Assembly (NCBI GenBank): GCA_040081675.1 | Contig: JBEBGB010000003.1 | Coordinates: 1 to 48,340, forward strand | Length of the DNA: 48,340 nucleotides | Origin: Vicinamibacterales bacterium | GTDB taxonomy: Bacteria > Acidobacteriota > Vicinamibacteria > Vicinamibacterales > CAVVIG01 | Direction of reading: 5' to 3' | Notes under the pieces: model-generated | What the model was told of the DNA's origin: nothing | Seen by the model: only the letters and a program-made list of their open reading frames with translations | Databases searched by the model: none | In this document: piece after piece, positions 1-48,340 of the stretch | How the letters are laid out: each line of letters opens with the position of its first letter | Numbering within the stretch: position 1 is the first letter of the stretch | Translations under genes and position numbers: made by a program

Positions 1-103
1 CTACGACATCTATCCGCCGCTCGAACCGGGCGCGCTGTTGGCGTCATCGGTGAACGGCAGCCTCGGACATGCGTGGAAGGAAGCGCGGGCGGACAGGTTC
101 TGA
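1..103 (+). CDS. 3' end of a gene, possibly FMN-binding glutamate synthase family protein (partial)
   Basis: Frame from nt 2 reads YDIYPPLEPGALLASSVNGSLGHAWKEARADRF-stop (TGA 101-103), resembling the 'YP.LEPG.LL...W..A.AD.F' C-terminus I recall for this family; only 33 codons visible. Confidence 0.5.
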   Translation, partial: YDIYPPLEPGALLASSVNGSLGHAWKEARADRF

Positions 104-122
104 ATCGGTCAGCAACATGCTT

Positions 123-156
123 GGCCGGGAGGGTCGGGACGGTCGGGACGGTCGGA
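123..156 (+). repeat. G-rich 9-mer tandem intergenic repeat (GGTCGGGAC-like)
   Basis: GGCCGGGAG GGTCGGGAC GGTCGGGAC GGTCGGA; first 30 nt match 6603-6632 at 29/30. Confidence 0.8.
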
Positions 157-211
157 GCGGTTGTGCAGCGTGACGGCGAAGACGAAACATCAGCGCGAGC
201 GTTAGCTCCAC

Positions 212-246
212 GCCCAAAGCCTATCGCCCAAAGCCCAGAGCCCGCG
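212..246. repeat. Heptamer tandem repeat (GCCCAAA-like)
   Basis: GCCCAAA GCCTATC GCCCAAA GCCCAGA GCCCGCG between convergent genes. Confidence 0.55.
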
Positions 247-287
247 TGCGCCGAAAGTCGAGGAGTCCACCCACGGGCGCACGCGCC

Positions 288-2387
288 CTAGGGCTGCAGC
301 TTCTTCTGCGCGTCTCGGTAGTGGCTCGAGCTCTGGGGCACGATTGCATACGCTGCGTGTGCCTTCTCGAGGTTCCTGGCACGCTTCTCATACAAGTCAG
401 CGGCACGCCAGGCGGCATCGCGTGTGTTGGCGGGGTACTGCCTCGCGAGTCCGTACCACGCGTCTGCTGCCAGTTCGTACCGCTTCAGGTCGTCGTACAT
501 CTCGGCCAGCCTGGCGAACGCCGGCTCGACGCCCTCGGCGCTGGGATAGCGCTCGGTTAGACGTTTGTACGACACGAGCGCGGACGGGACCGACCCGAGG
601 GTGCCTTCGATGACATGCAGCCTGGTCCGCTCTTCGATCAGTCCCTTGCGCAGCAAGGCGCGGGGCGCCCACTCGCTGTCCGGATACGTCGTCGCGACCT
701 GATCGTAGAGTGCGAGGGCTGAGCGGTCTCTGTCTTCGCGTCTCGATCGACTCGTGACATCAGCGAGCCGGAACGTCGCCTCCGCTGCCACCGGCGCATT
801 GGCGAAACGGCTACGCATCTCCACGTAGTTCGCCATGGCGTCATCCAGGCGCGACTGCTGTTCGAAGACGCTGCCCATGAGCAGATAGGCGGTCGGCAGG
901 CTGGGGCTGGCCGGATGCCGCGCAATTGCCGTCTTCACGTCGGCGAGAGCCTGCTCATACAGCTTCGAATCGATCTTGGCCCGCACGACGCGTAGCTCCT
1001 CGATGACGGGATCGACCGCGGCGACTTCGGCTACCGCCGCTGGCGCCGGCGTCGCGGGCCGCGTGGCGGCGGACGCTGCCGATGCGCGCGGGGCCGGTCC
1101 GCCCTGCGTCGACGTCGCTGGCGCCGGCGAATTAGGTGCGGAAGCGACAGCACCGATCGCCGCAGCCCCGCCTGAGGCCGGTGCCGGTGCCGCAGGATTG
1201 ACGGTATTGGTTGCGGCCGACGGGTCAATCGCGGGAGCTGCCGCTGTTTCAGCCGCCGCAGGGACAGGTTCAGCAGCCGGTGACGCGGGTGTGGCGGAGC
1301 GCATCGCGAACCACCCGAGGCCCAGCACAACGACCACCGCAGCACCGCCGATGAGCGCCCATGGCCGCGCGGCCGCCGGGGCCGCGGGGATGGCCGCCGC
1401 GGGAAGGACGTGTGCGGGTGCCGACGCTGCGGGTGTTGCAACGGCCGGAGCAACGCCGGACTGCGACCACTTCGGTCCGCTCGGTGCAGCGGGCGCTACC
1501 GAACGCGAGCCGCTGCTGCGAAGGTCGCGTTCACGTTTCAGCGCCTCCAGGTCGGCGCGAAGTTCGGTGGCGGTTTGATAGCGCGTGGAGCGATTCTTTT
1601 CGAGCGCTTTGCCAATGATGCGTTCCAGTTCCTCCGGAACATTGGCGTTCAATTCGCGAGGGGCCTGCGGATCGCGATTCAGAATCGCGTCGTAAATGAC
1701 CGCGGTTGTTCCTCCGAGGAACGACCGCTCGCCGGTCGCCATCTCGTAGAGAACCACACCAAATGAAAACAGATCGGTGCGGACGTCGAGCGTCTCGCCA
1801 CGTGCCTGCTCTGGCGACATGTAGGCAATCGTGCCGAGCGCCACGCCAGCCCGCGTGGTGAGAGCCGCATCATCGCGCGTGGCGGCCATCGTCGCCAGCG
1901 GGTTGGGCGCTGACGGAGTGAGTGCCTTGGCCAGCCCGAAGTCGAGAATCTTCGCCTGCCCCCGGTTGGTGATGAAAATGTTCGCTGGCTTGATGTCGCG
2001 ATGCAGGATGCCCTGCCCGTGCGCAGCATCGAGCGCGTCGGCAATCTGAATGGATACGTCCAGCATCCGACCGATGGACAGCGGTCGATTGTTGATCGCG
2101 TGTTCGAGTGTCTGGCCCTCGAGCAGTTCCATCGCGATGAACTGCCGTCCTTCGAAGTCGTCCACCTCGTAGATCGTGCAGATATTCGGATGGTTGAGCG
2201 CCGAAGCCGTGCGCGCTTCGCGCAGGAAGCGTTCCGTCGAGACACGATCGTGGTTGCGGTCGGCGGGCAGGAACTTCAGCGCCACCTGTCGCGACAGCTT
2301 CACGTCCTCGGCCTTGTAGACGATGCCCATGCCGCCGGCGCCCAGCTCTTCGATCACGCGGTAATGGGAGATGACGAGGCCGATCAT
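288..2387 (-). CDS. Membrane-anchored Hanks-type Ser/Thr kinase with extracytoplasmic TPR domain (BamD/CpoB-like)
   Basis: GAGGMG loop, [21 protein letters not shown]; TM helix [20 protein letters not shown]; Pro/Ala linker; C-terminal helical repeats with 'YP.S' turns. Confidence 0.92.
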
Positions 2388-2690
2388 TGGGGGGACAATC
2401 GAAGCTTAGAGGGTCTCTCACTGCGGGTCAATGGCGGTACGTCGTGGTGCGATTGCCCGTGTGATGAAAAACGCGACAGGCGGGTCGATGTGAGGCACGA
2501 AGATGCGCATGCCGACCATCGCGTGCGCCACGCAGTCGCGCGTCTGATGCGGCGGTCACGTGCATGCGCGTAAACGAAGGTGGGCGGCGCTGAAATTCGC
2601 GGCTGGGGCTCGCGTCAGAACTTTGACGCCGCTCCTCGTGAGGCGGGGACCACGTGCCGAGCTCGCACGAGCAGGTCCAGAACCGAGCCG

Positions 2691-3998
2691 CTAGGAGCGA
2701 TTCGCACTGTCGCCTGGAGACAACAGGCGTCGAAGGCCGGCGACCGCTTGCCACATGAGCACGCCGGTCGCAGCCAGCATCATGATGAGCGACGCCGTGG
2801 CCGCGTCGACTGACACGCGCCAGCGACTGATGTTCCCCACCATGGGTCCGGCGAAGATGATGGCGCACACAAACGCCGTGGTGAACCCCCACGTGAGGTA
2901 GACGCTCGACGCACCGAACTTCATGACCGATAAGCCGACCATCGCCTCGAGGTAACCAACCAGCGGACCTGGGCCGGTTGCGCGGAGCAACATCCAGCCG
3001 AACATGACGACCAGCAGCACGTACACGTGGCGCACCGCTCGTGGGAGGCGCTGCAACACCGCGGCAAAACCCAGGGCTTCTATCGCCAGCCAGAGCGCGA
3101 AGTACACAGCCCACGGCACCACTTGCAGCGTTGTTCGCTGCCATGAGCCGACGATGAGCATCCCGGCGACTGTGGCGAGAAACAGACGAAGAGTGGGACG
3201 GTCGTGGCCGGCGCTGGGCAGCGCGAGGTAGTCGCGAAGCCATGTCATGAGCGTAACGTTCCACCGCCGCCAGAACTCGCGGATCGAGTCCGCGGTAAAT
3301 GGCCGACGGAAGTTCTCCTGCAGCCGGAAACCAACGATTCGACCGAGTCCGATGCCGACGTCGGAGAACCCAGACACCCAGTAATACACGTCGAGCGCGG
3401 CGCACACGGCGCCCAGCCACGCGGTATCTGTCGACAGACGCGTGACGCGTAAGGCGAAGATCTGGTCGGCCGTCGACCTGAGCGGCTCGGCGATCAGCAG
3501 CACCTTGATGAGGCCTGTGGTGATTCGCCGGATGCCGTAGGAGAAGCCTGCCATGGTGACATCGGTGTGCTTCAACTGCTGGCGAAACTCGTTGAAGCGC
3601 CACAAGGGTCCCGCCGGGAAGACGGGCAACTGCACGAGAAACAACAGGGCCGTGACGTCGTGCCGGGGGTCGACCAGGCCCCGGTTCACGTCCACCAGGT
3701 ACGAGATCGCATGGCACATGAAGACGCCCATGCCGATTGGCACGGCGAACGGCCACAGGGCCGACTGGATCGTGGATGCAAACAGCAGCACGTGACCGCT
3801 GACAGCAAGCGCAAGCACGCTGCGTGCGACGGACTCGCGCGCCCGACACGCGTGCAGCACCCTGGCAGCCGTCTGGGTTGCGAGCGCTGCCAGAAGCAAC
3901 AGCGCGCAGGCCTTTCCGCCGAGCATCCACACGATGGTCGCCCAGGCGAGCGCTCGGAAGATCCAGGCAGTAGCTTGTTGGGAGGAAATGCGGACCAA
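2691..3998 (-). CDS. MBOAT family membrane protein (AlgI/DltB-like), conserved His residues substituted
   Basis: AISYLVDV, AGPL, GLIKVLLIA, SGFSD, ENFRRPF, EFWRRW motifs; polytopic hydrophobic; TTG start uncertain. Confidence 0.85.
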   Translation of the reverse strand: MVRISSQQATAWIFRALAWATIVWMLGGKACALLLLAALATQTAARVLHACRARESVARSVLALAVSGHVLLFASTIQSALWPFAVPIGMGVFMCHAISYLVDVNRGLVDPRHDVTALLFLVQLPVFPAGPLWRFNEFRQQLKHTDVTMAGFSYGIRRITTGLIKVLLIAEPLRSTADQIFALRVTRLSTDTAWLGAVCAALDVYYWVSGFSDVGIGLGRIVGFRLQENFRRPFTADSIREFWRRWNVTLMTWLRDYLALPSAGHDRPTLRLFLATVAGMLIVGSWQRTTLQVVPWAVYFALWLAIEALGFAAVLQRLPRAVRHVYVLLVVMFGWMLLRATGPGPLVGYLEAMVGLSVMKFGASSVYLTWGFTTAFVCAIIFAGPMVGNISRWRVSVDAATASLIMMLAATGVLMWQAVAGLRRLLSPGDSANRS

Positions 3999-4214
3999 CG
4001 CGGCTTGATCATATCGCCACTACGGGTTACTCACGTCTTCGAGCGTTCGCGATGCGTGCGCCGGAAGGCCGTAGTTCGGGCACACGTGGAGGAACGAGTC
4101 ACACAGGACGCCTCGGTCAGGCTCTGACTTCATAGGACAAGAACGACGAGAGGGTCGAGCTGGAGTCGGGCCGGCACAGAATAGTGCTGGCGATCCCCGG
4201 ACGATCGCGACACG

Positions 4215-4421
4215 ATGTTTCTCATGCGCAATCAGCTGTTCGCGCAGTCCATCCTCGAGTACGTGGGCCTCGGCTCCTGGTCGGAGGTGAACGACTCGGC
4301 GCGGATCTTCATCTCGAATTTGTGGCAGGGACTCCTGGGCATAGAGCAGCGGACCTGGATGATCATCGGCGGCGTCCTCATCGTGCTCTGGTTTCTGACG
4401 CGCCGCTCGCGCATGCGGTAG
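4215..4421 (+). CDS. Small membrane protein, hypothetical (68 aa)
   Basis: GC3-rich codons, C-terminal TM helix WMIIGGVLIVLWFL followed by basic residues. Confidence 0.65.
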   Translation: MFLMRNQLFAQSILEYVGLGSWSEVNDSARIFISNLWQGLLGIEQRTWMIIGGVLIVLWFLTRRSRMR

Positions 4422-4463
4422 GCTGCCTCCACGACGTCCGCCTGGACGCGAGATAATGCGGGC

Positions 4464-5741
4464 ATCACCTCCCCGCCATCCCTCCCCATCGTCATCATCG
4501 GCGCCGGTGCGTCTGGACTGGCCACCGCGATTTTCACGCGGCGGTTGAATTCATCTGCGCGGGTCGTGCTGGTCGACGGCGCGCGGCGGCCCGGCGCGAA
4601 GATCCTCGTCAGCGGAGGGGGGCGCTGTAACGTCACCAACGTCCGCGTCGACGAACGCGATTTCTCGGGCGGGTCGCGTGCGTTCGTACGGCAAGTGCTG
4701 AAGGCACTCACCGTTCCAGAAACGGTCGCGTTTTTCAACGCCATCGGCGTTGTCCTGCACGAAGAGGCGGACGGCAAGCTGTTCCCCGACTCCGGTCGCG
4801 CGAAACAGGTGCTCGACGCACTGCTGCTCGAGTCGGACCGATGCGGGGTCGAGCGTCTGGACGCACACCGAGTTGACGCAATCGAACGAACGGGCGACGC
4901 ATTCGAGCTGCACGGGGCCGGCGAAGCCATGAGAGCTCGGTTCGTCGTGCTCGCAACCGGTGGTCAGTCGTTGCCGAAGAGCGGAAGCGACGGCGCCGGA
5001 TACGACTTCGCGCGCACGCTCGGACACACGATCGTTCCGCCTGTCCCCGCTCTGGTGCCGTTGCTGCTAGACCCTGCTTCCCCGCTCGCGCACGCATCGA
5101 TTGCGGGTGTCTCGCATCCGAGCGAGATCGCCGTGTGGATCGATGGACGAGTGTCTGCCCGCATCAGCGGGTCACTGCTATGGACACACTTCGGCGTCAG
5201 CGGACCGGCGGCGCTGGATGTATCGCGACACTGGGCGCGTGCGACGGCCGAAGGACAGCAGGTCCGGCTCACTCTGAATTTCTGTCCGGGTCTGGCGTTC
5301 GATGCAGTCGATGCGCGATTGGTACAGTCGATCGCAGAGCGCCCGCGAGTGTCTCTCCAAACGATCAGCTCGACGATGGTTCCTGGAGCGGTGGCCAGCG
5401 CACTGTTGCGAGCGCTCGACGTGGACGTTGCGGAGCCGGCAGGAAGTGTGACGCGCGACGCCCGGCGTCGCCTGGCCCACGGCTTGGTCGAATGGCCACT
5501 GCCGGTGGTCGGCACCAGGGGCTACAACTACGCTGAAGTGACAGCGGGTGGCGTATCGCTCTCCGAGGTGGACTCGAAGACGCTGGAGTCGCGCGTGTGT
5601 CGCGGACTCTATCTGGTCGGCGAGGTGCTGGACGTCGACGGCCGCCTGGGTGGCTTCAACTTCCAGTGGGCGTGGTCGAGCGGGAACGTCGTGGCGAGGG
5701 CCCTCGCGACTGCATTAGCACGCACTGACTCAAGTTCGTAG
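4464..5741 (+). CDS. HI0933/YhiN-family NAD(P)/FAD-dependent oxidoreductase; start uncertain (ATC at 4464 proposed)
   Basis: IVIIGAGASGL FAD motif (4488-4520) is in frame upstream of the track's TTG at 4545; KILVSGGGRCNVTN, ATGG.S.PKSGSDG, THFGVSGP, VTAGGV, GEVLDVDGRLGGFNFQWAWSSG. Confidence 0.92.
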   Translation: MTSPPSLPIVIIGAGASGLATAIFTRRLNSSARVVLVDGARRPGAKILVSGGGRCNVTNVRVDERDFSGGSRAFVRQVLKALTVPETVAFFNAIGVVLHEEADGKLFPDSGRAKQVLDALLLESDRCGVERLDAHRVDAIERTGDAFELHGAGEAMRARFVVLATGGQSLPKSGSDGAGYDFARTLGHTIVPPVPALVPLLLDPASPLAHASIAGVSHPSEIAVWIDGRVSARISGSLLWTHFGVSGPAALDVSRHWARATAEGQQVRLTLNFCPGLAFDAVDARLVQSIAERPRVSLQTISSTMVPGAVASALLRALDVDVAEPAGSVTRDARRRLAHGLVEWPLPVVGTRGYNYAEVTAGGVSLSEVDSKTLESRVCRGLYLVGEVLDVDGRLGGFNFQWAWSSGNVVARALATALARTDSSS

Positions 5742-5776
5742 TGTCGATAGGACCGCGTTGGCCATCGCGGAAACGA

Positions 5777-5965
5777 CGTGAGGCATTGCGGTGGCGGCGG
5801 CCCGTGGAGCGCCGCGCCGAATCCGAAAGTCGGAAACGGCGACGCAGGCTCATCGCTCGCGTCGATGTCCGGACGTTCCGGACGTCGACGCAAGATCGGA
5901 GACGGCGGCCCAGGAGTCGTTTCCCGCGGCGCGGTAGCGGGACGACGACGCCGCAATGCCTCGCG
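5777..5965. other. Intergenic multibranch inverted-repeat structure (candidate ncRNA or MITE-like element)
   Basis: Outer arms 5777-5791 / 5951-5965 (15 bp, one G-U); inner 15-bp hairpin 5859-5891; further short hairpins. Confidence 0.5.
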
Positions 5966-6132
5966 ATGCGCCGACGGGTTCAGGTTCCGTACTGTGGACA
6001 AACCAGGTACGAGCTGTTGTGGGAGAGTTCATCAGCGGGAGTGACGCCGCGGAATTTCTGTTCACGCCCCGACGCGAGAAAGGGCCACAATTCGCCAGAG
6101 CCACTGAAGGCACGCCCACGGGAAGGTGATCG

Positions 6133-6597
6133 ATGGAGACCACAGGACGCACGATCGACAGACGCATGTTCCTCGCGAGCGGACTCGGCGTTGCCGCCGC
6201 AACCGGGCTCGCCCGAAGCGCTGACGCGGCTGAACCATCAGCCGTGGAAAAAGCGAACATGCAAATCGTCAAAGACTTCTGCGCGGCGTGGCCCAGCCAC
6301 GACCTCGAGAAGATCCTCGCTTTCTTCCCCGACAACGGCGCCTACCGGATGACCGAAACAATGGAGCCGGCCAAGGGTCGCGAAGCGCTGACGGCACGCA
6401 TCAAGACCATCATCAACAACGTGAACCAGTTCGAGATTCTCGACACGTGGGCGCGCGGCCCCATGGTCGTCAACGAGCGCATCGATCGGTTCTCCAACTT
6501 TCAGCTCAAGAGCTGGCACGGTGTCGGCGTGTTCTTGATCAAGGACGGCAAGATCGTCGAGTGGTACGACTACACGATCGCATCCGAACGCGCGTAG
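6133..6597 (+). CDS. Tat-exported limonene-1,2-epoxide hydrolase / NTF2-like protein
   Basis: Twin-Arg signal DRRMFL..AxA; VVNERID and GVF.IKDGKIVEWYDY motifs; GGAAGG RBS. Confidence 0.8.
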   Translation: METTGRTIDRRMFLASGLGVAAATGLARSADAAEPSAVEKANMQIVKDFCAAWPSHDLEKILAFFPDNGAYRMTETMEPAKGREALTARIKTIINNVNQFEILDTWARGPMVVNERIDRFSNFQLKSWHGVGVFLIKDGKIVEWYDYTIASERA

Positions 6598-6602
6598 CAC
6601 AA

Positions 6603-6632
6603 GGCCGGGAGAGTCGGGACGGTCGGGACGGT
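6603..6632 (+). repeat. G-rich 9-mer tandem intergenic repeat (copy of 123-152)
   Basis: GGCCGGGAGAGTCGGGACGGTCGGGACGGT, 5 nt after stop codon. Confidence 0.8.
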
Positions 6633-6715
6633 GCGCGAAACGCCACCAGTGGAAGGTCGCAGTGAGTTGACTGAATCTCTGCGCCCAACCAGGCAAGGCG
6701 CAGAACGCGACATCA

Positions 6716-6742
6716 AACTCGCCGCGTTGCCCGCGGCGAGTT
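6716..6742 (-). terminator. Hairpin, probable intrinsic terminator of the RRM operon
   Basis: AACTCGCCGCG-N5-CGCGGCGAGTT perfect 11-bp stem, 14 nt after stop at 6757; only a short U-tract. Confidence 0.6.
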
Positions 6743-6756
6743 CGGCCGTTAGATAT

Positions 6757-6999
6757 CTATTCGTCTTCGGCTGGTTCGACTTTCTTTGCCTTCACCTTGC
6801 GCGGGGCGCGCTTACGCGCGGCCTTCGCAGGCGCCGGTTCGTTCGTCGTCTGAAGCACGACGAGGCGCGTGGAAAACGTGCGCTTGCCGTTCTCGTCGAA
6901 CTCGATGACGACGTGATGTTCGTTGTATTCGAGGATGGTGCCAGCGCCGTAGGTCGGCTGCACCACGCGGTCACCCTTTGCCCAGCTTTTTGGTGCCAT
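6757..6999 (-). CDS. Small Tudor/SH3-like protein with Lys/Arg-rich tail
   Basis: GDRVVQPTYGAGTI...VVIEFDENGKRTF resembles the PcrA/UvrD C-terminal domain; TAATG overlap with the RRM gene. Confidence 0.7.
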   Translation of the reverse strand: MAPKSWAKGDRVVQPTYGAGTILEYNEHHVVIEFDENGKRTFSTRLVVLQTTNEPAPAKAARKRAPRKVKAKKVEPAEDE

Positions 7000-7337
7000 T
7001 ACCAGCGAGGCTCACGGCGTGCGCCGCCACCACCACCACGATTGCCGCCACCGCCGCCGAACCCGCCGCCACCACCGAACCCGCCTTCGGGCTTCGGCCG
7101 GGCCTCGTTCACGGTCAGGGCGCGGCCCCCCATCTGAAAGCCGTTGAAGTCGGTCGCGGCCTTCTGCGCTTCTTCGTCGGTCGTCATCTCGACGAACGCG
7201 AAGCCTCGAGCACGGCCGGTTGCCGCATCGCGCATCACACGCACCGATTCAACGTTCCCAGCCTGGCTGAACAGCTCTTGTAGCTCCGTTTCACCAGCGG
7301 TGTAGGGGAGATTCCCGACGTATAGCCTGCGACCCAT
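6999..7337 (-). CDS. RRM RNA-binding protein with Gly-rich tail
   Basis: RNP2 LYVGNL, RNP1 RGFAFVEM, VNEARP, poly-Gly tail; GAGGAG RBS. Confidence 0.96.
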   Translation of the reverse strand: MGRRLYVGNLPYTAGETELQELFSQAGNVESVRVMRDAATGRARGFAFVEMTTDEEAQKAATDFNGFQMGGRALTVNEARPKPEGGFGGGGGFGGGGGNRGGGGGARREPRW

Positions 7338-7471
7338 TCCTGCTCCTCACGCAAAGGTGGCGCGCTCGTCGGCTCGGCGACAGCGGGGAGGAGAGAACGA
7401 GGCATCTGAACGGAAGCTCGATCGGCTCTCGGCGCGGGCGAAGCAGGCGGGGGAAGCCACCAGACCGGCGT

Positions 7472-7499
7472 AGTATACAACCGTTCCGATGAGGTGCAA
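7472..7499 (-). promoter_or_regulatory. Putative sigma70 promoter of the RRM operon
   Basis: TTGCAC-N16-TATACT on minus strand, implying a ~130-nt 5' UTR. Confidence 0.5.
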
Positions 7500-7549
7500 C
7501 GCAGTATCGAGCAGCTGCATGAACCGGTCCAGCTGGGTCGGCGGTCGTC

Positions 7550-8227
7550 CTACACGGGTGAGGCGACGCGTCCGGACTCCACTCTGAGAACGCGCGTCGC
7601 GGCACTCGCTGCGAAGTCTTCGTCGTGCGTCACGACGACAAGCGTGCGTCCGCGCTCGACGAGCGATTGAAGCATCGCAGCCAGCTCGGTCCGTCGTTCG
7701 GGGTCGAGGGATGCGGTGGGCTCGTCCATCAAGAGAACCGGAGGATCGGTCGCGAGCGCACGCGCAATTGCTACACGCTGCGCTTCTCCGCCCGATAGTT
7801 CGCGCGGCAGGGCGTTCGCGCGATGTCCGACGCCAAGCTGTTCGAGCAGCTCGCGAGCGCGTGTTTGTGCCGACGCCTGCGGCACGCGCAGCACATGCAC
7901 CAGCGCCAGGGACACGTTCTCGAGCGCGCTCAGATGCTCGAAGAGGCAATGCGACTGGAACACCATGCCGACCTTCGTGCGCAGCGCGCGAAGGCCAGCG
8001 GCGTCGGACGCTCCGTGTTTCAAGGACACGCCGTCAACGTCGATCTCCCCCCGATCGAATGTCTCGAGTCCTGCGACGGTCCGCAACAGCGTCGTCTTGC
8101 CCGATCCCGATGCGCCCATCAACATCACGATCTCACCACGGTGGACGTCGAGCGACACGCCGTCCAACACGACGCGCGAACCGCGGTGAAGTTGCAAGTC
8201 GCGCATGCGGACGACTGGTGTGCTCAT
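7550..8227 (-). CDS. Polar amino-acid ABC transporter ATP-binding protein
   Basis: GASGSGKTT, GMVFQ, LSGGEAQRVAIARAL, LLMDEPT, VTHD; ATG 8227 overlaps upstream stop (ATGA). Confidence 0.93.
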   Translation of the reverse strand: MSTPVVRMRDLQLHRGSRVVLDGVSLDVHRGEIVMLMGASGSGKTTLLRTVAGLETFDRGEIDVDGVSLKHGASDAAGLRALRTKVGMVFQSHCLFEHLSALENVSLALVHVLRVPQASAQTRARELLEQLGVGHRANALPRELSGGEAQRVAIARALATDPPVLLMDEPTASLDPERRTELAAMLQSLVERGRTLVVVTHDEDFAASAATRVLRVESGRVASPV

Positions 8228-9741
8228 GAGGTCGGCGCCTTCCAGCGCTGTTCGAGACGACGGGCGAGAGCCGAAAGCGGCAGCGACATGGCGAGATAGA
8301 GCGCAGCGCACAGCGCACCGGGCAGCACCCAGCTCCCGAGGTTGGCGGCGAAGATCTGTGTCTGCTTCGTCAGCTCGACGACCGTGAGCACGGACACCAA
8401 CGACGAGTCTTTGAGCAGCGCCACGAAGTCGTTCGTCATCGGAGCCAGCGCGAGACGAAACGCCTGAGGTCCGCGAATGAGCCTGAGAATCTGCCACTCG
8501 GTGAAACCAAGGGTGCGCGCGGCTTCGAGTTGACCTCTACCAATCGCTTCGAGCGCCGACCGATAGATCTCGCTCTCGTACGCGGCATAGTTCAATGCCA
8601 GCCCGAGGAATGCCGCAATGAACGCCGGCAGCCGAATGGCTGTCGCGAGACCGTAGTAGAGAACAAACAGCTGCAGCAAGATCGGCGTGCCGCGCGTGAT
8701 CTCGACGTATGCCGTCAGGACGGCGCGCAGGGGTCCACGGCCATAGACCCGTCCACTGGCGATGACCATACCGAGTGCGACAGCCAGGGCCATCGACGTG
8801 CATGACAGCAGGATCGTCACCACCGATGCCCTCAACAGCGACGGGATGTAGCGCCGGGCCGCCTCCCACCGCGAAATGGCTGACACGGCATTGCTCGTAT
8901 CGAGTCCGACGATGGCCGCGACCGGTTCGCCAGCCAGCACGCGTCGGTAGAGCGGAGGCTGGTCGTCGTTCCACACCCCCCATTTCCGAAAAATACGCTC
9001 GAGCGTGCCGTCGGCCATGGCGGCCTTGAGGATCTCGTCGCAGCGATCGCGCAGGTCGGCGTTCGACCTCGCGAGCACGCCGACATAGTGGCCCGTTGCG
9101 ATACTGCCAGGCTGCACCGTAAATCCAGCCACGTTCTTCGCGCGACGATTCGCCACCACGTTATCGAGCAACACCGCGTCGACACGCCCGTTCACCAGGT
9201 CCTCGTACGGATGCGCGTCATCGTCGTAGGACACGGCTGTGACGGCGTGCTCACGCTCGGCCTTCAGCAGGATTTCATAGGCGATGGTGCCGCCGAGTGT
9301 GGCCACCTTTCGTCCGGCCAGATCGGCAAGCGACCGAAACCGCTGGACGTCGGCGTCGCGCACGGCGAGCACTTCACGAAACTCGTAGTACGGCAGCGTG
9401 ACCGACATGGCCGAGCGGTGGGCCGGCGTGTCCTCGATGCCGCTCAGCCCGATCTCGGCGTCACCACGCGCGACGGCCTGATCGATCGACGCAAAGCCGA
9501 CGAAGACGAACGCAGGGTCGCGTTCGAGCCCCTTGGCCAGGAGCGCGGCGACCTCCACGTCGAAGCCGACCAGGTGAGTGGGATCGTCGGGGCTGGCCTC
9601 GACGAACGGGGCTCCGCCTTCCGGATCGCCGGCCCAGCGGAACACCTGTCGAGTCTGCGCGAGCAATGGCGAACCGGCGTTGGCGGGCAGGATGACGAGC
9701 ATGAGGGCCGTCCAGAGCAGCCGCGCACACGCCTTACTCAC
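8224..9741 (-). CDS. Polar amino-acid ABC transporter, fused substrate-binding protein and permease
   Basis: Signal peptide, family-3 SBP (GFDVE, GRVDAVLLD), permease RGTPILLQL, AAYESEIYR, GQLEAA, LLKDSSLVS. Confidence 0.92.
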   Translation of the reverse strand: MSKACARLLWTALMLVILPANAGSPLLAQTRQVFRWAGDPEGGAPFVEASPDDPTHLVGFDVEVAALLAKGLERDPAFVFVGFASIDQAVARGDAEIGLSGIEDTPAHRSAMSVTLPYYEFREVLAVRDADVQRFRSLADLAGRKVATLGGTIAYEILLKAEREHAVTAVSYDDDAHPYEDLVNGRVDAVLLDNVVANRRAKNVAGFTVQPGSIATGHYVGVLARSNADLRDRCDEILKAAMADGTLERIFRKWGVWNDDQPPLYRRVLAGEPVAAIVGLDTSNAVSAISRWEAARRYIPSLLRASVVTILLSCTSMALAVALGMVIASGRVYGRGPLRAVLTAYVEITRGTPILLQLFVLYYGLATAIRLPAFIAAFLGLALNYAAYESEIYRSALEAIGRGQLEAARTLGFTEWQILRLIRGPQAFRLALAPMTNDFVALLKDSSLVSVLTVVELTKQTQIFAANLGSWVLPGALCAALYLAMSLPLSALARRLEQRWKAPTS

Positions 9742-10516
9742 GGGTCAGCCTCACCAGGTACTCCGTCGCCGCATCCTCGGCGGCGCCCGCCGAAACAGTC
9801 GTGGGGCGAAGCTCGCGATACAGCGCTACGGCCGCTTTCAGTGCCTCGGCACACGATGCGGCATCGTGCTGAGCCACTGTCTCACGCAAACGATCGGCGA
9901 ATGTCGGCGCGGCCGCCTCGATCTTCCTCACCCCTTGTGGACGTGCACCCGCGCGTTGCAGTGCGAGTGGACCGAGGACGACCATACGTAGAAACGCGAG
10001 AAAGTCCATCGCCTCGAACAGTTCTCCGCGTGCGATCTTACAGGCGCCGTAGTGCACCCAGATCCAGAAGCGGTCTTCGATCCATTTCAGGTCGGGGCCC
10101 GGGTAAGCGGCTGATCCGGCGGCGAGCGCCGTGGTGAGGCGGGCGTCGCGCTCCCACAACACGATTGGATCTTCCACTCGCTGGGCAAGGTCGGGCACTG
10201 CCACGAACTTCAGATCGACATGGAGCGGCACCGGCGCGTACAGGCAAATGAGGAGTCGTGGTTCGCCGACATGTTCGCCTGTGAACGATGCCAGCAGAGG
10301 CCCGAGCGCCGCAGCGATCTCGGTGCGCTCGGCCATGACGCTGGCGAAGTGCTCGGGCTCCACGGCAATCACGAGGTCCAGATCGCTGTGCTCGTCCATC
10401 GAATCGGACGCATAGGAACCGCCGGCGGCGACGCCGACAATCCGGGAGTCGGTGCGCAGGATGTCGAGTGCATCTCGAAGAAACTCGCCATGAGTCGGCG
10501 GCAGCGAACGCGGCAT
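9734..10516 (-). CDS. Pol-beta-superfamily nucleotidyltransferase (lincosamide/aminoglycoside NTase-like)
   Basis: GGSYA...DEHSDLD, HVDLKF, helical C-terminal domain with RGELFEA. Confidence 0.75.
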   Translation of the reverse strand: MPRSLPPTHGEFLRDALDILRTDSRIVGVAAGGSYASDSMDEHSDLDLVIAVEPEHFASVMAERTEIAAALGPLLASFTGEHVGEPRLLICLYAPVPLHVDLKFVAVPDLAQRVEDPIVLWERDARLTTALAAGSAAYPGPDLKWIEDRFWIWVHYGACKIARGELFEAMDFLAFLRMVVLGPLALQRAGARPQGVRKIEAAAPTFADRLRETVAQHDAASCAEALKAAVALYRELRPTTVSAGAAEDAATEYLVRLTRE

Positions 10517-10591
10517 GGGATATTTGTAACTCGGGTTCAGGCCTTCGGCCTGTCAAACCTGTCGAGCCCGCCCGTGAAATAATCGACGCCC

Positions 10592-11755
10592 ATGCGCATC
10601 GCCCTCGGCTCCGAATGTCTGCTCCAGTCGTCCACGCTCTCGGGCAAGCGTGTCGGCGTGGTGTGCAACCCGGCATCGATCGATCACGGGTTTGGGCACA
10701 TTGCCGATCGCGTTGCGGCGCTGCCGAACGTGACCCTCGCGGCCATCTTCGGTCCGCAGCATGGATTCCGCAGCGACGTGCAAGAGAACATGATCGAGAG
10801 CGGCCACGGAGAGGATGCGCGCCGGCGTGTACCGGTTCACTCGCTCTACAGCGAGACGCGTCTTCCCACGCCGGAGATGATGGCGGGGCTCGACGTGCTG
10901 GTCGTCGACCTGCAGGATGTCGGCACGCGCATCTATACCTACATCTACACGATGGCCTACTGCCTCACGGCGGCAAAGCGCGACGGCGTGAAGGTCATCG
11001 TCTGCGATCGGCCGAACCCAATCGGTGGCACACAAGTGGAAGGGCCGATGCTGGCGCGAGGCTACGAGTCGTTTGTCGGTCTCTATCCGATTCCGATGCG
11101 CCACGGCATGACGATTGGCGAACTCGCCCGTCTGTTCAACGATCATTTCGGCATCGGGGCCGACCTCGAAGTGATCGCCATGCACGGCTGGACGCGCGAC
11201 ATGTACCATGACGCGGCCGAGGCTCCGTGGGTGATGCCTTCGCCCAACATGCCCACGCTCGACACCGCCATCGTCTATCCGGGGACTGTGTTGTTCGAAG
11301 GCACCAACGTGTCAGAAGGGCGCGGAACCACTCGGCCCTTCGAGTTGCTGGGAGCGCCGTGGGTAACTGACGAACGCTTCGCCGAGGCCCTCAACGCTCG
11401 CAAGTGTCCTGGCGTCCACTTCAGGCCAACCGTGTTCGAACCGACGTTTCACAAACATGCGAAGGCCACATGTGGCGGCTGTCAAATCCACGTGACCGAT
11501 CGCTCGGTCTTTCAGCCGGTGTTGACAGGCGTCCTGCTGACCGAGGCGTTTCGCGCTACGGAGTCCGGTTGGTTCGAGTGGCGGCAGCCACCCTACGAGT
11601 ATGAATACGAGAAGCTGCCGTTCGACATCCTGACTGGAACGCCGGAGACGCGCGAACAGCTCGAGTTGGGCGTTCGCGCTGAAGACATCGCACGCTCGTG
11701 GACACCGAGCGTCGACACGTTCATGAAGCTCAGAGGGCGGTTCTTGATTTACTAG
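10592..11755 (+). CDS. namZ: DUF1343 exo-beta-N-acetylmuramidase (NamZ family)
   Basis: FGPQHG, SLY, DLQDVGTRIYTY, DRPNP, RHGMTIGELA, PSPNMP, SEGRGTTRPFE. Confidence 0.88.
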   Translation: MRIALGSECLLQSSTLSGKRVGVVCNPASIDHGFGHIADRVAALPNVTLAAIFGPQHGFRSDVQENMIESGHGEDARRRVPVHSLYSETRLPTPEMMAGLDVLVVDLQDVGTRIYTYIYTMAYCLTAAKRDGVKVIVCDRPNPIGGTQVEGPMLARGYESFVGLYPIPMRHGMTIGELARLFNDHFGIGADLEVIAMHGWTRDMYHDAAEAPWVMPSPNMPTLDTAIVYPGTVLFEGTNVSEGRGTTRPFELLGAPWVTDERFAEALNARKCPGVHFRPTVFEPTFHKHAKATCGGCQIHVTDRSVFQPVLTGVLLTEAFRATESGWFEWRQPPYEYEYEKLPFDILTGTPETREQLELGVRAEDIARSWTPSVDTFMKLRGRFLIY

Positions 11756-11843
11756 ACGGGAAGGCCGGAGGGCCGAGGACGGTCGCCAAGACCAGGGCTT
11801 TATGCGTGCCCGCCCTGCCAGCCTTGCCTGCCCCGCCAGCCCT
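11756..11843. repeat. Opposed degenerate 9-mer repeats between convergent genes
   Basis: G-rich units after namZ stop (+); GCCCGCCCT GCCAGCCTT GCCTGCCCC GCCAGCCCT, G-rich on minus strand after dinB stop. Confidence 0.6.
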
Positions 11844-12324
11844 ATTCCGCAGCCGCGGCCGCCCGTGCCGCGCTGATCTGCTCCGCGTGCCCATGCGCAT
11901 GGACCGCGTAGATTTCGAGCCACTTGTAGACGGTGTAGCGGCCAATCTCGTTGTGAGTGCCCTCGCGCAGCCACTCCTCTTCAGACAAGCGGTCGAGAAT
12001 CTCGGCTGACGTGCGTCGGGCCGCGTCGAATGCCGCCAACGCCGCAGCGATCGGCCGGTCCGAGTAGTACAGCCGTCTGGCGTACTCGTCCTGGTCATAG
12101 CCGACGATGTTCGGACTCTCCGATGCGATGAGCAGTCGAAGCCTGATTGCCGACGTCATCTCGCTGTCTGCGAGATGATGGACGATTTGACGAACGGTCC
12201 ACCTGCCCTCGCCCGTTTCGAAGTCGAGTTCGCTGTCCGTGGCGCCAGCAAGCGCGTCGGCAACGGCGCGGTACCCGTCCTTGTACGCGGCCACGAGTTT
12301 TTCTCGCCGTTGATGGTCCATCAT
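11842..12324 (-). CDS. DinB/YfiT family protein
   Basis: WTVRQIVHHLADSE, YDQD, C-terminal HAHGHAEQI; start reassigned to ATG 12324. Confidence 0.88.
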   Translation of the reverse strand: MMDHQRREKLVAAYKDGYRAVADALAGATDSELDFETGEGRWTVRQIVHHLADSEMTSAIRLRLLIASESPNIVGYDQDEYARRLYYSDRPIAAALAAFDAARRTSAEILDRLSEEEWLREGTHNEIGRYTVYKWLEIYAVHAHGHAEQISAARAAAAAE

Positions 12325-12335
12325 GGGGTCCTCGC

Positions 12336-13196
12336 TCACCCGCGCGTCTTCGCAATGCCCGGAGCCAGCGCTTCTTGTTCGGTTGGTTCCAGGTGATGGG
12401 CGATCAAGTGGTCGCGCACGCACTCGAACGCCTCGGTCGGCGTATCGGCATATTGAAAGAGTTCGAGGTCTTTCTCGGCGATGGCACCCCACTCTGACAT
12501 GGGACCAAAGCTCAGAATCTGATGCCAATACTCTCGACCGTAGAGCACTACGCCGATTTTCTTGGAGAGCTTCTCGGTCTGTACCAGCGTCAGCACCTCG
12601 AAGAGCTCGTCCAGCGTGCCGAACCCGCCGGGAAAAATCACCAGGGCTTTGGCCAGATAAGCGAACCAGAACTTCCGCATGAAGAAGTAGTGGAACTCGA
12701 AGTGCAACGAGTCGGTGATGTACGGGTTCGCACTTTGCTCGAACGGCAAGCGGATGTTCAGACCAATGGTCTTGCCGCCGGCCTCTTGCGCTCCACGGTT
12801 CGCGGCCTCCATGATGCCGGGACCGCCACCCGACGTGATGACGAAGCGGTGATGCTCGGACGGCAGCGTCTGGCTCCAGGTGGCGATCATGCGCGCAAGC
12901 TCGCGAGCACTCTCGTAGTACTGCGCCCACTCGACGGCTTTCTGGCTCTTCTTCAGCTCGATCTCGTACTGTGCATCAGCGTTGATCACGCCCCTGGCGC
13001 GCAACGTCTTCAGCGCCATTTCGGCGCGTTCCCGGCTGTGGACGCGGGCTGATCCGAAGAAGACGACGGTGTCCTGAATCTTCTCGTCGCGAAACCGGCG
13101 CAGCGGCTCGAGGTACTCGGACAGAATACGAATGGGCCGGGCCTCGGCACTCTCGAGAAACTCCGGATACAGGTAGGCGAGAGGCTGCTGGGACAT
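12336..13196 (-). CDS. LOG family (TIGR00730) Rossmann-fold protein
   Basis: FFGSAR, GGGPGIMEAANRGA, LPFEQ, YFFMRKFWF, PGGFGTLDE. Confidence 0.92.
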   Translation of the reverse strand: MSQQPLAYLYPEFLESAEARPIRILSEYLEPLRRFRDEKIQDTVVFFGSARVHSRERAEMALKTLRARGVINADAQYEIELKKSQKAVEWAQYYESARELARMIATWSQTLPSEHHRFVITSGGGPGIMEAANRGAQEAGGKTIGLNIRLPFEQSANPYITDSLHFEFHYFFMRKFWFAYLAKALVIFPGGFGTLDELFEVLTLVQTEKLSKKIGVVLYGREYWHQILSFGPMSEWGAIAEKDLELFQYADTPTEAFECVRDHLIAHHLEPTEQEALAPGIAKTRG

Positions 13197-13279
13197 CGGG
13201 AGGCCACTTTAGCAGATGTTAGAATGCGTCTTTTCCGCCGATGTACGCGCCGGACTCCCCGGCCCGAGACCCCGCTATC

Positions 13280-13765
13280 ATGGCCGCCAAGGAACAGCCG
13301 CTGAAACTCGATGTCACGATCGACATCGTCGCGCCCGTCGAAGTCGTTTTCACGGCGTTCTTCAACGCTCCAGCGCTTGGTGCGTGGCAGGGCACCACGC
13401 GCTCGATCGCGATTCCGCGGTTGCTCGGTCCGTATGTCCTCGAGTGGCAGGCCTCGACCGACGTCGACGATGTGCTGGGGCGCCTGGGCGGAGTGTTCAG
13501 AGCAACGGTCATGAACATCGAGCCGAATGACCATGTCTTTCTGGCCGACGCGTTCTGGCTGCCGCCGGATGGGGGGCCACTTGGACCACTGGCCATGCAG
13601 ATCACGTTCACGCCTACGGCGGCTCCCGATGGAGCAAAGTCCACGATGGTGCGAGTTGTGATGACCGGGTTCGACAACGGTGTACGCTGGAAGCGGTATC
13701 TGGATCACTCCACCGCAGGGTGGCATCGCGCGCTGGGCATTCTGAAGTCGCTGCTGGAAAGGTAG
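13280..13765 (+). CDS. SRPBCC/AHSA1-like domain protein
   Basis: I.APVEVVF.AF..P.L..W at N-terminus, GW...L..LK.LLE at C-terminus; start uncertain. Confidence 0.75.
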   Translation: MAAKEQPLKLDVTIDIVAPVEVVFTAFFNAPALGAWQGTTRSIAIPRLLGPYVLEWQASTDVDDVLGRLGGVFRATVMNIEPNDHVFLADAFWLPPDGGPLGPLAMQITFTPTAAPDGAKSTMVRVVMTGFDNGVRWKRYLDHSTAGWHRALGILKSLLER

Positions 13766-13767
13766 CC

Positions 13768-15411
13768 ATGCCGTTCACCACGCTGATGCTGACCGCAGCG
13801 CTGTCCATCGCGCCGCAGCTGCCGACCGCGTCGAACACGCCACCGGGCGACCCACGCCCCGCGACGCTGCTGGCGGGCATCCAAGGCGTGCACTTCCCCA
13901 TCTCGACGCGCCGCGAGGAGGCGCAGAAATTCTTCGACCAGGGCCTCGCACTGGTCTATGCGTCTAATCGGGATGATGCGATCCGCTCGTTTCGCCGCGC
14001 CGCGGAAGTCGATCCGAGTTCTCCCATGCCGCACTGGGGCATTGCGCTGGCGTTCGGACAGACGCTCGGTCGGCCCGTAGACGCCTCGCGTGCGAGGGCC
14101 GCGTACGAGGCCGTTCAACGCGCGAGTGAGCTGGCGGTGCGAGCGCCCGCAAAGGAACGCGCGTACGTCGCTGCTCTGGCCAGGCGGTACTCGATCGATT
14201 CCAGGGCCGTGTCGAGTGCCCTCGCCGTCGAGTACAAGGACGCGATGCGTCAGTTGACGCGCACCTATCCGAACGACACACACGCCGCGACGCTCTATGC
14301 CGCGAGCCTCATGGCTCTGCATCCAGGCGCACTGTGGACAGCCGAGGGCGCCCCCGCGGAAGGCACCGCCGAACTGGTGGAAGTACTCGAGCGCGTACTC
14401 GAACGCGAACCCGACCACGTGGGCGCAAATCATTACTACATCCACGCAACGGAGTCGTCACTGACACCGGAACGCGGGCTGAAGAGTGCGAAGAGGCTCG
14501 AAACACTCATGCCCGCAGCCGGCCACCTGCTCCACGTGCCGGCGCACACCTATATGCGCACCGGAGACTACGGTGCGGCAGTGGCGGCCGGCGCGCGTGC
14601 CGCGGAGGTCGATCGGTTGTACATCGCCGGCCTGAGCCCAACGGCGGACTATCCGGCCGTCTACGCAACGCACAACCTGGATTCGATGGCGTCTGCCGCG
14701 ATGATGGGGGGCCAGTACGCCAATGCGTTGAAGGCGGCACAGGAACTGACGGCGAAGGTCGCACCCATCCTCGTCGACAGGCCCGAACTGGAGCCATTCG
14801 GCGCCAGGTTGATGTTCGTCTTGTTGCGCTTCGCCAAGTGGAACGAGGTTCTGGCGTTGCCGTCGCCATCGGCTCAATCGCGGATGCTTGTGGCGCTCCA
14901 TCACTTCGGACGCGGTGTCGCTCACGCCGCACTAGGCGCGGTTGCAGACGCGGAGAAGGAACGCGACGCGTTCAGAGCCGCGAAGGGCACCGTTCCACCA
15001 GGCGCGCAGTATGGTCACAATCCGGCGGCGACGATTCTCGCCGTGGCAGACGCGGTTCTCGAAGCGAAGCTGGTCGCGGTTCGGTCCGATGCCAGCGCGG
15101 CTATCGTCGCAGCCTGGAAGCAGGCGGTCGAAGCCGAAGACCACGTCGCGTATAGCGCACCCTCGGACTGGTTCTATCCGACTCGCGAGTCGCTCGGTGC
15201 CGCACTCGTTCGTGCAAAACGCTACGAAGAGGCGGGCCTGGCGTTCCGCGAAGACCTCGAGCGCAACCCGAACAACGGTCGCTCGCTCTGGGGTCGCTGG
15301 CAGGCACTGCGTGCATCGGACGGCGATGTCCCGGGCACGCTTGTTGTCCGGCGGCGTTTCCAGGACGCATGGACCGAAGCGGACACGACGTTGCGGATGG
15401 AAGATTTTTAG
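13768..15411 (+). CDS. Exported TPR/alpha-helical repeat protein with His-rich motifs
   Basis: Signal-like N-terminus, AQKFFDQGL, PDHVGANHYYIH, AGHLLHVPAHTY, FREDLERNPNNGRSL. Confidence 0.8.
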   Translation: MPFTTLMLTAALSIAPQLPTASNTPPGDPRPATLLAGIQGVHFPISTRREEAQKFFDQGLALVYASNRDDAIRSFRRAAEVDPSSPMPHWGIALAFGQTLGRPVDASRARAAYEAVQRASELAVRAPAKERAYVAALARRYSIDSRAVSSALAVEYKDAMRQLTRTYPNDTHAATLYAASLMALHPGALWTAEGAPAEGTAELVEVLERVLEREPDHVGANHYYIHATESSLTPERGLKSAKRLETLMPAAGHLLHVPAHTYMRTGDYGAAVAAGARAAEVDRLYIAGLSPTADYPAVYATHNLDSMASAAMMGGQYANALKAAQELTAKVAPILVDRPELEPFGARLMFVLLRFAKWNEVLALPSPSAQSRMLVALHHFGRGVAHAALGAVADAEKERDAFRAAKGTVPPGAQYGHNPAATILAVADAVLEAKLVAVRSDASAAIVAAWKQAVEAEDHVAYSAPSDWFYPTRESLGAALVRAKRYEEAGLAFREDLERNPNNGRSLWGRWQALRASDGDVPGTLVVRRRFQDAWTEADTTLRMEDF

Positions 15412-15414
15412 CAT

Positions 15415-16695
15415 CTAGAGTCGCCATACGCGCAGCCCGGCCTTGATCACCTCTGACCGCGCGTACGCGCTCTTCACGTCGGCGAACAGGCCACCCGCTA
15501 CGAGACGCTCCGCGAAAGTCGCCAGGCCCATCCCTTCGTACTCGCGGTGGGTCACAGCCGCCACCATCGCCGACGCCTTCGGCAGCTGATCCCAGGGGGT
15601 GAGGCTGACACCATACTCGTACTCGCAGGCACTCGGGTCGGCAATTGGATCGTGAACCCATACGCGGACCCCAAAGCTCTTAAGCTCTCGCACGACGTCG
15701 ATGACCTTGCTGTTGCGCAGGTCCGAACAGTTCTCTTTGAACGTGATGCCCAGCACGATGACGTCTGCTCCTTTCACGGGCAGGTCATGTCCGATCATTT
15801 GTTTGATCACCTGTTCGGCGACGTACTTGCCCATACCGTCATTGATGCGACGGCCAGCGAGGATCACCTGCGGCGTATAGCCGAGCATTTCAGCTTTGTG
15901 CGTCAAGTAGTACGGATCGACGCCGATACAATGCCCGCCCACGAGACCAGGCCGGAACGGCAGGAAGTTCCACTTGGTGCCGGCCGCCTCGAGCACTTCG
16001 TTCGTGTCGATGCCAATGCGATGAAAGATGAGCGACAGCTCGTTCATCAGCGCGATGTTCAAGTCGCGCTGCGTGTTCTCGATCACCTTGGCAGCCTCGG
16101 CGACCTTGATGCTGGTAGCCGGGTAGACTCCGGCGGTAATCACGGCACCGTACACTCCCGCCACGCGAGCCAGGGTTTCGGGGGTGTCGCCTGACACGAC
16201 CTTGGTGATCTTCGTGAGGGTGTGCCGCTTGTCGCCCGGGTTGATGCGCTCGGGACTGTAGCCGACGAAGAAATCCTTCTTCCACGTGAGTCCCGAGTGC
16301 TTCTCAATGAGCGGGACGCAAATTTCCTCGGTGGCGCCTGGGTAGACCGTGGATTCGAATACCACTGTTGCGCCGCGACTGATGTATCGCCCGACGCTCT
16401 CGGACGCCGCCACGAGAGGGCCCAGATCGGGCTGATGCGCTTTGTCCACGGGCGTGGGCACGGCCACGATGATGAAGTCGGCCGCAGCGATGACGCGCGG
16501 GTCCGTGCTGCACGTAAGGTGCTCGCTCGCCCTGAAATCATCGGGGCTCACTTCTCCTGTCGGGTCCACATTCCGCTCGTAGCAGGCAACTTTTTCGGCC
16601 GACAGGTCGAAGCCGAGCGTTCGGAACGTCTTGCCGAATTCAACGGCCAGTGGCAGACCCACATAGCCCAAACCAACGACAGCAATCGTATTCAT
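15415..16695 (-). CDS. tviB: UDP-N-acetylhexosamine 6-dehydrogenase (TviB/WbpO-like)
   Basis: GLGYVGLP, AVPTP, ESTVYPG, SPERINPG, KVIENTQRDLNIA, GLVGGHCIGVDPYY, FKENCSDLRNSK. Confidence 0.9.
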   Translation of the reverse strand: MNTIAVVGLGYVGLPLAVEFGKTFRTLGFDLSAEKVACYERNVDPTGEVSPDDFRASEHLTCSTDPRVIAAADFIIVAVPTPVDKAHQPDLGPLVAASESVGRYISRGATVVFESTVYPGATEEICVPLIEKHSGLTWKKDFFVGYSPERINPGDKRHTLTKITKVVSGDTPETLARVAGVYGAVITAGVYPATSIKVAEAAKVIENTQRDLNIALMNELSLIFHRIGIDTNEVLEAAGTKWNFLPFRPGLVGGHCIGVDPYYLTHKAEMLGYTPQVILAGRRINDGMGKYVAEQVIKQMIGHDLPVKGADVIVLGITFKENCSDLRNSKVIDVVRELKSFGVRVWVHDPIADPSACEYEYGVSLTPWDQLPKASAMVAAVTHREYEGMGLATFAERLVAGGLFADVKSAYARSEVIKAGLRVWRL

Positions 16696-17417
16696 GCAGG
16701 GCCTCGGCGGAAAGATGGCTGCGATACCTGGCGATGTCGTGTGTCACTGGCCGGGCGCTCTAACACGCGTCGACTCGCAACGCGCTGGTCAGCTCCTACC
16801 TGAAGTTCGAGCACGGACCCGTTCGACGGCTTGTAGTCCTTGGCCGCGGCCGCTTCGTCGAGCGTCCTACCCTCGAATGCTCCCACGAGCAGGCGGTTGA
16901 TACGCTGGTGCCCCACGACGAGAAACCGTGATCCTGCTGACAACGCAGGCTTCACGCGGGCCGCAAAGCGACACGCGCGAACCCACGCGTCGGCAAGACT
17001 CTCTCCGCCAAGTACGGGTGTGTGCAGATAATCGCGACCCAGCTTCAGCTTCGCCTCTCTGCGTGTCAGGCCGCTGAAGCTGCCGTAGTCGAACTCGACC
17101 AGATCGGGATCGATCTGCACGATGAGCCCGCGGCGGTGCGCCGTCGGCGCCGCGGTGTCGCGCGCACGAACGAGCGGGCTCGAGAAGATGGCATCGACGA
17201 ATTCGCCTTCCAGTTGCTGGCAGAGGAGCTGCGCCTGCTCCTGTCCGTCGCTGTCGAGCGGGATGTCGGCGCGGCCGAGTCTGCGATCTGCAAGGTTCCA
17301 ACTCGTTTGTGCGTGTCGGACGAGCAAGAGACGGCCACCCTTGTGCGCCTTAACCACAAGAGTGACTCGTGACTGGGATGTCGCCGGCGCTGAAGACACC
17401 TCGGCGACGTCTGGCAT
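16692..17417 (-). CDS. Histidine phosphatase (phosphoglycerate mutase superfamily)
   Basis: LVRHAQTSWN, SSPLVRARDTA, E.DYG.F.G, GES, VVGH; start uncertain. Confidence 0.85.
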   Translation of the reverse strand: MPDVAEVSSAPATSQSRVTLVVKAHKGGRLLLVRHAQTSWNLADRRLGRADIPLDSDGQEQAQLLCQQLEGEFVDAIFSSPLVRARDTAAPTAHRRGLIVQIDPDLVEFDYGSFSGLTRREAKLKLGRDYLHTPVLGGESLADAWVRACRFAARVKPALSAGSRFLVVGHQRINRLLVGAFEGRTLDEAAAAKDYKPSNGSVLELQVGADQRVASRRVLERPASDTRHRQVSQPSFRRGPA

Positions 17418-18447
17418 TGTCGTGAGCCTCCGGTGAGGCTGCGTGTCGGTAGTAGTCGCGATACCAGGCGACGAAGAGACGAACGCCCTCCTCCACCGGC
17501 GTCGACGGCGAAAACCCGGTCCACTCGGTCAGCTCTGACACGTCGGCACAGGTGGACGGAACGTCACCGGGCTGCAGCGGAAGCAGATTCTTCCGAGCGG
17601 ACCTTCCAATGGCCCGTTCGACGGCTTCGATGAAGTCCAACAGCCGCACTGGCTGATTGTTGCCGATGTTGAAGACCCTGTAAGGCGCCGATCCTGTGTG
17701 TGGAACAGGACGCATCGAATCAAACGATGGATCGGGCGTCGCGATTCGGTCCACCACACTGACTACTCCTTCGACGATGTCGTCCACGAAGGTGAAGTCA
17801 CGTGTCATGCGGCCTTCATTGAAGACATCGACCGGACGTCCTTCGAGGATCGCCTTCGTGAAGAGAAACAAGGCCATGTCAGGTCGTCCCCACGGCCCAT
17901 ACACGGTGAAGAAGCGAAGTCCCGTCGTCGGCAGACCGAACAGGTGACTGTAGCTGTGCGCCATGACCTCGTTCGCCTTCTTCGTGGCCGCATAGAGGCT
18001 CAGCGGATGGTCGACGTTGTGCGCCTCGTCGAAGGGCATTCGCGTGTTGCCGCCGTAGACGCTCGAACTCGAGGCGTACACCAGGTGCTGCACCTGATGC
18101 TGCCGACACCCCTCGAGCACGTTGCCGAATCCAACGAGGTTGCTGTCGATGTACGACTGTGGGTCGACGAGCGAATGGCGTACGCCGGCCTGCGCCGCGA
18201 GGTGGACGACCCGGTCGAACCGGTCGCCGGCAAACAGTGCCGCCATGTTCGAGCGGTCCGCAATGTCCATTCGGACGAAACGAAACCCCTCTTTCGGAGC
18301 CAACCTCGCTAGCCGCGCGGACTTGAGGCGCGGGTCGTAGTAGGCATTCAGGTTGTCGAGGCCGACGACCGTGTCGCCGCGCGCGAGTAACCGCTCGGCG
18401 ACGTGCATGCCAATGAAGCCCGCCGCGCCGGTAACGAGGATGTGCAT
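17350..18447 (-). CDS. NAD-dependent epimerase, UDP-glucuronate 4-epimerase type
   Basis: GAAGFIG, LAAQAGVR, ASSSSVYG, YAATKKANE, RFFTVYGPWGRPDMA, QPGDV; ATG 18447 with AGGAGA RBS. Confidence 0.92.
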   Translation of the reverse strand: MHILVTGAAGFIGMHVAERLLARGDTVVGLDNLNAYYDPRLKSARLARLAPKEGFRFVRMDIADRSNMAALFAGDRFDRVVHLAAQAGVRHSLVDPQSYIDSNLVGFGNVLEGCRQHQVQHLVYASSSSVYGGNTRMPFDEAHNVDHPLSLYAATKKANEVMAHSYSHLFGLPTTGLRFFTVYGPWGRPDMALFLFTKAILEGRPVDVFNEGRMTRDFTFVDDIVEGVVSVVDRIATPDPSFDSMRPVPHTGSAPYRVFNIGNNQPVRLLDFIEAVERAIGRSARKNLLPLQPGDVPSTCADVSELTEWTGFSPSTPVEEGVRLFVAWYRDYYRHAASPEAHDNARRRRGVFSAGDIPVTSHSCG

Positions 18448-18535
18448 GTGAGTACGCGCTCTCCTGATGATGTCGTTCTCGTACCGTCCCGCCACGACGG
18501 GACGGCACGAGCCGCACTGCGGGTTGTCGCCTGCA

Positions 18536-20707
18536 TCAATAGCGGAACAACCAGCTGACTTTGACGAACGCCTGCCTTCCAACAGAGCGGACGATGGGGT
18601 TCCAAGGCAACGGCACGTCGGCTCGCTCTGGCTCCAGCCGGTCGACGTAGCCGACATACAGGGCAGTGCCGGGATTCAGCTCGAGGGTGCCGAGGATATC
18701 GAGGCCCATCGGCTGCTTGCGCTTTACGGCGCTGAATACCGGATTCGGGTCCACGCGTTCGTAGTCGACGATGGCCCTGATGGACAGCGCGCGAGTGAAA
18801 TGCACGTTCAGCTTCGAGCGCAGGATGTCGTTGGTCAGCACCGTGCGAGAGCCGCCCACCTCACCCCGCTGGTAGAGATGCGTACGGAGGTAGGTTTCGG
18901 ACAACGCGACGTGACGCCCGGGCTTGAGCGACACCCCGACCTCGGCGGCCCGTCGGTCCACGAGGTGCGGCAGGCGACCTGCGGCAGGCTTGCGATTGAT
19001 GTCGGTCCCGATCTCGTACGCGGCCGCAATCGCCCACTGAGCCCGCTCGATCTCGACCTCCATCGTCGAGCGTGCTTTGTCGAAGTCGAGGCCGCCCACC
19101 GATTCGAAACTGCGGGCATGGTCGACGAGCACGGATGTCTGCCCCACGAACTCCATCTCGAACCGAGGTCGCGTTCGCCAATCGGTCAGCGCGTCTGCAT
19201 GATTCCAGATCAGATAGCCGTCGAACGTGGGACCGTACTTGACCAGCGGTCCGCCATCAGGCCGCCACTGGTAGGACACTTTGTGATCGACCTGTCTCAC
19301 GTCGACTCGTCGAATGAACCCCAGGGCCGCCTCGAAGTCTGGCGACAGGTCCGTGTACTGCGCGCTGATATCGAGGTGACGTGCGTCACGCTCGAGCGCC
19401 GCGAACATCGCCTTTCCGCTGGTGTGCGCTCCAGAGCGCGTCGTGTCGCTTCGCGCCAGCTGGCCGGCGACCGCCCACGTGTCGCCGATCGTCCAGCGTC
19501 CGTCCGCCGACACGACACGATTGGCATTGCCGGCTCCGGCAGCATCGCGCATCGTCGCCAGTGCTCCGATGTGCCCGGCTCGGCCGAACTCACGTCGAAC
19601 CGTTCCAACGAGGGCCGTCGCCGCGTCGGTGTCTGGCGTCTTTCGATCGTTCATCACCAGGCCCGCAGTCAACCACGACCCGGCCTTGCCGGTCAGCCTG
19701 GCGCCACCACCTGGATCGAGAATGCGTCGAGAGAAGAACGTTGGGACTGGGGTCGCGAAATAGCCGGCGTTCTCGACGAAGAAGGTGCGCTTCTCAGGGA
19801 ACAGCACCTCGAACCGCTCGTTGACGGTCACCTGCGGAGTATCGGATTCGACTTCGCTGAAGTCCGGATTGACCGTCGCGTCGAGCACGAAAGCGCTGCC
19901 CAGTCCGACCTTGGCGTCGATCCCCAGCCGGCGCGTCGAGTCGAAGGCGGCGTCAGCGTCCGCGCCGGTGCGAGCGTCTGCAAAGACGCCGTACGGCGTC
20001 ACCTGCAGGTTGGCACCTGGCGCGATGCGCTCGAAGCCGCGGGCGTCGGCGAACTGAGGAACGAATCCCTGCGCGCGCTTGGACACCAGCGGCCAGAACG
20101 ACTCCTCGTTGAGACGCTGGACCGTCCGCGAGAGTGCGATGCCCCAGGTCTGCGTCAGCTCGCCCGAGAATCGCAGGCTCCGAAACGGAATCGCCATCTT
20201 CACGGTGTAACCGAACGAGGTGAGCGTTGCCTCGCTGTACCACAACGTGTCGAAGCTGTCGTCGTCGTCCTGTCCCTCGGTCTTGATCGACTCGGACTGC
20301 ACGCCGAGCGGGTTGCTGGTGAACACGTACGCCCGGCGTCGATCGTGGAACGTGTCCAGGTACAGCGACACGCTGTCGTCGGCCTCTGCCCCCTCGCGGC
20401 GGCTCAAGCGAGCGCGAACTTTCTCTGGGTTGTCGATGCAGACGAAGACAGCGTAGAGGCGATCCTGGTCATACGACAGGTACGCGGTCGTGCCGAGCGT
20501 GGCGGGGCGGCCGTCGCGCGGCTCGCGCTGCCGGAACTCGGAGACCAGCCCGGGACGAGGGAGCGCCTCCGGCGAAGTGAAGGTGTCGAGCTCGGGTGCT
20601 GACGCCACGCGCGGAATCTGCACGCTGAGCGATTGCGCCGACGAGGGAGCCACGGAAGCCAGGGCCAGCAGCAGCGCGCCGCAGGCTCGCCACAATGCAG
20701 CGTTCAT
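18536..20707 (-). CDS. DUF5916 protein: CBM9-like domain plus probable outer-membrane beta-barrel
   Basis: Signal peptide, LDTFHD.R.AY.F..NP.GVQ, AIPFRSLRF, TVNPDFSEVESD, FPEKRTFFVE, C-terminal FVKVSWLFRY; ATG 20707 overlaps upstream stop. Confidence 0.85.
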   Translation of the reverse strand: MNAALWRACGALLLALASVAPSSAQSLSVQIPRVASAPELDTFTSPEALPRPGLVSEFRQREPRDGRPATLGTTAYLSYDQDRLYAVFVCIDNPEKVRARLSRREGAEADDSVSLYLDTFHDRRRAYVFTSNPLGVQSESIKTEGQDDDDSFDTLWYSEATLTSFGYTVKMAIPFRSLRFSGELTQTWGIALSRTVQRLNEESFWPLVSKRAQGFVPQFADARGFERIAPGANLQVTPYGVFADARTGADADAAFDSTRRLGIDAKVGLGSAFVLDATVNPDFSEVESDTPQVTVNERFEVLFPEKRTFFVENAGYFATPVPTFFSRRILDPGGGARLTGKAGSWLTAGLVMNDRKTPDTDAATALVGTVRREFGRAGHIGALATMRDAAGAGNANRVVSADGRWTIGDTWAVAGQLARSDTTRSGAHTSGKAMFAALERDARHLDISAQYTDLSPDFEAALGFIRRVDVRQVDHKVSYQWRPDGGPLVKYGPTFDGYLIWNHADALTDWRTRPRFEMEFVGQTSVLVDHARSFESVGGLDFDKARSTMEVEIERAQWAIAAAYEIGTDINRKPAAGRLPHLVDRRAAEVGVSLKPGRHVALSETYLRTHLYQRGEVGGSRTVLTNDILRSKLNVHFTRALSIRAIVDYERVDPNPVFSAVKRKQPMGLDILGTLELNPGTALYVGYVDRLEPERADVPLPWNPIVRSVGRQAFVKVSWLFRY

Positions 20708-21492
20708 GCGGACGCCTCCGCCGCTGTGGTCGCATCTGGCACGGGAGGCGACGTCGCGAGCGAGGCCGCCTCGACCAGCGACACGAACTGCACCATCGAA
20801 TGACGCCGGAGAGTGTCCAGCAGTGCCGAGACATCCTCGAGATCCAGATCGTCCATCACTGCGTGATGAAACAGGACGCCCGCAACCGGCCGGTTCGTCA
20901 AGACATCGGCACACGACGCGCCAAGCTGGTTCCGCGTGAGCCTGACGCCGCGCTTCTTGCCCGACCAGTCCACGTGCACCGGGCACTCACGAAGTCCGGC
21001 GACGCCGAGGACGCCTGCCGTGACATCTCTGGACAGCACCTCGACGCCCATCTCGACGAGCAGCGGACCCACCGCCTCGACACAGCGATTCCAAGGCGGC
21101 GTGAACACCGGGTCTACCGACGCACCGAACGCCTCGACCATGCGTGCGTGCCCTTGTGTGAGATCCATCCGCAGATCGTCGAGCGACCGCGACGCGCCGA
21201 ACTCGCACTTACGCCCAGTCGGCTCATGATTCATGTGCGCCCATCCGTGCTGATGAAACCCGAGGCGTGCGGGGTATGCGCGCCGGCGCTCCGTGAGCCA
21301 CTGCGCCCGCTCGCCAGTGAGTTCGGACGGGATCACGGCCAGAGCCAGGGGCACACCGTGCCAGGCGCACGTGTCCAACAGACCCGCCAGCCGCTCATCC
21401 GCCCAGCCCGCGTCGTCATCGCGCACGAACAGCGCGACCGGAACGTCTCGCGCGTCGAGCGCGCGGTGCACCGGGTCCAGCCAGCCGCTCAC
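20704..21492 (-). CDS. Polysaccharide deacetylase-like (CE4/NodB-like) protein
   Basis: FVRDDDAG, LAVIP, QHGWAH.NH, FTPPWNR, GVLFHH. Confidence 0.85.
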   Translation of the reverse strand: MSGWLDPVHRALDARDVPVALFVRDDDAGWADERLAGLLDTCAWHGVPLALAVIPSELTGERAQWLTERRRAYPARLGFHQHGWAHMNHEPTGRKCEFGASRSLDDLRMDLTQGHARMVEAFGASVDPVFTPPWNRCVEAVGPLLVEMGVEVLSRDVTAGVLGVAGLRECPVHVDWSGKKRGVRLTRNQLGASCADVLTNRPVAGVLFHHAVMDDLDLEDVSALLDTLRRHSMVQFVSLVEAASLATSPPVPDATTAAEASA

Positions 21493-22688
21493 CGGACCGC
21501 CTCCCCCGCGAACGCCCTTTGCGATCTGGCGGAGCGGCGAGACGCCAGGTCCGAGAGCAGGCGCAACGTCGTCTCGGCGCCGTTCATGTCGAGCGTCGGC
21601 CTGGCCGGCGTGAAGTCCAGCAGCTCACGAATCGCGCCCGCCAGGCGCTCGGGGGTGAGCTCTGTGGACGGGAGCGTCTCGAGCAGACCGCACTCGGCCA
21701 GGCGTGTGGCACGCGTGGTCTGCTCATTCTCACGCCCCTCGGCGAACGGCACGACGAGCGCCGGCACGCGAGCGCGCAGCAGGTCGAGCGCCGTGTTGTA
21801 GCCGCACTGACTCACCGAGGCGCGGGCAGACGTGAGCAGTGGTACCAGGCTCGGCACCTGCGGCAGAACCGTGAGCCCTCGACCCTTCGTCGCCGCTGTC
21901 TGCAGATCCGCGACGACGGCAGGCGGTGCGAACGGTCCGGCCACGATCGTCGTCGGCAGCTGCAGCACGGGCCAGTTGATGGCGTGCGCGGCAACGGCCG
22001 CGCGGAAGAGCGGCTCGCCCACATGTCCCCCGCCGGCGGACACCAGGACACCGGACCTGTCGACCGACGGTTGCTCAACGAAGTCGCGCGTCAGAAAGCC
22101 CGTGTACTCGACCGGCGTGGCGAGCGGAACGGAGGGGCGGAAGGTGTCCTCCAGCCGCGCGAAGATCGGATCGGTGTGCGCCATCACCAGATCGAAGAAA
22201 CGGTGGCAGAGGTCACGGGCGCGATCGTCGAACTCCTGCTGGCTCCGGCGCGCGGTCACCAGCAGGTCGCGAAGGCTGCACACAATGAGCGGACGGTCTG
22301 CCCCGCGGGCGTGAGCCGCCGTGAGCAGCGGGATCAGCTCGCACTCGAACTTCCGACGCCCGAACGGGAACAGCTCGATCAGCACCACGTCCGGCTGCCT
22401 GGCGTTCAGCAGCGCAATCATCTGATCGCGCCGTCGTTGCAGCGCCTCGTCCACCGTGAGACCGGGCGTGAGCGACACCAGCGTGGCGTCCTCTCGCATG
22501 CCGAGCGGGGGCAGGTCGATGCGCTCGACGGCGTCCGGAAACGGCAGCCCGGCCGGCACGGGGCCGCCGTTCAGAAAGACGATGTCGAAAGCGTGCGACA
22601 GCCGCTCGGCCATGGCCGATGAGCGGACGAAGTGACCCATGCCGATCGAGTGCTGGCAGTAGAAGAAGAGTTTCATCGTGGGCACCAT
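21489..22688 (-). CDS. GT-B glycosyltransferase, COG4671-like (GT28 C-terminal domain)
   Basis: YCQHSIGMGH, IELFPFGR, SLRDLL, SAGGG.VG, QCGYNT, ENEQ..RA. Confidence 0.88.
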   Translation of the reverse strand: MVPTMKLFFYCQHSIGMGHFVRSSAMAERLSHAFDIVFLNGGPVPAGLPFPDAVERIDLPPLGMREDATLVSLTPGLTVDEALQRRRDQMIALLNARQPDVVLIELFPFGRRKFECELIPLLTAAHARGADRPLIVCSLRDLLVTARRSQQEFDDRARDLCHRFFDLVMAHTDPIFARLEDTFRPSVPLATPVEYTGFLTRDFVEQPSVDRSGVLVSAGGGHVGEPLFRAAVAAHAINWPVLQLPTTIVAGPFAPPAVVADLQTAATKGRGLTVLPQVPSLVPLLTSARASVSQCGYNTALDLLRARVPALVVPFAEGRENEQTTRATRLAECGLLETLPSTELTPERLAGAIRELLDFTPARPTLDMNGAETTLRLLSDLASRRSARSQRAFAGEAVR

Positions 22689-22733
22689 GCATTTCGTGAG
22701 TTGGCGAGTTGGTGACGTCGCGAACCCATCAAC

Positions 22734-24032
22734 TCAACCAACCAGATCACCAAGTCGCCAGGTCACCGGCTCGGGAGAACGCTGCGCAGCGTCATCAAGC
22801 GCAGCCACAGCGCTGCCCAGGTGCCGCTCGGCTCGAACATCGCCGTCCGGCCGCAGCGCGCGTGCGCTCCGGAGTGCCTTGGCCAGACGTTTGTGCGCGC
22901 GATACGCCGCGAGCAGCCGCGGATCGAGCGGACCCGCCGATTCCTCGTAACCCGCGATGAACGCAGGCGCGATGTCGTCCATCGAACAGGTCAGCCCATC
23001 TTCGAAGTCCAGTTCGCCGAGGAAGGTGGCCACATCGAGCTCGGGATCGCCCGTCGACAGCCGGTCGAAGTCCACCAGGCCAAAACCACGACCGATCCCG
23101 AGCCACTGGTTCATGTGCGGCGCGCCGTGAATCGGCACCTGCCTGGCGCCACAGTCCCGATGAACGGACTCCAGTGTGGCCATCAGCCCGGTAAGTGCGC
23201 CTGTCAGCGCCGGCACTCGCGCGCTCAGCTCACGCGCGTAGCTGTGCGAACGCTCGCACTGGACGTCGCTATCGAACCGCGCCCCTGGCGTGATGCGGGC
23301 TGACACAATCGTCCCGGCGGCGTGCCCCAGGCGTCTGGCGAAGTCCAGTGCATCCGCGCCCGCCAGCAACGGGCCTATTGAAACGCCCCCCACCGATCGC
23401 TGCCACAGCGTTCGGGTATCGGCGTCCCATGCGACCGGTTCGGCAACCGCGAACCCCAGCTCACCGCGCTCGGAGGCGGCCCACAGCTGCTGTGCTTCCT
23501 CGTGGAGACGACGACCGGTATCGTCGGGGAAGACCTTGCAGAAGAAGGTCGCGTCGATCCGGTCCACTCGGAACGTGCAGCGGCGTCCCGGGCGATACCG
23601 CACAACCACTCCGTCACCGGCGCGGGCCAGTGCGTCGGCGAGCGTCGGCAGACGACGGTCGCTCGGGAACCTCGACTCGGCCAACCATCCGAGCTCCGCG
23701 TGTTCGACAACCCGTGCGTACGACGTCCCGTCCGGCTCGACGTCGTAGAGCTCGACGGTGCGGATCTCCTGGCGCGGGTGCATGCGCTCGAACACGACGA
23801 TCGCGTAGGGCCGTCGCTCATGTGGGCGTGCCGCCGGAGCTGACGGCGCGCTCGGTCTGTGTGTCGGCGTCGCGTCCATCGCCGATGCGGGCAGGAAGCG
23901 GCCGTAGGTGCGCTGCCACTGCGGCGGATCCTGCGCGCGGCCCGCAGACCACTCGCCCATCGCGCCGAGGATCGCCGCATCATCGGCCAGCAACGCGAGA
24001 CGACGCCTGTAGGCAACATGAACGCTAGCCAC
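22734..24032 (-). CDS. APH/choline-kinase-like phosphotransferase, probable pseudokinase
   Basis: FP.D.RLP.L, RYRPGRRCT, FCKVF, IHGAPHMNQ (Asp missing), LVDFD, GDPELDVATF; GTG 24032 overlaps upstream stop. Confidence 0.8.
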   Translation of the reverse strand: MASVHVAYRRRLALLADDAAILGAMGEWSAGRAQDPPQWQRTYGRFLPASAMDATPTHRPSAPSAPAARPHERRPYAIVVFERMHPRQEIRTVELYDVEPDGTSYARVVEHAELGWLAESRFPSDRRLPTLADALARAGDGVVVRYRPGRRCTFRVDRIDATFFCKVFPDDTGRRLHEEAQQLWAASERGELGFAVAEPVAWDADTRTLWQRSVGGVSIGPLLAGADALDFARRLGHAAGTIVSARITPGARFDSDVQCERSHSYARELSARVPALTGALTGLMATLESVHRDCGARQVPIHGAPHMNQWLGIGRGFGLVDFDRLSTGDPELDVATFLGELDFEDGLTCSMDDIAPAFIAGYEESAGPLDPRLLAAYRAHKRLAKALRSARALRPDGDVRAERHLGSAVAALDDAAQRSPEPVTWRLGDLVG

Positions 24033-25428
24033 GAGAGACCTCCACGGCGTGGGCATGCGCGTCGGCCACGAGCGACTCGAGATGTGCGATCTGGTCGGGT
24101 CGCACGCGGGTGATCGAACGCTGCGCGCGTTCCACGAGCAGTGCCGCCGCCTGAAACCATCGCAGTTCGCGATTCGGTGGATTCGGCCTGACCGCCTCAT
24201 ATCCGTTCCTCAGCGCTGCCACTAGTTGCACCTCGCGCTGCGGCGTCCACTCGCCAGTCAGTGCACGGGTTCGCAACAGGGCCAGCACACTCGCGATATC
24301 GGCGGCAGCCGGCCCGTACGAGGCCACATCGAAGTCGATGAAACCCACATCGTCTCTGGTGGCCTGTCGTGTAGCGTTCGCGAAACCGGGTTGGTCGAGG
24401 GCGACGAGCCAGTTACGGGCGTTCACGTCGCCGTGTACGCAGACGGGCTGCTGGTCAGAGGGTCGATGCGCCACGAGCAGATCCACGGTGCGTCGCACGA
24501 GATCGCCGAGATCCGGTCTCGCCCATGCGACGACCTCGCCCGCTCGCACCAGTTGGTCGTCGTCGAACGCTCCGAATCTGGGGAGCGTGAACGGCGAGGC
24601 GTCGGTCGGAAGGGCATGCAAACGCGCCAGAGAGGTTCCAAGCGCAGTGAAGGCACGAACGAGCCTCGCTTCCGGCACGGCATCGAGATGCTGGCCTGCC
24701 ACGGCGTCGACAATGAGCAGGTGGCGACGGTCGTCCCAGGCTCTCAGTCGAGGGACGCGCAGCGGCGAGTCGGCAGCAGTCAGCGCATGTTCGAGCCACA
24801 GCAGCGCACGCCGAGCCTGTTCGAGATCGTTGGCTGCGTAGAGCTTTGCGAAGCCCACGGCCTGCCCATCTGGTTGCGAGACTCGGGCGATGGCGGCTCG
24901 TTCGGGGTTGTAGCCGACTACCTCGATCGACAGCCTTCCCGGATACAGGTCTCTGATGAGCGGGAGCGGCGTCGAGAGCGCGTCGAGACCGGCCAGACAT
25001 CGGTCGTTCGGGAACGTCCAGAACACCGCTTTCAACTCCGCATCGAAACACACGCCGCGCAAGGGCGAGCACGGCCGTTCGGTCCGGCGTGCGTCCGCGA
25101 ACATCGCCTCCGCACCTGTCGCTCGCATGCGCGTCGACACGAGGTAGCTGACACCGTCAACCCAGACACGATGAACTGTTCTGACGCTCTCGCCGATGCG
25201 GTACTTCGCACGGAGCCGCTCCACACGCTGGACCTCGAGCCTCCCACGTTCGCCCAATCGCTCGGCGAACACCTGGGCCGCCCACTGGTCGTCGAGCAGA
25301 CGATCGCGCAGCGGAAGCTGCAGATCCTTCGGCAGGAGGGCGCTCGCGGGCTGGTCGGCGGACTTGCCAGATTCGTGCGGACGTCTGACGTCGAGCCCGA
25401 CGCCGAGGATGACGCCTTCAATGCTCAT
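24025..25428 (-). CDS. APH/choline-kinase-like phosphotransferase
   Basis: WTFPND, YNPERAA, FAKLY, VHGDVNARN, FIDFD, GPAAADIA; ATG 25428 in ATGA overlap. Confidence 0.85.
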   Translation of the reverse strand: MSIEGVILGVGLDVRRPHESGKSADQPASALLPKDLQLPLRDRLLDDQWAAQVFAERLGERGRLEVQRVERLRAKYRIGESVRTVHRVWVDGVSYLVSTRMRATGAEAMFADARRTERPCSPLRGVCFDAELKAVFWTFPNDRCLAGLDALSTPLPLIRDLYPGRLSIEVVGYNPERAAIARVSQPDGQAVGFAKLYAANDLEQARRALLWLEHALTAADSPLRVPRLRAWDDRRHLLIVDAVAGQHLDAVPEARLVRAFTALGTSLARLHALPTDASPFTLPRFGAFDDDQLVRAGEVVAWARPDLGDLVRRTVDLLVAHRPSDQQPVCVHGDVNARNWLVALDQPGFANATRQATRDDVGFIDFDVASYGPAAADIASVLALLRTRALTGEWTPQREVQLVAALRNGYEAVRPNPPNRELRWFQAAALLVERAQRSITRVRPDQIAHLESLVADAHAHAVEVSRG

Positions 25429-27440
25429 GACGAACTCCTCGCTGTGGTGAGGGCTCCGTCCTCGACCGACCAGGTTGCCCACGCACACCGGCTGTCGTTG
25501 CCCATTCGAGTACTGCGGCCGCCGGTCGTGAGCACCCCCTCGACGACGTCGAGTGCGGAGAACGCAACGAGACGACCGCCGGCGTCGACTCGCGTCCACG
25601 CCGCGAGGGCCGTGCCGGAGAAACCGGGCAGGTCGATGCCGTGGCACGCACCGGCCCACGACAGCGTGTCGATAAAAGCCTCGGACGGGCGAACGCGGTC
25701 CCCTCGACTCGCATCGCCTGTCTGGGGCGTGCGCACCTCGACGACCATGGGATCCTCGAAGCGCGCGCTGCCAGCCAACTGCCGAATGCGAAGTGCAGTG
25801 TCGAAGAGATCGCGTGGCGCGACCGCGGTCAACAGAACCGTCGATGTGGCCCGTGCCGACATCGCCACGACCGGCGCGCGGTGTTTCACGCCGTAGAGCG
25901 GAGCGAACCAGCCGTCCTCGATCCGCAGCGGGAACGCCGGTGTGAACGTGAGCGCGACACCGTCGGCGACGATCACGCCAGGGCGGTCCTGACAGACCGC
26001 AATGTGCTGGCCTGCCTCTGGAGCGAGGTGCCAGCGAAGCTCGTATGTGTGCTCGCGAGCGCCCTCGAGATAGTCCGCGACGAGCCAGTACTCGTTGCCG
26101 ACGAAGAGCACGGCGCGCGAGTGCACGGCCTCGTAGGCCGGGCTCGTGCACTGCCCTGCCACAAGGTCGAAGCGGGGTGCGCTGCCTCGAGCGAGCAGCT
26201 GTCCAGAGGCCACGAGTCCCCCCGGTTTGCGCCTTGCGTACGGCGTCTGGTCGAGTCCGTCGACCAGAACCGTGTTGTGCGCCGCTGTACTCTTGAACCA
26301 GCGTCGCCAGTTCGGCGGTGTTTCCGAGTAGGTGTATCGACCGGGGTCGATCAGCAGCGGCTTGCCGCCTGACGCGGCTTCCACGCTCAGCTGGTCGTAA
26401 TGGCCATGGCCGCCGTCACCGAGCGGTCCGCAGTCGAAGATCAGAAACCGCTCGTCCGCATAGGGACGATCGACGCCCCACCCGCTTCGCTGCGTGTAGT
26501 AGCCGCCTGCCGGGAAACTCGCACACTGACGTGACGGCGCCTGGCCGGCAGCACCTGACGTGGCGGCGTAGACCAGATCCGCGCGGTTCAGCAGTTGTCC
26601 CGCCAGCAGCAGCACGTCGGCGTAGCTCTCGCTGTCGGCGTCCGAGCATGCCGGAATCCGACCGTCCGGCCGGTGGCAATGCAGCGCGAAGTCGGCCGCC
26701 AGCGCGACGCGCTCGGTGAACGAGGCTGGAAGGGCGATGCCCGCCATCCGCGCGTTCTGCATGGCGCCGAGAAACGAGCGCAGGACGATGCAGTGATAGT
26801 GGGTCGAGCCCTCGCGGTGCACCCCGTCGGGCCGCACATCGGCAAGCAGATTCAGATGGAGCTGCTCGAACGCGAAGTCCCGCAGCGCGGCTCCTTCATC
26901 GAGATCGGGGAACGCCAGCGCCGCAACGAGCAGCGCGTACAGTTCCAGCGTTCGATGGTTGCGTTCCTTCGTCAGGTTGTCTCGAACCGAGAGCACCTCA
27001 TCCCACAGATACCCGACGACGCGGTGCGCTTCCTGCTCGGTGAGCGGGTCGCACCCGCCCTCATGCTCGAAGCGGTTCCAGGCGTAGATCCAGTTCTGGA
27101 TGCGGCGTGCCGCCACCTCGGTGTCATCCGCTCCAGCCGGCACCTGCGCCACGAAGCTGGTCACCAGCCGGCGCCAGGCGTCGCGGTACCGCACATCCTT
27201 CGTGTCGGCAAAGGCATGCGCCAGATCGAGACCGTAGTAGAACTTGACCCACTCGACCCGCCACTCCTTATCGTCGGGGAACGGATCGACCCGCCAGTCG
27301 GGCTCGGTGCCGAGCGGCAACGTGAGCCCGCCGATCGTGAAGTAGCCCGTCACCACGTCGTTCGCAACGGCGAGATCGCGGCACGCGCTGTCCAGCACGC
27401 TGAAGACCACGCGGGGCACACAGGCATGTGTCGAACTCAC
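25425..27440 (-). CDS. Heparinase II/III-like polysaccharide lyase family protein
   Basis: NH..LEL, DGVHREGSTHYH, RPDG.IP..SDAD, GHGHYDQLS, DPGRYTY, STAAHNTVLVDG; no evident signal peptide. Confidence 0.87.
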   Translation of the reverse strand: MSSTHACVPRVVFSVLDSACRDLAVANDVVTGYFTIGGLTLPLGTEPDWRVDPFPDDKEWRVEWVKFYYGLDLAHAFADTKDVRYRDAWRRLVTSFVAQVPAGADDTEVAARRIQNWIYAWNRFEHEGGCDPLTEQEAHRVVGYLWDEVLSVRDNLTKERNHRTLELYALLVAALAFPDLDEGAALRDFAFEQLHLNLLADVRPDGVHREGSTHYHCIVLRSFLGAMQNARMAGIALPASFTERVALAADFALHCHRPDGRIPACSDADSESYADVLLLAGQLLNRADLVYAATSGAAGQAPSRQCASFPAGGYYTQRSGWGVDRPYADERFLIFDCGPLGDGGHGHYDQLSVEAASGGKPLLIDPGRYTYSETPPNWRRWFKSTAAHNTVLVDGLDQTPYARRKPGGLVASGQLLARGSAPRFDLVAGQCTSPAYEAVHSRAVLFVGNEYWLVADYLEGAREHTYELRWHLAPEAGQHIAVCQDRPGVIVADGVALTFTPAFPLRIEDGWFAPLYGVKHRAPVVAMSARATSTVLLTAVAPRDLFDTALRIRQLAGSARFEDPMVVEVRTPQTGDASRGDRVRPSEAFIDTLSWAGACHGIDLPGFSGTALAAWTRVDAGGRLVAFSALDVVEGVLTTGGRSTRMGNDSRCAWATWSVEDGALTTARSSS

Positions 27441-29203
27441 CGGACGATCTCCAGCATGGGACGCGGACGAGCCTCCGCCCGCACCGTCCCGCCGGCGATG
27501 CGGTACACGACGTCAGCCCGCGACACCAGCGTCGACTCGTGCGTGATGGCGAGACAGGTCCTGCCCGCCCGCAGGCGTTCGAGCGCATCGAGGATGACCC
27601 GCGCCGACTCGGCATCGACGTTCGCGAGCGGTTCATCCAGCAGCAGAATCGGGCGGTCGAGCAGGAACGCGCGCGCCAGCGACAGCCGTTGACGCTGACC
27701 GCCGGACAGGTTGACGCCGTCCTCGCCGAGCGTCGTGTCGAGCCCAACCGGCAACGACGCCACGAACTCGTCGAGCGCCACGAAGCTGAGTGCGGTTCTG
27801 ATGCGGCGCTCGTCCACCGAGCCCGCGTCGGTCGTCAGCGCCTGCCGCAGTGTCCCCGAGAACAGATGCAGGTCCTGGGTCATCACGGCGAACTGCGATC
27901 GCAACGAGCGAATCGTGTACGCGTCAAGCGGCCGTCCGTCGAGGCGCACAGTACCCGTGGTCGGATCGAACAGCCGGAGGCAGAGGCTGATGAGCGTGCT
28001 CTTCCCAGCGCCGCTCATCCCCACGAGGACAGTAAGCGCGCCAGGCTCGATTCGCATGTTCACGCCGCGCAGTACGGGCGGCCGCTCCGCGCCGTCGGCC
28101 GGGTAGCTGAACCACGCGTCCTGCAGTTCGATGAGCCCCGCAGCCCGATCCAGATTCATCGCACCCGGAGCGTCCTCGACGAGAGGACGCTCGCCGAGAA
28201 AACGCATCAGTCGTTCCCCTGACACGAGCCCCTTCGACGCGGCCTCGGTGATCTCGTTCACCTTGTCGATCGGGCGGACCAGTTGCGCGACGTAGGCAGT
28301 CACCACCGTCAACTCGCCCACGGTCATCCAGCCGCGAATCACAAGCAGCGCCCCGCCGATCGTGGCGGCGGCCGTGACGATGGCGCGGGCTACACCGAAG
28401 CCGCGCTCGAGACCGGCAGCGGCCCGCGACGCCTGCACGCCCGCGCGCAACCCTTCAGCGCTCACTGTGGCGAAACGCTGCCGCGCGCCCTCTGTTGCGC
28501 CGAGCGCCTGGATGACGGGCAACCCGCGAACGATCTCCTGCGCGACGGCCGCCACCTCGCCCTCACGACGACGCTTCGTTCGGGACGCTGCGGCCACGCG
28601 ACGGCCGTGGAACCGCACCAGTGTCCACAGCAGCGGGATGAACACGAGGCACGAGAGCCCCATCCAGGGCGAGAGCCAGGCGATTCCCGCCGCGGTGAAG
28701 AGCAGAGTCCCGCTGAACTTCACGAGCAGCGGGACGGTCTTGGTCCAGAACCGCGTGAACTGATCGACGTCCCCGACGATGCGCATCACGAGCTCGCCGC
28801 TGCGATGGGTGGTGCGGATTGTGGGCGGCAGTGTCTGAAGATGCGCGAGCATGCGGTCGCGGATCGCGAAGGCGAGCCGCTCGCGGATGCGGGCAGCGAT
28901 AACGGCGTCGGCGGCCTCGGCGACGGCGCTTCCGAGGGCGATCACGAGGAACACGCCGCCCAGGACGAGTACGCCTTCCTGCAATCCCAGCGCTCTCATC
29001 CACGAGGGCCAGCTGCCCGCTGTCGGTCCGGCTATAAGTCGGTCGATGATCCACTTCAGTGGCCACGGAGCCAGCGCGTTGCCGGCGACCGCGGTCAAGG
29101 TGATCAGGTTCGCCTTGATGAATGCCCCGCGCAGGGCGAAGACATCGGGCCCGAACGTGCGAGCCAGCTGGCGGAGACGGCCGGGCGCGGGCGCGGAGGT
29201 CAT
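27437..29203 (-). CDS. ABC exporter, fused TMD-NBD (MsbA-like half transporter)
   Basis: Multiple TM helices, PWPLK, GMSGAGKST, LSGGQRQR, LLLDEP, ITH. Confidence 0.93.
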   Translation of the reverse strand: MTSAPAPGRLRQLARTFGPDVFALRGAFIKANLITLTAVAGNALAPWPLKWIIDRLIAGPTAGSWPSWMRALGLQEGVLVLGGVFLVIALGSAVAEAADAVIAARIRERLAFAIRDRMLAHLQTLPPTIRTTHRSGELVMRIVGDVDQFTRFWTKTVPLLVKFSGTLLFTAAGIAWLSPWMGLSCLVFIPLLWTLVRFHGRRVAAASRTKRRREGEVAAVAQEIVRGLPVIQALGATEGARQRFATVSAEGLRAGVQASRAAAGLERGFGVARAIVTAAATIGGALLVIRGWMTVGELTVVTAYVAQLVRPIDKVNEITEAASKGLVSGERLMRFLGERPLVEDAPGAMNLDRAAGLIELQDAWFSYPADGAERPPVLRGVNMRIEPGALTVLVGMSGAGKSTLISLCLRLFDPTTGTVRLDGRPLDAYTIRSLRSQFAVMTQDLHLFSGTLRQALTTDAGSVDERRIRTALSFVALDEFVASLPVGLDTTLGEDGVNLSGGQRQRLSLARAFLLDRPILLLDEPLANVDAESARVILDALERLRAGRTCLAITHESTLVSRADVVYRIAGGTVRAEARPRPMLEIVR

Positions 29204-30585
29204 CGAGCGGTCTCCAGGAAGAGCGCGGCCAGCCGATCGGCGAGCCGATCGCCGTCGAACTGTTCGCGCGCGGTGCGTCGGGCAGCATCAGCCATGTGCG
29301 CCATCAGCGTGCGTTCGTGGTAGGCGCGGGCGAGCGCGTGTGCGAGCGCCGGCGCGTTCTCGGCCGCCACAAGGAGACCGTTCGACTCGTGGCGCACGAC
29401 TTCCGGGATCCCTGACACGTCGGTGGTCACGACGGGCGTCCCGCACGCCATGGCTTCCATCAGCACGTTCGGAATGCCGTCGCGATCGCCGTCCGCGAGC
29501 ACTCGGCAGGGGAGGCAGAACACGTGCGCCCGGTGGTACTCGTCGAACAGGCGCGCCTGGTTCTGCGGGCCGACAATCGTGACGTGACCGCCGAGGTCGC
29601 GCGCGGCGATGAGGTCGCGGATGTCGTTCGCGTGGTCGCCGTCGTTGCCGATGATCACCACCTCGAAGGGAATGGCCTGGGCACGCAGCATGGCCGCCGC
29701 TTCAATGAGGATGTCGAACCCTTTCTTGCGGACCAGGCGGCCGACGCTCAGGATCCGGAACCGCTCGTGCGGCTTGTCCGAAGGAACCCGGCTGGCGAGC
29801 AGCTGGCTGAACTCGGCGTTCAATCCGTGATACAGGCAGTGCACCGTGGCCGTCGGCGCCACGTCGCGCAACATGCGCTGGTTCGTCCCCGTGCAGGTGA
29901 CGGCGAAGCGAGCCGCTTCGAGCTTGCGGCGCAGCACACCCTCCGCGTTCGACGAGTCGGCGTAGATGTCCTTGGCATGGCCCGTAAACGAGAACGACAG
30001 GCCTGTGATGGTCGATGCGAACCAGGCCACCGTCGTGGCGCCGTGCGCGTAGTGCGCGTGCAGATGACGGACGGTCGGTGTGGTTCGGAGTCGGTCGACG
30101 AGTTCCACGGCGTGCAGCAGCTCGCGGATGAAGGAGAGCCTGGCTCGACCCGTGGAACGCCACGGTCGATAGAGCTCCAGCGTCATGATCGTCAGCGCGC
30201 GGGCCAGGCCAATCGGATGGCGCAGGGCCACGCGAACGAGCGCACCGGAGAAGAGCGGCAGGTGCGAGCGCAGCCACGACCCCAGCGGTGTCGACGAGAT
30301 CGATGCGGTGGGCGCAAGGAACTCCGGCGTGGCTCGAATGAGATCCACGACCTTGTGGCGAGGCAAGAGGTCGCTCACCTCGGCTGGCTTGGTGGAGAAC
30401 AGCCGCAGCGGGATGCCGAGCGTTTCGAGCCGGTAGATCTCGCTGAGGATGAACGGCTCCGACGCCCGCGGGTACGCCTTGAGCACATAGGCCAGCCAAG
30501 GCCCTTCCGACGTCGGTCTCGGGCGAGCCGAGTGAGTCGACGTTCCCGCCTTTCCCGGCCCTGCTGGCTTTCCCGCGTCAGTCAT
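29200..30585 (-). CDS. GT4 glycosyltransferase (WcaL-like)
   Basis: YPRASEPFI, HLHAHYAH, FTGHAKDIY, VGRLVRKKG, GDRDGIPNVLMEAMA; ATG 30585. Confidence 0.92.
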   Translation of the reverse strand: MTDAGKPAGPGKAGTSTHSARPRPTSEGPWLAYVLKAYPRASEPFILSEIYRLETLGIPLRLFSTKPAEVSDLLPRHKVVDLIRATPEFLAPTASISSTPLGSWLRSHLPLFSGALVRVALRHPIGLARALTIMTLELYRPWRSTGRARLSFIRELLHAVELVDRLRTTPTVRHLHAHYAHGATTVAWFASTITGLSFSFTGHAKDIYADSSNAEGVLRRKLEAARFAVTCTGTNQRMLRDVAPTATVHCLYHGLNAEFSQLLASRVPSDKPHERFRILSVGRLVRKKGFDILIEAAAMLRAQAIPFEVVIIGNDGDHANDIRDLIAARDLGGHVTIVGPQNQARLFDEYHRAHVFCLPCRVLADGDRDGIPNVLMEAMACGTPVVTTDVSGIPEVVRHESNGLLVAAENAPALAHALARAYHERTLMAHMADAARRTAREQFDGDRLADRLAALFLETAR

Positions 30586-31675
30586 ACGCCGCCGCCAGTG
30601 TCTCGGTGAACCGGCGCGCGCAGACCGTGACGTCGTAGCGACGCTCGACGAGCTGGCGACCGCCTCGCGCGATCGCTCGCGCAAGGTCCGCACGCCCAGC
30701 AACGGTTTCGATGGCAGATGCCAGTGCTCGCGCATCGCCCGCGCGTACGAGCAGGCCTGTTTCGCCGTCGACGATCGCCGACTCGATGGCCCCGGCGCGG
30801 GTAGCCACCACCGGTCGTTCCGACGCCAGCGCTTCGAGGAGGACGTTGGGCAGCCCGTCTCTGTCGCCGGCTTCGTCGACAACCGATGGAACCGCCACGA
30901 GATGTGCGGCGGCGTAGAGCGCCGGCAGGTCGGCGTGGCTGGCACTGCCATGCCACGTGACGCGAGGGCCGATACCGAGCGAGTCCGCCATCGAGCGAAG
31001 CGAGGCGCCGTCGGGGCCGTCGCCCACGATGCACAGCGTCCACGGCACGCGGACCCTGGCAATCGCGTCGAGCAGGACGTTGAATCCCTTCTTGGGAACC
31101 AGTCGACCGACGGCGAGCACGCGCAGCTCACCGTCCGCAGGCAGAGGCGACGGTGCAAAACGCGTCAGGTTGACGCCGTGAGGAATCAGCGCTGGGGTGA
31201 CACCGAGTCTGGCGATCTCCACCTGCGCGTCCGCGTTGCAGACCACCACACACCGCGCGCCAGCCGCTCGACGACCGAGCTCTGGCCGCGGCACCGTTCG
31301 GGCATCCTTGGCATGCGCCGAGAAGCCGTAGGGCACGCCCAATCGTTCAGCGGCGCACGCGGCAACCGCCGCCGGGTGATGCGCGAAGTAGCCGTGAACC
31401 GCGCGCGGTCGGCGGGAGCCCAACTCTTCGACAATCTCACTCGCCTGGTCTTCAATTCTGCCGCTCTTCAGCACGCGAACGCGCGGCGACAGCCGGGCGG
31501 CATCTGGATGTGGCGCAAGGCCGTCGCCGGGCTTGGTGGCGAACGCTGCCATGAGCAGCCCTGCCTGCTCCAAGGCCGCCAGCTCGGGCAGCGCAAACGT
31601 TTCCGAGCGCCGGGGAAATCCGCTGAGGACCACGACAACTCCTGACTCGCGTGGGCTCCGCTGGTCAGTGGACAT
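30578..31675 (-). CDS. GT4 glycosyltransferase (WcaL-like)
   Basis: FPRRSETF, VHGYFAH, SAHAKD, VGRLVPKKG, GDRDGLPNVLLEALA. Confidence 0.92.
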   Translation of the reverse strand: MSTDQRSPRESGVVVVLSGFPRRSETFALPELAALEQAGLLMAAFATKPGDGLAPHPDAARLSPRVRVLKSGRIEDQASEIVEELGSRRPRAVHGYFAHHPAAVAACAAERLGVPYGFSAHAKDARTVPRPELGRRAAGARCVVVCNADAQVEIARLGVTPALIPHGVNLTRFAPSPLPADGELRVLAVGRLVPKKGFNVLLDAIARVRVPWTLCIVGDGPDGASLRSMADSLGIGPRVTWHGSASHADLPALYAAAHLVAVPSVVDEAGDRDGLPNVLLEALASERPVVATRAGAIESAIVDGETGLLVRAGDARALASAIETVAGRADLARAIARGGRQLVERRYDVTVCARRFTETLAAAYD

Positions 31676-32885
31676 GGACGCCGGCTCCCGTTGCGCGCGT
31701 CTTCGCCGCGATCGGACGCATCGTTGGTTGTTGATCCGGGCTCAGCAGGTTCGACACGAGCCGAGGCACCTGTTCGAGCGCGGTGAAGCGCAGCGTCGCG
31801 GGCCGCAGCGACGTCTTGACGGTCGCCATCCAGCGTGTGAGCGCCTGAGAAGAAAGGTCGCGCTGCGCGAGAACGTCGACGAGTCCGATTTCAGCGAAGC
31901 GGGTTGCTCGAATGGTCTGTTCACGCCGGGGAGCTTCGCGCGGCACGAGCAGCGCAGGTTTCCGATAGGCGAGGATCTCGCAGACACTGTTGTAGCCCGC
32001 CATACCGACCACGCGTGTCGCGCGCTCGACGAGCGAGGCGCCGTCGTCGGTGAAGTCGATCAGATGGAAGTCGTCTCGTGTCGCGGCAACGGCGCGCACG
32101 TGCTTCAATGCCGGCTCCGGGCAGAACGGCCCGGTCAGCAGCACGCCCGTCTCCCCGCCTGGAAAGGACGACTCCGAGAACGCGAGGGCCAGTTCCGTAC
32201 CGTCCTGACCTCCGCCCGCCAGGCACAGGGTGAAGGGACGCGCGAGCGCAGCACCCGTCGAAGCAGCGGCCTCGCTGTCGTGGGGCGACCGCCGATCGAG
32301 GTAGCCCACGAATCGCACGCGATGCCGGGTCGACTCGGGGAAGTGGCACTCTTCCGACAGGTCGTAGACCGACGGGTCGCCGTAGATCCAGACCTGGTCG
32401 TAGTACCGCTCGATGCTCGCGTGGTGGCCGGCGGCGGCCCACTCGCGCGCCACGACCGACGGCTCGTCGAGGATGTCGCGGAGGCCGAGCACGGTCTTGA
32501 TCCGTCGTCCCATGCGCAGAGCGGCCAGTGTGGGCTCCAGTTCGCCGAGTGCGCCGAGGGGGACGTTGTCGACAATCAGCAGGTGGGGGTCGAATCGCTC
32601 GAGCGCCGCGCGGATGGTCTGGGAGCGAAGGCCGACGATGTGATCCAACGGGCACGACAGGTGGCGGGCGCTGTACGCGCCAGTCATCTGGTGCTTGCCG
32701 AGTGCGGGCAGCGTGATGCAGTCGATGCCCGCAGGCATGTGGAATGCACCGCCCAAGTGCGTCCCCGAGATGAGCAGAATCGACACGTCGACGTGACGGT
32801 CGACGATCGCACGGGCCAGCGCGAGATTGCGCCGTACGTGGCCCAACCCCATCGTGTCATGCGAGTAGAAGGCGATTCTGTGCAC
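31665..32885 (-). CDS. GT-B glycosyltransferase, COG4671-like; first gene of glycan operon
   Basis: YSHDTMGLGHVRR, LGLRDILD, AGGGQDG, MAGYNSVCE, EQ.IRA; GTG 32885 preceded by AGGAGG (32890-32895). Confidence 0.9.
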   Translation of the reverse strand: MHRIAFYSHDTMGLGHVRRNLALARAIVDRHVDVSILLISGTHLGGAFHMPAGIDCITLPALGKHQMTGAYSARHLSCPLDHIVGLRSQTIRAALERFDPHLLIVDNVPLGALGELEPTLAALRMGRRIKTVLGLRDILDEPSVVAREWAAAGHHASIERYYDQVWIYGDPSVYDLSEECHFPESTRHRVRFVGYLDRRSPHDSEAAASTGAALARPFTLCLAGGGQDGTELALAFSESSFPGGETGVLLTGPFCPEPALKHVRAVAATRDDFHLIDFTDDGASLVERATRVVGMAGYNSVCEILAYRKPALLVPREAPRREQTIRATRFAEIGLVDVLAQRDLSSQALTRWMATVKTSLRPATLRFTALEQVPRLVSNLLSPDQQPTMRPIAAKTRATGAGVHVH

Positions 32886-32951
32886 GCGTCCTCCTGAAAC
32901 TGGCTGGTGTTGCGACCGCGCAACACCGGTGCGACGTCGGTGTATCGCGTC

Positions 32952-33004
32952 GCTGGTTCTAAAGGGCTCGCCGCGAGCGAGGAAATATAGGGAACCGCCG
33001 ATTT
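32952..33004 (-). promoter_or_regulatory. Candidate ECF-sigma promoter, copy 1 (glycan operon)
   Basis: AAAT-N9-CCTATATTTCC-N13-GCCCTTTAGAACCAGC; same blocks and spacing as 35236-35288. Confidence 0.75.
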
Positions 33005-33060
33005 CCGAAACGGGTCTACGCGCGATGCGGTTCGCACCCTGCTGGCGCACGCGACCACAA

Positions 33061-33114
33061 CAGAGTGCATGCTGGTACGACGCGCGTTGTCAGAGGCAGG
33101 TCAAGGGGATGTCA
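33061..33114 (-). promoter_or_regulatory. Three 11-bp-period TGACA direct repeats plus CACTCTG element
   Basis: Plus-strand TGTCA 33088, GGTCA 33099, TGTCA 33110; CAGAGTG at 33061-33067, 20 nt away; same layout as 38834-38898. Confidence 0.65.
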
Positions 33115-33120
33115 AAACAT

Positions 33121-33230
33121 GGGGCAGGGGGCAGGACGGCCGTACAGGTCCTACCCTTCAGAACGGCAGTTCGGCACGGAGAACTCTTTTCTTCCCGCCC
33201 AGCCCGCCGTTCCGGGCCGTCCCGCCCTGC
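33121..33230. repeat. Imperfect inverted repeat of G-rich units downstream of the S8 gene
   Basis: GGGCAGGACGGCC (about 33129-33141) versus GGCCGTCCCGCCC (33215-33227); related to the other intergenic 9-mer repeats. Confidence 0.5.
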
Positions 33231-33234
33231 TGTG

Positions 33235-34611
33235 CTATCGCCGCCTGGAACTGCTGTTGAGCGCTTTGGGAAGATCAACGCGCCCAGCGCCAAGACCGCT
33301 GACCGGCACGGCGTCCTGCGACAGGTCTGTGATGGCGTGGCTCAGCGACAGTTTCCTGAACACCTGTACTTGGAGCGCCACGGCACCCGACAAGAGCGCC
33401 GTGCTGAACGATGTGCCCGACACTGCAGCGTAGAAGCCACCTGGAAAACTGGTAACAACCGCCTCGCCTGGCGTGCCGAGACGGACGGGCGACACACCGT
33501 AGTTCGAGAACACGCTCAGAGTGTCGAGCGTGGTGGTCGAGCCGGCGCCGATTGCATGCGAATCGCCCGCCGGGAAGCGCACGAGGGTCTGCCCGTCGTT
33601 GCCGGCAGCGGCCACCGGAATCGCGTTGAACTTCTGCGCGTAGTTCAACGCTCGAGCGAGCTCGTTCGATTTCTCCGGCATGCTGAAACTCATGTTGATG
33701 ACGCGCGCCCCGTGGTCCACGGCGTAGTAGACCGCCTGCACGATGTCCGATAGCTGTGAGGTGCCGTCCGCACGGAAGGCCTTCAGCGGCATGATGCGGG
33801 CGGTTGGCGCGACGTAGTGCACGAGCCCGGCCACCATGGTCCCGTGTCCAAAGGCCGGCGGCAATGACTCCAGAATGGCGCCGACCGACTGATTCAGCAG
33901 CGCCGAGGTGGAGGTGTTGACCTGCTGGATTCGCAGCTGTTCCAGCACCGCGCCGACCGACTGCTCGAGGACGGCACCGACGGACTGATCGAGGTCGGCG
34001 ATGTCCGACACGGTGCCGGGCAGATTGCGCGTGAAGTCGTATCCGGGAACGACCAGACCCTGCAGCAACGGATGGTTGGCGTCGACGCCCGTGTCGATAA
34101 TCGCCACGACCGAGTTACCGGTTGCCATGGCTTGTGCGGCTGGCAGACGCAGGATTCGTCCGGCAGCCTGAGCGGCGTAGCTCCGTGGGACGGTCCTCCC
34201 GAAGTAGCTCACGGGTGTGTTGGTGCTGAATGCCTCCAGCACAGCGCCGACCGACTGGTTCAGGAGAGGACTCGGCGTACGCTCTGCGACATCGACGCGT
34301 TTGTCGCGCTCGAAGTTCTCGACATCCAGGTCGGCTTCCACTTCCAGCTCGATCTCGACATTGGTCTTGCTCGCTGGTACTGCCACCAGCACGATCGGCG
34401 CCTCAGCGTCGTTGCGGAGTACCTCGACGACGATGAGGCTGTGTCTGGTCAGCACGGTCTCGAGGAGACCGTCTGCGGCTCGCAGCATGTACCGCCGGGC
34501 CTCCTGGGCCTGACCCGACGCCGCGCTGAGAAGTCCCAGCAGGCACGCCACAGTCAGCCGAATGACGCGAAGACCGGCGATGTGTCTGGTGTGTCGCATG
34601 TACATGCTCAC
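33235..34611 (-). CDS. Secreted S8 (subtilisin-like) serine protease with four QSVGA(V/I)LE repeats
   Basis: Signal peptide ending GQA, I9-like prodomain, triad IIDTG / GHGT / SGTSFS, oxyanion AAAGN. Confidence 0.92.
   Translation of the reverse strand: MSMYMRHTRHIAGLRVIRLTVACLLGLLSAASGQAQEARRYMLRAADGLLETVLTRHSLIVVEVLRNDAEAPIVLVAVPASKTNVEIELEVEADLDVENFERDKRVDVAERTPSPLLNQSVGAVLEAFSTNTPVSYFGRTVPRSYAAQAAGRILRLPAAQAMATGNSVVAIIDTGVDANHPLLQGLVVPGYDFTRNLPGTVSDIADLDQSVGAVLEQSVGAVLEQLRIQQVNTSTSALLNQSVGAILESLPPAFGHGTMVAGLVHYVAPTARIMPLKAFRADGTSQLSDIVQAVYYAVDHGARVINMSFSMPEKSNELARALNYAQKFNAIPVAAAGNDGQTLVRFPAGDSHAIGAGSTTTLDTLSVFSNYGVSPVRLGTPGEAVVTSFPGGFYAAVSGTSFSTALLSGAVALQVQVFRKLSLSHAITDLSQDAVPVSGLGAGRVDLPKALNSSSRRR
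33868..34257 (-). repeat. Intragenic peptide repeat QSVGA(V/I)LE x4
   Basis: Copies at 34234-34257, 33964-33987, 33940-33963, 33868-33891; differences mostly synonymous. Confidence 0.95.
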
Positions 34612-35234
34612 TCGGGGCGAGGTTCGCTCAAAGGAAGCCTGATGCTCCGGCGGTGGTCCTCGACCGGGATGTGGAGCTCGAGCCCCTCGTTGGGTTCGTA
34701 CTCCATCTGGAACTCACCGAACTCGTTGCTCAGGCCTCTGGCAACGACGCGACGTCCGCGTGTGACGAGGATCGGCACGTGAGCCGGCGGCGGATCGGGG
34801 ACACGACGGTTCGACACCTGACCGACGAGTGACACGCGAGGCGCGCCCGACAGCTGCTCGAACTTCAGGTGGATCGTGAAGTCGCCAGCCTCGTACAGCG
34901 TCTGACGGTTCATCTCCTCGACAGGACCGCGGACACCCTCCGCGGCCGGCATGCCGACGCTGCCGAACACCAGGCGAGCGGCCAGCGCAGGAAGTGACAG
35001 CGTTCGCTCGGGCCGATGCAGTGAAAAGGCCGCCAGGGCAAACCGGACCAGGTGAACGGGTGGTTCGACGGCGGTATCCTGCCTGGCCGCAGCCGCAACC
35101 GCATCCAGGCGCCGAATCAGTGCGTCGCAGGAGAGGCAGCCGTCCGCCAGATGCGTGCGCATGCCAGCTTCGAGCTCCGGCGCAGCCACTCCGCGGACGA
35201 AGTCGACCCAATGAACGATGTCGAAATGGCTCAT
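34608..35234 (-). CDS. Putative soluble Zn-finger anti-sigma factor with C-terminal beta-rich domain
   Basis: N-terminal HLADGCLSC (ZAS-like Hx4CxxC), no TM helix, linker LVFGS...EGVRG, C-terminal SNEFGEFQM; ATG 35234 overlaps CHAT stop. Confidence 0.7.
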   Translation of the reverse strand: MSHFDIVHWVDFVRGVAAPELEAGMRTHLADGCLSCDALIRRLDAVAAAARQDTAVEPPVHLVRFALAAFSLHRPERTLSLPALAARLVFGSVGMPAAEGVRGPVEEMNRQTLYEAGDFTIHLKFEQLSGAPRVSLVGQVSNRRVPDPPPAHVPILVTRGRRVVARGLSNEFGEFQMEYEPNEGLELHIPVEDHRRSIRLPLSEPRPE

Positions 35235-38185
35235 TGCTGGTTGTATAGGGCCCGAGTTCGGCCCGGAAATATAGGCATCGCAGTATTTTTTCGCCGCCCG
35301 CGGGGCGTTGGTGCCTTCGTCGGCAGAGCGGCAGCCCGGCCGGTGGCCTGACCGACAAGCGTAAATGGTGCCCAGTGATAGGGATGCGGGAATCGAGCGC
35401 GCAGGGAGCGCATCGCCGTCTGCACGGCCACGCCCGTTGGCTGACCCTGGGCGAGGTTGGCGTAGAAGGCGGCCATGAACTCTGCGGTGCTCAAGTCGTC
35501 CACCTGCCACATCGTCAGCAGGAGTGAGCGTGCGCCCGCGTAGAGGAACCCGCGCATCAACCCGACCAATTCGTCGCCGCCCATGACCGCGCTCAGGCCG
35601 GTACCGCAGCCGCTGAGCGTGACCAGATCGGCATCGAGCGTCAGACCGTAGGTGTCAGCGAGTGAGAGATCCCCATCGGCCAGTCGAATGGACGACAGCA
35701 TCGGATTGTCCCGCCGGAAGTACCCGTGGGTTGCGATGTGCACGTAGCGCGACACCGCACCGAGCTCACGCAGACACGCCCGGGTCGCCATCGTCCCGGT
35801 GCGGAGGGTTGGCGCCGGAAGGCACTGCGCCACCTGCGTCGCCTCGTCGCCGATATGCGGGGCGAAGCCATCCGCAAGCGCGAGTACCAGGCTGTCGTGG
35901 TGAGGCGACGGCGGCCTGATCTGGCACAAACGGAACACGCTGGCGCTCGGCGCGTACGAGATGGCGTACGCGTCGATCAACGCGCCACCTGCGTCCTCCA
36001 GCGCGTGAAACGGCAGATAGTGCAGCACTCCGTGCGGCACGACCACCAGGTGCTCTGCACGCAACAAGGGGCGAACTGGCGCAACGAGCTGATCGTAGAG
36101 CTCGCGCAGATGTCGTCGTGTGGCCGCCGACAGGACTGACGCGAAGGTTCGCACGTAGTCTGGCCCGAGCTGGAATTTCGCCAGCTGGAATCGGAGCAGT
36201 TGGAGGGTTCGCGTCACCTGCGTGGTGGTGGCCGCCAGTGGTGACACGCGAACCAGGTCGGGGCCGACCACGCACGCGTAGATCTGGTCGCGTGCGACGA
36301 AGAACTCGAGGAGCATCGTGTCTGGCGGCAGCGCATCCTGGATGTCGGCAAGGCTCGCCGATGTTCCGGTGTGCAGCGATGCCAGGCCTCCGTCGGATTC
36401 GCCAAGGCGGCTCAGCGCCGCCGAAAGCTGCCGCTCGCGGCCGTCGGCCGCTGCCCTCATCTGCCGCAGGCGCTCGTCGTCGAGCGAGGACTGCATCACG
36501 GCCTGCGCCATTCGACGCTGGCACGCGTGCAGCTGCTGCCTGAGCGGGCCGACCAGATCGGGCGTGTGCGTGCCAGCAGCGCGTGGCGTCAGCTCCGAGG
36601 CGCGGAACGCCAGCAACTCGACCAGGCCGCGCGATTTCGCGTCCTCGATGAGACGGAATGTCTCGGCTTCTCTACGCGAGCTGTCATGGCGACCGATAGC
36701 CAGACGAATCAGCCCCTCGTAGACAGCCAGCTTGTCGCCGAGGAATGGCGCCTTCAGATCCTCGGCCGCAATCTGTGCACGCAGCCGCTCGAGCGCCTGC
36801 CTGGCTCGGGTCAACGAGGCTTCGGCCGCGCTCGTGTCGCCGCGCGCCTCGGCCACTTCCCCGCACACGAGGTCCACCTGCCAGGCGAGTGACGATACTC
36901 GAACCTGGGCCAGCGCGGCCTCGGCGGCTCGGGCGCCGCGCGCCGCCTCTCGCAGGTCGCCTCGTCGAAGGGCGATCCGGGTTCGCAACACCTGCCATCG
37001 CACGCGAGTCGAGGGGGACATCGGTCGACGTTCCGCGCCTGCCATCAGTCGACGCGCTTGAGCATCGCGTCCCAGCTGAGAGCAGACGATGGCCCGACCG
37101 AGGTCCACGGTTGCGAGCCAGGGCTGGTTGCGGTCGGCCTGATAGAGCGCCCGCGCTCGAGCGAAGGTCGCCAGCGCCGCCACACCGTCGCCGTGTCTGG
37201 CCAGGGCGGTGGCCAGAAAGACGAGTGACTTCGCCCGCTCGTACCGCAGGCCCAAGGCGGTGAATCCTCTGGCCGCCGCTTCGGCGAGACGACGTGCCCC
37301 AGGTAGATCGTTCAACTCGAGGCAGACCTCGGCTTCGTCCATGTCGCACAACGCGCGGTGATATCGATCGCCGAGTTCCTCGCTCCGGGCACGCGCCACG
37401 GCGTAGGCCGTCAGCGCCTGTGTGTATCGACCGCACAGGAAATGCAGGTAGGCAATGTTGTAGTCGGCGGCCGCCACCAGCATCGTGAGCGCATGTGTCT
37501 CGCTGAACATGCGAACCTTGGCGTACGCCTCGAGCGCGTCGTCGAAGGCATTGAGACTGGTCAAGCACACGGCGATGTTGCGCATCGCCTCGGCCGCGTC
37601 CTGGTGCTGATCGTGGGCTCGAAGTGCCGACTCGGCGCGCCGGTAGCAGGCGAGCGCCTGCTTGAATCGATCCTGCCTGAAATGAAGGTTGCCGACGTTG
37701 CTCTCGAGACGCGCGAGGCGGAGGTCGTCGTCTCGTCGACGAAAGATCGCGCGCGCGCGCCTCGCCCAGCGTTCGGCCTTGTCGTAGCGCCCCAGGTGCA
37801 CCAGCGTGTGAATGGCGCCACTGTAGGTGATGGCCTTCTGCAGTCGGTCGCCCTCAGCGTCGAACTGGGCGATCGCGTCGGTGTAGCGGGCGAGCGCCAG
37901 ACGAAAGCGAGAGCCGAGGGCGAGGCCGTGCCCCTCGGCCCGAAGTGCACGACCTCGGGCAAGCCGATCGCGCGAACGGTCCGCGAGCAAGCGCGCTGTT
38001 CCGGCCAGGCGCTGCCCGCGCCCCAAATCGATCCGCGACTGCCTCGGCACGTCGTCGGCGAGCGCGATCGCCCATTGTGCGGCGTCACGTGTGTGAACGG
38101 TGCGAGCCCACGCTGTCGCCGCGGCCGCGTTCGCCCGCGACAGCCGATCGAGCAGCCGTCGCGACGGCATCGCCGCAACCGCCAT
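35231..38185 (-). CDS. TPR-CHAT caspase-like cysteine protease
   Basis: Long TPR array; EDAKSRGL, VVPHGVLHYLPFHAL, YAPSAS, catalytic HIATHG and LSGCGTG, WQVDD, HPYHWAPF. Confidence 0.93.
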   Translation of the reverse strand: MAVAAMPSRRLLDRLSRANAAAATAWARTVHTRDAAQWAIALADDVPRQSRIDLGRGQRLAGTARLLADRSRDRLARGRALRAEGHGLALGSRFRLALARYTDAIAQFDAEGDRLQKAITYSGAIHTLVHLGRYDKAERWARRARAIFRRRDDDLRLARLESNVGNLHFRQDRFKQALACYRRAESALRAHDQHQDAAEAMRNIAVCLTSLNAFDDALEAYAKVRMFSETHALTMLVAAADYNIAYLHFLCGRYTQALTAYAVARARSEELGDRYHRALCDMDEAEVCLELNDLPGARRLAEAAARGFTALGLRYERAKSLVFLATALARHGDGVAALATFARARALYQADRNQPWLATVDLGRAIVCSQLGRDAQARRLMAGAERRPMSPSTRVRWQVLRTRIALRRGDLREAARGARAAEAALAQVRVSSLAWQVDLVCGEVAEARGDTSAAEASLTRARQALERLRAQIAAEDLKAPFLGDKLAVYEGLIRLAIGRHDSSRREAETFRLIEDAKSRGLVELLAFRASELTPRAAGTHTPDLVGPLRQQLHACQRRMAQAVMQSSLDDERLRQMRAAADGRERQLSAALSRLGESDGGLASLHTGTSASLADIQDALPPDTMLLEFFVARDQIYACVVGPDLVRVSPLAATTTQVTRTLQLLRFQLAKFQLGPDYVRTFASVLSAATRRHLRELYDQLVAPVRPLLRAEHLVVVPHGVLHYLPFHALEDAGGALIDAYAISYAPSASVFRLCQIRPPSPHHDSLVLALADGFAPHIGDEATQVAQCLPAPTLRTGTMATRACLRELGAVSRYVHIATHGYFRRDNPMLSSIRLADGDLSLADTYGLTLDADLVTLSGCGTGLSAVMGGDELVGLMRGFLYAGARSLLLTMWQVDDLSTAEFMAAFYANLAQGQPTGVAVQTAMRSLRARFPHPYHWAPFTLVGQATGRAAALPTKAPTPRGRRKNTAMPIFPGRTRALYNQQ
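35236..35288 (-). promoter_or_regulatory. Candidate ECF-sigma promoter, copy 2 (anti-sigma/S8), inside the CHAT 3' end
   Basis: AAAT-N9-CCTATATTTCC-N13-GCCCTATACAACCAGC followed by A-ATG of the anti-sigma gene. Confidence 0.75.
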
Positions 38186-38829
38186 CAGATCCCTCGCGCT
38201 TTCAGCGCCGATTCGAGCTTCTTGAGACAGCGACCGCGAATGAATCCGATTGAGCCGACGGCCAGGCCGAGGCGGGCGGCAACTTCGGTGTAGGGCACCG
38301 GTTCCTCGGTGAAGAACAACATCCGTACGAGCTCCTGACAGCGTCCGGGCAGGTCAGCGACAGCATCATGGACTGACTGGTCGCGCTGCGCCTCCTCGAT
38401 GATCCGGGCGGCGTTCGGGTCGTCATCGACAACGGCGTCCCCGACGGATTCAGCTCCGACCCACCCAACCTCGCGCTTCGCACGCTGCTTCGCCTTGAGC
38501 GACTTGTGCTGCGCCACGCTCACGAGCCAACCCTTGAGCGCTTCCGGTTTGCGCAGCTTTGGCAGTTCGGTGACGAGCTCGACGCAGACCGCCTGGAAGA
38601 TGTCGCCCGCGCCGTCGTGCGTGGCACCGTACTTCAGGGGAATGGAATAGATCAGGCGTTTGTACCGGTTGACGATGAGAGCCCACGCCGCTTCGTCGCC
38701 TTGGAGGCACCGGCGCACGAGCACCGCATCGGGCACCTCGGCCGGCGACGCCTCCGCGCGCAGCGGCGCCACCGGCTCGGTGGTGGCCATCGGCGGCCCG
38801 GTTCGGCGCATCTGCTCACTGGGCATCAC
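38185..38829 (-). CDS. ECF RNA polymerase sigma-70 factor
   Basis: Region 2 LVRRC..GDEAAW..IV.RY..LIY, DIFQ, LKGWL; region 4 LPGRCQELV, YTEVAARLG..VGSIGFIRGRCL; TGATG overlap with CHAT; start could be ATG 38826 or 38790. Confidence 0.93.
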   Translation of the reverse strand: MMPSEQMRRTGPPMATTEPVAPLRAEASPAEVPDAVLVRRCLQGDEAAWALIVNRYKRLIYSIPLKYGATHDGAGDIFQAVCVELVTELPKLRKPEALKGWLVSVAQHKSLKAKQRAKREVGWVGAESVGDAVVDDDPNAARIIEEAQRDQSVHDAVADLPGRCQELVRMLFFTEEPVPYTEVAARLGLAVGSIGFIRGRCLKKLESALKARGI

Positions 38830-38833
38830 TCCA

Positions 38834-38898
38834 CAGCGTGGCGAAGCGCAGAGCGCGGCGTGTCAAGCGAATGTCAGGAAGATGTCAAGAAAGTGTCA
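38834..38898 (-). promoter_or_regulatory. Four 11-bp-period TGACA direct repeats plus CACGCTG element upstream of ECF sigma
   Basis: Plus-strand TGTCA at 38861, 38872, 38883, 38894; CAGCGTG at 38834-38840, 20 nt away. Confidence 0.75.
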
Positions 38899-38960
38899 AA
38901 AAGGCGGCGACACTCTCTCGACCATTCATCGCGAATCTGAACGAACGCTCGGCCTGCGCA

Positions 38961-39626
38961 TCAAGATCGCCGATTTTCGAGGCGGCATCCATTACTCGCA
39001 GCATCGCGTTCGCGACGTCGACGGGATTTTCGCTGCTGTCGCAACACGAGCAATCCAAGTCCTGCGCCAACAAGCGCCGCACCCGCAAGAATCCCGACAG
39101 CTGCATACGTGACTGGTCCCGGTGGCGGCGACACGCTGCGCCGTGCGGCGTCGGTGGCAGCCCTTCGTCGTGCCAATTCCAGATTCAGGCTCTCCTCACC
39201 TTGCCGCATCGCCCAAAGATGGTTCGCCTCGAGCAGCGGTCGCATGAGCGGCGCAAGCGCCTGGAGCAGCGGCTTCTCCGCACGAATTCGCCAGTCGAAC
39301 TGGGCGTTCACAAACTCGTCGTCTTGCGTGATCGTCCACACTCCGCGTCCAACGAAGTCTCCGAACGCCTGGATGGCAAACCCGTCGGGATAGCGGCTCT
39401 CGGTGACCACGAAGTCCCAGAGCAGCGTGTAGGGCAACCATCCTTTGGTGCGCAGGCGCACGCGTTGGTTGAGTCCGCGCTCGTCTGGCGGCGTCACCTC
39501 CTCGACCGACAGATACACCGCCGGCCACCACCGCGAGAGGTCCAGTGGATCGCGCAGCACATCGGCTACTTCGCCGTTCGTGCCGCGGACTCTCCACGAC
39601 GTGATGAAGTGATAGTCGTTCGACAT
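38961..39626 (-). CDS. SRPBCC/polyketide-cyclase-like protein with C-terminal membrane anchor
   Basis: YHFITSWRV, RWWP.VY, GWLPYTL, GDFVGRGVW, ANH.WAMRQGE; C-terminal hydrophobic helix. Confidence 0.82.
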   Translation of the reverse strand: MSNDYHFITSWRVRGTNGEVADVLRDPLDLSRWWPAVYLSVEEVTPPDERGLNQRVRLRTKGWLPYTLLWDFVVTESRYPDGFAIQAFGDFVGRGVWTITQDDEFVNAQFDWRIRAEKPLLQALAPLMRPLLEANHLWAMRQGEESLNLELARRRAATDAARRSVSPPPGPVTYAAVGILAGAALVGAGLGLLVLRQQRKSRRRRERDAASNGCRLENRRS

Positions 39627-39631
39627 GGACG

Positions 39632-41044
39632 TCAGAGGCGCTGAATCTTGAGATAGTTTGCGTCGGTGCGCCCGAGGTCATGACTGACACTGACCAATAC
39701 GACAACGGCGCCAGCCTGGACGAGACCGCGCGACACCAACTGCTGACCAATGAGTTCGCCCGCCGCGCTCACGTCTTCGCCAATGTCGGTGCACACGGGA
39801 ACCACGCCCCAGTAGGGCGAGAGACGTCTCGCCAGGTCGTCGCGATCGGTCGTGGCGATAACCGGTACGTGTGGACGCAGCGCGGACAAGTGCCTTGCAG
39901 TGCTGCCGCCGCGAGTGACGGCAACGATGGCTTGCGCGTTCCCCTGCTCGGCCAGCGTGACCGCTGCCTCGCACAGGGCCTGCGCATGGTTGTCGTCACC
40001 GGACCTTCGTCGGAAGATCGGCCGCTCGCTCATCAATCCAGCCTCGGCTTCCCGAATGATGGCGTCCAGCGTCAGAACGACGCGGGCCGGGTGGGCGCCG
40101 GCAGCCGTTTCGCCGGAGAGCATGATGGCATCGACGCCGTCCTCCACGGCGTTGGCGGCGTCGCTGACCTCGGCGCGGGTCGGACGGCCTTCGACCGTCA
40201 TCGACTCCAGCACCTGCGTGGCCAGAATCACAGGTACGCGTCGCGAGCGCGCACGCCGGGTAATGGTCTTCTGCGCTCGTGGGACTTGCTGCAACGGCAT
40301 CTCGAGACCGAGGTCTCCGCGCGCAATCATGACCATGTCGACACACTCGAGGATCTCGTTGATGTGATCGAGCGCCAGCGGTCGCTCGATCTTGGCCACG
40401 ATCGGGACGTCGCCGCCGTTGTCTGACACAAGCTGCCGAGCCCGATGAATGTCGTCGGCGCCTTGCACGAAGCTGAGCGCCACCAGATCGACGCCGAGCG
40501 ACAACCCGAACTGCAGGTCGTCCACGTCCTTCAACGTGATGGCCGACGCTGCGAGCGGTACGCCAGGCGCATTGATACCCTTGTGCTCGCCGAGCAGGCC
40601 CCCTTCAATCACCGTCGTACGAATCGAGAGTCCGTCGGAGTCGATCACCCGCAGCTCGATTGTGCCGTCCGACAGCAGGAGGTGATCGCCGGGGTGCACG
40701 CCGTGGGCAAGACCGGCGAAGGAAGTGGAAACGACACCAGCTTTGCCAAGCGCGTCGCCAGTCACAATGCGCAGTTCACTTCCGGCGTCGAGTCGAATGG
40801 GCCTTCCACCCTCGAGCAGACCGGTGCGAATCTTCGGACCACCAAGATCCTGAAGAATGGCCACGGCCCGACCGGCGCGTTCGGCGGCGCTTCTCACGCG
40901 CGCGAACGTCGCAGCATGTGTGTCGTGCGTGCCATGCGAGAAATTGAGGCGGACGATGTCAGTGCCAGCCGCGATGAGCGCGTCCAGCATCTCGTCGGTG
41001 TCGGACGCAGGTCCCACTGTCGCGATGATCTTCGTCTGCCGCAT
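39632..41044 (-). CDS. pyk: Pyruvate kinase
   Basis: TKIIATVGPAS, RLNFSHG, DLGGPKIR, AKIE, MIARGDLG, ATQVLESM, PTRAEVSD.ANA, MLSGETA. Confidence 0.97.
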   Translation of the reverse strand: MRQTKIIATVGPASDTDEMLDALIAAGTDIVRLNFSHGTHDTHAATFARVRSAAERAGRAVAILQDLGGPKIRTGLLEGGRPIRLDAGSELRIVTGDALGKAGVVSTSFAGLAHGVHPGDHLLLSDGTIELRVIDSDGLSIRTTVIEGGLLGEHKGINAPGVPLAASAITLKDVDDLQFGLSLGVDLVALSFVQGADDIHRARQLVSDNGGDVPIVAKIERPLALDHINEILECVDMVMIARGDLGLEMPLQQVPRAQKTITRRARSRRVPVILATQVLESMTVEGRPTRAEVSDAANAVEDGVDAIMLSGETAAGAHPARVVLTLDAIIREAEAGLMSERPIFRRRSGDDNHAQALCEAAVTLAEQGNAQAIVAVTRGGSTARHLSALRPHVPVIATTDRDDLARRLSPYWGVVPVCTDIGEDVSAAGELIGQQLVSRGLVQAGAVVVLVSVSHDLGRTDANYLKIQRL

Positions 41045-41059
41045 GTAGAATCCTTCATT

Positions 41060-41707
41060 ATGGGCCAGATCGTTCCGGACCTCGTCGAGCGATACCTGAG
41101 CGGATTGAACCACGCAGCAGATGACGTGCTCGCAGAGATCGCGCGCGACGGCGAACAACAAGACCTGCCGCTGGTGGACGCCGAGGTTGGTGCACTGCTC
41201 CGCGTGCTCGCCACGGCCATCGGCGCGACGCGGATCTTGGAGATCGGCACCTGCATCGGCTACTCGGGCATCTGGCTCGCCGGCGCGCTTCCGAAAGACG
41301 GAATGCTGTTTACCCTGGAGATGAACGAAGAGCGCGCGAACATCGCAAAAACGAACTTCGCGAAGGCGGGTCTCAGCGATCGCGTCAGCGTCCTGGTTGG
41401 CGATGCTCAACTCAAGATCGTCAAACTCGCTGGTCCATTTGATCTCATCTTTCAGGACGGCGCAAAGCCGCTCTACAACACGCTGCTCGAGCCGCTCGTC
41501 GCGCGTCTTCGACCGGGCGGGTTGCTTGTGACTGACAACGTCTTGTGGGACGGCAAGGTCGTGCCCGGATACTTGCCAACTGCGGCCACAGACGAGGACA
41601 CGAGGGCGATAGCCACGTACAACGAACGCATCAATGCGCATCCCCAACTGCTGACGGCGACGGTACCGATGCGAGACGGTGTCTCGATTTCAGTGAAGAG
41701 AAGCTGA
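41060..41707 (+). CDS. Class I SAM-dependent O-methyltransferase (Methyltransf_3)
   Basis: ILEIGTCIGYS, FDLIFQDG.K, LRPGGLLVTDNVLW, RDGV. Confidence 0.92.
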   Translation: MGQIVPDLVERYLSGLNHAADDVLAEIARDGEQQDLPLVDAEVGALLRVLATAIGATRILEIGTCIGYSGIWLAGALPKDGMLFTLEMNEERANIAKTNFAKAGLSDRVSVLVGDAQLKIVKLAGPFDLIFQDGAKPLYNTLLEPLVARLRPGGLLVTDNVLWDGKVVPGYLPTAATDEDTRAIATYNERINAHPQLLTATVPMRDGVSISVKRS

Positions 41708-41862
41708 TGAGCGTCGAAGAGTGGTTGAAAGCCGCGATTGCAGACGCTGCGCGCCGCGGTCTTCCCGAACTGAAGCCGCTTCTCGAAGGGCTGGCTCAGG
41801 CAACGACAGCCCTGCGTGCGGCGCGTTTCGGTGGACAGGCCAATGGTCCCACTGACAATTGA
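41707..41862 (+). CDS. Small helical protein (51 aa) coupled to the amidase
   Basis: TGATG overlap with the methyltransferase, overlaps amidase start; MSVEEWLKAAIADAARRGLPELKPLLEGLA. Confidence 0.65.
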   Translation: MSVEEWLKAAIADAARRGLPELKPLLEGLAQATTALRAARFGGQANGPTDN

Positions 41863-43183
41863 CACCTTCGCACGCCAGCTCCGTGCGGGCGAGACGAGTT
41901 CCAGCCAGGCGGTCGAAGACTGCCTGCGCCGAATCGATGCCGACAACCCGAGACTGAACGCGTTCATTCAAATCCTTGCCGAGGACGCACGACGGCAAGC
42001 AGCTGAGGCCGATCGCGAGTTGGCAAGTGGCATCGACCGCGGACCACTGCACGGCGTCCCTGTGTCGGTGAAAGACGTGTTCGACATCGCGGGCACGGTG
42101 ACGACAGCCGCTTCGCGGGTGCGCGAAAGCATCGTGGCAAGCCGCGACGCACTCGCGGTCACGCGCCTTCGCCGTGCCGGCGCGGTCATTGTCGGCAAGA
42201 CCAACTTGCACGAGTTCGCGTTCGGCACGACCAACGAAGACTCTGCATTCGGTCCGGCCAGAAATCCCATCGACGACACACGCTCTCCGGGAGGATCGAG
42301 CGGAGGCTCGGCCGCAAGCGTCGTGGCTGGCATGGCACTGGCCACTGTCGGAACAGACACGGGCGGTTCGATTCGCATTCCTGCCGCGGCGTGCGGTCTT
42401 GTCGGGCTCAAGCCCGGCTACGACGAGCTCCCGGCAGACGGCGTGGTCCCTCTGTCGCGAACACTCGATCACGTTGGTCCGCTGACCGCGACGGTCAGCG
42501 ACGGGTGGCACATGCTGCACGCGCTGCGTGACCGTGCACCAGCGAAGCCCCTCTCTGTGACGCCAGTTCGGTCATTGACGTTGGGAGTGCCGCGCCAGTA
42601 CTTCTGTGATGTGCTAGACGAGGATGTCAGGCGCGCGTTCGAGACGGCGCTCGGACGGCTTCGTGGGGAAGGTGCAACGATCACAGCGGTCGACATTCCA
42701 CATGCGTCGCTCATCGCGCCAATCTATCTGCACATCGTGTTTGGAGACGCAGCTGCCTACCACGGCGATGCGCTCGACACGATGCCGGACAAATACACGC
42801 CGAACGTGCGCCTTCGCCTCGAAATGGCGCGCTACGTCACGGCTGAGGACTACGTGCGGGCGCTCGATGGACGGCGGGTACTCCGTCGCGAGGTGGACTC
42901 ATGCCTCTCAGGCGTCGACGCGCTGGTGCTGCCGACGCTGCCAATCGTGGCACCACCAATTGGCGCCGGCACGGTGCAGGTTGGCGAACGACACGAGCCC
43001 GTACGCAACCTGATGCTGCGACTGACGCAGTTGTTCAATCTGACTGGGCACCCGGCTATCACGTTGCCGTGCGGAGCGTCCGCGTCGGGACTGCCGTGTG
43101 GTCTGCAACTCGTGGGGGTGACCGGTCAGACAGACAACCTGCTGCACGTGGCCGCTGGCGTCGAGCTGTCGCTTCGCTGGTGA
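41843..43183 (+). CDS. Amidase signature family enzyme (GatA/AtzE-like)
   Basis: GPLHGVPVSVKD, GKTNLHEFA, PGGSSGGSA, GTDTGGSIRIPA, FNLTGHPA. Confidence 0.94.
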   Translation: MVPLTIDTFARQLRAGETSSSQAVEDCLRRIDADNPRLNAFIQILAEDARRQAAEADRELASGIDRGPLHGVPVSVKDVFDIAGTVTTAASRVRESIVASRDALAVTRLRRAGAVIVGKTNLHEFAFGTTNEDSAFGPARNPIDDTRSPGGSSGGSAASVVAGMALATVGTDTGGSIRIPAAACGLVGLKPGYDELPADGVVPLSRTLDHVGPLTATVSDGWHMLHALRDRAPAKPLSVTPVRSLTLGVPRQYFCDVLDEDVRRAFETALGRLRGEGATITAVDIPHASLIAPIYLHIVFGDAAAYHGDALDTMPDKYTPNVRLRLEMARYVTAEDYVRALDGRRVLRREVDSCLSGVDALVLPTLPIVAPPIGAGTVQVGERHEPVRNLMLRLTQLFNLTGHPAITLPCGASASGLPCGLQLVGVTGQTDNLLHVAAGVELSLRW

Positions 43184-43367
43184 CAGAGAACCGTTCTGAA
43201 TCAAGTCTGCGACAGACGGGCAGTGTCACCTCGAGCGAGCAGTCCATCAGACGATCTCTGACAGATTGTGGTGGCCCGACCAGATTCCTGGGCATTTTTG
43301 CCGCTCCATCAACGGCATCCGCGTTGCAGGGCCCCACCGAGTCATTCGCCGCTACGGACACCCATTC

Positions 43368-45569
43368 ATGCCGCTTCGAAAAATCTGTCTTGCCGCAGCG
43401 TGCGCCATTGCGTTGTTGATCTGGTTCTCACTGCGTCTGCTTGCGGCAGGTCGACCCGCCACGCTGGCCTCAGTCGAGGATGCCTTCGTGTCCGAGGATG
43501 TCGAAGGGTGGTCGATTGGAACGGCCTCGGTCTCGCTGCACCTCGGCCTCGACCCGTCAACCGGGCTGCTACAAGTCTCGAACATCGCATACCCTGGTTC
43601 GGACGAGATCTGGCGGGCTGGCGGAACACCGGACTCGGTCGTTCGTATCCAGAACCGCTTGGCGTCGGCAGGCGAGCCCGCGTTCAGGTTCCGCCAAGCC
43701 AGCGTGAACGTCGAGAACGGTGGCGTTCGCCTGGTTCTCGACTTCGAGGACTCGGCGAGCCGGGTAAGGGTCGCGCGCACATTCGCCACCTATCCCGGGT
43801 CGGCTGGCGTCGAGATGTGGTCGACCTTCACCGCCGACTCGTCGGTGCCCGCCGTGCCGTTGGCTGATATCGGCATCTGGCAAATCCAGGTGCCAGCCAC
43901 GACGGCGCAGTGGGTAACTGGCCTCTCCGCATCCGCGGCAGATGGCGGCGCCTTCGCGCGTCGAGTGCAGTCGCTGGCGTCCGCCGGGGCCTCGCTCGAC
44001 ATCGGGTCGACCGCACGATCGTCCGAGACGGCGGTGCCCGCGGTCTGGTTCGGCGGCTCCCCGGGATCGCTGCTCGGTGGGCTCCTGTGGTCGGGCGCGT
44101 GGCAGCTGTCGGTTGGCGAGCCTGATGCTGCGGGTCGCGTCGTTGCACGGATGTCGCTCGGTGACACAGCCACCGTGCTGAAAGCCGGGCACCCCTTCGA
44201 GACACCGCACGGCGTGCTTGGCGTCGCGCCTCCCGGAGAGTTGAGTCGGTCGACAGCGTGGCAATCGCTCATCAAGAATGGCCTGCGCCACGGCCGGCCT
44301 TTCGCGGCGCCGGTTACCTACAACACCTGGTTCGCGTACGGCAATCAAGTCGACGAACAGACAATGCGCGACCAGATGGACAGGGCGGCGGCGATGGGCA
44401 TCGAGCTGTTCGTGCTCGATGCGGGCTGGTATGCCGGCGGGTCACAGGTCGACGACTACAGTACGGGCCTCGGCACTTGGACGGCCGACAGCCGGCGCTT
44501 TCCATCCGGTCTGCGAGCGCTGCGCGACTACGCGCACCGTGTCGGATTGAAGTTCGGTATCTGGGTCGAGCCCGAACGTGTCGATACCAGCACAATCAAC
44601 CGCTCCGGCCTGGCGAAAGAGCGCTTTCTGGCAACGACGGGGGGCCGGTACGACGCCGGCCGCAGGAACGAATCGGCCTCGGCCGCCCAGGTCTGCCTTG
44701 GTGACGAAGAAGCGAGACAGTGGGTATTGAACGAACTGGAAGGCTTCCTGGACGAGGTCGGTCCCGACTATCTGAAGTGGGACAACAACTACTGGATCAA
44801 CTGCGATCGGACCGGCCACAGTCACGGTGACCGGGACGGCAACCTGGCGCACGTCAAGGGCCTTTACGGCATTCTGGCGGCCTTGCGGGAGCGGTATCCA
44901 GACCTGCTCGTCGAGGACTGCGCATCGGGCGGTAACCGTCTGGACCTCGGCATGCTGCAGTACACAGACGTCGCCTGGATGGACGATGTCAGCGCACCAT
45001 CGACACACGTGCGGCACAACCTCGAAGGCCTGAGTGCGGTGTTCCCGCTTGGCTACCTCCTGTCGTTTGTGATGGACAGTCCGTCTGAGAGCATCCACGA
45101 GTCGCCGGATCTGACCACGCTCATCCGGAGCCGCGATCCGGGCGTGCTGGGATTCTCGTTGAGGCTCGAGGAACTCAGGGCCGAGGCGCTGTCGCTGATG
45201 ACGCGCGCGATCGCTGAATACAAGTACCGTCGCATGCTGATGCTGGATAGTTCCTCGCTGCTGTTGACGACGCAGGTCCCATCAGGAGGCAGGGTCGATT
45301 CGGATGTGATCGAGGCGGTCTCGAACCAGACCGGCGACTCGGTGCTGTTTGTCTTCGCGGGCATCGGGTCGTTGCTGGACAGAACGGTCTGGCCGCAGGC
45401 GCTCGACGCGGGCGCCGTCTACACGCGTCGGTGGACTCGCGGCACGAGCTCTGACAGCGGAGAGGACATCATGGCCAACGGAATCGACCTTCCGCTGTTT
45501 CGCACCTCGAGTTCCGCGGTCGTCGTGCTGGCGCGCCAGCCAGGACCGACGGTTTCTCCAACTCCGTAG
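43368..45569 (+). CDS. GH36 alpha-galactosidase, N-terminal signal/anchor
   Basis: YNTW, LFVLDAGWY, RFPSGL, FGIWVEPE, YLKWDNN, EDCASGGNRLD; ATG 43368. Confidence 0.9.
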   Translation: MPLRKICLAAACAIALLIWFSLRLLAAGRPATLASVEDAFVSEDVEGWSIGTASVSLHLGLDPSTGLLQVSNIAYPGSDEIWRAGGTPDSVVRIQNRLASAGEPAFRFRQASVNVENGGVRLVLDFEDSASRVRVARTFATYPGSAGVEMWSTFTADSSVPAVPLADIGIWQIQVPATTAQWVTGLSASAADGGAFARRVQSLASAGASLDIGSTARSSETAVPAVWFGGSPGSLLGGLLWSGAWQLSVGEPDAAGRVVARMSLGDTATVLKAGHPFETPHGVLGVAPPGELSRSTAWQSLIKNGLRHGRPFAAPVTYNTWFAYGNQVDEQTMRDQMDRAAAMGIELFVLDAGWYAGGSQVDDYSTGLGTWTADSRRFPSGLRALRDYAHRVGLKFGIWVEPERVDTSTINRSGLAKERFLATTGGRYDAGRRNESASAAQVCLGDEEARQWVLNELEGFLDEVGPDYLKWDNNYWINCDRTGHSHGDRDGNLAHVKGLYGILAALRERYPDLLVEDCASGGNRLDLGMLQYTDVAWMDDVSAPSTHVRHNLEGLSAVFPLGYLLSFVMDSPSESIHESPDLTTLIRSRDPGVLGFSLRLEELRAEALSLMTRAIAEYKYRRMLMLDSSSLLLTTQVPSGGRVDSDVIEAVSNQTGDSVLFVFAGIGSLLDRTVWPQALDAGAVYTRRWTRGTSSDSGEDIMANGIDLPLFRTSSSAVVVLARQPGPTVSPTP

Positions 45570-45572
45570 GGC

Positions 45573-45725
45573 GCGGGTCGGAACAACCGTCGCTTGTTGC
45601 GAGCGGCCTGGTGAATCAGACAGGCCAACAGCGTCCGCGCGCGCACCGTCCACGATCGTCGCGCACTCGTCACCAGAACCCCGGCCAGAGCAGGGATGAC
45701 TGGCCGAGATGAGACCCCGACCCGC
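45573..45725. other. Intergenic multibranch inverted-repeat structure
   Basis: GCGGGTCGG / CCGACCCGC closing arms; hairpins GGCCTG..CAGGCC (45605-45626) and CGGCCAG..CTGGCCG (45682-45706). Confidence 0.4.
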
Positions 45726-45785
45726 CGCCGCGAGTGCCGTCCATCAACGTCGTGCCCTGATACCGACGCTGCTCGGGCGGGACTC

Positions 45786-45813
45786 AAGAACCAAGGACGG
45801 AGGACCAAAGACC
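45786..45813. repeat. Heptamer tandem repeat (AAGRACC-like)
   Basis: AAGAACC AAGGACG GAGGACC AAAGACC. Confidence 0.55.
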
Positions 45814-45841
45814 GGCGCGGGACACCGATGCGGGAACCGCT

Positions 45842-47626
45842 CTATACGTCGAGCCCGACCGCGCGCATGAGTTCCAGGGCGTTGCTCCGCTCCACCACAC
45901 CGTCGCGCATCCGGTAGTCGAACCGCATGCGGCCGTCCTCGATGTGATCTTCGAAGTGCACGTTCCTGGCACGCGCGTCACCACGCGATGCGAGCTCAGT
46001 CAGCGCCAGGTCGTGAGTCGTCACCAGACCGATGGCGCCTGCGTCGACCAGCGCGCGCACGATGGCTTGCGCGCCGATCTTTCGATCGTGCGAGTTCGTC
46101 CCGTGGAGGATTTCGTCCAGCATGAACAGCACGGGAACCGGACCTTTGGTCAACGAGACGATGTCCCGAATCTTCAGGATTTCGCTGTAGAAGCGCGAGT
46201 GTCCTTGCTGCAGCGAGTCGCCGACGGTGATCGTGGCGCCGATCGCCAACACTGACAGCGTAAGGCGTTCGGCCCTGACCGGCCCGCCCGCCAGTGCAAG
46301 GACCGCATTGGCGCCGACGGCGCGAAGCAACGTGCTCTTTCCGGACATGTTCGAACCGCTGACGATCAGGACGCGGGGCGACGCGCCGCCAAGTGAGACG
46401 TCGTTGCGGACTGCGGTCGCCTCGTGGAGCAGCGGGTGGCCAACACCCGCACCTTCGAACAACGGACCGTTAGGCTCGAGTGTCGGGAATGGATCGCGTG
46501 GGTGCTCGTACGCATAGGTCGCCAGCGACGCCAGCGCCTCGAACTCGCCTATCGCGGCGATCCACGCGGCAAGCGACGCGCGATTCGCCTGGTGCCAGCG
46601 ATCGATCGCAACAGCTGCCTGGCTTCGAACAAACAGCAGCATGCCGAATGGCCGCACCAACTCATTGCGCAGGGCGTCACGCGCGGCGATGAAGTGACGC
46701 AAACGGCGAAGCAGTGCCGACGGCCTGGTGTGTCCATCGAGCGCCACACGCAACGTCGACAGCCGAGGTGAAGAAAAGCGTTCCTGTTCGAGACGAGCGA
46801 GCAACGCCTCGAGCAGCGACAGGTCGTCGGCGGCGGCATCCACCCGGCGAAGCACCTGCCACACTCGCCCACGGTGTGCGAGCGCAACTCCGCCAGCGAT
46901 AGCCAACCAGACCGTCACGAGAAGGCCCGGCACCCAGTCCGCGAACAGAGCCGCCACCAGGACGGCACTGACCGCGGCACAGGCGGCAAACACAACAGCG
47001 TGGACGGACCCGAGTCCTACCGGCTGTATCGACGCCCACTTCGTGAGCACGCCGGTTCTCGACACGTGCGCCTCTGATGCGAGCACGGCAAGCGCCTCGC
47101 GAAAATCCGGGCGGTCGCGCAGTTCGGCCACCGCCTGCTGCCGCTCCAACACGTCTTCGCGCGACGCCCGTGAGCGCAGCCAGTCCGCAAGTGTGTCCTC
47201 GCCCGCTTCGGTTCGTGCCGTGTCAATCAACTGGAACAGCGAGCCAGGCCCGAACAGATCAAGGTCGGTGGCGTAGGTATGGTCGCCGATGAACCGCAAG
47301 CCATCCGGCCCGGTGCCTGCCCACGTGCCTTCCAGGCGTGTCACGCCGCGCTCGTAGTGGCGCTGCGCCCGTGTAACACGGTCGTTCGCGTTCAGAATGC
47401 GCGCGTGAGTCACGAGGAGTGCCACGAACGCCAGCAGCGGCAACAAAAGCCAGGCAGGACTGATGAGCCCTGGTGCGAATGCGAGCCAGGCCAACAGCGC
47501 GGCAGCCGCGAAGACGGCGAGTCGAAGGTTCGAGAGAACGAGGTGTCGACGGTCTCCGCGGGCAATGAGAACGGCGAGTTCCTGAAGGCGGCGGTCGTAG
47601 ACGACGCGTGGGTCGGCAGTGGTCAC
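45842..47626 (-). CDS. Membrane-anchored MutS-like ATPase (MutS domain V; not canonical MutS1)
   Basis: N-terminal TM pairs, YATDLDLFG.GSLF, GHPLL, SGSNMSGKSTLLR, SRFYSE, LDEILHGTNSHDR, TTHDL; GTG 47626 proposed. Confidence 0.9.
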   Translation of the reverse strand: MTTADPRVVYDRRLQELAVLIARGDRRHLVLSNLRLAVFAAAALLAWLAFAPGLISPAWLLLPLLAFVALLVTHARILNANDRVTRAQRHYERGVTRLEGTWAGTGPDGLRFIGDHTYATDLDLFGPGSLFQLIDTARTEAGEDTLADWLRSRASREDVLERQQAVAELRDRPDFREALAVLASEAHVSRTGVLTKWASIQPVGLGSVHAVVFAACAAVSAVLVAALFADWVPGLLVTVWLAIAGGVALAHRGRVWQVLRRVDAAADDLSLLEALLARLEQERFSSPRLSTLRVALDGHTRPSALLRRLRHFIAARDALRNELVRPFGMLLFVRSQAAVAIDRWHQANRASLAAWIAAIGEFEALASLATYAYEHPRDPFPTLEPNGPLFEGAGVGHPLLHEATAVRNDVSLGGASPRVLIVSGSNMSGKSTLLRAVGANAVLALAGGPVRAERLTLSVLAIGATITVGDSLQQGHSRFYSEILKIRDIVSLTKGPVPVLFMLDEILHGTNSHDRKIGAQAIVRALVDAGAIGLVTTHDLALTELASRGDARARNVHFEDHIEDGRMRFDYRMRDGVVERSNALELMRAVGLDV

Positions 47627-47658
47627 AGTCGTCTCAATATGACAGAAGCGGAACTGGG

Positions 47659-47679
47659 TTGGTTCTTGGTGCTTGGTCT
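47659..47679. repeat. Heptamer tandem repeat (TTGGTNC)
   Basis: TTGGTTC TTGGTGC TTGGTCT; reverse-complement family of 45786-45813. Confidence 0.55.
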
Positions 47680-47734
47680 GCTGCCGAGCCACGACTTCCG
47701 TGGGTTGGGCCGTCATGCGCATAATGTCGGGACA

Positions 47735-48307
47735 ATGGACGCGCAAATCGAAGGGTTGGTTCTGCAGCTTCAGGCTGCGTCGCAGGAAGTGCCCGGTCTC
47801 GTCGGTGGGCTGGGAAACGACCAATTCAACTGGGTGCCCGCGCCGGGCCGCTGGTCGATTGGACAGTGCATGGAGCACCTGAACATCACGACCGAGCGTT
47901 ACCTGCCGGTATTGAGCAAGGCTATCGCCGATGGCCGAGCGTCTGGCCGAACGTCGACCGTTCCGCTGACGATGGGCTTCTTCGAACGCTGGTTCCTGCA
48001 ATTGATGGAGCCGCCTCCCCGCATGAAATCCAAGACGCCGAAGGCCTTCGCGGCGACGACGGAGTTGCCGCTCGAGGCGACCGTGGCTCGGTGGAGTGGG
48101 TTGCAAGCGAAGCTCGCGGATTGCATTCGTAGCGCGGAGGGCCTCGATTTTCGGCGCATCAAAGTCCGTTCTCAGTTCGGGCCCCTGTCGTTCAGCCTGG
48201 GAGGAACATTCCTCATCCTGCTGGCGCACGAGCGACGGCACCTCTGGCAGGCACGTCAAGTCAGGCTCGACACTGCCTTCCCTCGAGGGAGCGGTAGAAA
48301 TTACTGA
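47735..48307 (+). CDS. DinB family protein
   Basis: WSIGQCMEHL, HERRHLWQA; ATG 47735. Confidence 0.88.
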   Translation: MDAQIEGLVLQLQAASQEVPGLVGGLGNDQFNWVPAPGRWSIGQCMEHLNITTERYLPVLSKAIADGRASGRTSTVPLTMGFFERWFLQLMEPPPRMKSKTPKAFAATTELPLEATVARWSGLQAKLADCIRSAEGLDFRRIKVRSQFGPLSFSLGGTFLILLAHERRHLWQARQVRLDTAFPRGSGRNY

Positions 48308-48340
48308 AGTGGTGCGGCGAACGGCCGGGTCGAAGATCGG

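Follow-up and report, generated by a model that had tools for sequence, protein, structure and literature searches.

We report a region of a 48,340-nt stretch of bacterial DNA (the window) in which four genes appear to encode a conserved cytoplasmic σ/anti-σ switch with two proteases, to which an operon for glycan synthesis and export is attached as an output in this genome. We give this reading as a whole an even chance of being correct. Because rare DNA control elements are common to both, we consider it probable that the cassette switches on the glycan operon.

Results

Organization of the Cassette and the Glycan Operon

The cassette lies on the minus strand and opens with a gene for an ECF (group IV) σ factor of 214 amino acids (38185..38829; Pfam Sigma70_r2, 9e-08, and Sigma70_r4, 7.6e-4; TIGR02937, 1.3e-17). 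Genes follow on the same strand for a 984-residue TPR-CHAT cysteine protease (35231..38185; Pfam CHAT, 1.9e-59; TPR_12, 2e-21), a 208-residue ZAS-type anti-σ candidate (34608..35234), assigned from family-level conservation, PDB profile matches, and an AF2 model, and an S8 subtilase (33235..34611; Pfam Peptidase_S8, 1.2e-33). The start/stop overlaps described in the first-pass annotation are present: 1 nt between ECF and CHAT (TGATG), 4 nt between CHAT and ZAS (ATGA), and 4 nt between ZAS and S8 (GTGA, with an alternative ATG start 3 nt past the stop). The overlap between CHAT and ZAS results from an extension of the CHAT frame in the window by 39 codons into DNA that is intergenic in the homologues, which stop near G945; the resulting 39-residue C-terminal tail is not conserved and is a read-through of the three-block regulatory element discussed below.

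Hydrophobic segments were found in none of the ECF, CHAT, and ZAS proteins. S8 has a single one, N-terminal and signal-like (residues 10–32), and its residues D171, H254, and S399 are invariant. It also carries an I9-like propeptide, and an 8-residue unit, QSVGAVLE or QSVGAILE, is present four times; an AF2 model was made. The His/Cys dyad of CHAT is intact, as had been claimed, with H820-G821 and S858-G859-C860 invariant across 21 aligned homologues. Judged from its sequence, CHAT is a cytoplasmic protein, predicted to be protease-competent by virtue of this dyad.

Thirteen glycan genes extend from 32885 down to 15415 on the minus strand, joined mostly by overlaps of 4–11 nt. In order of transcription, they encode a glycosyltransferase with a GT28 C-terminal-like domain (g5; 31665..32885; Pfam Glyco_tran_28_C, 6.9e-08); two GT4 glycosyltransferases (g6; 30578..31675; Glyco_trans_1_4, 3e-34; and g7; 29200..30585; Glycos_transf_1, 3.8e-40); an ABC exporter with fused membrane and ATPase domains (g8; 27437..29203; ABC_membrane, 3e-31; ABC_tran, 1.9e-30); a heparinase II/III-like protein (g9; 25425..27440; Hepar_II_III_C, 2.9e-42; Hepar_II_III_N, 8.3e-26); two APH-family kinase-like proteins (g10; 24025..25428; APH, 1.6e-18; and g11; 22734..24032; APH, 2.2e-07); and a second GT28 C-terminal-like glycosyltransferase (g12; 21489..22688; Glyco_tran_28_C, 5.2e-09). 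These are followed by a 262-residue protein that matched nothing in Pfam, NCBIfam, or PADLOC (g13; 20704..21492); a DUF5916-domain protein with a signal-like N terminus (g14; 18536..20707; DUF5916, 1.2e-14; CBM9_1 under the cut-off); an NAD-dependent sugar epimerase/dehydratase (g15; 17350..18447; Epimerase, 1.2e-56); a histidine phosphatase (g16; 16692..17417; His_Phos_1, 1.3e-37); and a UDP-glucose/GDP-mannose dehydrogenase family protein (g17; 15415..16695; three Pfam domains, 1e-30 to 1.7e-20). The strand and the gene number agree with the earlier description, but the operon does not follow the cassette directly: 349 nt separate the S8 stop from the first glycan start, a GTG at 32885 that is preceded by AGGAGG.

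The Cassette Is Conserved and the Glycan Linkage Is an Exception

The gene-neighborhood search that had been proposed revealed a conserved Acidobacteria module: the full set of ECF, CHAT, ZAS, and S8 was found in 39 of the 48 related loci (32 of 41 in a first set and all 7 further loci). Three gene orders occur: ECF-CHAT-ZAS-S8, ZAS-S8-Opp-ECF-CHAT (L048), and ECF-ZAS-CHAT-S8 (L051–L054). Two loci, L006 and L009, hold ECF and ZAS only, without CHAT. An Opp oligopeptide importer adjoins the cassette in 32 of the 48 loci (29 of 41 and 3 of 7), in three arrangements. The stop of OppA frequently adjoins the start of the ECF gene, and in most relatives cassette and Opp share one direction of transcription. 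An HD-GYP gene comes after S8 in 26/48 loci. No Opp genes adjoin the cassette of the window, and the Opp-type genes elsewhere in this genome share merely 37–45% identity with cassette-linked Opp.

Glycan genes lie 3′ of S8 in three genomes, and homologues of g5 come after S8 in L004 and L042. In another genome (G029), a homologous glycan cluster (37–40% identity) and the cassette are on separate contigs. Such linkage is rare (2 of 41 related loci), and in one of the genomes that have it the element layout is repeated. Linkage to glycan genes is the exception, and the customary neighbors are the Opp importer and the HD-GYP gene.

CHAT proteases have been described as operating in type III CRISPR-linked defense, and PADLOC gave weak matches of CHAT to BovA (3.2e-05) and of S8 to a generic subtilase model (1.3e-16), as might be expected of an anti-phage or abortive-infection system based on the CHAT protease. 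However, the scan of 39 window ORFs bore out the earlier statement that cas genes are absent, and no cas, CBASS, or other defense gene was found in the window or the annotated related loci. The Csx29 model scores 41 bits here against a cut-off of 300, and the neighbors are peptide transport, cyclic-di-GMP, and glycan genes. We consider a defense role very improbable.

The ZAS-like Protein as Anti-σ Factor

The 208-residue protein matched no Pfam or NCBIfam family. Its residues H3, H28, C33, and C36 each reach 90% conservation or more among homologues. The window protein has the zinc motif H-x4-C-x2-C in place of the textbook H-x3-C-x2-C, and the x3 spacing is found in some homologues. The top two PDB matches of its profile are the anti-σ factors RslA (3hug_B, E = 0.013) and RsiW (5wuq_C, E = 0.023). 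The AF2 model (pLDDT 86.8) has an N-terminal four-helix domain, a linker, and a C-terminal β-sandwich. The structure prediction that had been suggested for the ECF:ZAS pair gave a complex score of 0.81, whereas the highest-scoring of three controls reached 0.06. Of 80 solved complexes, 58 attain the mark of the ECF:ZAS pair, as do 2 of 110 mismatched pairs. Three runs share at least 99% of contacts, with partner pLDDT of at least 81. The score may be partly owed to resemblance to solved σ/anti-σ complexes. In the model, ZAS residues 6–77 face ECF residues 41–89 and 149–214, so that ZAS is predicted to bind both σ domains. From these models and matches, we conclude that the protein is very probably the anti-σ factor of the ECF.

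R102 of ZAS is conserved without exception in 11 diverse members and lies where the confidence of the model is lowest (residues 92–107). Its position in a flexible linker makes it a candidate site for cleavage by CHAT, and such an invariant Arg within a disordered linker is to be expected at the cleavage site of a separase-like protease. R102 is equally invariant in L006 and L009, the loci without a CHAT gene. Those two loci leave room for a different reading, in which the anti-σ factor is inactivated by other means, such as the oxidation of thiols or release of zinc known from other ZAS proteins, while CHAT, S8, and Opp form a peptide-foraging or protein-turnover regulon or CHAT acts on the σ factor or another substrate. 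The conserved zinc-ligand residues fit such a scheme, as do the cysteines of the ECF (C41, C164, and C201 invariant and C82 at least 90% conserved in an alignment of 22 homologues), and an Opp importer with a secreted protease would also suit a nutritional peptide-uptake unit. Yet CHAT lies between or beside the σ and anti-σ genes in 39/48 loci, through three rearrangements, and the σ-freeing proteases in published accounts that cut the inhibitor, Csx29/Csx30 and CalpL/CalpT, set a precedent. On balance, we judge inactivation without CHAT to be unlikely.

A Three-Block Element Precedes the Anti-σ Gene and the Glycan Operon

The claim that a DNA motif is shared by cassette and glycan operon was upheld, and the motif proved to be a family-wide element before the anti-σ gene that is rare in the genome. 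It consists of an A/T-rich block, a CCTATATTT block, and a CCCTWTA block. Both copies are on the minus strand: copy 1 (35236..35294) directly before the ZAS start codon and copy 2 (32952..33010) at least 67 nt upstream of the first glycan gene. Positions 35236–35275 and 32952–32991 match in register over 40 nt, with 29/40 bases identical, a score equalled by none of 1000 dinucleotide-preserving shuffles. The genome contains the 11-mer core CCTATATTTCC at just two sites, both of them in this region. Copy 1 is the top whole-genome match (19.1 bits) of a weight matrix made from relatives alone. Copy 2 is the top genome match of a two-block matrix, but its score is 16.8 and the reversed-genome control reaches 17.8, so that this match is significant only locally. 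The window copies depart from the family consensus.

In 34 of 38 related loci the element can be aligned upstream of the ZAS gene, and a matrix built from those 34 located it as expected in loci that had not been used (L015, 20.1; L043, 34.4; L044, 35.4). Where the gene order is different, it was seen by eye between ECF and ZAS in three of four loci, and it is also present in the ECF- and ZAS-only loci L006 and L009. Second copies stand before a receiver-domain gene (L015) and a PilZ gene (L005). A same-family relative (L042, genome G027) has a second copy (25.6 bits) before a glycosyltransferase-like gene, in the layout element, ZAS, S8, element, glycosyltransferase-like gene.

TGACA Repeats Suggest a Second Input

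The second motif reported to be shared by cassette and glycan operon is also real. Four TGACA-type direct repeats in 11-nt phase (38862..38898, minus strand) end 33 nt short of the start codon of the ECF gene, and three TGAC(A) repeats in the same phase (33089..33114, minus strand) lie in the S8-to-glycan intergenic region. In the window, TGAC-N7-TGAC-N7-TGAC occurs only upstream of the ECF gene and upstream of the first glycan gene (no matches in 100 shuffles). The 6.58-Mb genome has three sites, against one match for a reversed-pattern control; the third lies immediately past a gene pair for an OmpR-family regulator and a HAMP histidine kinase, before a secreted-protein gene. Direct repeats in 11-nt phase are the usual site type of OmpR-type regulators. 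The TGACA motif resembles a site for a response regulator, not an ECF promoter. None of the 44 related loci searched has the repeats, which for that reason cannot account for the family-wide design. An OmpR-type response regulator acting on them is probably a second input to the ECF gene and the glycan operon, and the repeats offer a different possible route to co-regulation of the two.

Taken further, this would mean that an OmpR-type regulator (through TGACA) and some other factor (through the three-block element) co-regulate cassette and glycan genes in parallel and that the ECF does not transcribe the glycan operon. The position of the third genomic site and the phasing of the repeats speak for this arrangement. 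In many cases the first block of the three-block element resembles a palindrome (GAAA..TTTC), as would suit a dimeric repressor, and to our knowledge the element fits no ECF −35/−10 consensus. Against it, the TGACA repeats are missing from the 44 related loci, and the three-block element accompanies the anti-σ gene in every gene order, including the ECF- and ZAS-only loci. Because the element travels with the anti-σ gene, a site read by the ECF fits better than one read by an unlinked factor, and we regard purely parallel regulation as fairly unlikely. We infer that the element is read by the ECF as a promoter.

Discussion

In the mechanism that we propose, a cytoplasmic signal at the TPR part would lead soluble TPR-CHAT to cut the anti-σ linker at the invariant Arg102 or close to it. 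The freed ECF would transcribe, family-wide, from the three-block element before the anti-σ gene; transcription from copy 1 would then feed back on the anti-σ and S8 genes. In this genome, the ECF would also transcribe the 13 glycan genes from copy 2, a step suggested by the shared rare element and by a single relative that repeats the layout. A peptide is the likeliest signal, since the Opp importer is co-oriented with the module in most relatives and S8 is secreted.

RRNPP signaling in Firmicutes employs a secreted or processed peptide, Opp import, and a cytoplasmic TPR receptor. As a lead, we note that such a scheme would suit the gene content of most related loci; a separate peptide gene was not identified. 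Here, a protease would stand in the place of the transcription factor or phosphatase that acts as receptor there, and the hosts are Acidobacteriota.

By gene context, the closest likeness that we draw to an ECF group is to ECF54, which was defined in Actinobacteria, is described as lacking an anti-σ factor, and has CHAT, subtilase, and carboxypeptidase proteins conserved nearby; regulation by proteolysis has been proposed (Huang et al., 2015; Casas-Pastor et al., 2021; reviewed in PMC8999054). The "carboxypeptidase" label probably arose because some ZAS homologues carry the CarboxypepD_reg domain PF13620 (3 of 120, among the matches listed). Here, the carboxypeptidase-like protein is modeled as the anti-σ factor, whereas ECF54 is described without one. 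The first-pass annotation knew of no description of this circuit with a glycan output; the ECF/CHAT/subtilase context is in print for ECF54 (PMC8999054), but the ECF54 descriptions consulted make no mention of the Opp link, the cis element, or variable outputs.

In type III-E Craspase, the TPR-CHAT protein Csx29 cleaves Csx30, an inhibitor of the ECF-like CASP-σ, and relief of inhibition has been proposed (PMC10028731). A soluble TPR-CHAT, a σ inhibitor as proposed substrate, and, on the Craspase side, σ sites inside its own locus are points of likeness (PMC10028731). Our locus differs in being without Cas7-11, crRNA, and cas genes and in its low Csx29 score (41 bits, cut-off 300). The inhibitor on our side of the comparison looks like a zinc-type class I anti-σ domain with a β-sandwich, and the activator here is probably a peptide instead of the target RNA of Craspase. 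CalpL/CalpT/CalpS and SAVED-CHAT/PCaspase are further signal-activated proteases reported to cut an anti-σ-like protein or a σ factor; unlike our cassette, in which no SAVED domain or cyclase was seen, they are activated by cyclic oligoadenylates from type III CRISPR complexes (bioRxiv 10.1101/2023.06.23.546230).

In DdvA/DdvS of Myxococcus xanthus, a zinc-binding anti-σ domain sits on σ2 and σ4 of an ECF, and TPR-CHAT is proposed to start destruction of the anti-σ factor; the domain, the ECF partner, and the TPR-CHAT protease are shared with our cassette (PMC11506125). The TPR-CHAT of DdvA is, as described, fused to the anti-σ factor, periplasmic, and incomplete in its active site, with RseP needed for release (PMC11506125), whereas the CHAT here is separate and cytoplasmic, with no membrane step evident. 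The reported DdvA output is a CBASS/CRISPR island; here and in the relatives, it would be glycan or cyclic-di-GMP genes.

Layout of the Cassette and the Glycan Operon

The window, contig C587, comes from a metagenome-assembled genome (6.58 Mb, 1366 contigs). All accepted genes from 38829 down to 15415 lie on the minus strand. Pfam and NCBIfam identified an ECF sigma factor, a 984-residue TPR-CHAT protein (CHAT) and an S8 subtilase (S8); the 208-residue protein encoded between CHAT and S8 has no family match in these two databases. The first-pass annotation described the four cassette genes as coupled by start/stop overlaps, and the junctions (TGATG, ATGA, and GTGA) bear this out. It also had glycan genes directly behind the cassette. 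The 13 genes and their strand are as stated, but they do not abut the cassette, as 349 nt separate S8 from the first of them.

By Pfam, the operon encodes two GT28-like and two GT4 glycosyltransferases, an ABC exporter, a heparinase II/III-like protein, two APH-type kinases, and a DUF5916 protein, together with an epimerase, a histidine phosphatase, a UDP-sugar dehydrogenase, and one protein of no family. This last protein (262 residues, encoded at 20704–21492 on the minus strand) has no match in Pfam, NCBIfam, or PADLOC. Eleven of the 12 junctions are overlaps or gaps of at most 45 nt; the remaining one, before the epimerase, is an 88 nt gap. The remaining window genes (a Ser/Thr kinase, pyruvate kinase, an amidase, NamZ, and a MutS-like protein) look unrelated to cassette and operon. 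Two further statements of the first-pass annotation held. No cas genes are found among the annotated window open reading frames, and two DNA motifs, a three-block element and TGAC-N7 triples, each occur at both the cassette and the glycan operon. The observation is thus confirmed, and the interpretation placed on it, that CHAT cleaves an anti-sigma factor and the freed ECF factor transcribes the glycan operon, is partly supported.

The Sigma Factor and the Two Proteases

Profile scores place the 214-residue sigma factor among the ECF (group IV) sigma-70 factors: TIGR02937 scores 64 bits against a cut-off of 42.9, Pfam Sigma70 r2 scores 32.2 bits (above the cut-off of 24), and Sigma70 r4 scores 19.4 bits (below the cut-off of 24.1). 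CHAT carries the features expected from sequence of a CHAT (clan CD) cysteine protease, with 201.9 bits for PF12770 (cut-off 24) and a His-Cys dyad, H820 and C860, that is invariant in 21 sequences. S8 (33235–34611, minus strand) is an S8 subtilase whose triad, D171, H254, and S399, follows the family order and is invariant in 28 sequences; its model shows an I9-like propeptide at residues 38–105 behind a signal-like N-terminal segment. This segment is the one hydrophobic stretch in S8, and there is none in the ECF factor, CHAT, or the 208-residue protein.

The ECF protein (38185–38829, minus strand) has conserved cysteines. Among 22 homologues C41, C164, and C201 are invariant and C82 is at least 90% conserved, which suggests a metal or redox site within the sigma factor itself. 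C41 and C82 are among the residues modeled in contact with the anti-sigma factor.

The 208-Residue Protein as a Probable Anti-Sigma Factor

The 208-residue protein is very probably an anti-sigma factor. It has 185 relatives of near length, and a profile search places 5221 cluster representatives in its family (E ≤ 0.001). Conservation reaches 90% or more at four family positions, H3, H28, C33, and C36. These make up a putative zinc motif in the window protein, H28-x4-C33-x2-C36 plus H3, and some homologues have x3 spacing; the class I (ZAS-type) reference motif is H-x3-C-x2-C plus an upstream fourth ligand. Pfam zf-HC2 finds no match in the window protein and is recorded for one of the 120 homologues listed. 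The best two PDB profile matches, both weak, are RslA (3hug_B, E 0.013) and RsiW (5wuq_C, E 0.023), and both alignments span the His/Cys motif.

The AlphaFold2 model of the protein (mean pLDDT 86.8) has four helices at residues 6–73, a low-confidence linker at 92–107, and a β-sandwich at 108–201. A Foldseek search of the PDB with this model returned nothing at E 0.001 or better, only generic β-sandwich matches plus ChrR at rank 9 with a poor TM-score. Structure modeling of the sigma factor with its partner had been proposed as a check, and it favors binding. With each partner entered as an alignment, the complex scored 0.81 against 0.06 for the best of three controls, a mark that 58 of 80 solved complexes and two of 110 mismatched pairs reach. 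Contact agreement between runs was at least 99%, and partner pLDDT was at least 81. The helical domain (residues 6–77) is predicted, from these models only, to bind sigma-2 (residues 41–89) and sigma-4 (residues 149–214) of the ECF factor. Since sigma/anti-sigma complexes have already been solved, the score, we stress, expresses likeness to such complexes and is no proof of binding.

R102 of the anti-sigma factor is invariant across every alignment and sits in the disordered linker, which makes it a candidate cleavage site for a separase-like enzyme. This is a lead only. As a sign of CHAT dependence the conservation does not discriminate, because R102 is equally conserved where there is no adjacent CHAT gene. 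The two key biochemical steps of the switch are ones that we infer.

Some genomes have more than one member of the family. Genomes G340 and G107, both of the same phylum, have seven and three matches, so the module can be multiplied within one genome. In P0223, a metagenomic protein of 677 residues and a single-member cluster, the anti-sigma factor (residues 1–209) is fused to an S8 protease that is 40% identical to the window S8 and also carries repeats. If the fusion is real, the S8 signal segment would serve as a membrane anchor; it may equally well be a gene-calling or frameshift artifact.

Conservation and Neighbors of the Module

A pattern scan of one genome per species gave 38 loci with a relative of the 208-residue protein, 37 labeled Acidobacteriota and one Verrucomicrobiia; three loci from same-family genomes brought the set to 41. 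A neighborhood search for the four-gene set, as suggested at first pass, recovers it in most of these loci. The order ECF-CHAT-ZAS-S8, in which ZAS denotes the anti-sigma gene, is complete in 32 of the 41 loci. Five of the incomplete loci are cut by a contig end (L020, L034, L038, L040, and L042). Although sequence is available, L004 and L041 have only ZAS and S8, and L006 and L009 only ECF and ZAS. Another seven loci of this phylum each have the complete four-gene set, differently ordered; the arrangements include ZAS-S8-Opp-ECF-CHAT (L048) and ECF-ZAS-CHAT-S8 (L051–L054). The spread is patchy: the module is present in six of 61 close relatives (window genome included), in one of 11 other species of the genus and, as a family across the phylum, in 21 of 401 sampled genomes (E ≤ 1e-10).

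Of the 41 loci, 29 have an oligopeptide importer (OppD-OppF-OppB-OppC-OppA, by Pfam) next to the cassette on the same strand. In 28 of these it precedes ECF, often with the OppA stop touching or overlapping the start of ECF, and in L037 it comes behind S8. Six of the 12 loci without it are cut at that side. The later set adds three of its seven loci, which gives an adjacent Opp in 32 of 48; the window cassette has none beside it. An HD_5 gene stands behind S8 in 25 of 41 loci and in L050; the one in L023 (12193–12903, plus strand) has both HD and GYP motifs. A PilZ protein (L005, 8140–8457, minus strand) and a single-domain receiver (L015, 12127–12570, plus strand) are encoded behind S8 or second element copies. 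The PilZ and HD-GYP families suggest cyclic-di-GMP signaling as the common output in most lineages.

Co-occurrence of cassette and glycan genes, which the first-pass annotation proposed as a check, was found in part. Among the 41 loci, glycan genes lie behind S8 only in L004 (a UDP-sugar dehydrogenase, then a transferase like that of the first glycan gene) and in L042, from genome G027 (a GT28-like match at 31% identity, without a Pfam match). The usual neighbors are Opp and HD_5 genes. None of the 11 other species of the genus has a close homologue of the heparinase-like gene, whose best match among 60 relatives is 38% identical (G029). In that genome a GT4, heparinase-like, APH, and GT28 cluster occupies a 9.5 kb contig separate from that of the cassette.

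A Conserved Element Shared by Cassette and Operon

A three-block element upstream of the anti-sigma gene aligns in 34 of the 38 scan loci. It consists of an A/T-rich block (GAAWWTTTT), about 9 nt, CCTATATTTTT, 14 nt, and CCCTTATT. The pattern search missed it in L015, L025, and L041, and L040 is truncated. The 34 aligned loci were turned into a weight matrix, which located the element where expected in three loci outside the training set, L015 (20.1 bits), L043 (34.4 bits), and L044 (35.4 bits), and scored it at 13.4 in L042. In the ECF-ZAS-CHAT-S8 order, similar sequence is seen by eye between ECF and ZAS in three of four loci. In L049 (G447, contig C43, 7585–9385) the element lies directly behind CHAT and the anti-sigma gene starts some 1.8 kb further on; something appears to have been inserted between them.

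Copy 1 in the window (35236–35294, minus strand) is the best match in the genome to a matrix built from relatives only (19.1 bits). It falls within the last 39 residues of CHAT, a C-terminal tail absent from homologues; the CHAT/ZAS overlap arises because the window CHAT frame runs through DNA that is normally intergenic. Copy 2 (32952–32991, minus strand) precedes the first glycan gene. It shares 29 of 40 bases in register with copy 1, a score reached by none of 1000 shuffles, and the genome (6.58 Mb) contains the element's 11-mer core at exactly two places. The full-length matrix missed copy 2, whose first block has a different offset. With a two-block matrix copy 2 is the top genome match at 16.8; the reversed genome reaches 17.8, so this score carries weight only through the position of the site, in the one intergenic region beside the cassette.

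Relatives have second copies too. In L042, whose cassette proteins are only 39–48% identical to those of the window, a second copy (25.6 bits) lies directly behind S8 and before the GT28-like gene, so the layout of element, ZAS, S8, element, and sugar gene is repeated there. Second copies in other relatives precede other genes: a receiver-domain gene (L015), a PilZ gene (L005), and the Opp operon (L025). On these sequence comparisons, a conserved cis element links the cassette with the glycan operon.

An Rfam scan of 32700–39100 (E up to 1) gave no match, so the elements are not a known RNA family, and consensus scans of the same interval returned neither sigma-70 promoters nor intrinsic terminators. 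Other repeat families, such as those at 23235 with 38930, and at 16063 with 34303 and 38380, were put down to chance (coding DNA, 63–76% identity). A 14-mer pair at 38981 and 33009 (two mismatches) was dropped because its arrangement differs between the sites.

TGACA Repeats and a Possible Second Regulator

Only two places in the window carry TGAC-N7-TGAC-N7-TGAC: four units precede ECF, and three precede the glycan operon. Shuffles of the window gave no match. The genome contains one further triple, on contig C802 (L045, 3917–8182). It directly follows genes for an OmpR-family response regulator (L045, 3917–4699) and a HAMP/dCache-like histidine kinase, and behind it lies a gene whose secreted product has InlB B-repeat (Flg_new_2) domains. 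From this context, and from the binding sites typical of that regulator family, we infer that the repeats are candidate response-regulator sites. The C802 two-component genes, the ECF cassette, and the glycan operon may form one regulon. The pattern occurs in none of 44 related loci.

Repeats in the S8 Subtilase

Between the catalytic Asp and His, 37 of 46 S8 homologues carry at least two copies of an 8–9-residue unit. Within one protein the copies (two to four, tandem or near-tandem, in the window and in the S8 genes of L004–L050) match exactly or almost exactly, and from lineage to lineage they vary (for example QSTAAILD, QHTAAMLD, QETTPILD, and QRTVAVLD). The four loci of the ECF-ZAS-CHAT-S8 order, which also have no adjacent Opp, have no S8 repeats, an association that reflects two clades and not independent cases. 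In the window model the repeat loop has pLDDT values of 42–57, and a further unit copy sits at the junction of propeptide and mature enzyme; in the window, L038, and L004, the copy at the junction agrees with the loop unit of its own lineage.

These features raise the possibility, which we regard as unlikely, that S8 carries its own signal in these units and so provides a protease-based peptide quorum-sensing loop in Acidobacteria. S8 would cut the 8-residue units out of the exposed, low-confidence loop, the co-operonic Opp permease would import them, the TPR part of the cytoplasmic CHAT protease would bind them, and CHAT would then cleave the anti-sigma factor. Were this so, the outputs would be cyclic-di-GMP turnover (HD-GYP and PilZ) or, in the window genome, a surface glycan.

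Comparison with Known Systems

ECF sigma factors are a major bacterial signaling route, and ECF groups without a recognized anti-sigma factor are open problems in the field. For one such gene context, our analysis suggests an anti-sigma factor after all, hidden in a protein without a Pfam family. To our knowledge, little signaling has been characterized experimentally in Acidobacteriota. Opp, the secreted protease, HD-GYP, PilZ, and the glycan operon point to a peptide-triggered switch for surface or matrix production in this phylum. Outside CRISPR defense, the module would offer a caspase-like counterpart, located wholly in the cytoplasm, to regulated anti-sigma proteolysis. Four genes and two promoter fragments in a heterologous host would suffice for a direct test.

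A functional analogy is Csx29 of the type III-E Craspase, which, according to PMC10028731, cleaves Csx30, an inhibitor of CASP-sigma. Csx29 associates with Cas7-11, Csx30, and Csx31. Membership of the window CHAT in this family was rejected, as NF041237 scores 41 bits against a cut-off of 300 and the annotated open reading frames of the window include no cas genes. The CalpL/CalpT/CalpS and SAVED-CHAT cascade is likewise described as CRISPR-linked in bioRxiv 2023.06.23.546230. A DdvA-like anti-sigma factor was also rejected. DdvA is one polypeptide with a cytoplasmic ZAS domain, a transmembrane helix, and a periplasmic TPR-CHAT region, whereas in the window ZAS and TPR-CHAT are separate genes, neither with a hydrophobic segment. 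RRNPP-like sensing would pair an Opp-imported peptide with a cytoplasmic TPR receptor; the window CHAT has a TPR region, and Opp genes adjoin the cassette in related loci, though not in the window.

The window and related loci share the ECF54 neighborhood (CHAT, subtilase, and carboxypeptidase-type proteins), a likeness of gene context. Casas-Pastor et al. (PMC7826278) assign ECF54 no putative anti-sigma factor. Our literature search found no experimental study of the module; descriptions of ECF54 in Huang 2015 or in supplements may overlap with ours. The kind of system is already known, and earlier work has remarked on its gene context. Comparative evidence gives good grounds for the architecture of the switch and for its wiring to the glycan operon, as proposed here, and what appears to be new is the identity of the anti-sigma factor, the link to a peptide importer, a conserved element whose output genes change, and a protease that bears repeats.

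What the first reader, a model, noticed from the sequence alone, without database searches (positions are those of the whole stretch)
18536..32885. Ten-gene glycan operon with paired enzymes and no Wzx/Wzy or priming transferase
Order: COG4671 GT, GT4, GT4, ABC exporter, heparinase II/III-like, APH kinase, APH pseudokinase, COG4671 GT, deacetylase, DUF5916 barrel. Nearly all junctions overlap by 4-11 nt. There are three paralog pairs, and I see no polymerase, chain-length regulator, Wza or undecaprenyl-phosphate sugar transferase. Inference: a short, phosphorylated, de-N-acetylated, uronate-containing oligosaccharide or glycolipid is made in the cytoplasm and exported via the ABC transporter, possibly with the DUF5916 barrel. 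The product is unknown to me.
Basis: partly seen in the sequence, partly recalled or inferred. Interest (0 to 1): 0.7.

Follow-up and report, generated by a model that had tools for sequence, protein, structure and literature searches.

The report
Unstudied cross-phylum glycan assembly and export operon
This is a real, tightly packed operon that builds, chemically trims and exports an unknown acidic amino-sugar glycan by an unusual route, and near-identical gene sets recur in uncultured soil and water bacteria of at least five phyla with no studied example found.

Summary
The ten genes are present at the stated coordinates on the minus strand. Eight of nine junctions overlap by 4-11 nt.

The operon runs three genes further, to 15415. 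These encode a UDP-uronate 4-epimerase-like SDR, a histidine phosphatase and a TviB-like UDP-GlcNAc 6-dehydrogenase.

The 'deacetylase' has no Pfam hit but folds as a CE4 enzyme with intact metal and catalytic motifs. One APH protein is an intact kinase; the other lacks the catalytic Asp. The heparinase III-like protein keeps its active-site residues but has no signal peptide.

An eight-gene core is colinear in 16 of 23 long related loci: two MurG-like GT-B, two GT4, an MsbA-type ABC exporter, the PL12-like protein, the kinase and CE4. These loci come from Acidobacteriota, Actinomycetota, Chloroflexia, Eisenbacteria and Nitrospirota. The core is nevertheless rare, in 8 of 401 Acidobacteriota genomes.

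Natural fusions link GT to deacetylase (8 loci) and lyase-like protein to kinase.

Acidobacteriota and Nitrospirota loci carry one of four unrelated outer-membrane barrels. The eight Actinomycetota, Chloroflexia-type and Eisenbacteria loci carry none.

No Wzx, Wzy, priming transferase, PCP or OPX was found nearby.

Verdict: an uncharacterised cytoplasmic-assembly, ABC-plus-porin glycan pathway. The product is unknown.

The parts
31665..32885 (-). G1: MurG-like GT-B glycosyltransferase (COG4671-type, N-terminal GLGHxxR motif), 406 aa
   Evidence: Glyco_tran_28_C, E 6e-8. Weak MurG, PseG and MJ1255 matches. Found in 27 of 38 related loci.
30578..31675 (-). G2: GT4 glycosyltransferase, 365 aa
   Evidence: Glycos_transf_1, E 5e-32. 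Found in 30 of 38 loci.
29200..30585 (-). G3: GT4 glycosyltransferase, 461 aa (ATG at 30585)
   Evidence: Glycos_transf_1, E 4e-40. EpsE-like at 173 bits, below its 400-bit cut-off. Found in 33 of 38 loci.
27437..29203 (-). G4: fused TMD-NBD ABC exporter (MsbA/PglK type), 588 aa
   Evidence: ABC_membrane + ABC_tran. MsbA at 312 bits, below cut-off. TM-like segments present. Found in 26 of 38 loci.
25425..27440 (-). G5: cytoplasmic heparinase III (PL12)-like protein, 671 aa
   Evidence: Hepar_II_III_N and _C. Matches solved heparinase III at E 7e-19, with the NH, YH and H columns identical. These residues are invariant in 32 of 32 orthologs. No signal peptide.
24025..25428 (-). G6: APH-family kinase with intact catalytic loop, 467 aa
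   Evidence: APH, E 9e-19. HGDxxxxN is invariant in 29 of 29 sequences. The nearest solved proteins are small-molecule kinases.
22734..24032 (-). G7: APH-family pseudokinase, 432 aa
   Evidence: APH, E 2e-7. The catalytic Asp is Ala or Ser in 9 of 10 sequences, and the catalytic-loop Asn is replaced.
21489..22688 (-). G8: second MurG-like GT-B glycosyltransferase, 399 aa
   Evidence: Glyco_tran_28_C, E 5e-9. Fused in frame to G9 in 8 loci. 3072 relatives at E<=1e-10.
20704..21492 (-). G9: cytoplasmic CE4-fold (DUF2334-type) deacetylase, 262 aa
   Evidence: No Pfam hit. AF2 pLDDT 91. Foldseek gives CE4 enzymes. D26 D27, H82 H86 and H209 H210 are invariant. Relatives carry PF10096/PF01522.
18536..20707 (-). 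G10: secreted CBM9-like domain plus large outer-membrane beta-barrel (DUF5916), 723 aa
   Evidence: DUF5916 at 54 bits. Signal peptide and C-terminal ...FRY. AF2 pLDDT 90.6 with about 25 strands. Foldseek hits TonB receptors, AlgE and CBM9.
17350..18447 (-). G11: SDR nucleotide-sugar epimerase, UDP-uronate 4-epimerase-like, 365 aa
   Evidence: Epimerase family. Best solved match is 5u4q at E 2e-141. Next is the entry set 6zl6/6zla, deposited as 'Epimerase domain-containing protein', at E 8e-52.
16692..17417 (-). G12: histidine phosphatase (start 17417, or GTG 17357)
   Evidence: His_Phos_1, E 1e-37. Also present in L001, L026 and the Manganitrophus locus L040.
15415..16695 (-). G13: TviB/WbpO-like UDP-N-acetylhexosamine 6-dehydrogenase, 426 aa
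   Evidence: NF011729 TviB, E 4e-145 at 484 bits, below its 592-bit cut-off. Solved relatives include Cap5O.
33088..33115 (-). Three (T/C)TGAC(A/C) direct repeats at an 11-nt period, upstream of G1
   Evidence: The pattern TTGACN6YTGACA has 3 hits in the window against 0.05 expected. All three lie here or upstream of the sigma gene. The array is conserved in L001.
38861..38899 (-). Four (T/C)TGACA direct repeats at an 11-nt period, upstream of the ECF sigma gene
38185..38829 (-). ECF-type sigma factor, heading a sigma / CHAT-TPR / hypothetical / S8 peptidase unit just upstream
   Evidence: Sigma70_r2 and r4. A sigma homolog is adjacent to the cluster in 7 of 38 loci.
33235..38185 (-). CHAT-TPR protein (38185-35231), a hypothetical protein, and a secreted S8 peptidase (34611-33235)
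   Evidence: CHAT, E 2e-59, and Peptidase_S8, E 1e-33. Homologs lie next to the cluster in Blastocatellia and Pyrinomonadaceae loci.

Best explanation
This is a 13-gene operon (32885-15415, minus strand) for an uncharacterised glycan.

Sugar supply (inferred from family). G13 and G11 make UDP-HexNAc-uronate, in gluco and/or galacto form.

Assembly (inferred). Four soluble GT-B transferases, G1, G2, G3 and G8, build the glycan on the cytoplasmic face.

Modification before export.
- G8 adds an N-acetyl-hexosamine that G9 de-N-acetylates at once. The gene fusion is shown; the chemistry is inferred.
- The G6 kinase, probably scaffolded by the pseudokinase G7, phosphorylates the intermediate.
- The cytoplasmic PL12-like G5 abstracts the C5 proton of a uronate, leading to beta-elimination or C5-epimerisation. 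Intact active-site residues and a natural fusion to the kinase are shown; the reaction is inferred.
- The histidine phosphatase G12 may remove the phosphate again.

Export (inferred). The MsbA-type half-transporter G4 moves the product across the inner membrane. In this lineage, the CBM9-plus-barrel protein G10 passes it through, or holds it at, the outer membrane.

Regulation (inferred). The unit is probably switched on together with the adjacent ECF sigma operon.

Whether the product is a short oligosaccharide, a lipid-anchored glycan or a polymer is not resolved.
For: Operon structure:
- Translationally coupled, co-directional genes.

Conservation:
- The eight-gene core sits on one strand in 16 of 23 loci of 17 kb or more, and in 17 of 38 loci overall, from five phyla.

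Cytoplasmic enzymes:
- No signal peptide or TM segment in any enzyme.

Natural fusions:
- G8-G9 fused in 8 loci, from both short-read and long-read assemblies.
- G5-G6 fused in L017 and in the database protein P0478, 1042 aa, held by several sources.

Active sites:
- G5 active-site columns invariant in 32 of 32 orthologs and identical to solved heparinase III.
- G6 catalytic loop invariant in 29 of 29; G7 degenerate in 9 of 10.
- G9 has the CE4 fold with D-D and H-x3-H motifs.

Uronate supply genes recur:
- G11 in 6 loci and G13 in 3 loci.

Outer-membrane barrel pattern:
- DUF5916 in the window, L001 and L026.
- A CarboxypepD_reg/OMP_b-brl_4 barrel in 14 loci.
- A signal-peptide protein with an aromatic C-terminus in 3 Pyrinomonadaceae loci.
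- An Alginate_exp barrel in Manganitrophus.
- None in the 8 Actinomycetota, Chloroflexia-type and Eisenbacteria loci.

Regulation:
- The same repeat array lies upstream of both G1 and the sigma gene.
Against: - No product, substrate or activity has been measured; every enzymatic step is inferred from family or fold.
- No acceptor-forming or priming enzyme is in the cluster, so the first step is unknown.
- The TonB-receptor-like barrels usually import rather than export.
- One Acidobacteriota locus, L035, shows neither G9 nor a barrel.
- The G4-G5 fusion is clean in only one long-read assembly (L027) and is doubtful in L026.
- The G6/G7 similarity is weak.
- The ABC gene sits at three different positions in the cluster and is only about 30% identical in many loci, so the exporters may not be orthologous.
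- Patchy occurrence, in 8 of 401 Acidobacteriota genomes, fits a specialised metabolite as well as a surface glycan.
Confidence: 0.55

Rival explanations
1. This is an ordinary ABC-transporter-dependent surface polysaccharide (O-antigen, capsule or teichuronic-acid-like). It is primed on undecaprenyl phosphate by a WecA- or PHPT-type enzyme encoded elsewhere. The kinase acts as a chain terminator and the lyase-like protein as a chain-length trimmer.
For: - The genome has 7 Bac_transf and 3 Glycos_transf_4 genes outside the window.
- G2 and G3 resemble polymer-forming GT4 enzymes such as WcaL, TuaC and TviE, but at scores below their cut-offs.
- TviB-like and epimerase genes are present.
- A terminal phosphate made by the kinase WbdD controls export in E. 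coli O9a (recalled, not tested here).
Against: - The exporter is a fused ABC_membrane type, not Wzm/Wzt or KpsMT.
- No PCP, OPX, Wzz or LCP ligase appears in the window or in 82 flanking ORFs.
- A cytoplasmic deacetylase fused to a GT is typical of early steps on small acceptors (recalled).
- The cluster is present in only 2% of sampled genomes of the phylum.
Confidence: 0.2
2. This is a biosynthetic gene cluster for a secreted, specialised amino-sugar oligosaccharide metabolite, antibiotic-like or metal-binding. The APH-type kinase and the phosphatase handle a transient protecting phosphate, the ABC protein exports the compound, and the barrel serves export or re-uptake.
For: - Patchy but cross-phylum distribution.
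- The nearest solved relatives of G6 are self-resistance or small-molecule kinases: corramycin, aminoglycoside and amicoumacin kinases, at E 6e-9 to 3e-7.
- Kinase and phosphatase lie in one operon.
- GT followed by deacetylase is the logic of aminoglycoside, mycothiol and bacillithiol pathways (recalled).
- TonB-receptor-like barrels sit inside 14 loci.
Against: - There is no aminocyclitol, aminotransferase or other scaffold-forming gene in the conserved core.
- A PL12-like enzyme and an alginate-export-type porin point to an anionic uronate glycan.
- Similarity to APH enzymes is generic for the family.
Confidence: 0.17
3. This is a degradative or salvage locus for environmental uronate glycans. 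The heparinase-like enzyme cleaves the glycan, and the barrel and ABC protein import the fragments.
For: - PL12 family membership of G5.
- TonB-receptor-like barrels in many loci.
- Glycoside hydrolases flank some loci.
Against: - Four glycosyltransferases and nucleotide-sugar synthesis genes lie in one operon.
- G5 has no signal peptide.
- G4 is an exporter-type fused TMD-NBD protein with no binding protein.
- The flanking hydrolases are not conserved.
Confidence: 0.04

Closest known systems
ABC-transporter-dependent O-antigen/capsule pathways (E. coli O9a WbdD-Wzm/Wzt; group 2 capsules; Vi antigen)
   Same: - The glycan is completed in the cytoplasm by soluble GTs and then exported by an ABC transporter.
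- A kinase is present in the cluster, as WbdD is in O9a (recalled).
- UDP-HexNAc-uronate supply genes resemble TviB/TviC.
   Different: - The exporter is MsbA/PglK-type, not ABC-2.
- There is no PCP/OPX pair. A stand-alone barrel takes its place.
- No methyltransferase, Kdo linker or VexE-type genes are present.
- A cytoplasmic lyase-like enzyme and a deacetylase are added.
Synthase-dependent exopolysaccharide systems (alginate AlgE, PNAG PgaA/PgaB)
   Same: - A single outer-membrane beta-barrel with no OPX protein. The Manganitrophus version carries a true Alginate_exp barrel.
- A lyase-family protein and a deacetylase are encoded within a biosynthetic operon.
   Different: - There is no membrane-embedded GT2 synthase and no c-di-GMP receptor.
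- The lyase-like protein and the deacetylase are cytoplasmic here. They are periplasmic in those systems (recalled).
GT-plus-deacetylase early steps on small or lipid acceptors (MshA/MshB, BshA/BshB, PIG-A/PIG-L, ArnC/ArnD, C. difficile HexS/HexD)
   Same: - A cytoplasmic deacetylase acts directly after a GT, supported here by the G8-G9 fusion in 8 loci.
- ArnD is among the structural matches of G9.
   Different: - G9 is CE4/DUF2334, not LmbE/PIG-L.
- The partner GT is MurG-like.
- Three further GTs, a kinase pair and a PL12-like enzyme follow.
- The acceptor is unknown.
Heparinase III (PL12) of Pedobacter and Bacteroides
   Same: - Both Pfam domains are present.
- Sequence match at E 7e-19.
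- The NH, YH and H columns are identical.
   Different: - G5 has no signal peptide.
- It is encoded inside a biosynthetic operon.
- It is naturally fused to a kinase in two sequences.
- Its substrate cannot be host heparan sulfate.

Membership tests
ABC-transporter-dependent polysaccharide pathway (Wzm/Wzt or KpsMT type) | ABC-2 type permease with a separate ATPase | tested here: not met
   G4 is a fused ABC_membrane (PF00664) + ABC_tran protein. No ABC2_membrane protein is in the window.
ABC-transporter-dependent polysaccharide pathway (Wzm/Wzt or KpsMT type) | PCP and OPX (Wza/KpsD-type) envelope proteins | tested here: not met
   No Poly_export or Wzz hit among 41 window ORFs or 82 flanking ORFs of related loci.
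Wzx/Wzy-dependent pathway | Wzx flippase, Wzy polymerase and a priming phosphoglycosyl transferase in the locus | tested here: not met
   None in the window or in the flanks of related loci. PHPT and WecA-type genes exist elsewhere in the genome.
Synthase-dependent pathway | Membrane-embedded processive GT2 synthase | tested here: not met
   All four GTs are soluble GT-B proteins with no TM segment.
Polysaccharide lyase family 12 (heparinase III) | Hepar_II_III N and C domains with conserved Asn/Tyr/His active-site residues | tested here: met
   Pfam E 8e-26 and 3e-42. The alignment to 4mmh and 5jmd keeps NH, YH and H. These residues are invariant in 32 of 32 orthologs. Which residues are catalytic is recalled from the literature, not tested.
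Polysaccharide lyase family 12 (heparinase III) | Beta-eliminative cleavage of a uronate-containing glycan | not testable with these tools
   This needs an enzyme assay. The cytoplasmic location makes a non-degradative role likely.
Carbohydrate esterase family 4 / DUF2334 | NodB-type fold with Asp-Asp and His-x3-His metal/catalytic motifs | tested here: met
   AF2 pLDDT 91. Foldseek probability 1.00 to CE4 structures. D26 D27, H82 H86 and H209 H210 are invariant in 20 of 20 sequences. Relatives carry PF10096/PF01522. The window protein itself gives no Pfam hit.
APH / eukaryotic-like kinase family | HxDxxxxN catalytic loop and a Mg-binding Asp | tested here: met
   G6: HGDxxxxN in 29 of 29 sequences. 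G7 fails this test, with Ala or Ser in place of Asp in 9 of 10, so it is filed as a pseudokinase.
DUF5916 outer-membrane proteins | Pfam PF19313 match, signal peptide and beta-barrel | tested here: met
   54 bits against a 22.6-bit cut-off. Signal peptide and aromatic C-terminus. The model shows about 25 strands plus a CBM9-like domain.
Vi-antigen pathway (TviBCDE, VexABCDE) | TviB and TviC equivalogs plus TviD/TviE and Vex export genes | tested here: not met
   G13 scores 484 bits, below the 592-bit cut-off. G11 scores 113 bits, below 760. TviE-like similarity is only E 1e-10. No Vex-type genes are present.
GT28 (MurG) | Equivalog-level match to MurG over both domains | tested here: not met
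   Only the C-terminal nucleotide-sugar domain matches, at 21-24 bits against cut-offs of 250-339. CAZy/dbCAN assignment could not be run.

The most novel reading that the evidence does not exclude
The cluster defines a fourth route of bacterial glycan export: an MsbA-type ABC exporter plus an interchangeable stand-alone porin, with no PCP/OPX and no synthase.

Its fused kinase and PL12-like pair would perform phosphorylation followed by elimination on a terminal uronate. This would install a 4,5-unsaturated cap that ends chain growth and marks the glycan for export. The logic would be the sugar counterpart of lanthipeptide kinase/lyase chemistry and of the WbdD/Wzt terminator.
Probability: 0.1. 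Interest if true: 0.85.

Novelty: new variant of a known kind. Interest (0 to 1): 0.6.

Why it matters
- Relatives of the marker proteins number in the thousands in public metagenomes: 3072 for G8, 3445 for G9 and 2045 for G5 at the thresholds used.
- Among the best 120 hits, every source name for G5 and G9 was a MAG or metagenome. The only cultured carrier seen is Methylomonas, and only for the G8 homolog.
- The pathway therefore represents a common but unstudied piece of envelope or secreted-glycan chemistry in soil and water bacteria.
- It offers testable new enzymology:
  - a cytoplasmic PL12-like enzyme coupled to a kinase;
  - a GT-deacetylase fusion;
  - a kinase/pseudokinase pair acting on a glycan.
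- It also offers a simple ABC-plus-porin export design.

Tried and rejected
- Complex prediction of the G4 nucleotide-binding domain (residues 335-588) with G5 gave no verdict (score 0.00). It says nothing either way.
- The look-up of sequencing runs listed no RNA holder, so expression could not be examined.
- Rfam at gathering threshold found no known RNA family in the window or upstream of G1 in five related loci.
- The sigma-70 and terminator consensus scan of 14800-33400 gave 0 promoter-like sites. It gave 7 terminator-like sites against 8.5 expected, which is not informative.
- Literature, from search listings and abstract starts only:
  - 'COG4671': 0 papers.
  - 'DUF5916': 0 papers.
  - 'DUF2334': 2 papers, unrelated by title and abstract.
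  - The five-term heparinase/GT/ABC/EPS search: 1 paper, on Lacticaseibacillus.
  - The heparinase / polysaccharide biosynthesis / C5-epimerase search: 59 papers, 20 listed, none on such a cluster.
- The Atlas search for G6 returned only unnamed APH clusters.
- The plasmid search with G9 found 215 records. Most were a two-gene GT4 + deacetylase module on rhizobial megaplasmids, which is not the full cluster.
- ORF family 'F3' turned out to be antisense ORFs over DegT-type genes, and 'F4' an unrelated ABC-F protein. Both were dropped.
- The apparent G4-G5 fusion in L026 was rejected because about 300 residues between the two matches fit neither protein.
- The search of earlier findings was not open.

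Full report
**Observation**

The window is about 65% G+C. Between 32885 and 18536 the minus strand carries ten ORFs whose starts I placed at Shine-Dalgarno-preceded codons next to the upstream stop.

Pfam and NCBIfam give, in order:
- G1: a MurG-like GT-B protein (Glyco_tran_28_C only).
- G2 and G3: two GT4 enzymes.
- G4: a fused ABC_membrane/ABC_tran exporter.
- G5: a heparinase II/III N+C protein.
- G6 and G7: two APH-family proteins.
- G8: a second MurG-like GT-B.
- G9: a 262-aa protein with no hit.
- G10: a DUF5916 protein with a weak CBM9 match.

Eight of the nine junctions overlap by 4-11 nt, and G7->G8 is a 45-nt gap. G1/G8 (E 7e-21) and G2/G3 (E 1e-34) are clear paralog pairs. G6/G7 share only the kinase core (E 0.004).

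Two additions are needed. First, the 'deacetylase' call rests on fold, not on any family model. Second, the operon continues beyond 18536:
- After an 88-nt gap comes G11, an SDR epimerase. Its best solved relative is 5u4q (E 2e-141). Next is the 6zl6/6zla set (E 8e-52), which I recall as the Bacillus cereus UDP-glucuronate 4-epimerase.
- Then G12, a histidine phosphatase.
- Then G13, a TviB-like UDP-GlcNAc 6-dehydrogenase at 484 bits, below the 592-bit cut-off.
- A convergent TPR gene (13720-15411, +) closes the unit.

**The individual proteins**

Localisation. None of G1-G3, G5-G9 or G11-G13 has a signal peptide or a hydrophobic segment. G4 has TM-like segments. G10 has a signal peptide and ends in ...WLFRY.

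G9. It was modelled from 20 orthologs at pLDDT 91. Its Foldseek matches are CE4 deacetylases, including ArnD and the deacetylase domain of human NDST1. The Asp-Asp, His-x3-His and His-His positions are invariant. Database relatives carry DUF2334 and sometimes Polysacc_deac_1.

G5. It matches solved heparinase III at E 7e-19, with identical NH, YH and His columns. These positions are invariant in 32 of 32 orthologs. The enzyme therefore looks catalytically competent yet cytoplasmic.

G6 and G7. G6 keeps HGDxxxxN in 29 of 29 sequences. G7 has Ala or Ser for the Asp in 9 of 10 and lacks the Asn. A profile of G6 finds only small-molecule kinases among solved structures, the best being corramycin phosphotransferase at E 6e-9.

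G10. It was modelled from 40 family members at pLDDT 90.6. The model shows an N-terminal beta-sandwich that matches CBM9 structures (TM 0.60-0.66 by target) and a barrel of roughly 25 strands. The barrel resembles TonB-dependent receptors, AlgE and MtrB only in general shape.

**Conservation**

The scan. A scan of one genome per species with G5 returned 38 loci, all from MAGs. They came from Vicinamibacterales, Blastocatellia, Pyrinomonadaceae, Terriglobia, Gaiellaceae, Acidimicrobiia, Chloroflexia and Eisenbacteria, among others.

The core. tblastn with the window's proteins finds G1, G2, G3, G4, G5, G6, G8 and G9 all on one strand in 17 of 38 loci. Among the 23 loci of at least 17 kb, 16 have the full core. 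The seven exceptions are:
- L028, a lone G5 paralog.
- L009, L016, L027, L034, L035 and L036, each missing one or two genes at my thresholds. Several of these show evident frameshifts.

A fifth phylum. A plasmid-labelled contig of Candidatus Manganitrophus (Nitrospirota) carries the same set plus a radical-SAM/SPASM gene and a histidine phosphatase.

Rarity within the phylum. A G9 profile matched only 8 of 401 Acidobacteriota genomes, in 7 of 228 genera, and none of the two other genomes of the window's own family. Such patchy, cross-phylum occurrence suggests horizontal spread. I did not test that with a tree.

**Gene fusions**

- G8 and G9 form one reading frame in 8 loci (L006, L009, L017, L022, L024, L029, L032, L036), which include short-read assemblies.
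- G5 and G6 are fused in L017 and in the 1042-aa database protein P0478, which is held by several sources.
- G7-G8 and G4-G5 fusions are each seen cleanly once, both in the long-read assembly L027. They could be indel artefacts at 4-nt overlaps. The L026 'fusion' is not credible.

The two well-supported fusions argue for two functional pairs: the GT with the deacetylase, and the lyase-like enzyme with the kinase.

**Outer-membrane component**

DUF5916 accompanies the cluster only in the window, L001 and L026. Other lineages carry different proteins:
- Fourteen loci carry a roughly 900-aa CarboxypepD_reg + OMP_b-brl_4 barrel. It usually lies between the ABC gene and G8.
- Three Pyrinomonadaceae loci carry a 320-435-aa protein directly after G9. 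It has a signal peptide and an aromatic C-terminus, and I did not verify it further.
- Manganitrophus carries an Alginate_exp barrel after the ABC gene.
- The eight Actinomycetota, Chloroflexia-type and Eisenbacteria loci show none.
- One Acidobacteriota locus, L035, also shows none.

Replacement by unrelated barrels in the Acidobacteriota and Nitrospirota loci, and their absence from the Actinomycetota and Chloroflexia-type loci, is the best evidence that the product crosses or sits on the outer membrane. That the former lineages have two membranes and the latter one is my recollection, not a tool result.

**What is missing**

No Wzx, Wzy, PHPT, WecA-type, Wzz or Wza family was found among 41 window ORFs or 82 flanking ORFs of related loci. 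The flanks did hold:
- extra APH genes in five loci;
- Gfo/Idh/MocA plus DegT pairs in Terriglobia loci;
- one ABC-2 permease 2 kb from the cluster in L017.

The genome has 7 Bac_transf and 3 Glycos_transf_4 genes on other contigs, so priming in trans remains possible.

**Mechanism**

Shown:
- operon structure;
- cytoplasmic enzymes;
- intact or degenerate active sites;
- fusions;
- the barrel pattern;
- recurrent uronate-supply genes.

Inferred:
- G13 and G11 supply UDP-HexNAc-uronates.
- The four GT-B enzymes build the glycan.
- G9 de-N-acetylates the sugar added by G8.
- G6, with G7, phosphorylates the intermediate.
- G5 carries out C5 proton-abstraction chemistry, either elimination or epimerisation.
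- G12 may remove the phosphate.
- G4 and G10 export the product.

A cytoplasmic deacetylase fused to its GT recalls early steps on small or lipid acceptors, as in the MshA/MshB, PIG-A/PIG-L and ArnC/ArnD pathways (recalled). I put 0.55 on this general scheme. The rivals are a conventional Und-P-primed surface polymer (0.20), a secreted specialised metabolite (0.17) and a catabolic locus (0.04).

**Regulation**

Upstream on the same strand lie an ECF sigma gene, a CHAT-TPR gene, a small ORF and a secreted S8 peptidase. Sigma homologs adjoin the cluster in 7 of 38 loci. In Blastocatellia and Pyrinomonadaceae they come with a Cys-rich putative anti-sigma protein, CHAT and S8.

In the window, (T/C)TGACA repeats at an exact 11-nt period precede both G1 (three copies, one ending in C) and the sigma gene (four copies). 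The two-repeat pattern has 3 hits in the window against 0.05 expected, all three at these two sites. L001 keeps both arrays. Co-regulation is a reasonable inference.

**Comparison and novelty**

The system works like an ABC-transporter-dependent glycan pathway but fails that family's defining tests: it has no ABC-2 transporter and no PCP/OPX. It also lacks the Wzx/Wzy set and a GT2 synthase. It shares the lone porin with synthase-dependent systems.

My searches found nothing in print on COG4671 or DUF5916, and no paper describing such a cluster (listings only).

I rate it a new variant of a known kind of system, with several unusual enzymatic couplings.

Noticed in passing
window 33088-33115 and 38861-38899 (minus strand): Arrays of three and four (T/C)TGACA repeats at an exact 11-nt period lie upstream of G1 and of the ECF sigma gene. 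In both cases, and in L001, an ACGCAC-like hexamer follows about 17 nt after the last repeat. This may be a shared promoter or operator.
   Followed up: partly
L002:5603-5952, L003:5909-6258, L004:5962-6311, L005:1-226: Blastocatellia loci share a promoter-like CATGTATTTAAT-N17-CACTGTT element and a conserved leader of about 200 nt before G1. The leader has a GCCGCAAAGGC hairpin and a covarying GGCCGCC...GGCGG stem next to the ribosome-binding site. No Rfam family matched. This may be a new cis-regulatory RNA.
   Followed up: partly
L039:10886-12732 and L041:10838-12702: A two-gene GT4 + G9-like deacetylase module with a 4-nt overlap is widespread on Rhizobium and Sinorhizobium megaplasmids, which account for 188 of the 215 plasmid records that matched. 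It lies near a nucleotide-sugar dehydrogenase and a DUF3095/adenylate cyclase pair.
   Followed up: partly
L004:5533-5577 and 5672-5716: Two inverted copies of the Acido-Lenti-1 sRNA motif lie between the S8 peptidase gene and G1.
   Followed up: no
L040:8582-9552: The Manganitrophus version of the cluster holds a radical-SAM/SPASM gene between the kinase and the histidine phosphatase. The gene is split by frameshifts in that assembly.
   Followed up: no
window 10592-11755 (+): A NamZ-type exo-beta-N-acetylmuramidase gene, unrelated to the operon.
   Followed up: no
window 34608-35510 (-): The longest ORF between CHAT and S8 overlaps the CHAT gene by 280 nt. The real gene is probably shorter, at about 200 aa. 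It has no family hit.
   Followed up: no

Follow-up and report, generated by a model that had tools for sequence, protein, structure and literature searches.

Which protein, if any, reads the bipartite 40-base motif that occurs twice on the minus strand of a Vicinamibacterales genome, once before a gene for a small anti-sigma-like protein and once before a glycan operon? We analyzed the 48,340-nucleotide stretch of DNA that holds both copies (the window), the genome it belongs to, and related loci in other Acidobacteriota. A reading made from the sequence alone had proposed that the motif is the cognate promoter of a nearby ECF sigma factor. With a probability of roughly three in four, we conclude that both copies are promoters for RNA polymerase associated with the ECF sigma whose gene (38829..38185) lies 3 kb upstream. 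That sigma is the most likely reader because dozens of related soil bacteria with this sigma have the same signal before the same genes.

On the minus strand, the locus runs from the ECF sigma gene through genes for a TPR-CHAT protease, the anti-sigma-like protein (ASF) and an S8 peptidase to a glycosyltransferase/ABC exporter operon. Its features are as follows.

38185..38829, minus strand: ECF-type sigma factor gene, 214-aa ORF with an uncertain true start; proposed reader of the motif
35231..38185, minus strand: TPR-CHAT protease gene, 984 aa (Pfam CHAT 1.9e-59, TPR_12 2e-21)
35284..35291, minus strand: A/T tract (AAAAAATA) upstream of copy A, resembling an UP element
35236..35276, minus strand: motif copy A (model R1 17.5 bits, E 0.029 per genome)
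35276..35265, minus strand: copy A block 1, gCCTATATTTCC
35250..35244, minus strand: copy A block 2 core, CCCTATA, separated from block 1 by a 14-nt spacer
34608..35234, minus strand: ASF gene, 208-aa anti-sigma-like protein, first gene downstream of copy A
33235..34611, minus strand: S8 (subtilase) peptidase gene with a signal-peptide-like N-terminus (Pfam Peptidase_S8 1.2e-33)
33001..33010, minus strand: A/T-richer tract (TTTCGGAAAT) upstream of copy B
32952..32992, minus strand: motif copy B (model R1 19.6 bits, E 0.0057)
32992..32981, minus strand: copy B block 1, cCCTATATTTCC
32966..32960, minus strand: copy B block 2 core, CCCTTTA
27437..32885, minus strand: operon downstream of copy B (Pfam), comprising the next four genes
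32885..31665, minus strand: GT28-like gene
31675..30578, minus strand: GT4 gene
about 30580..29200, minus strand: second GT4 gene
29203..27437, minus strand: ABC exporter gene

Results

Two rare copies of one motif

The two look-alike 40-base stretches are real, lying on the minus strand at 35275..35236 (copy A) and 32991..32952 (copy B) with the sequences originally quoted. The other particulars of the sequence-only reading were also reproduced: block 1 matches between the copies at 11/11 positions, block 2 at 14/16 and the 13-nt spacers at 4/13, and AAAT stands 9 nt upstream of each (35288..35285 and 33004..33001). Copy A abuts the anti-sigma-like gene, ending 1 nt before its ATG at 35234, and 66 nt separate the end of copy B from the start codon of the first glycosyltransferase gene, a GTG at 32885. 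An AGGAGG at 32895..32890 lies 4 nt upstream of this GTG. Copy A is not intergenic here: it falls within the 3' end of the CHAT ORF (38185..35231), which has no stop after its conserved end (...PYHWAPFTLVGQ) and runs through the motif to a TGA that overlaps the ASF ATG. Short inverted repeats occur in the spacers of the window copies (CTCGC...GCGAG and GGGCC...GGCCC).

A degenerate 40-nt pattern with up to three mismatches matched twice in the window and not once in 100 dinucleotide-preserving shuffles, and a fuzzy search of the genome (1366 contigs, 6,581,785 bases, 63.7% G+C) returned these two copies only. A position weight matrix (PWM) trained on other genomes scored copies B and A at 27.0 and 23.4 bits, respectively. 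The next-best PWM match in the genome reached 19.9 bits within a 524-aa membrane-protein ORF, all remaining matches scored 16.7 bits or less, and the G000 genome (6.58 Mb) has three matches of at least 17 bits in total. A housekeeping sigma-70 promoter (TTGACA/TATAAT-like elements 16-18 nt apart) was considered and rejected: no promoter-like site was found in 32800..35400, and the motif occurs twice in 6.58 Mb.

Conservation across Acidobacteriota

In a first set of loci, all 19 CHAT-ASF junctions (19/19) carried the motif at the equivalent position. The consensus consists of an A/T tract, cccTATATyttt, 14-15 nt and CyCTtwt, with the TATAT core and the CT of block 2 each holding about 1.3-2.5 bits per position in the first set. 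Between the 12-nt and 7-nt blocks lie 13-15 nt of free sequence, mostly 14, at these 19 junctions; among 59 unique non-training sites, the spacer was 14 nt long in 43 and 15 nt in 16, and its A/T content was 39% against a locus mean of 41%. By contrast with that mean, positions -15 to -9 relative to block 1 were 71-92% A/T at the same 59 sites, a tract that lay outside the scoring matrix. Measured from start to start, the conserved cores are 23-24 nt apart, matching -35 and -10 elements with a 17-18 nt spacer. AAC (-35) and CGT (-10) signatures are common in ECF promoters; the blocks described here lack both, and differ from that type of consensus in a purely A/T -35 element (TATAT plus a T-run) with an A/T tract before it.

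Blocks and spacing are kept across orders of Acidobacteriota, with the spacer sequence free. This conservation, together with window spacers that agree at only 4/13 positions, bears out the view of the motif as a conserved element and not a recent duplication. The blocks as first drawn were right in being conserved and too long in extent: the conserved parts are the TATAT core with its T-run and CyCT plus 3 nt, and an AACCAGC tail is common to the two copies of this genome only. The AAAT, present at both copies, likewise proved to belong to a general A/T-rich tract located 9-15 nt before block 1.

Whether the motif precedes orthologous anti-sigma-like genes had been set beforehand as a refutation test. 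In Acidobacteriota loci, it was found before 60/61 non-training ASF genes (61/62 before one duplicate of a training locus was dropped), drawn from 80 further loci found via the sigma protein, many of which are close kin and not independent (59 unique site sequences). This count covers genes preceded by 300 nt or more of sequence and matches of at least 17 bits within 300 nt on the same strand. At three loci (L080, L109 and L132), the motif separates the sigma gene from ASF without an intervening CHAT gene, so that it tracks ASF, not CHAT. One junction (L063), in the cassette-bearing genome G423, was without the motif, and G423 had no R1 match at E<=1.

Targets and orientation

All ASF sites lie on the strand of the gene. 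The end of block 2 is 9 nt from the start codon at copy A and 17-118 nt from it in relatives (median about 75; 60 non-training sites). Glycosyltransferase, receiver-domain and DUF4388 targets are likewise preceded by a gene-oriented motif a short distance upstream. Equivalent sites precede GT28/GT4 genes at L046, L047, L066, L068, L070, L090, L106 and L126 and in G036, and L046 and L047 have the same operon gene order after the S8 gene. The receiver-domain targets comprise a response regulator with HD domains, an NtrC-like protein and four others; DUF4388 targets were found in two genomes by Pfam and in a third by eye, and one PilZ protein is also among the targets. The homologous region upstream of GT28 in G422 has no motif (lost or never present), though the sigma gene is 2 kb off.

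Two further observations concern the surroundings of individual sites. At L046 and L047, an 11-bp hairpin carries block 2 in its loop, and in G029 the motif has been copied to a second place along with the end of a CHAT gene.

The ECF sigma and its probable link to the motif

The sigma protein matches Pfam Sigma70_r2 (9e-08) and r4 (7.6e-4) and NCBIfam TIGR02937 (64 bits against a cut-off of 42.9). Its orthologues, with 39-60% identity, adjoin CHAT genes, and four cysteines are invariant. When 61 related genomes were searched with model R1, nine matches were obtained at E<0.1, all in G000, G010, G027, G029 and G036, and a sigma orthologue (E<=1e-25) is present in exactly those 5/61 genomes. 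A motif this short yields only modest per-genome E-values (2e-4 to 0.1). Training sites came from four of these five genomes; the G036 sites and G029:C128 were outside the training set. A further genome, G422, has a sigma orthologue (60% identity) and no ASF, and carries two sites before secreted-protein genes (E 0.0065 and 0.028). The putative link to this sigma, and not to a co-travelling factor, draws on G422 and G036, and on the fact that the cassette has no other conserved DNA-binding protein. The conserved blocks, the sites upstream of ASF genes and the co-occurrence with sigma orthologues thus lend comparative support to the cognate-promoter proposal.

The motif had been reported missing upstream of the ECF gene itself, and this holds well beyond the window: none was found there or before any of 78 sigma genes (0/78) with at least 400 nt of upstream sequence, at a threshold of 15 bits within 400 nt. 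Because the motif is absent before the sigma gene, the sigma is evidently not autoregulated through it. Judged by comparison of sequences, the ECF sigma here is uncharacterised and non-autoregulated.

Proteins of the cassette

The CHAT translation contains a His motif (HIATHG) and a Cys motif (LSGCGTG), which we take to be the CHAT catalytic dyad. The assignment of this protein as Csx29 was tried and rejected, as the NCBIfam Csx29 model gave 41 bits against a cut-off of 300.

In the searches made, ASF had no Pfam or NCBIfam match and no obvious membrane segment, and its C-terminal domain falls in no named family; a conserved G-E-F in the C-terminal part may recall the carboxypeptidase regulatory-like fold. 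H28, C33 and C36 are invariant in 18 sequences as H-x3/4-C-x2-C. Class I zinc-binding anti-sigma domains (ChrR 2q1z, 3hug chain B, RsiW 5wuq) have an N-terminal H-x3-C-x2-C, to which ASF is similar, with weak profile matches to ChrR, 3hug chain B and RsiW (E 0.001-0.004); it differs from them in the H-x4-C-x2-C spacing of the window protein and the missing family match. A model of the ASF-sigma complex scored 0.83 against 0.05 for the best of three controls, passing a mark reached by 58/80 solved complexes and 2/110 mismatched pairs, although sigma/anti-sigma complexes of this kind have been solved and the pass may therefore only reflect likeness. Runs agreed in at least 92% of contacts, with a partner pLDDT of at least 78. 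In the model, the ASF N-terminal domain is placed between regions 2 and 4, with contacts at sigma residues 41-90 and 146-214. ASF looks like a zinc-type anti-sigma factor and, in the modelled complex, like the partner of this sigma.

Discussion

The arrangement of two blocks could also suggest an operator for a conventional transcription factor, such as a response regulator, binding two half-sites near a promoter. Blocks 1 and 2 are indeed alike (CCCTATA; CCCTATA/CCCTTTA) and can be read as a direct repeat of roughly 26-nt period, and some sites in other genomes precede genes for receiver-domain proteins. However, no such factor is conserved in the cassette, the orientation to the downstream gene is constant at all sites examined, and motif presence per genome tracks the sigma orthologue. 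The spacing is equally awkward for an operator, since block 2 comes as near as 6-9 nt to the start codon (copy A of the window; L037) and leaves no room for a separate downstream promoter, and the scan of 32800..35400 yielded nothing sigma-70-like. Finally, nothing at block 2 corresponds to the block 1 T-run or to the A/T tract that precedes block 1, so that the two halves are not equivalent. We consider an operator unlikely.

Were the motif instead the promoter of a different sigma (the housekeeping sigma with an activator, or another ECF), the neighboring ECF would be unrelated to it, which would accord with the motif-free sigma genes and with the cassette-bearing G423; candidates would be plentiful, as each genome has many other sigma-70-family genes (1 to 44 at a first look). 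Yet the motif occurs only one to three times per genome, unlike a housekeeping promoter, and has no TTGACA/TATAAT match. Moreover, the matches at E<0.1 fall in the 5/61 genomes with an orthologue of this ECF and in none of the other 56, and the latter have ECF paralogues of only about 25-29% identity where looked at. A different sigma is accordingly a decidedly improbable reader. We give hardly any credence to an RNA-level element (leader, small RNA or processing site) or to a functionless remnant of a duplication or mobile element, to which the inverted repeats in both window spacers, the L046/L047 hairpin and the copying in G029 might point. RNAalifold found no consensus pair across 24 aligned sites, Rfam returned nothing at E<=1, and the start codon lies anywhere between 9 and about 120 nt away. 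Flanks and spacers are unrelated between the window copies while the blocks are kept across orders, which argues for selection on the blocks and against recent copying.

If RNA polymerase with the ECF sigma does recognize both copies, its promoter would consist of an A/T tract, a -35-like TATAT with T-run and a -10-like CyCTtwt. Copy A would direct transcription of the ASF and S8 peptidase genes, which would provide the sigma with a negative feedback loop and an output. The S8 gene overlaps the ASF stop and also follows ASF in related loci, and the two are presumably co-transcribed. Given a gap of just 9 nt from block 2 to the ATG and the lack of a Shine-Dalgarno sequence, the copy A mRNA would be leaderless or nearly so; from copy B, the glycosyltransferase/ABC exporter operon would be transcribed with a leader of about 66 nt. 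Sigma activity would probably be set post-translationally, with ASF holding the sigma until the TPR-CHAT or S8 protease removes ASF on a signal.

The motif resembles the predicted target promoters of ECF groups as presented in the available part of PMC7826278, which likewise have two short blocks at a fixed distance around a free spacer, occur few per genome, beside the sigma cluster and before the partner and a few output genes, and co-occur with the sigma across genomes. According to the same part of that source, ECF sigmas usually autoregulate, and a sigma gene without its own motif is untypical in this respect. Prediction schemes based on autoregulation, as outlined there, would miss the present motif because it does not lie upstream of the sigma gene.

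A parallel in layout is the CASP-sigma/Csx30/Csx29 system of type III-E CRISPR (PMC10028731, in part), in which a TPR-CHAT gene also stands beside an ECF-like sigma and an inhibitor protein, inhibitor binding being predicted in our case. The excerpt likewise places CASP-sigma target motifs inside the locus before other genes, not only before its own gene, and gives proteolysis of the inhibitor as the switch. By analogy, cleavage of ASF by the CHAT protein may be the switch here too. Unlike the Csx29 system, the cassette has the S8 peptidase as an added constant member, and ASF is like a zinc-type anti-sigma. In the part of the window that was annotated, no CRISPR or cas genes were noticed. A second relative by context is ECF54, described in the portion of PMC8999054 at hand as linked to carboxypeptidase, subtilase and CHAT domain proteins and possibly controlled by proteolysis; CHAT and subtilase genes flank the sigma gene here as well. 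ECF54 is a group defined in Actinobacteria, the loci studied here are from Acidobacteriota, and the likeness is one of genetic context. The parts of PMC8999054 and PMC7826278 concerned describe ECF54 as a group without an anti-sigma factor, in contrast to the anti-sigma-like appearance of the small protein encoded here between CHAT and S8. Among the proteins scanned with Pfam, CHAT and Peptidase_S8 domains were present and no carboxypeptidase-type domain was found.

Conclusions

A wider interpretation is possible, and we offer it tentatively: the cassette may be a CRISPR-independent counterpart of the Craspase signalling arm, widespread in Acidobacteriota, in which TPR-CHAT (perhaps with S8) cleaves a zinc-type anti-sigma on cue and frees a cysteine-rich, non-autoregulated ECF sigma for a very small regulon with an all-A/T -35 element. 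If this is true, the regulon of a Craspase-like circuit would include its own anti-sigma and protease, an operon that makes and exports a cell-surface glycan, and receiver or second-messenger proteins, and with the promoter motif both circuit and regulon could be read from the sequences of hundreds of uncultured genomes.

Results

Position and rarity of the motif

The window corresponds to contig C587 in a fragmented genome (G000; 1366 contigs, 6.58 Mb, 63.7% G+C). Its minus strand carries a four-gene cassette and, beyond it, a glycan operon.

Genes of the cassette and of the glycan operon in the window
38829..38185, minus strand: ECF-type sigma factor (Pfam Sigma70_r2 and r4; NCBIfam TIGR02937, 64 bits against a cut-off of 42.9)
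38185..35231, minus strand: TPR-CHAT protein (CHAT), 984 aa (Pfam CHAT, 1.9e-59)
35234..34608, minus strand: anti-sigma-like protein (ASF), 208 aa, without any Pfam or NCBIfam family match
34611..33235, minus strand: S8 (subtilase) peptidase (Pfam)
32885..27437, minus strand: GT28-like gene, two GT4 glycosyltransferase genes and an ABC exporter (Pfam), starting 350 nt beyond S8

A sequence-only reading had described two copies of a motif with a -35-like block 1, a free spacer and a -10-like block 2; on re-reading, both positions and sequences were exactly as written:
35236..35275, minus strand: copy A, before ASF
32952..32991, minus strand: copy B, before the GT28-like gene

Copy A ends one base 5' of the ASF ATG, and copy B stops 66 nt short of the GTG that starts the GT28-like gene. 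In relatives, a stop follows the conserved ...WAPF.L.G end of CHAT; the window ORF is without it and continues to a TGA overlapping the ASF ATG (ATGA). Because the CHAT ORF has lost its stop and runs through the putative promoter, copy A lies inside coding sequence in the window, and the tail gained (within 35231..35360, minus strand) consists of ~38 residues encoded by an A/T tract and the motif.

A 40-nt degenerate pattern with 3 mismatches allowed gave 2 matches in the window versus 0 in 100 shuffles, and a fuzzy search of the whole genome returned only copies A and B. In genome scans, IUPAC patterns either missed too many sites or gave too much noise: the best of them caught 4-14 of 26 known sites, with 0.4-20 chance matches expected per genome. 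A position weight matrix and a covariance model based on sequence only were used in their place. Scored with a matrix derived from other genomes, the window copies reached 27.0 and 23.4 bits, the next-best site in the remaining genome 19.9 bits and all others at most 16.7. That third-best site (C975:222) lies within a 524-aa ORF, is absent from the covariance-model matches and was rejected as a chance match.

Conservation of the motif upstream of ASF

ASF homologues were represented by 3 strong cases among 60 relatives and were found in 19 of 401 genomes of a class sample (G000 included), with the gene order sigma, CHAT, ASF, S8 recurrent in the fetched loci. The motif is present at each of the 19 CHAT-ASF junctions that could be read; another junction (L050, from G072) has a run of N exactly where the motif is expected. 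Across the 19 junctions, block 1 reads cccTATATyttt and block 2 CyCTtTw, separated by 13-15 nt of spacer without conserved sequence.

Searching a species-level genome collection with an alignment of the sigma identified at least 569 stretches encoding a relative, mostly from uncultured soil Acidobacteriota. Eighty further loci were examined, nearly all from Acidobacteriota (Vicinamibacterales, Terriglobales, Candidatus Angelobacter, Acidiferrales, Bryobacteraceae and Solibacter). With a threshold of at least 17 bits on the same strand and within 300 nt upstream, the motif preceded 61 of 62 ASF genes, the count being of genes with at least 300 nt of upstream sequence and loci ending before ASF or without it being uncounted. 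The sequence-only reading had named orthologous anti-sigma genes as the place where the motif should recur, and it does so at 60 of 61 once a duplicate of a training locus is removed.

These loci yielded 59 unique site sequences, a count that overstates independence since many loci are close kin. T-A-T-A-T, a T-run and C-y-C-T are near-invariant in them, partly as a product of the score threshold, and the spacer measures 14 nt in 43 sites and 15 nt in the other 16. Positions 9-15 nt 5' of block 1, which lie outside the scoring matrix, form a tract of 71-92% A/T versus a locus mean of 41%; the AAAT previously noted upstream of both window copies is contained in this tract. The motif goes with ASF rather than with CHAT: in L080, L109 and L132, where ASF comes right after the sigma gene, it lies between the two. 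The variants CCCT / CTCT and TATATTTTT / TATATCGAA track phylogeny. One genome (G423) has the cassette with no motif at the junction and no covariance-model match at E<=1 genome-wide.

Co-occurrence of the motif with the sigma factor

The covariance model, built from 24 sites, was run over 61 related genomes and gave 9 matches at E<0.1, all in G000, G010, G027, G029 and G036; the best match in any other genome had an E value of 0.18. An orthologue of the sigma (E<=1e-25, 46-56% identity) is present in exactly these five. Four of the five had contributed training sites, while G036 (three sites) and G029:C128 had not. Second-best sigma matches in the orthologue-bearing genomes are 25-29% identical, and the best paralogue in G001, the only orthologue-free genome examined, is 26% identical.

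G422 has the closest sigma orthologue (60% identity) yet no ASF, and two good sites there precede secreted-protein genes (E 0.0065 and 0.028); the sigma is thus separable from ASF. The region upstream of GT28 in G422 is homologous to that of the window but without the motif, TATAT and CCCTTTA being replaced. Within the 400 nt upstream of the sigma gene itself, the motif (15 bits or more) was found in 0 of 78 loci, in agreement with the earlier failure to see it before the ECF gene. The motif-free G423, the G422 region before GT28 and this count at the sigma gene all weigh against a promoter read by the sigma.

Other genes preceded by the motif

There are 1-3 sites per genome, and all sites before other genes are oriented toward the gene they precede. 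Copy B is kept in place in L046 and L047, where S8 is again followed by a GT28-GT4-GT4-ABC operon and the site is 38 nt from the S8 stop on one side and 18 nt from the GT28 ATG on the other. Sites also precede GT28 or GT4 genes in L066, L068, L070, L090, L106, L126 and G036, and, in G027 (L064), a GT28-like ORF after S8 that was assigned by eye and has no Pfam match. Other targets encode DUF4388 proteins (two by Pfam, a third by eye), receiver-domain proteins (an HD-domain response regulator, an NtrC-like protein and four small receivers, two of them below the Pfam cut-off), a PilZ protein, a CofD-family protein, a Tat-signal amidohydrolase and secreted proteins. Before the HD-domain response regulator gene (L052, G029:C128, ~8016..8110), the last ~40 bases of a CHAT gene and the motif are a near-verbatim copy from G029:C364, an example of the putative promoter having moved to a new gene.

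In L046 (9524..9600) and L047 (5020..5094), block 2 of the GT28 promoter sits in the loop of an 11-bp hairpin whose 5' arm (CCTCCT) can pair with the AGGAGG ahead of the ATG. As judged from these sequences, an S8 read-through transcript would have a sequestered ribosome-binding site, and a motif-started transcript would be without the 5' arm. The hairpin is absent from the window.

Additional features of the locus

TTGACA-like hexamers, three to four in tandem with an 11-nt period, occur ~35 nt upstream of the sigma ORF (38861..38899, minus strand), and a second array lies ~100 nt upstream of copy B (33088..33115, minus strand). Beyond these, the genome has the triple repeat only once, at C802:6512, ahead of a gene for a secreted protein. 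The repeat is conserved upstream of GT28 in L062, a locus with N runs (~8800..9340) within an ORF upstream of the GT28 region. The arrays may bind a regulator controlling both the sigma gene and the glycan operon.

A 221-aa ORF with a C-terminal hydrophobic segment lies between the pyruvate kinase and sigma genes (38961..39626, minus strand) and had no match in Pfam or NCBIfam. S8 (33235..34611, minus strand) contains, at roughly residues 118-245, five copies of the short peptide QSVGAVLE/QSVGAILE, four of them located between the regions of the catalytic Asp and the catalytic His; homologues show equivalent repeats in other letters (QSTAAILE, QSTAGVID, QSTAAVVD), which could be cleavage or docking sites. 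In the sigma, regions 2 and 4 each contain two cysteines that never vary among 17 orthologues (C41, C82, C164 and C201 in window numbering). These may have a metal-related or redox function; C41 and C82 are among the interface residues of the predicted sigma-ASF complex.

Discussion

Nature of the motif

The motif comprises two asymmetric blocks whose cores start 23-24 nt apart, with an A/T tract in front. It has a fixed orientation, lies a short distance from start codons, has few copies per genome and is present in genomes with the sigma. We infer that it is the -35/-10 promoter of the neighbouring sigma, and put the probability that it is the target promoter of this uncharacterised ECF factor at roughly three in four; the comparative evidence supports the same interpretation made earlier from the window. 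What is notable in this putative promoter is its all-A/T -35 part, its apparent lack of autoregulation and its location inside or just past the CHAT gene.

Other explanations for a shared sequence were considered. The two window copies might have arisen by recent duplication, but their flanks and spacers are unrelated, which rules this out and agrees with the sequence-only reading. An element acting as RNA finds no counterpart in the alignment of 24 sites, in which RNAalifold predicted no pair, or in Rfam, which returned nothing at E<=1. A sigma-70 promoter scan of 32800..35400 likewise returned nothing. The TTGACA tandem repeats were weighed as an alternative shared promoter, but other loci do not keep them upstream of the sigma gene, and they are therefore taken as a separate, local feature. 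The preferred reading of the motif remains a promoter recognised by the neighbouring sigma.

A proposed regulatory circuit

ASF is probably the anti-sigma factor. H28, C33 and C36 are invariant, and weak profile matches link it to ChrR, 3hug chain B and RsiW. The predicted sigma-ASF complex scores 0.83 against 0.05 for the best of 3 controls, with at least 92% contact agreement between runs and a partner pLDDT of at least 78; this mark was attained in 58 of 80 complexes of solved structure and in 2 of 110 pairs of mismatched proteins, and, like complexes having already been solved, passing it may only show likeness.

From copy A, the ASF-S8 mRNA would start at or within a few bases of the ATG: block 2 is separated from this codon by 9 nt, no Shine-Dalgarno sequence precedes it, and the ASF N-terminus MSHF is conserved. 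In most other genomes the leader is ~75 nt. Transcription of the glycan operon would begin at copy B and yield a ~66-nt leader. The sigma would be held by ASF and, when active, would induce ASF and S8 (negative feedback) along with its outputs. The TPR-CHAT protease would be the obvious candidate for release of the sigma, a speculation by analogy with Csx29, Csx30 and CASP-sigma as presented in PMC10028731.

Relation to known systems and significance

ECF sigma factors are a major bacterial signalling system, and to our knowledge most ECF groups have no known promoter or trigger. The usual look upstream of the sigma gene fails in this family because the sigma is not autoregulated. According to PMC7826278, its promoter predictions presuppose autoregulation, which leaves groups that do not self-regulate without a motif; the same text gives no clear regulator for ECF54. 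ECF54 is linked to carboxypeptidase, subtilase and CHAT proteins, with proteolytic control without an anti-sigma factor proposed, in PMC8999054. Compared by gene context alone, the present cassette resembles ECF54 in its CHAT and subtilase genes but occurs in Acidobacteriota, whereas ECF54 occurs in Actinobacteria. A literature search, which covered published text outside the supplementary group descriptions of PMC7826278, found no description of the motif.

The motif allows the regulon of a sigma/CHAT-protease/anti-sigma/subtilase module to be traced from sequence, and connects this module to glycosyltransferase/exporter operons as well as to signalling proteins with receiver, PilZ and HD domains. 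It also points to an anti-sigma factor in a family, matched here by gene context, for which published work reports none. Placing the sigma with and without ASF on a reporter would offer a simple heterologous route to the role of a CHAT protease outside CRISPR systems, and this wider circuit is a more interesting lead than the promoter itself.

Follow-up and report, generated by a model that had tools for sequence, protein, structure and literature searches.

Phased TTGACA box arrays and a conserved ECF-type promoter motif suggest two inputs to a glycan operon in a Vicinamibacterales bacterium

In a 48,340-nt stretch of DNA from a Vicinamibacterales bacterium, which we analyzed as a whole and call the window, we found two arrays of TTGACA-like boxes with an exact 11-bp period. 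One lies before an ECF sigma factor gene and the other before a glycan operon, and between the second array and the operon lies a bipartite promoter motif that recurs in related loci. The arrays are far beyond chance. An earlier note on this DNA had proposed that the glycan operon has a distal promoter shared with the ECF gene as well as a proximal ECF-type promoter, which together would form a coherent feed-forward loop. This two-promoter picture is partly supported: our results support the proximal ECF-type promoter, and a distal promoter at the array is plausible.

Two box arrays in one gene train

The window has a G+C content of 65%. A train of genes on the minus strand spans from about 41 kb down to 25 kb and encodes, in this order, pyruvate kinase, an SRPBCC-like protein, an ECF sigma factor, a TPR-CHAT protein, a protein that we call HYP, an S8 subtilase, a GT28-like glycosyltransferase, and then a set of GT4 glycosyltransferases, an ABC exporter, and a heparinase II/III-like protein. 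The SRPBCC-like frame, a weak assignment, lies at 38961-39626 (minus strand), upstream of the sigma factor gene. The latter (38185..38829, minus strand) matched Sigma70_r2/r4 and TIGR02937 (64 bits), and its start codon is uncertain, either the GTG at 38829 or the ATG at 38826. It is followed on the same strand by the TPR-CHAT protease-like gene (35231..38185; CHAT E = 1.9e-59), by the anti-sigma-like HYP gene (34608..35234), whose 208-residue product has a zinc-finger-type N-terminus and a beta-sandwich-like C-terminus, and by the S8 subtilase gene (33235..34611), assigned by a family match. A gap of 350 nt separates the S8 stop from the start of the glycan operon. The first gene of the operon encodes the glycosyltransferase with a GT28 C-domain (31665..32885, minus strand) and has a GTG start preceded by GGAGGA; the remainder of the glycan train (25425..31675, minus strand) encodes two GT4 glycosyltransferases, the ABC exporter, and the heparinase II/III-like protein. 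The reading frames that we scanned across the 48-kb window included no gene for a DNA-binding regulator other than the sigma factor, and no two-component, phosphate, pho, or pst genes. Two plus-strand frames, at 33065 and 38838, gave no family matches, and the arrays fall within them.

The array before the glycan operon, array 2, occupies part of the 350-nt gap and is separated from the GT28-like start codon downstream by 203 nt. On the minus strand it consists of TTGACA, TTGACC, and cTGACA at an exact 11-bp period (33088..33115). Read on the plus strand, the words are TGTCA (33088-33092), GGTCA (33099-33103), and TGTCA (33110-33114); the earlier note had given three boxes at 33088, 33099, and 33110 in the same orientation, and it was correct on these positions, which keep the 11-bp period. 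It had also reported the same array before the ECF gene, and this too was confirmed. There, array 1 forms a four-box run (TTGACA, TTGACA, cTGACA, TTGACA; 38861..38899, minus strand), again with an 11-bp period, and its TGACA words lie at 38898, 38887, 38876, and 38865. Array 1 is located 63 nt past the stop of the upstream SRPBCC-like gene, and 34 nt separate the end of its last box from the ATG at 38826. In a pattern search, array 2 was recovered with no mismatches and array 1 as two overlapping matches with one mismatch each.

Across both arrays, the TGAC core is invariant in all seven units, the following base is A in six, and the preceding base is T in five. Four of the seven boxes are perfect TTGACA, and each of the others is one base off. 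The spacers between the boxes vary, yet they are pyrimidine-rich on the coding strand; on the plus strand, this appears as TGTCA (6/7 boxes) followed by a purine-rich spacer. Both arrays read on the coding strand. The cluster has two sizeable gaps between genes, one directly ahead of the ECF gene and one ahead of the glycan operon, and each holds one of the arrays. When the two intergenic regions were compared, no similarity was found besides the boxes. The combination of an invariant TGAC core with differing spacers and flanks points to constraint on the boxes and not to a recent duplication. A by-eye comparison also identified an imperfect inverted copy (GGTCGAGAGAGTGTC, 15 nt; 38909..38923, minus strand) of boxes 1 and 2 of array 1. 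This copy could pair with those two boxes, or it could itself represent two boxes in the opposite orientation; the fold of array 1 with the inverted copy was not significant (z = −1.72).

We compared the arrays with chance expectation in several ways. Runs of three or more TGAC boxes were sought in the window at periods of 7 to 15, and they occurred at period 11 only, at exactly the two arrays. First-order Markov simulations of the window contained at least one such run in 6 of 300 cases (mean 0.02, versus 2 observed). We also scanned the window and the 80 related loci described below (1.65 Mb, on both strands) for triples of TTGACA at period 11 with at least 15 of 18 matching positions. Three were found, all within the two arrays, whereas the same scan at periods 9, 10, 12, and 13 returned 1, 0, 0, and 0. 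A blind search for any 5-mer present three times at period 11 returned five places, which were two true tandem repeats (in loci L062 and L005), two G+C-rich coincidences, and array 1.

The sigma module and its promoter motif

The TPR-CHAT protein has many full-length homologues, and the named ones are acidobacterial; the best non-self matches, 63-64% identical, come from metagenomes only. We aligned 27 homologues and used the alignment to scan genome contigs, which confirmed at least 586 relatives. From these we kept 80 loci with 39-52% identity, nearly all of them Acidobacteriota by their record titles. In 70 of the 80 loci, ECF, HYP, and S8 genes flank the CHAT gene on the same strand. Compared with the Csx29 model, the TPR-CHAT protein of the window gave a weak match (E = 1.1e-10; 41 bits versus a cut-off of 300), and the ECF sigma factor, at 214 aa, is without an ECF41-type C-terminal extension.

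HYP itself had no match in Pfam or NCBIfam. An alignment of its family (28 sequences) showed that H3, H28, C33, and C36 are invariant, forming an H-x3/4-C-x2-C pattern. The family profile gave weak matches to three anti-sigma chains of the PDB, namely RsiW (5wuq_C, E = 0.0034), 3hug_B (E = 0.028), and DdvA (8rlz_A, E = 0.5), and the C-terminus weakly matched a beta-sandwich-containing chain (4v4c_B, E = 0.0033). Because the zinc-finger pattern is like that of anti-sigma factors and these three weak matches are to anti-sigma chains, HYP is probably an anti-sigma factor. If so, an ECF-type promoter before the HYP and S8 genes would give negative feedback.

Such a promoter is suggested by the stretch that separates the CHAT stop from the HYP start and that in most relatives holds a sharply conserved bipartite motif: a T-tract, then cCCTATATTTTTt, then 12-13 nt, then ACCCTTATg. 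In short form, the motif of the module is CCTATATTTTT-N13-ACCCTTAT. One spacing was common to 55 of 66 loose-pattern instances on the CHAT-gene strand of the relatives. We built a scoring matrix from the relatives only, which makes matches in the window independent of it. The best match in the window, at 25.0 bits, lies before the glycan operon (32958..32992, minus strand), reads CCCTATATTTCC-N14-CCCTTTAGA, and has the common spacing of the relatives. A second copy scored 16.7 bits and lies upstream of HYP (35242..35276, minus strand), and the next best score in the window was 2.2 bits. The copy at 35276-35242 sits about 8 nt before the HYP start codon, within a 38-residue C-terminal tail of the CHAT frame. 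CHAT homologues align to about residue 946 of 984 and are without this tail, and the position of the copy is that of the motif in the CHAT-HYP gap of the relatives.

Of the 75 related loci that have the HYP N-terminus, 62 carry the motif within the 400 nt that precede HYP; since the matrix came from these same loci, this number follows in part from how the matrix was built. Placement elsewhere is sparse, as only 20 of the 84 matches above 12 bits in the loci (1.6 Mb) lie anywhere other than upstream of HYP. The motif precedes genes with a GT28 C-domain in L031 and L045 (by Pfam) and in L002 (by tblastn), and in L070 it precedes a distant homologue of the GT28-like protein of the window (E = 3e-7, with 23% identity across 325 residues). 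Each of the three loci in which tblastn matched GT28 carries the motif before the operon concerned. Other matches precede an oligopeptide ABC ATPase (L002), receiver-only response regulators (L059 and L040), and an inositol monophosphatase (L012). This placement, at the module and at GT28 operons, points to a specialized promoter type tied to the sigma module and not to a general promoter. Glycan operons are thus recurrent members of the regulon predicted from the motif, and the ECF sigma factor of the module presumably reads it, an assignment that we made from co-occurrence.

The earlier note had expected a proximal ECF-type promoter with a start near 32950. The 25.0-bit motif at 32992-32958, from which transcription is predicted to begin near that position, and the like placement of the motif before GT28-like genes in relatives both support this expectation. 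As a separate observation, a subset of relatives has a conserved structured leader.

The arrays have a narrower distribution than the motif. Conservation in relatives had been named in the earlier note as a check on the shared promoter, and it did not hold for the boxes: scans for TGAC and TTGACA arrays found none in the 80 related loci (39-52% identity). The sole run of three TGAC boxes among relatives lay inside the CHAT gene of L059. In L070, the ECF-type motif comes directly after the S8 stop and there is no space for an array. The upstream context of array 1 is peculiar to the window, as the ECF gene of most relatives lies immediately behind a family-5 solute-binding-protein gene that belongs to an opp/dpp-like ABC operon. 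Taken together, these results suggest that the arrays are lineage-specific or recent, as far as 80 loci of 39-52% identity show; the closer relatives (54-64% identical, P0002-P0013) are known as proteins only.

A two-input scheme and competing readings

What follows each array bears on whether the boxes belong to a promoter. At exactly 20 nt past the last box, we found CACTCTG at array 2 (33061..33067, minus strand) and CACGCTG at array 1 (38834..38840, minus strand), both candidate weak −10 elements. The earlier note had drawn attention to this word and its offset, and both are present at the two sites. Their weight is limited: when random pairs of 45-mers were drawn from the window, 5.7% of trials gave agreement in register at 6 of 7 positions and 1.8% gave it at 8 of 10, and CACKCTG is a common word in the window (34 copies versus 23 expected). 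The recurrence of the word is therefore weakly significant (P ~ 0.02-0.06). A consensus scan found no canonical −10 downstream of the arrays and no sigma-70-type promoter, none of the boxes has a −10 at a distance of 16-18 nt, and the 20-nt gap exceeds the ordinary −35/−10 spacing. CACTCT could nevertheless serve as a weak −10, as it has the A at position 2 and the T at position 6.

Array 2 is also set off from the S8 gene by a long G+C-rich hairpin (33125..33230, minus strand), a possible non-canonical terminator or insulator. The segment 33230-33125 folds at −67.5 kcal/mol (z = −3.64), and none of 200 shuffled sequences was as stable. A UGUUUU run starts 6 nt past the stem, and a simple terminator scan did not call a terminator here. 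The hairpin may terminate or insulate transcription. For the earlier note, a separate promoter zone for the glycan operon stood against simple read-through from the S8 gene. The strong hairpin between the two favors the separate zone, but with no U-tract adjacent to the stem, some read-through from the S8 gene could still occur.

Based on these features, we tentatively propose, with somewhat less than even confidence, that the arrays are operators for a regulator that binds head to tail at weak promoters, and that it provides the glycan operon with a second input beside the ECF sigma factor. The boxes, spaced one helical turn (11 bp) apart, would lie on one face of the DNA and would all point to the downstream gene, a layout that suits proteins binding head to tail and cooperatively. 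The most likely binder would be a winged-helix response regulator of the OmpR/PhoB class, encoded elsewhere in the genome. The last box would stand in the place of a −35 element, 20 nt upstream of the poor −10-like CAC(T/G)CT, where a bound regulator would recruit RNA polymerase in class II-type activation. If CAC(T/G)CT is the minimal −10, the last two boxes would be centered near −41, a position typical of a class II activator. The predicted transcription starts would then be near 38828 (ECF-TPR-CHAT operon) and near 33055 (glycan operon). The start at array 1, about 7 nt past CACGCTG, would coincide with the GTG/ATG that begins the ECF gene and yield a leaderless or near-leaderless mRNA.

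The other input to the glycan operon would be the bipartite promoter at 32992-32958, presumably read by the ECF sigma factor. In the resulting scheme, a regulator X would act on the ECF operon and on the glycan operon, and the ECF sigma factor would act on the glycan operon and on the anti-sigma and S8 genes. Such wiring would be a feed-forward loop with built-in negative feedback. At the level of sequence motifs, we found the elements that define this form: shared sites at the regulator and at its target, and the site of that regulator at the target. The two-input scheme is plausible, and it is feed-forward in form; it would be coherent, as the earlier note proposed, if both arms act and do so with the same sign. 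We infer in it that a single factor occupies both arrays, to which protein class it belongs, that it activates and does not repress, and where transcription starts; the protein class is the least secure of these steps.

Several other readings of the arrays deserve consideration. Proteins bound at the boxes might act away from any promoter, as at a repressor site, a roadblock, or an insulator, with the ECF-type motif alone being the real glycan promoter. Bound in this way, they would limit read-through from the S8 gene into the glycan operon and from the SRPBCC-like gene into the ECF gene. Several features fit: neither array has a usable −10 downstream, array 2 comes after the strong hairpin that lies behind the S8 gene, array 1 follows the upstream stop by 63 nt and its first boxes can pair with the inverted copy, and the GT28-like genes of relatives are preceded by the ECF-type promoter alone. 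We consider this rather unlikely, however, as the ECF operon would be left with no other recognizable promoter between the upstream stop and its own start codon. In addition, the identical 20-nt offset to CAC(T/G)CTG suggests, if weakly, a fixed core-promoter geometry.

TTGACA is also the −35 consensus of the housekeeping sigma factor. The boxes could therefore be stacked −35 hexamers that capture RNA polymerase at several registers with no dedicated regulator, and the close agreement of all seven boxes with the consensus and the orientation of both arrays to their downstream genes agree with this. We find it improbable: no −10 stands at 16-18 nt from any of the boxes, a −35 element has no need of three or four copies in exact 11-bp phase, and no such stacking occurs before other genes in the window or in the 80 loci.

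It is equally improbable that the arrays have no function and are decayed 11-bp tandem duplications or products of chance. Their absence from all 80 related loci could be taken in that sense, and genuine tandem repeats of 11 bp are found in these genomes, as in L062 and L005. Against this, two separate arrays share the same invariant core amid unrelated spacers and flanks, the chance expectation is 0.02 per window, and both arrays have the same orientation and sit at the two regulatory gaps of one cluster.

Still less credible is a role at the level of RNA, in which UUGACA repeats in the 3′ tails of the upstream transcripts would form a Rho-loading or protein-binding site that ends these transcripts. 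Across the 6.6-kb region that we profiled, strand asymmetry is greatest in the two bins that hold the arrays, with plus-strand GC skews of +0.42 and +0.33 and AT skews of +0.36 and +0.41. These skews imply that the coding-strand RNA at the arrays is C/U-rich and G-poor, and both arrays come after a stop codon and a hairpin. Rho sites, however, require neither an exact word nor an exact 11-nt period. No known RNA family was matched in Rfam (one sub-threshold match to a miRNA family, E = 0.62, was taken as chance), and the invariant TGAC core is better explained by sequence-specific contact with DNA.

We regard it as very improbable that the boxes work in the orientation of PhoB sites (TGTCA on the plus strand) and give rise to antisense transcripts that run into the S8 and SRPBCC-like genes from their 3′ ends: the plus-strand TGTCA with its purine/A-rich spacer does resemble E. 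coli PhoB sites, and by eye a GACACT stands 10 nt past the last plus-strand box of array 1, but array 2 is without a comparable plus-strand −10 and no plus-strand gene follows either array.

A number of other candidates were tried and rejected. The arrays are not taken as an ECF-type promoter, given that the cognate motif of the module differs. A sigma-54 promoter was rejected by eye for want of a GG/GC pair at the right spacing, as was a MerR-type long-spacer promoter, the 20-nt spacers being without a shared dyad. A mobile element or duplicated segment was rejected on the grounds that the gaps are alike in their boxes only. The ECF41 promoter TGTCACA-N16-CGTC was rejected on strand, copy number, and −10. 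In the cited part of its description, the −35 word of that promoter contains TGTCA (PMC3426412); here, unlike there, TGTCA is on the non-coding strand, occurs in three to four copies, and has no CGTC at 16 nt.

Related systems and biological meaning

For the operator reading of the arrays, the nearest models are the PHO boxes. As given in the cited portions of the literature, these are 11-bp direct repeats, with two repeats carrying CTGTCAT in E. coli and, in B. subtilis, four TT(A/T/C)ACA-like boxes with 11-bp periodicity (PMC11870197), and E. coli PhoB ChIP sites include TGTCATAAAACTGTCATA (PMC10294691). Like the PHO boxes and OmpR-PhoB operators of those accounts, our arrays are direct repeats with an exact 11-bp period, here in three and four copies, and on the plus strand six of seven boxes read TGTCA, the core word of the E. 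coli PhoB sites. As at PHO boxes, each array would overlap the −35 zone, here that of a putative promoter with no good core. Measured against the same partial descriptions, the differences are that the boxes stand 20 nt from the −10-like word, that the flanking C and T of the E. coli CTGTCAT are not kept, and that TTGACA carries a G at a position where the B. subtilis consensus allows A, T, or C.

Orientation is a further difference, as E. coli pho boxes usually face their promoters in the orientation opposite to that of the coding-strand TGACA here. Other folds also bind 11-bp tandem repeats, such as plasmid ParR on the parC iterons. The differing flanks, the orientation, the G, the lack of pho genes among the frames scanned in the window, and the possibility of other folds are what make the protein class the least secure step. 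A more specific form of the operator reading places a PhoB/PhoP-like two-component regulator above the protease-gated ECF sigma module (TPR-CHAT, S8, and the zinc-finger anti-sigma factor). Its signal would be phosphate or another envelope cue, and regulator and module would converge on the GT28/GT4/ABC-exporter operon. We think this form clearly unlikely.

For the module, the closest described context is ECF54, judging by the portions of the sources cited here. ECF54 genes have as neighbors a subtilase, CHAT plus TPR, and a carboxypeptidase-regulatory-like protein (PMC7826278, PMC8999054), and the group is given as 100% actinobacterial with the motif GTATCAG/CTCC (PMC7826278). Of those neighbors, the subtilase and TPR-CHAT are present in the window, and for the third protein the C-terminus of HYP offers the weak beta-sandwich match given above. 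As far as those portions go, both systems place an ECF sigma factor without a classical membrane anti-sigma factor beside a subtilase and a TPR-CHAT protein and have an unusual, group-specific promoter motif. On the same footing, our module differs from ECF54 in being acidobacterial, in its CCTATATTTTT-N13-ACCCTTAT motif, and in its zinc-finger-type anti-sigma-like gene. The order of genes to set against ECF54 is here ECF, CHAT, anti-sigma-like, and S8.

A second point of comparison is the type III-E system Csx29/Csx30/CASP-sigma, in which, according to the part of the source that we cite, a TPR-CHAT protease cleaves an inhibitor and thereby frees an ECF-like sigma factor (PMC10028731). Here, too, a TPR-CHAT gene stands beside an ECF-like sigma factor and an inhibitor candidate, as predicted from the genes. 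Unlike type III-E, the present system has no CRISPR genes, its inhibitor candidate is small and ZAS-like, and a second protease, S8, is encoded. The overall arrangement also resembles a feed-forward loop of a sigma factor and a transcription factor in its cis elements, with shared sites before both operons and a sigma-type promoter at the target.

Acidobacteriota are abundant in soil. To our knowledge, almost nothing is known of their transcriptional control. If the arrays prove to be real operators, the cluster would be a compact test case for a conventional regulator and a protease-gated ECF sigma factor acting together on a surface-glycan operon. Should the PhoB/PhoP-like form hold, surface-glycan remodeling would require both a nutritional and a proteolytic signal. 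The system would then be an acidobacterial counterpart of PhoP-driven switching of cell-wall polymers, built on a sigma module whose promoter and regulon are not known to have been described before. The conserved bipartite promoter motif of the ECF/TPR-CHAT/anti-sigma/S8 module may prove more useful than the arrays. Along with the GT28-type glycan targets and the structured leader, it offers testable handles on this module in hundreds of acidobacterial genomes (at least 586 relatives).

The bipartite promoter motif of the module

In most of the 80 related loci (L001-L080, nearly all from Acidobacteriota), the gap between the stop codon of the TPR-CHAT gene and the next gene carries a conserved, bipartite promoter motif, which consists of a T-tract, then CCTATATTTTT and, after a further 12 to 13 nt, ACCCTTAT. 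The window has it at 35242-35276 on the minus strand. With a matrix built from these same loci, 62 of 75 loci showed the motif in the 400 nt that precede the anti-sigma-like gene; of the 84 matches above 12 bits in the scan of related loci, just 20 lay outside this upstream site. Judged from sequence, the motif belongs to the acidobacterial module of ECF sigma, TPR-CHAT, anti-sigma-like and S8 genes. No description of it was found in the ECF sigma literature searched, which included part of a supplement.

In the window, the motif falls inside an extension of the TPR-CHAT reading frame (35231-35347, minus strand) that runs past the end of its homologues. These stop at about residue 946 of 984, making the window frame some 38 codons longer, and this tail is probably not conserved protein.

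Candidate elements before GT28-like genes

The predicted leader of the GT28-like gene, the first of the glycan operon, contains a tight hairpin, GGUGUUGCG-cgg-UCGCAACACC (32897-32920, minus strand), directly 3' of which lies the ribosome-binding site; the leader folded as a whole was not significant (z = -1.66). A further glycosyltransferase gene with a GT28-C domain was observed 10 kb down the gene train (21489-22688, minus strand), and the matrix scan of the window placed no ECF-type motif before it.

Before the GT28-like operons of two relatives, a second copy of the CTATATTT half-motif was seen by eye in inverted orientation (L031, about 3060-3075; L045, about 16665-16680), with no matrix score above 12 bits in either. 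Because the inverted copy faces a divergent YdjC-like gene (assigned by Pfam in L045), the arrangement suggests a bidirectional promoter pair in both loci.

Surroundings of the ECF sigma gene

Array 1, the four TTGACA-like boxes before the ECF gene, has an imperfect inverted copy of its boxes 1-2 at 38909-38923 (minus strand; 12 of 14 bases by eye), 9-11 nt upstream of these first two boxes. The fold of a hairpin between the boxes and the inverted copy was not significant, and array 2, before the glycan operon, has no counterpart of the copy.

In most of L001-L080, a family-5 solute-binding-protein gene lies directly 5' of the ECF gene on the same strand, as part of an opp/dpp-like ABC operon located about 0-6 kb upstream. 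In the window such genes are missing from this place, which is taken by pyruvate kinase and an SRPBCC-like frame. Two long frames overlap on opposite strands, and each has a Pfam match: the plus-strand frame (40445-41707) matches O-methyltransferase over residues 243-417, and the minus-strand frame (39632-41647) matches pyruvate kinase from residue 202 onward. The actual genes probably diverge from each other and start near 41.05-41.15 kb.

The anti-sigma-like gene and its leader in relatives

A conserved structured leader of two hairpins lies in the interval from the promoter motif to the anti-sigma-like gene in a subset of relatives (L006, L016, L018, L023, L030, L035, L043, L047, L051, L053, L065, L068, L069, L074 and L076). 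Hairpin 1 is invariant; hairpin 2 combines an invariant loop, ACCCGGAAG, with a variable stem. Compensatory changes occur at 7 of 17 predicted pairs across 14 sequences. The leader had no match in Rfam and no counterpart in the window.

The anti-sigma-like gene itself (34608-35234, minus strand) overlaps the TPR-CHAT stop codon with its start codon in the window and encodes a 208-residue product without an assigned family. In the family alignment, H3, H28, C33 and C36 are invariant, giving the pattern H-x3/4-C-x2-C, and among PDB entries the family profile gave weak matches to three chains of anti-sigma factors: RsiW, 3hug_B and DdvA. The protein is probably a soluble zinc-finger anti-sigma factor.

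Follow-up and report, generated by a model that had tools for sequence, protein, structure and literature searches.

We identified an array of four TGACA boxes at an exact 11-bp period in front of an ECF sigma factor gene, and a three-box copy of it in front of an adjoining exopolysaccharide (EPS) operon, in the 48,340-nt stretch of Vicinamibacterales DNA analysed here (hereafter, the window). The array in front of the sigma gene is genuine and represents a conserved cis-regulatory element, probably part of an activator-dependent promoter and the predicted site of an OmpR/PhoB-family response regulator that would be encoded outside the window.

On the plus strand, TGTCA starts at 38861, 38872, 38883 and 38894, exactly as the first-pass annotation had reported, and positions 38861 to 38898 read TGTCAAGCGAA TGTCAGGAAGA TGTCAAGAAAG TGTCA. 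Read on the minus strand, towards the ECF sigma gene, the hexamers are TTGACA, TTGACA, CTGACA and TTGACA, separated by pyrimidine-rich spacers, and their spacing lies within the 10-11 bp, centre to centre, of direct repeats in OmpR/PhoB-family arrays. This array (the sigma array) is placed between a small SRPBCC-like gene (38961..39626, minus strand) and the sigma gene (Table 1). TGTCA by itself was not enriched in the window, with 63 matches against 81 expected. The four-box pattern, allowing up to two mismatches, had one match in the window and was found in none of 100 dinucleotide-preserving shuffles. We also ran a motif-blind control, in which any 5-mer present in three copies at a fixed period of 8-14 bp was sought over the whole window. 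At period 11 the sigma array was the sole site, with about 0.08 expected per simulated window. A tandem repeat with a 9-bp period, GGGACGGTC in three copies, was present near the contig start (positions 126-160).

Table 1. Features of the two arrays and of the genes behind them, in window coordinates.
Feature	Position	Strand	Remarks
Hairpin, 15-bp RNA/DNA	38884..38922	minus	includes boxes 1-2; peculiar to the sigma array
Box 1 (distal), TTGACA	38894..38899	minus	
Box 2, TTGACA	38883..38888	minus	
Box 3, CTGACA	38872..38877	minus	
Box 4 (promoter-proximal), TTGACA	38861..38866	minus	aligns with the proximal box of three-box arrays
-10-like CACGCT, weak, putative	38835..38840	minus	20 nt after box 4; from aligned promoters
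ECF sigma factor gene	38185..38829	minus	possible starts GTG 38829, ATG 38826, ATG 38790
TPR-CHAT protease gene	35231..38185	minus	HIATHG and SGCGTG motifs; start overlapping the stop codon of sigma
orfX, 208 aa	34608..35234	minus	N-terminal four-helix domain and beta-sandwich
S8 subtilase gene, secreted-type	33235..34611	minus	last module gene
Second array: TTGACA (33115..33110), TTGACC (33104..33099), CTGACA (33093..33088)	33088..33115	minus	11-bp period
-10-like CACTCT, putative	33062..33067	minus	20 nt after the proximal box; inside the GCACTCTGT block
GT28-like glycosyltransferase gene	31665..33050	minus	first gene of the EPS operon

The second array, which the first-pass annotation had overlooked, sits between the subtilase gene and the GT28-like gene. 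On the minus strand it reads TTGACA tcccc TTGACC tgcctc TGACA, with the same period and orientation as the sigma array. Behind it lies an operon made up of the GT28 gene, two GT4 genes and genes for an ABC exporter and a heparinase II/III-like protein. When up to two mismatches were allowed, the three-box pattern gave three matches in the window against 0.06 expected, and neither pattern scans nor a profile search revealed a third array in the window.

We then compared the window with 80 related Acidobacteriota loci, a set of 766 kb with the window included, searched on both strands. TGACA or TGTCA was rare upstream of the sigma gene, any copy within 350 nt being found in 12 of the 80 loci. 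Exact 5-mers in at least three copies at periods of 10-12 were absent from the 450 nt upstream of sigma in all 80 loci. The exact three-box pattern, which proved too strict, matched none of the loci (0/80); relaxed scans then recovered loci L001, L016, L041 and L045. Over the 766 kb, a search for three TGACA boxes with no more than one mismatch gave five matches, all at period 11: an overlapping pair in the sigma array, a single match in the second array and two matches in L001. Periods of 8-10 and 12-14 gave none. The exact pair TGACA-N6-TGACA occurred, over the whole sample, only in L016, L041, L045 and the sigma array of the window. A profile search with nhmmer, using a profile made from the arrays, yielded seven arrays in five sequences at E <= 6.5e-4, the next match having E = 20.

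The arrays follow the distribution of a response regulator gene. All four loci that are linked to this regulator and have a readable upstream region (L001, L016, L041 and L045) carry an array, and no array was found in any of the 75 loci without it. In a fifth linked locus, L072, the contig starts inside the receiver gene, and only this single-domain receiver gene was matched. The next-closest CHAT-type loci (L002-L004) are among those without an array, and they have a different upstream gene. The array-bearing sequences number five, and three of the four assessable regulator-linked loci are close relatives; because only two sigma clades are represented, the co-occurrence of array and regulator amounts to few independent events.

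The locus closest to the window, L001, comes from a contig of an Acidobacteria MAG. Its sigma factor is sister to that of the window in a maximum-likelihood tree (support 98/92; 59% identity), and the GT28 and GT4 proteins of the two share 73-85% identity. It carries one array before the sigma gene (TTGACA, TTGACG, CTGACA; 4746-4773) and another before the GT28 gene (TTGACA, TTGACC, CTGACA; 7314-7341). Before the GT28 gene, the window and L001 were identical at 34/36 positions of the array and the next 7 nt, at 62/143 positions upstream, at 5/12 of the spacer and at 9/9 of GCACTCTGT, a pattern that is a phylogenetic footprint. Across 22 aligned boxes, the T, A and C of T-G-A-C-A were invariant and the spacers varied. 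Together with the footprint (34/36 vs 62/143), these boxes showed the conserved core and free spacer of OmpR/PhoB-family arrays. In the three Terriglobia loci (L041, L045 and L016), the intergenic region contains GTTAC(C/G)-N5-TTGACA-N5-(G/A)TGACA. Three boxes are present in three of the four arrays of the window and L001 and in all three Terriglobia arrays; aligned on the -10-like anchor, the sigma array of the window has one extra distal box compared with the others.

Directly upstream of its sigma array, L001 encodes a two-component system. The response regulator (225 aa) is of the OmpR family, with REC and Trans_reg_C domains, and the sensor kinase has HAMP, HisKA and HATPase domains and a large N-terminal sensor region; the stop codon of the kinase gene lies inside box 1. 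Searches by tblastn with the L001 proteins detected regulator orthologues in L041, L045 and L016 (58-62% identity) and kinase matches only in L041 and L045 (42-43% identity); in L016 the contig end cuts the regulator gene, and nothing follows beyond it. In these three loci the regulator gene, together with the kinase gene in L041 and L045, is divergent from a receiver/sigma/orfX operon. The recognition helix and wing of the regulator are nearly identical between L001 and the Terriglobia loci, which fits the conserved box. The first-pass annotation had proposed an OmpR/PhoB-type direct-repeat site, and this proposal gained support from the L001 array with its adjoining regulator and kinase, from the repeats in L016, L041 and L045, and from the 75 loci that lack arrays. 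Its statement that no such regulator is encoded in the window also stood: a linked regulator of this type is present in L001, L016, L041 and L045, and none was found inside the 48-kb window, either by tblastn with the L001 regulator and kinase or by Pfam scans of the main window ORFs.

The neighbourhood of the two-component system showed some further features. In L001 the sigma gene adjoins the two-component system, and no orfX or CHAT homologue is present. The L001 kinase gene ends in a GC-rich hairpin with TTTTT behind it (4722-4747), similar to an intrinsic terminator, and the T-run enters box 1. A single-domain receiver gene heads the array-driven operon in L041 (4300-4720), L045 (4269-4715) and L016 (708-1110), and the corresponding gene of L072 lies at 22-430. 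The receiver ahead of sigma and orfX in the Terriglobia suggests a second phosphorylation-dependent layer.

The promoters themselves were then assessed. For no box in either window array or in L045 was there a -10 partner at 16-18 nt, so that a canonical sigma-70 promoter (a -35 hexamer followed, 16-18 nt on, by a -10 with A2 and T6) was lacking at the boxes. Promoter-like sites numbered zero at both window arrays, and the only one in L045 was unrelated to the boxes; terminator-like sites were absent from both window arrays and L045. Given this lack of -10 partners, the arrays are best explained by an activator-dependent promoter bound by tandem regulator monomers. At 20 nt after the proximal hexamer, the sigma array of the window has CACGCT, the second array and the one before the L001 GT28 gene have CACTCT, and the L001 sigma array has GACACT; TATGAT occurs 21 nt after the proximal hexamer in L041, L045 and L016. 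In the high-GC promoters these putative -10 elements are weak hexamers picked by alignment, and the start site is likewise presumptive. The first in-frame start codon follows the -10-like hexamer by 5-11 nt (5-8 nt for the sigma starts at 38829 and 38826), and use of these upstream start codons would yield a near-leaderless mRNA. The sigma start at ATG 38790 agrees with the homologues (~199 aa), which align from there.

Three further explanations were considered and rejected. A MerR-type long-spacer promoter was suggested, from the sequence alone, by the 20-nt gap and by the small palindrome ACGCGCGT that follows the second array; L001 does not retain this palindrome, and no MerR gene appeared in any Pfam scan. 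A-tract curvature was rejected on the GC-rich spacers of the L001 arrays. The third explanation was a conserved RNA structure. In the window, boxes 1-2 can pair with an upstream inverted copy (GTCGAGAGAGTGTC ... GACACTTTCTTGAC) to form the hairpin listed in Table 1, with z-scores of -3.4 (on 111 nt, where none of 200 shuffles folded equally well) and -2.8. The hairpin is not a common feature, because it is absent from the other four arrays, whose folding did not exceed that of shuffles (z -0.4 to +0.8); Rfam gave no match at E <= 1 for positions 38500-39300. Possibly the hairpin serves as an insulator or terminator for the upstream gene.

The sigma array heads a module of four genes (Table 1). 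Among the 80 related loci, searched by tblastn, a CHAT gene follows sigma in 72, orfX is present in 58 and the S8 subtilase in 52, counts that are limited by flank length; three of the eight loci without a CHAT match end within 0.6 kb of the sigma gene, and the five loci tied to the two-component system (L001, L016, L041, L045 and L072) all lack CHAT. An array and CHAT occur together only in the window, among 81 sequences. Sigma region 4 is near-invariant across the family, and the closest sigma relatives, with up to 75% identity, come from metagenome sources. The motif H28-x4-C33-x2-C36 of orfX, within its four-helix domain, was invariant in 34/34 aligned homologues. The fold of orfX was predicted with a pLDDT of 87.7, and the protein had no Pfam or NCBIfam match and no match at E <= 0.001 in a fold search against the PDB. 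Judging from the motif and the helical domain alone, orfX looks like a candidate anti-sigma factor with a zinc-type (ZAS-like) domain. The N-terminus of the S8 subtilase resembles a signal peptide, and the protein contains the peptide Q-S-V-G-A-(V/I)-L-E five times, with two of the copies back to back. In most CHAT-type loci (L002-L013 and others), the sigma gene lies directly behind the 3' end of a conserved ORF, and their promoter must therefore sit within or before that ORF. The coding end of this ORF, ~170 nt upstream of sigma, contains TGGAACG, and TGGAAC was found in 46 of 79 upstream regions. Literature searches found no earlier description, and the main text of PMC7826278 contains no occurrence of 'CHAT'.

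Taken together, we propose the following mechanism. A membrane sensor kinase would phosphorylate the OmpR/PhoB-family response regulator, which would then bind head-to-tail, one monomer per 11-bp unit, on the same face of the helix. The proximal monomer would lie over the -35 region, ~20 nt upstream of the weak -10-like hexamer, and would recruit the housekeeping RNA polymerase. In this way the four-box array would switch on the operon for the ECF sigma factor, the TPR-CHAT protease, orfX as candidate anti-sigma factor and the S8 subtilase. The three-box copy would switch on the adjoining glycosyltransferase/exopolysaccharide operon. Carrying the same element, both operons would answer to one external signal. 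We infer that the regulator binds the boxes, that it activates rather than represses, that the -10 element and start site are those given above, and that the regulator is present in this genome.

A further step is more tentative. The arrangement may form a two-layer gate, in which an envelope or external signal sets the level of sigma factor and protease through the response regulator, CHAT cleaves the anti-sigma factor and thereby frees sigma, and EPS production is coupled to this switch; we regard it as possible but rather doubtful. With similar reserve, and by analogy, such a gate might represent a CRISPR-independent counterpart, in uncultured Acidobacteria, of the Craspase sigma-release switch. 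The combination found in the window, namely an array before a module of sigma, TPR-CHAT, ZAS-like orfX and subtilase, together with an array copy before an EPS operon, was unique among the 81 sequences.

Other readings of the boxes were weighed against the regulator-binding array. It is unlikely that the boxes form a true Pho box, at which PhoB/PhoP binding would place the sigma-CHAT and EPS operons under phosphate starvation control. The TGTCA/TGACA core would suit such a site, as would the resemblance to the B. subtilis PhoP architecture, given in PMC11870197 as four TT(A/T/C)ACA boxes at 11-bp periodicity, and PhoB ranks among the top NCBIfam matches of the neighbouring regulator. However, the third base of the hexamer is G and not among the quoted A, T or C, and the regulators of L001 and L045 scored 218 and 194 bits, with the PhoB cut-off at 296; the regulator with 218 bits was below every other equivalog cut-off as well. 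The kinase reached 98 against a PhoR cut-off of 334, and its large N-terminal sensor region with HAMP domain also argues against a Pho role. By these equivalog scores of the relatives' proteins, the neighbouring regulator is not a PhoB/PhoR orthologue. Pfam scans detected no pst or pho genes in the window, L001 or L045, and the targets are the sigma-CHAT and EPS operons, so the hint of a phosphate regulon in the first-pass annotation was not borne out. Nor do the boxes readily represent tandem sigma-70 -35 hexamers, acting without a dedicated regulator as overlapping housekeeping promoters or as a loading platform for RNA polymerase, a reading to which we give little credence. Three of the four boxes are exactly TTGACA, the sigma-70 -35 consensus, and some regulator-independent recognition of them is conceivable. 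Yet the -10 partners that this reading needs are missing from both window arrays and from L045, the distal box of the Terriglobia loci reads GTTAC(C/G), and TTGAC(C/G) is kept in that form as the middle box. Under this reading, exact 11-bp phasing and a restriction of arrays to loci with the regulator gene would be unexpected.

An autoregulatory promoter, whose boxes would be read by the ECF sigma factor encoded just downstream, is quite improbable. Many ECF sigma factors autoregulate (PMC10028731), and the sigma module is flanked by both arrays. On the other hand, sigma region 4 hardly varies, yet the 75 loci without the regulator, which include all CHAT-carrying loci of the sample, have no array, and few of the 80 loci have TGACA in front of sigma. 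ECF promoters, moreover, consist of a single -35/-10 pair and not of three or four phased repeats, and the CseB-controlled sigE promoter, described in PMC6767563 as no target of sigma-E, argues by analogy in the same direction. There is also slight probability that the boxes are occupied by a different phased-repeat regulator with no relation to the neighbouring two-component system, either a SARP or some other winged-helix protein. SARPs too use phased 11-bp direct repeats, and the first-pass annotation had named them as an alternative; no gene combining Trans_reg_C with BTAD was found by Pfam scans in the window, L001 or L045, and the arrays co-occur with an OmpR-type regulator. Least probable of all is a neutral tandem duplication, a minisatellite with no function, which we consider scarcely credible. 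The exact period and the uniformly pyrimidine-rich spacers would agree with it, but the boxes are kept while the spacers diverge, both within arrays and between genomes, and the same element stands at two promoters and is shared by two sigma clades.

For a module of undescribed function that is widespread in soil Acidobacteria, a regulator-bound, activator-dependent array would supply a concrete cis-element open to experiment, along with a candidate regulator, and it would connect the sigma-CHAT genes with EPS production. To define the regulon in whole genomes, the box consensus (TGACA-N6 in at least three copies) can be used. The mechanism itself would be ordinary, since phased direct repeats bound by an OmpR-family regulator are the established mode of the family.

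In the arrays described here, TGTCA reads against the direction of transcription, the reverse of its orientation in the E. coli Pho box. In B. subtilis the PhoP boxes read towards the gene and cover roughly -60 to -20. With the B. subtilis PhoP region the sigma array shares four hexamers, the 11-bp periodicity and a TTNACA-type core, and the pstS site of L. paracasei, as given in PMC11870197, likewise contains an ATGACA box. Unlike the B. subtilis region, the arrays have G as the third base and non-Pho targets, most have three boxes and not four, and the regulator in the relatives is no PhoB/PhoP equivalog. The E. coli Pho box, described in PMC11870197 as a pair of 11-bp repeats containing CTGTCAT, to which tandem winged-helix domains bind, has the same TGTCA core and 11-bp direct repeats; it differs in having two units against three or four here, and the arrays lack a Pho context. 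The WalR/VicR site, given in PMC4168254 as TGTWAH-N5-TGTWAH, similarly consists of a hexamer and a 5-bp spacer, and the plus-strand boxes here are TGTCAA or TGTCAG followed by N5. In contrast to that site, position 4 is C instead of W, there are more than two repeats, the phylum is another, and the neighbouring regulator is no YycF equivalog (206 bits, with the cut-off at 340).

For the coupling of an ECF sigma factor to a two-component system, the closest comparison is CseBC-sigE of S. coelicolor. Two-component control is one of the modes of ECF control listed in the introduction of PMC7826278, and CseB-P is described in PMC6767563 as activating the sigE promoter; L001 resembles this system in having its ECF sigma gene beside genes for an OmpR-family regulator and a kinase. 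Unlike in S. coelicolor, the sigma factor of the window is accompanied by a CHAT protease and a candidate anti-sigma factor, the two-component system is not adjacent, the regulator scored 198 bits against a CseB cut-off of 350, and an array also heads the EPS operon. The module differs from the Craspase system in that no CRISPR gene is present here, and the likeness concerns the operon and not the array, orfX and Csx30 being compared by description. As in the Craspase module of Csx29, Csx30 and CASP-sigma, described in PMC10028731, a TPR-CHAT protease is combined with an ECF-like sigma factor and a sigma inhibitor, the last of these represented here by the candidate anti-sigma factor orfX.
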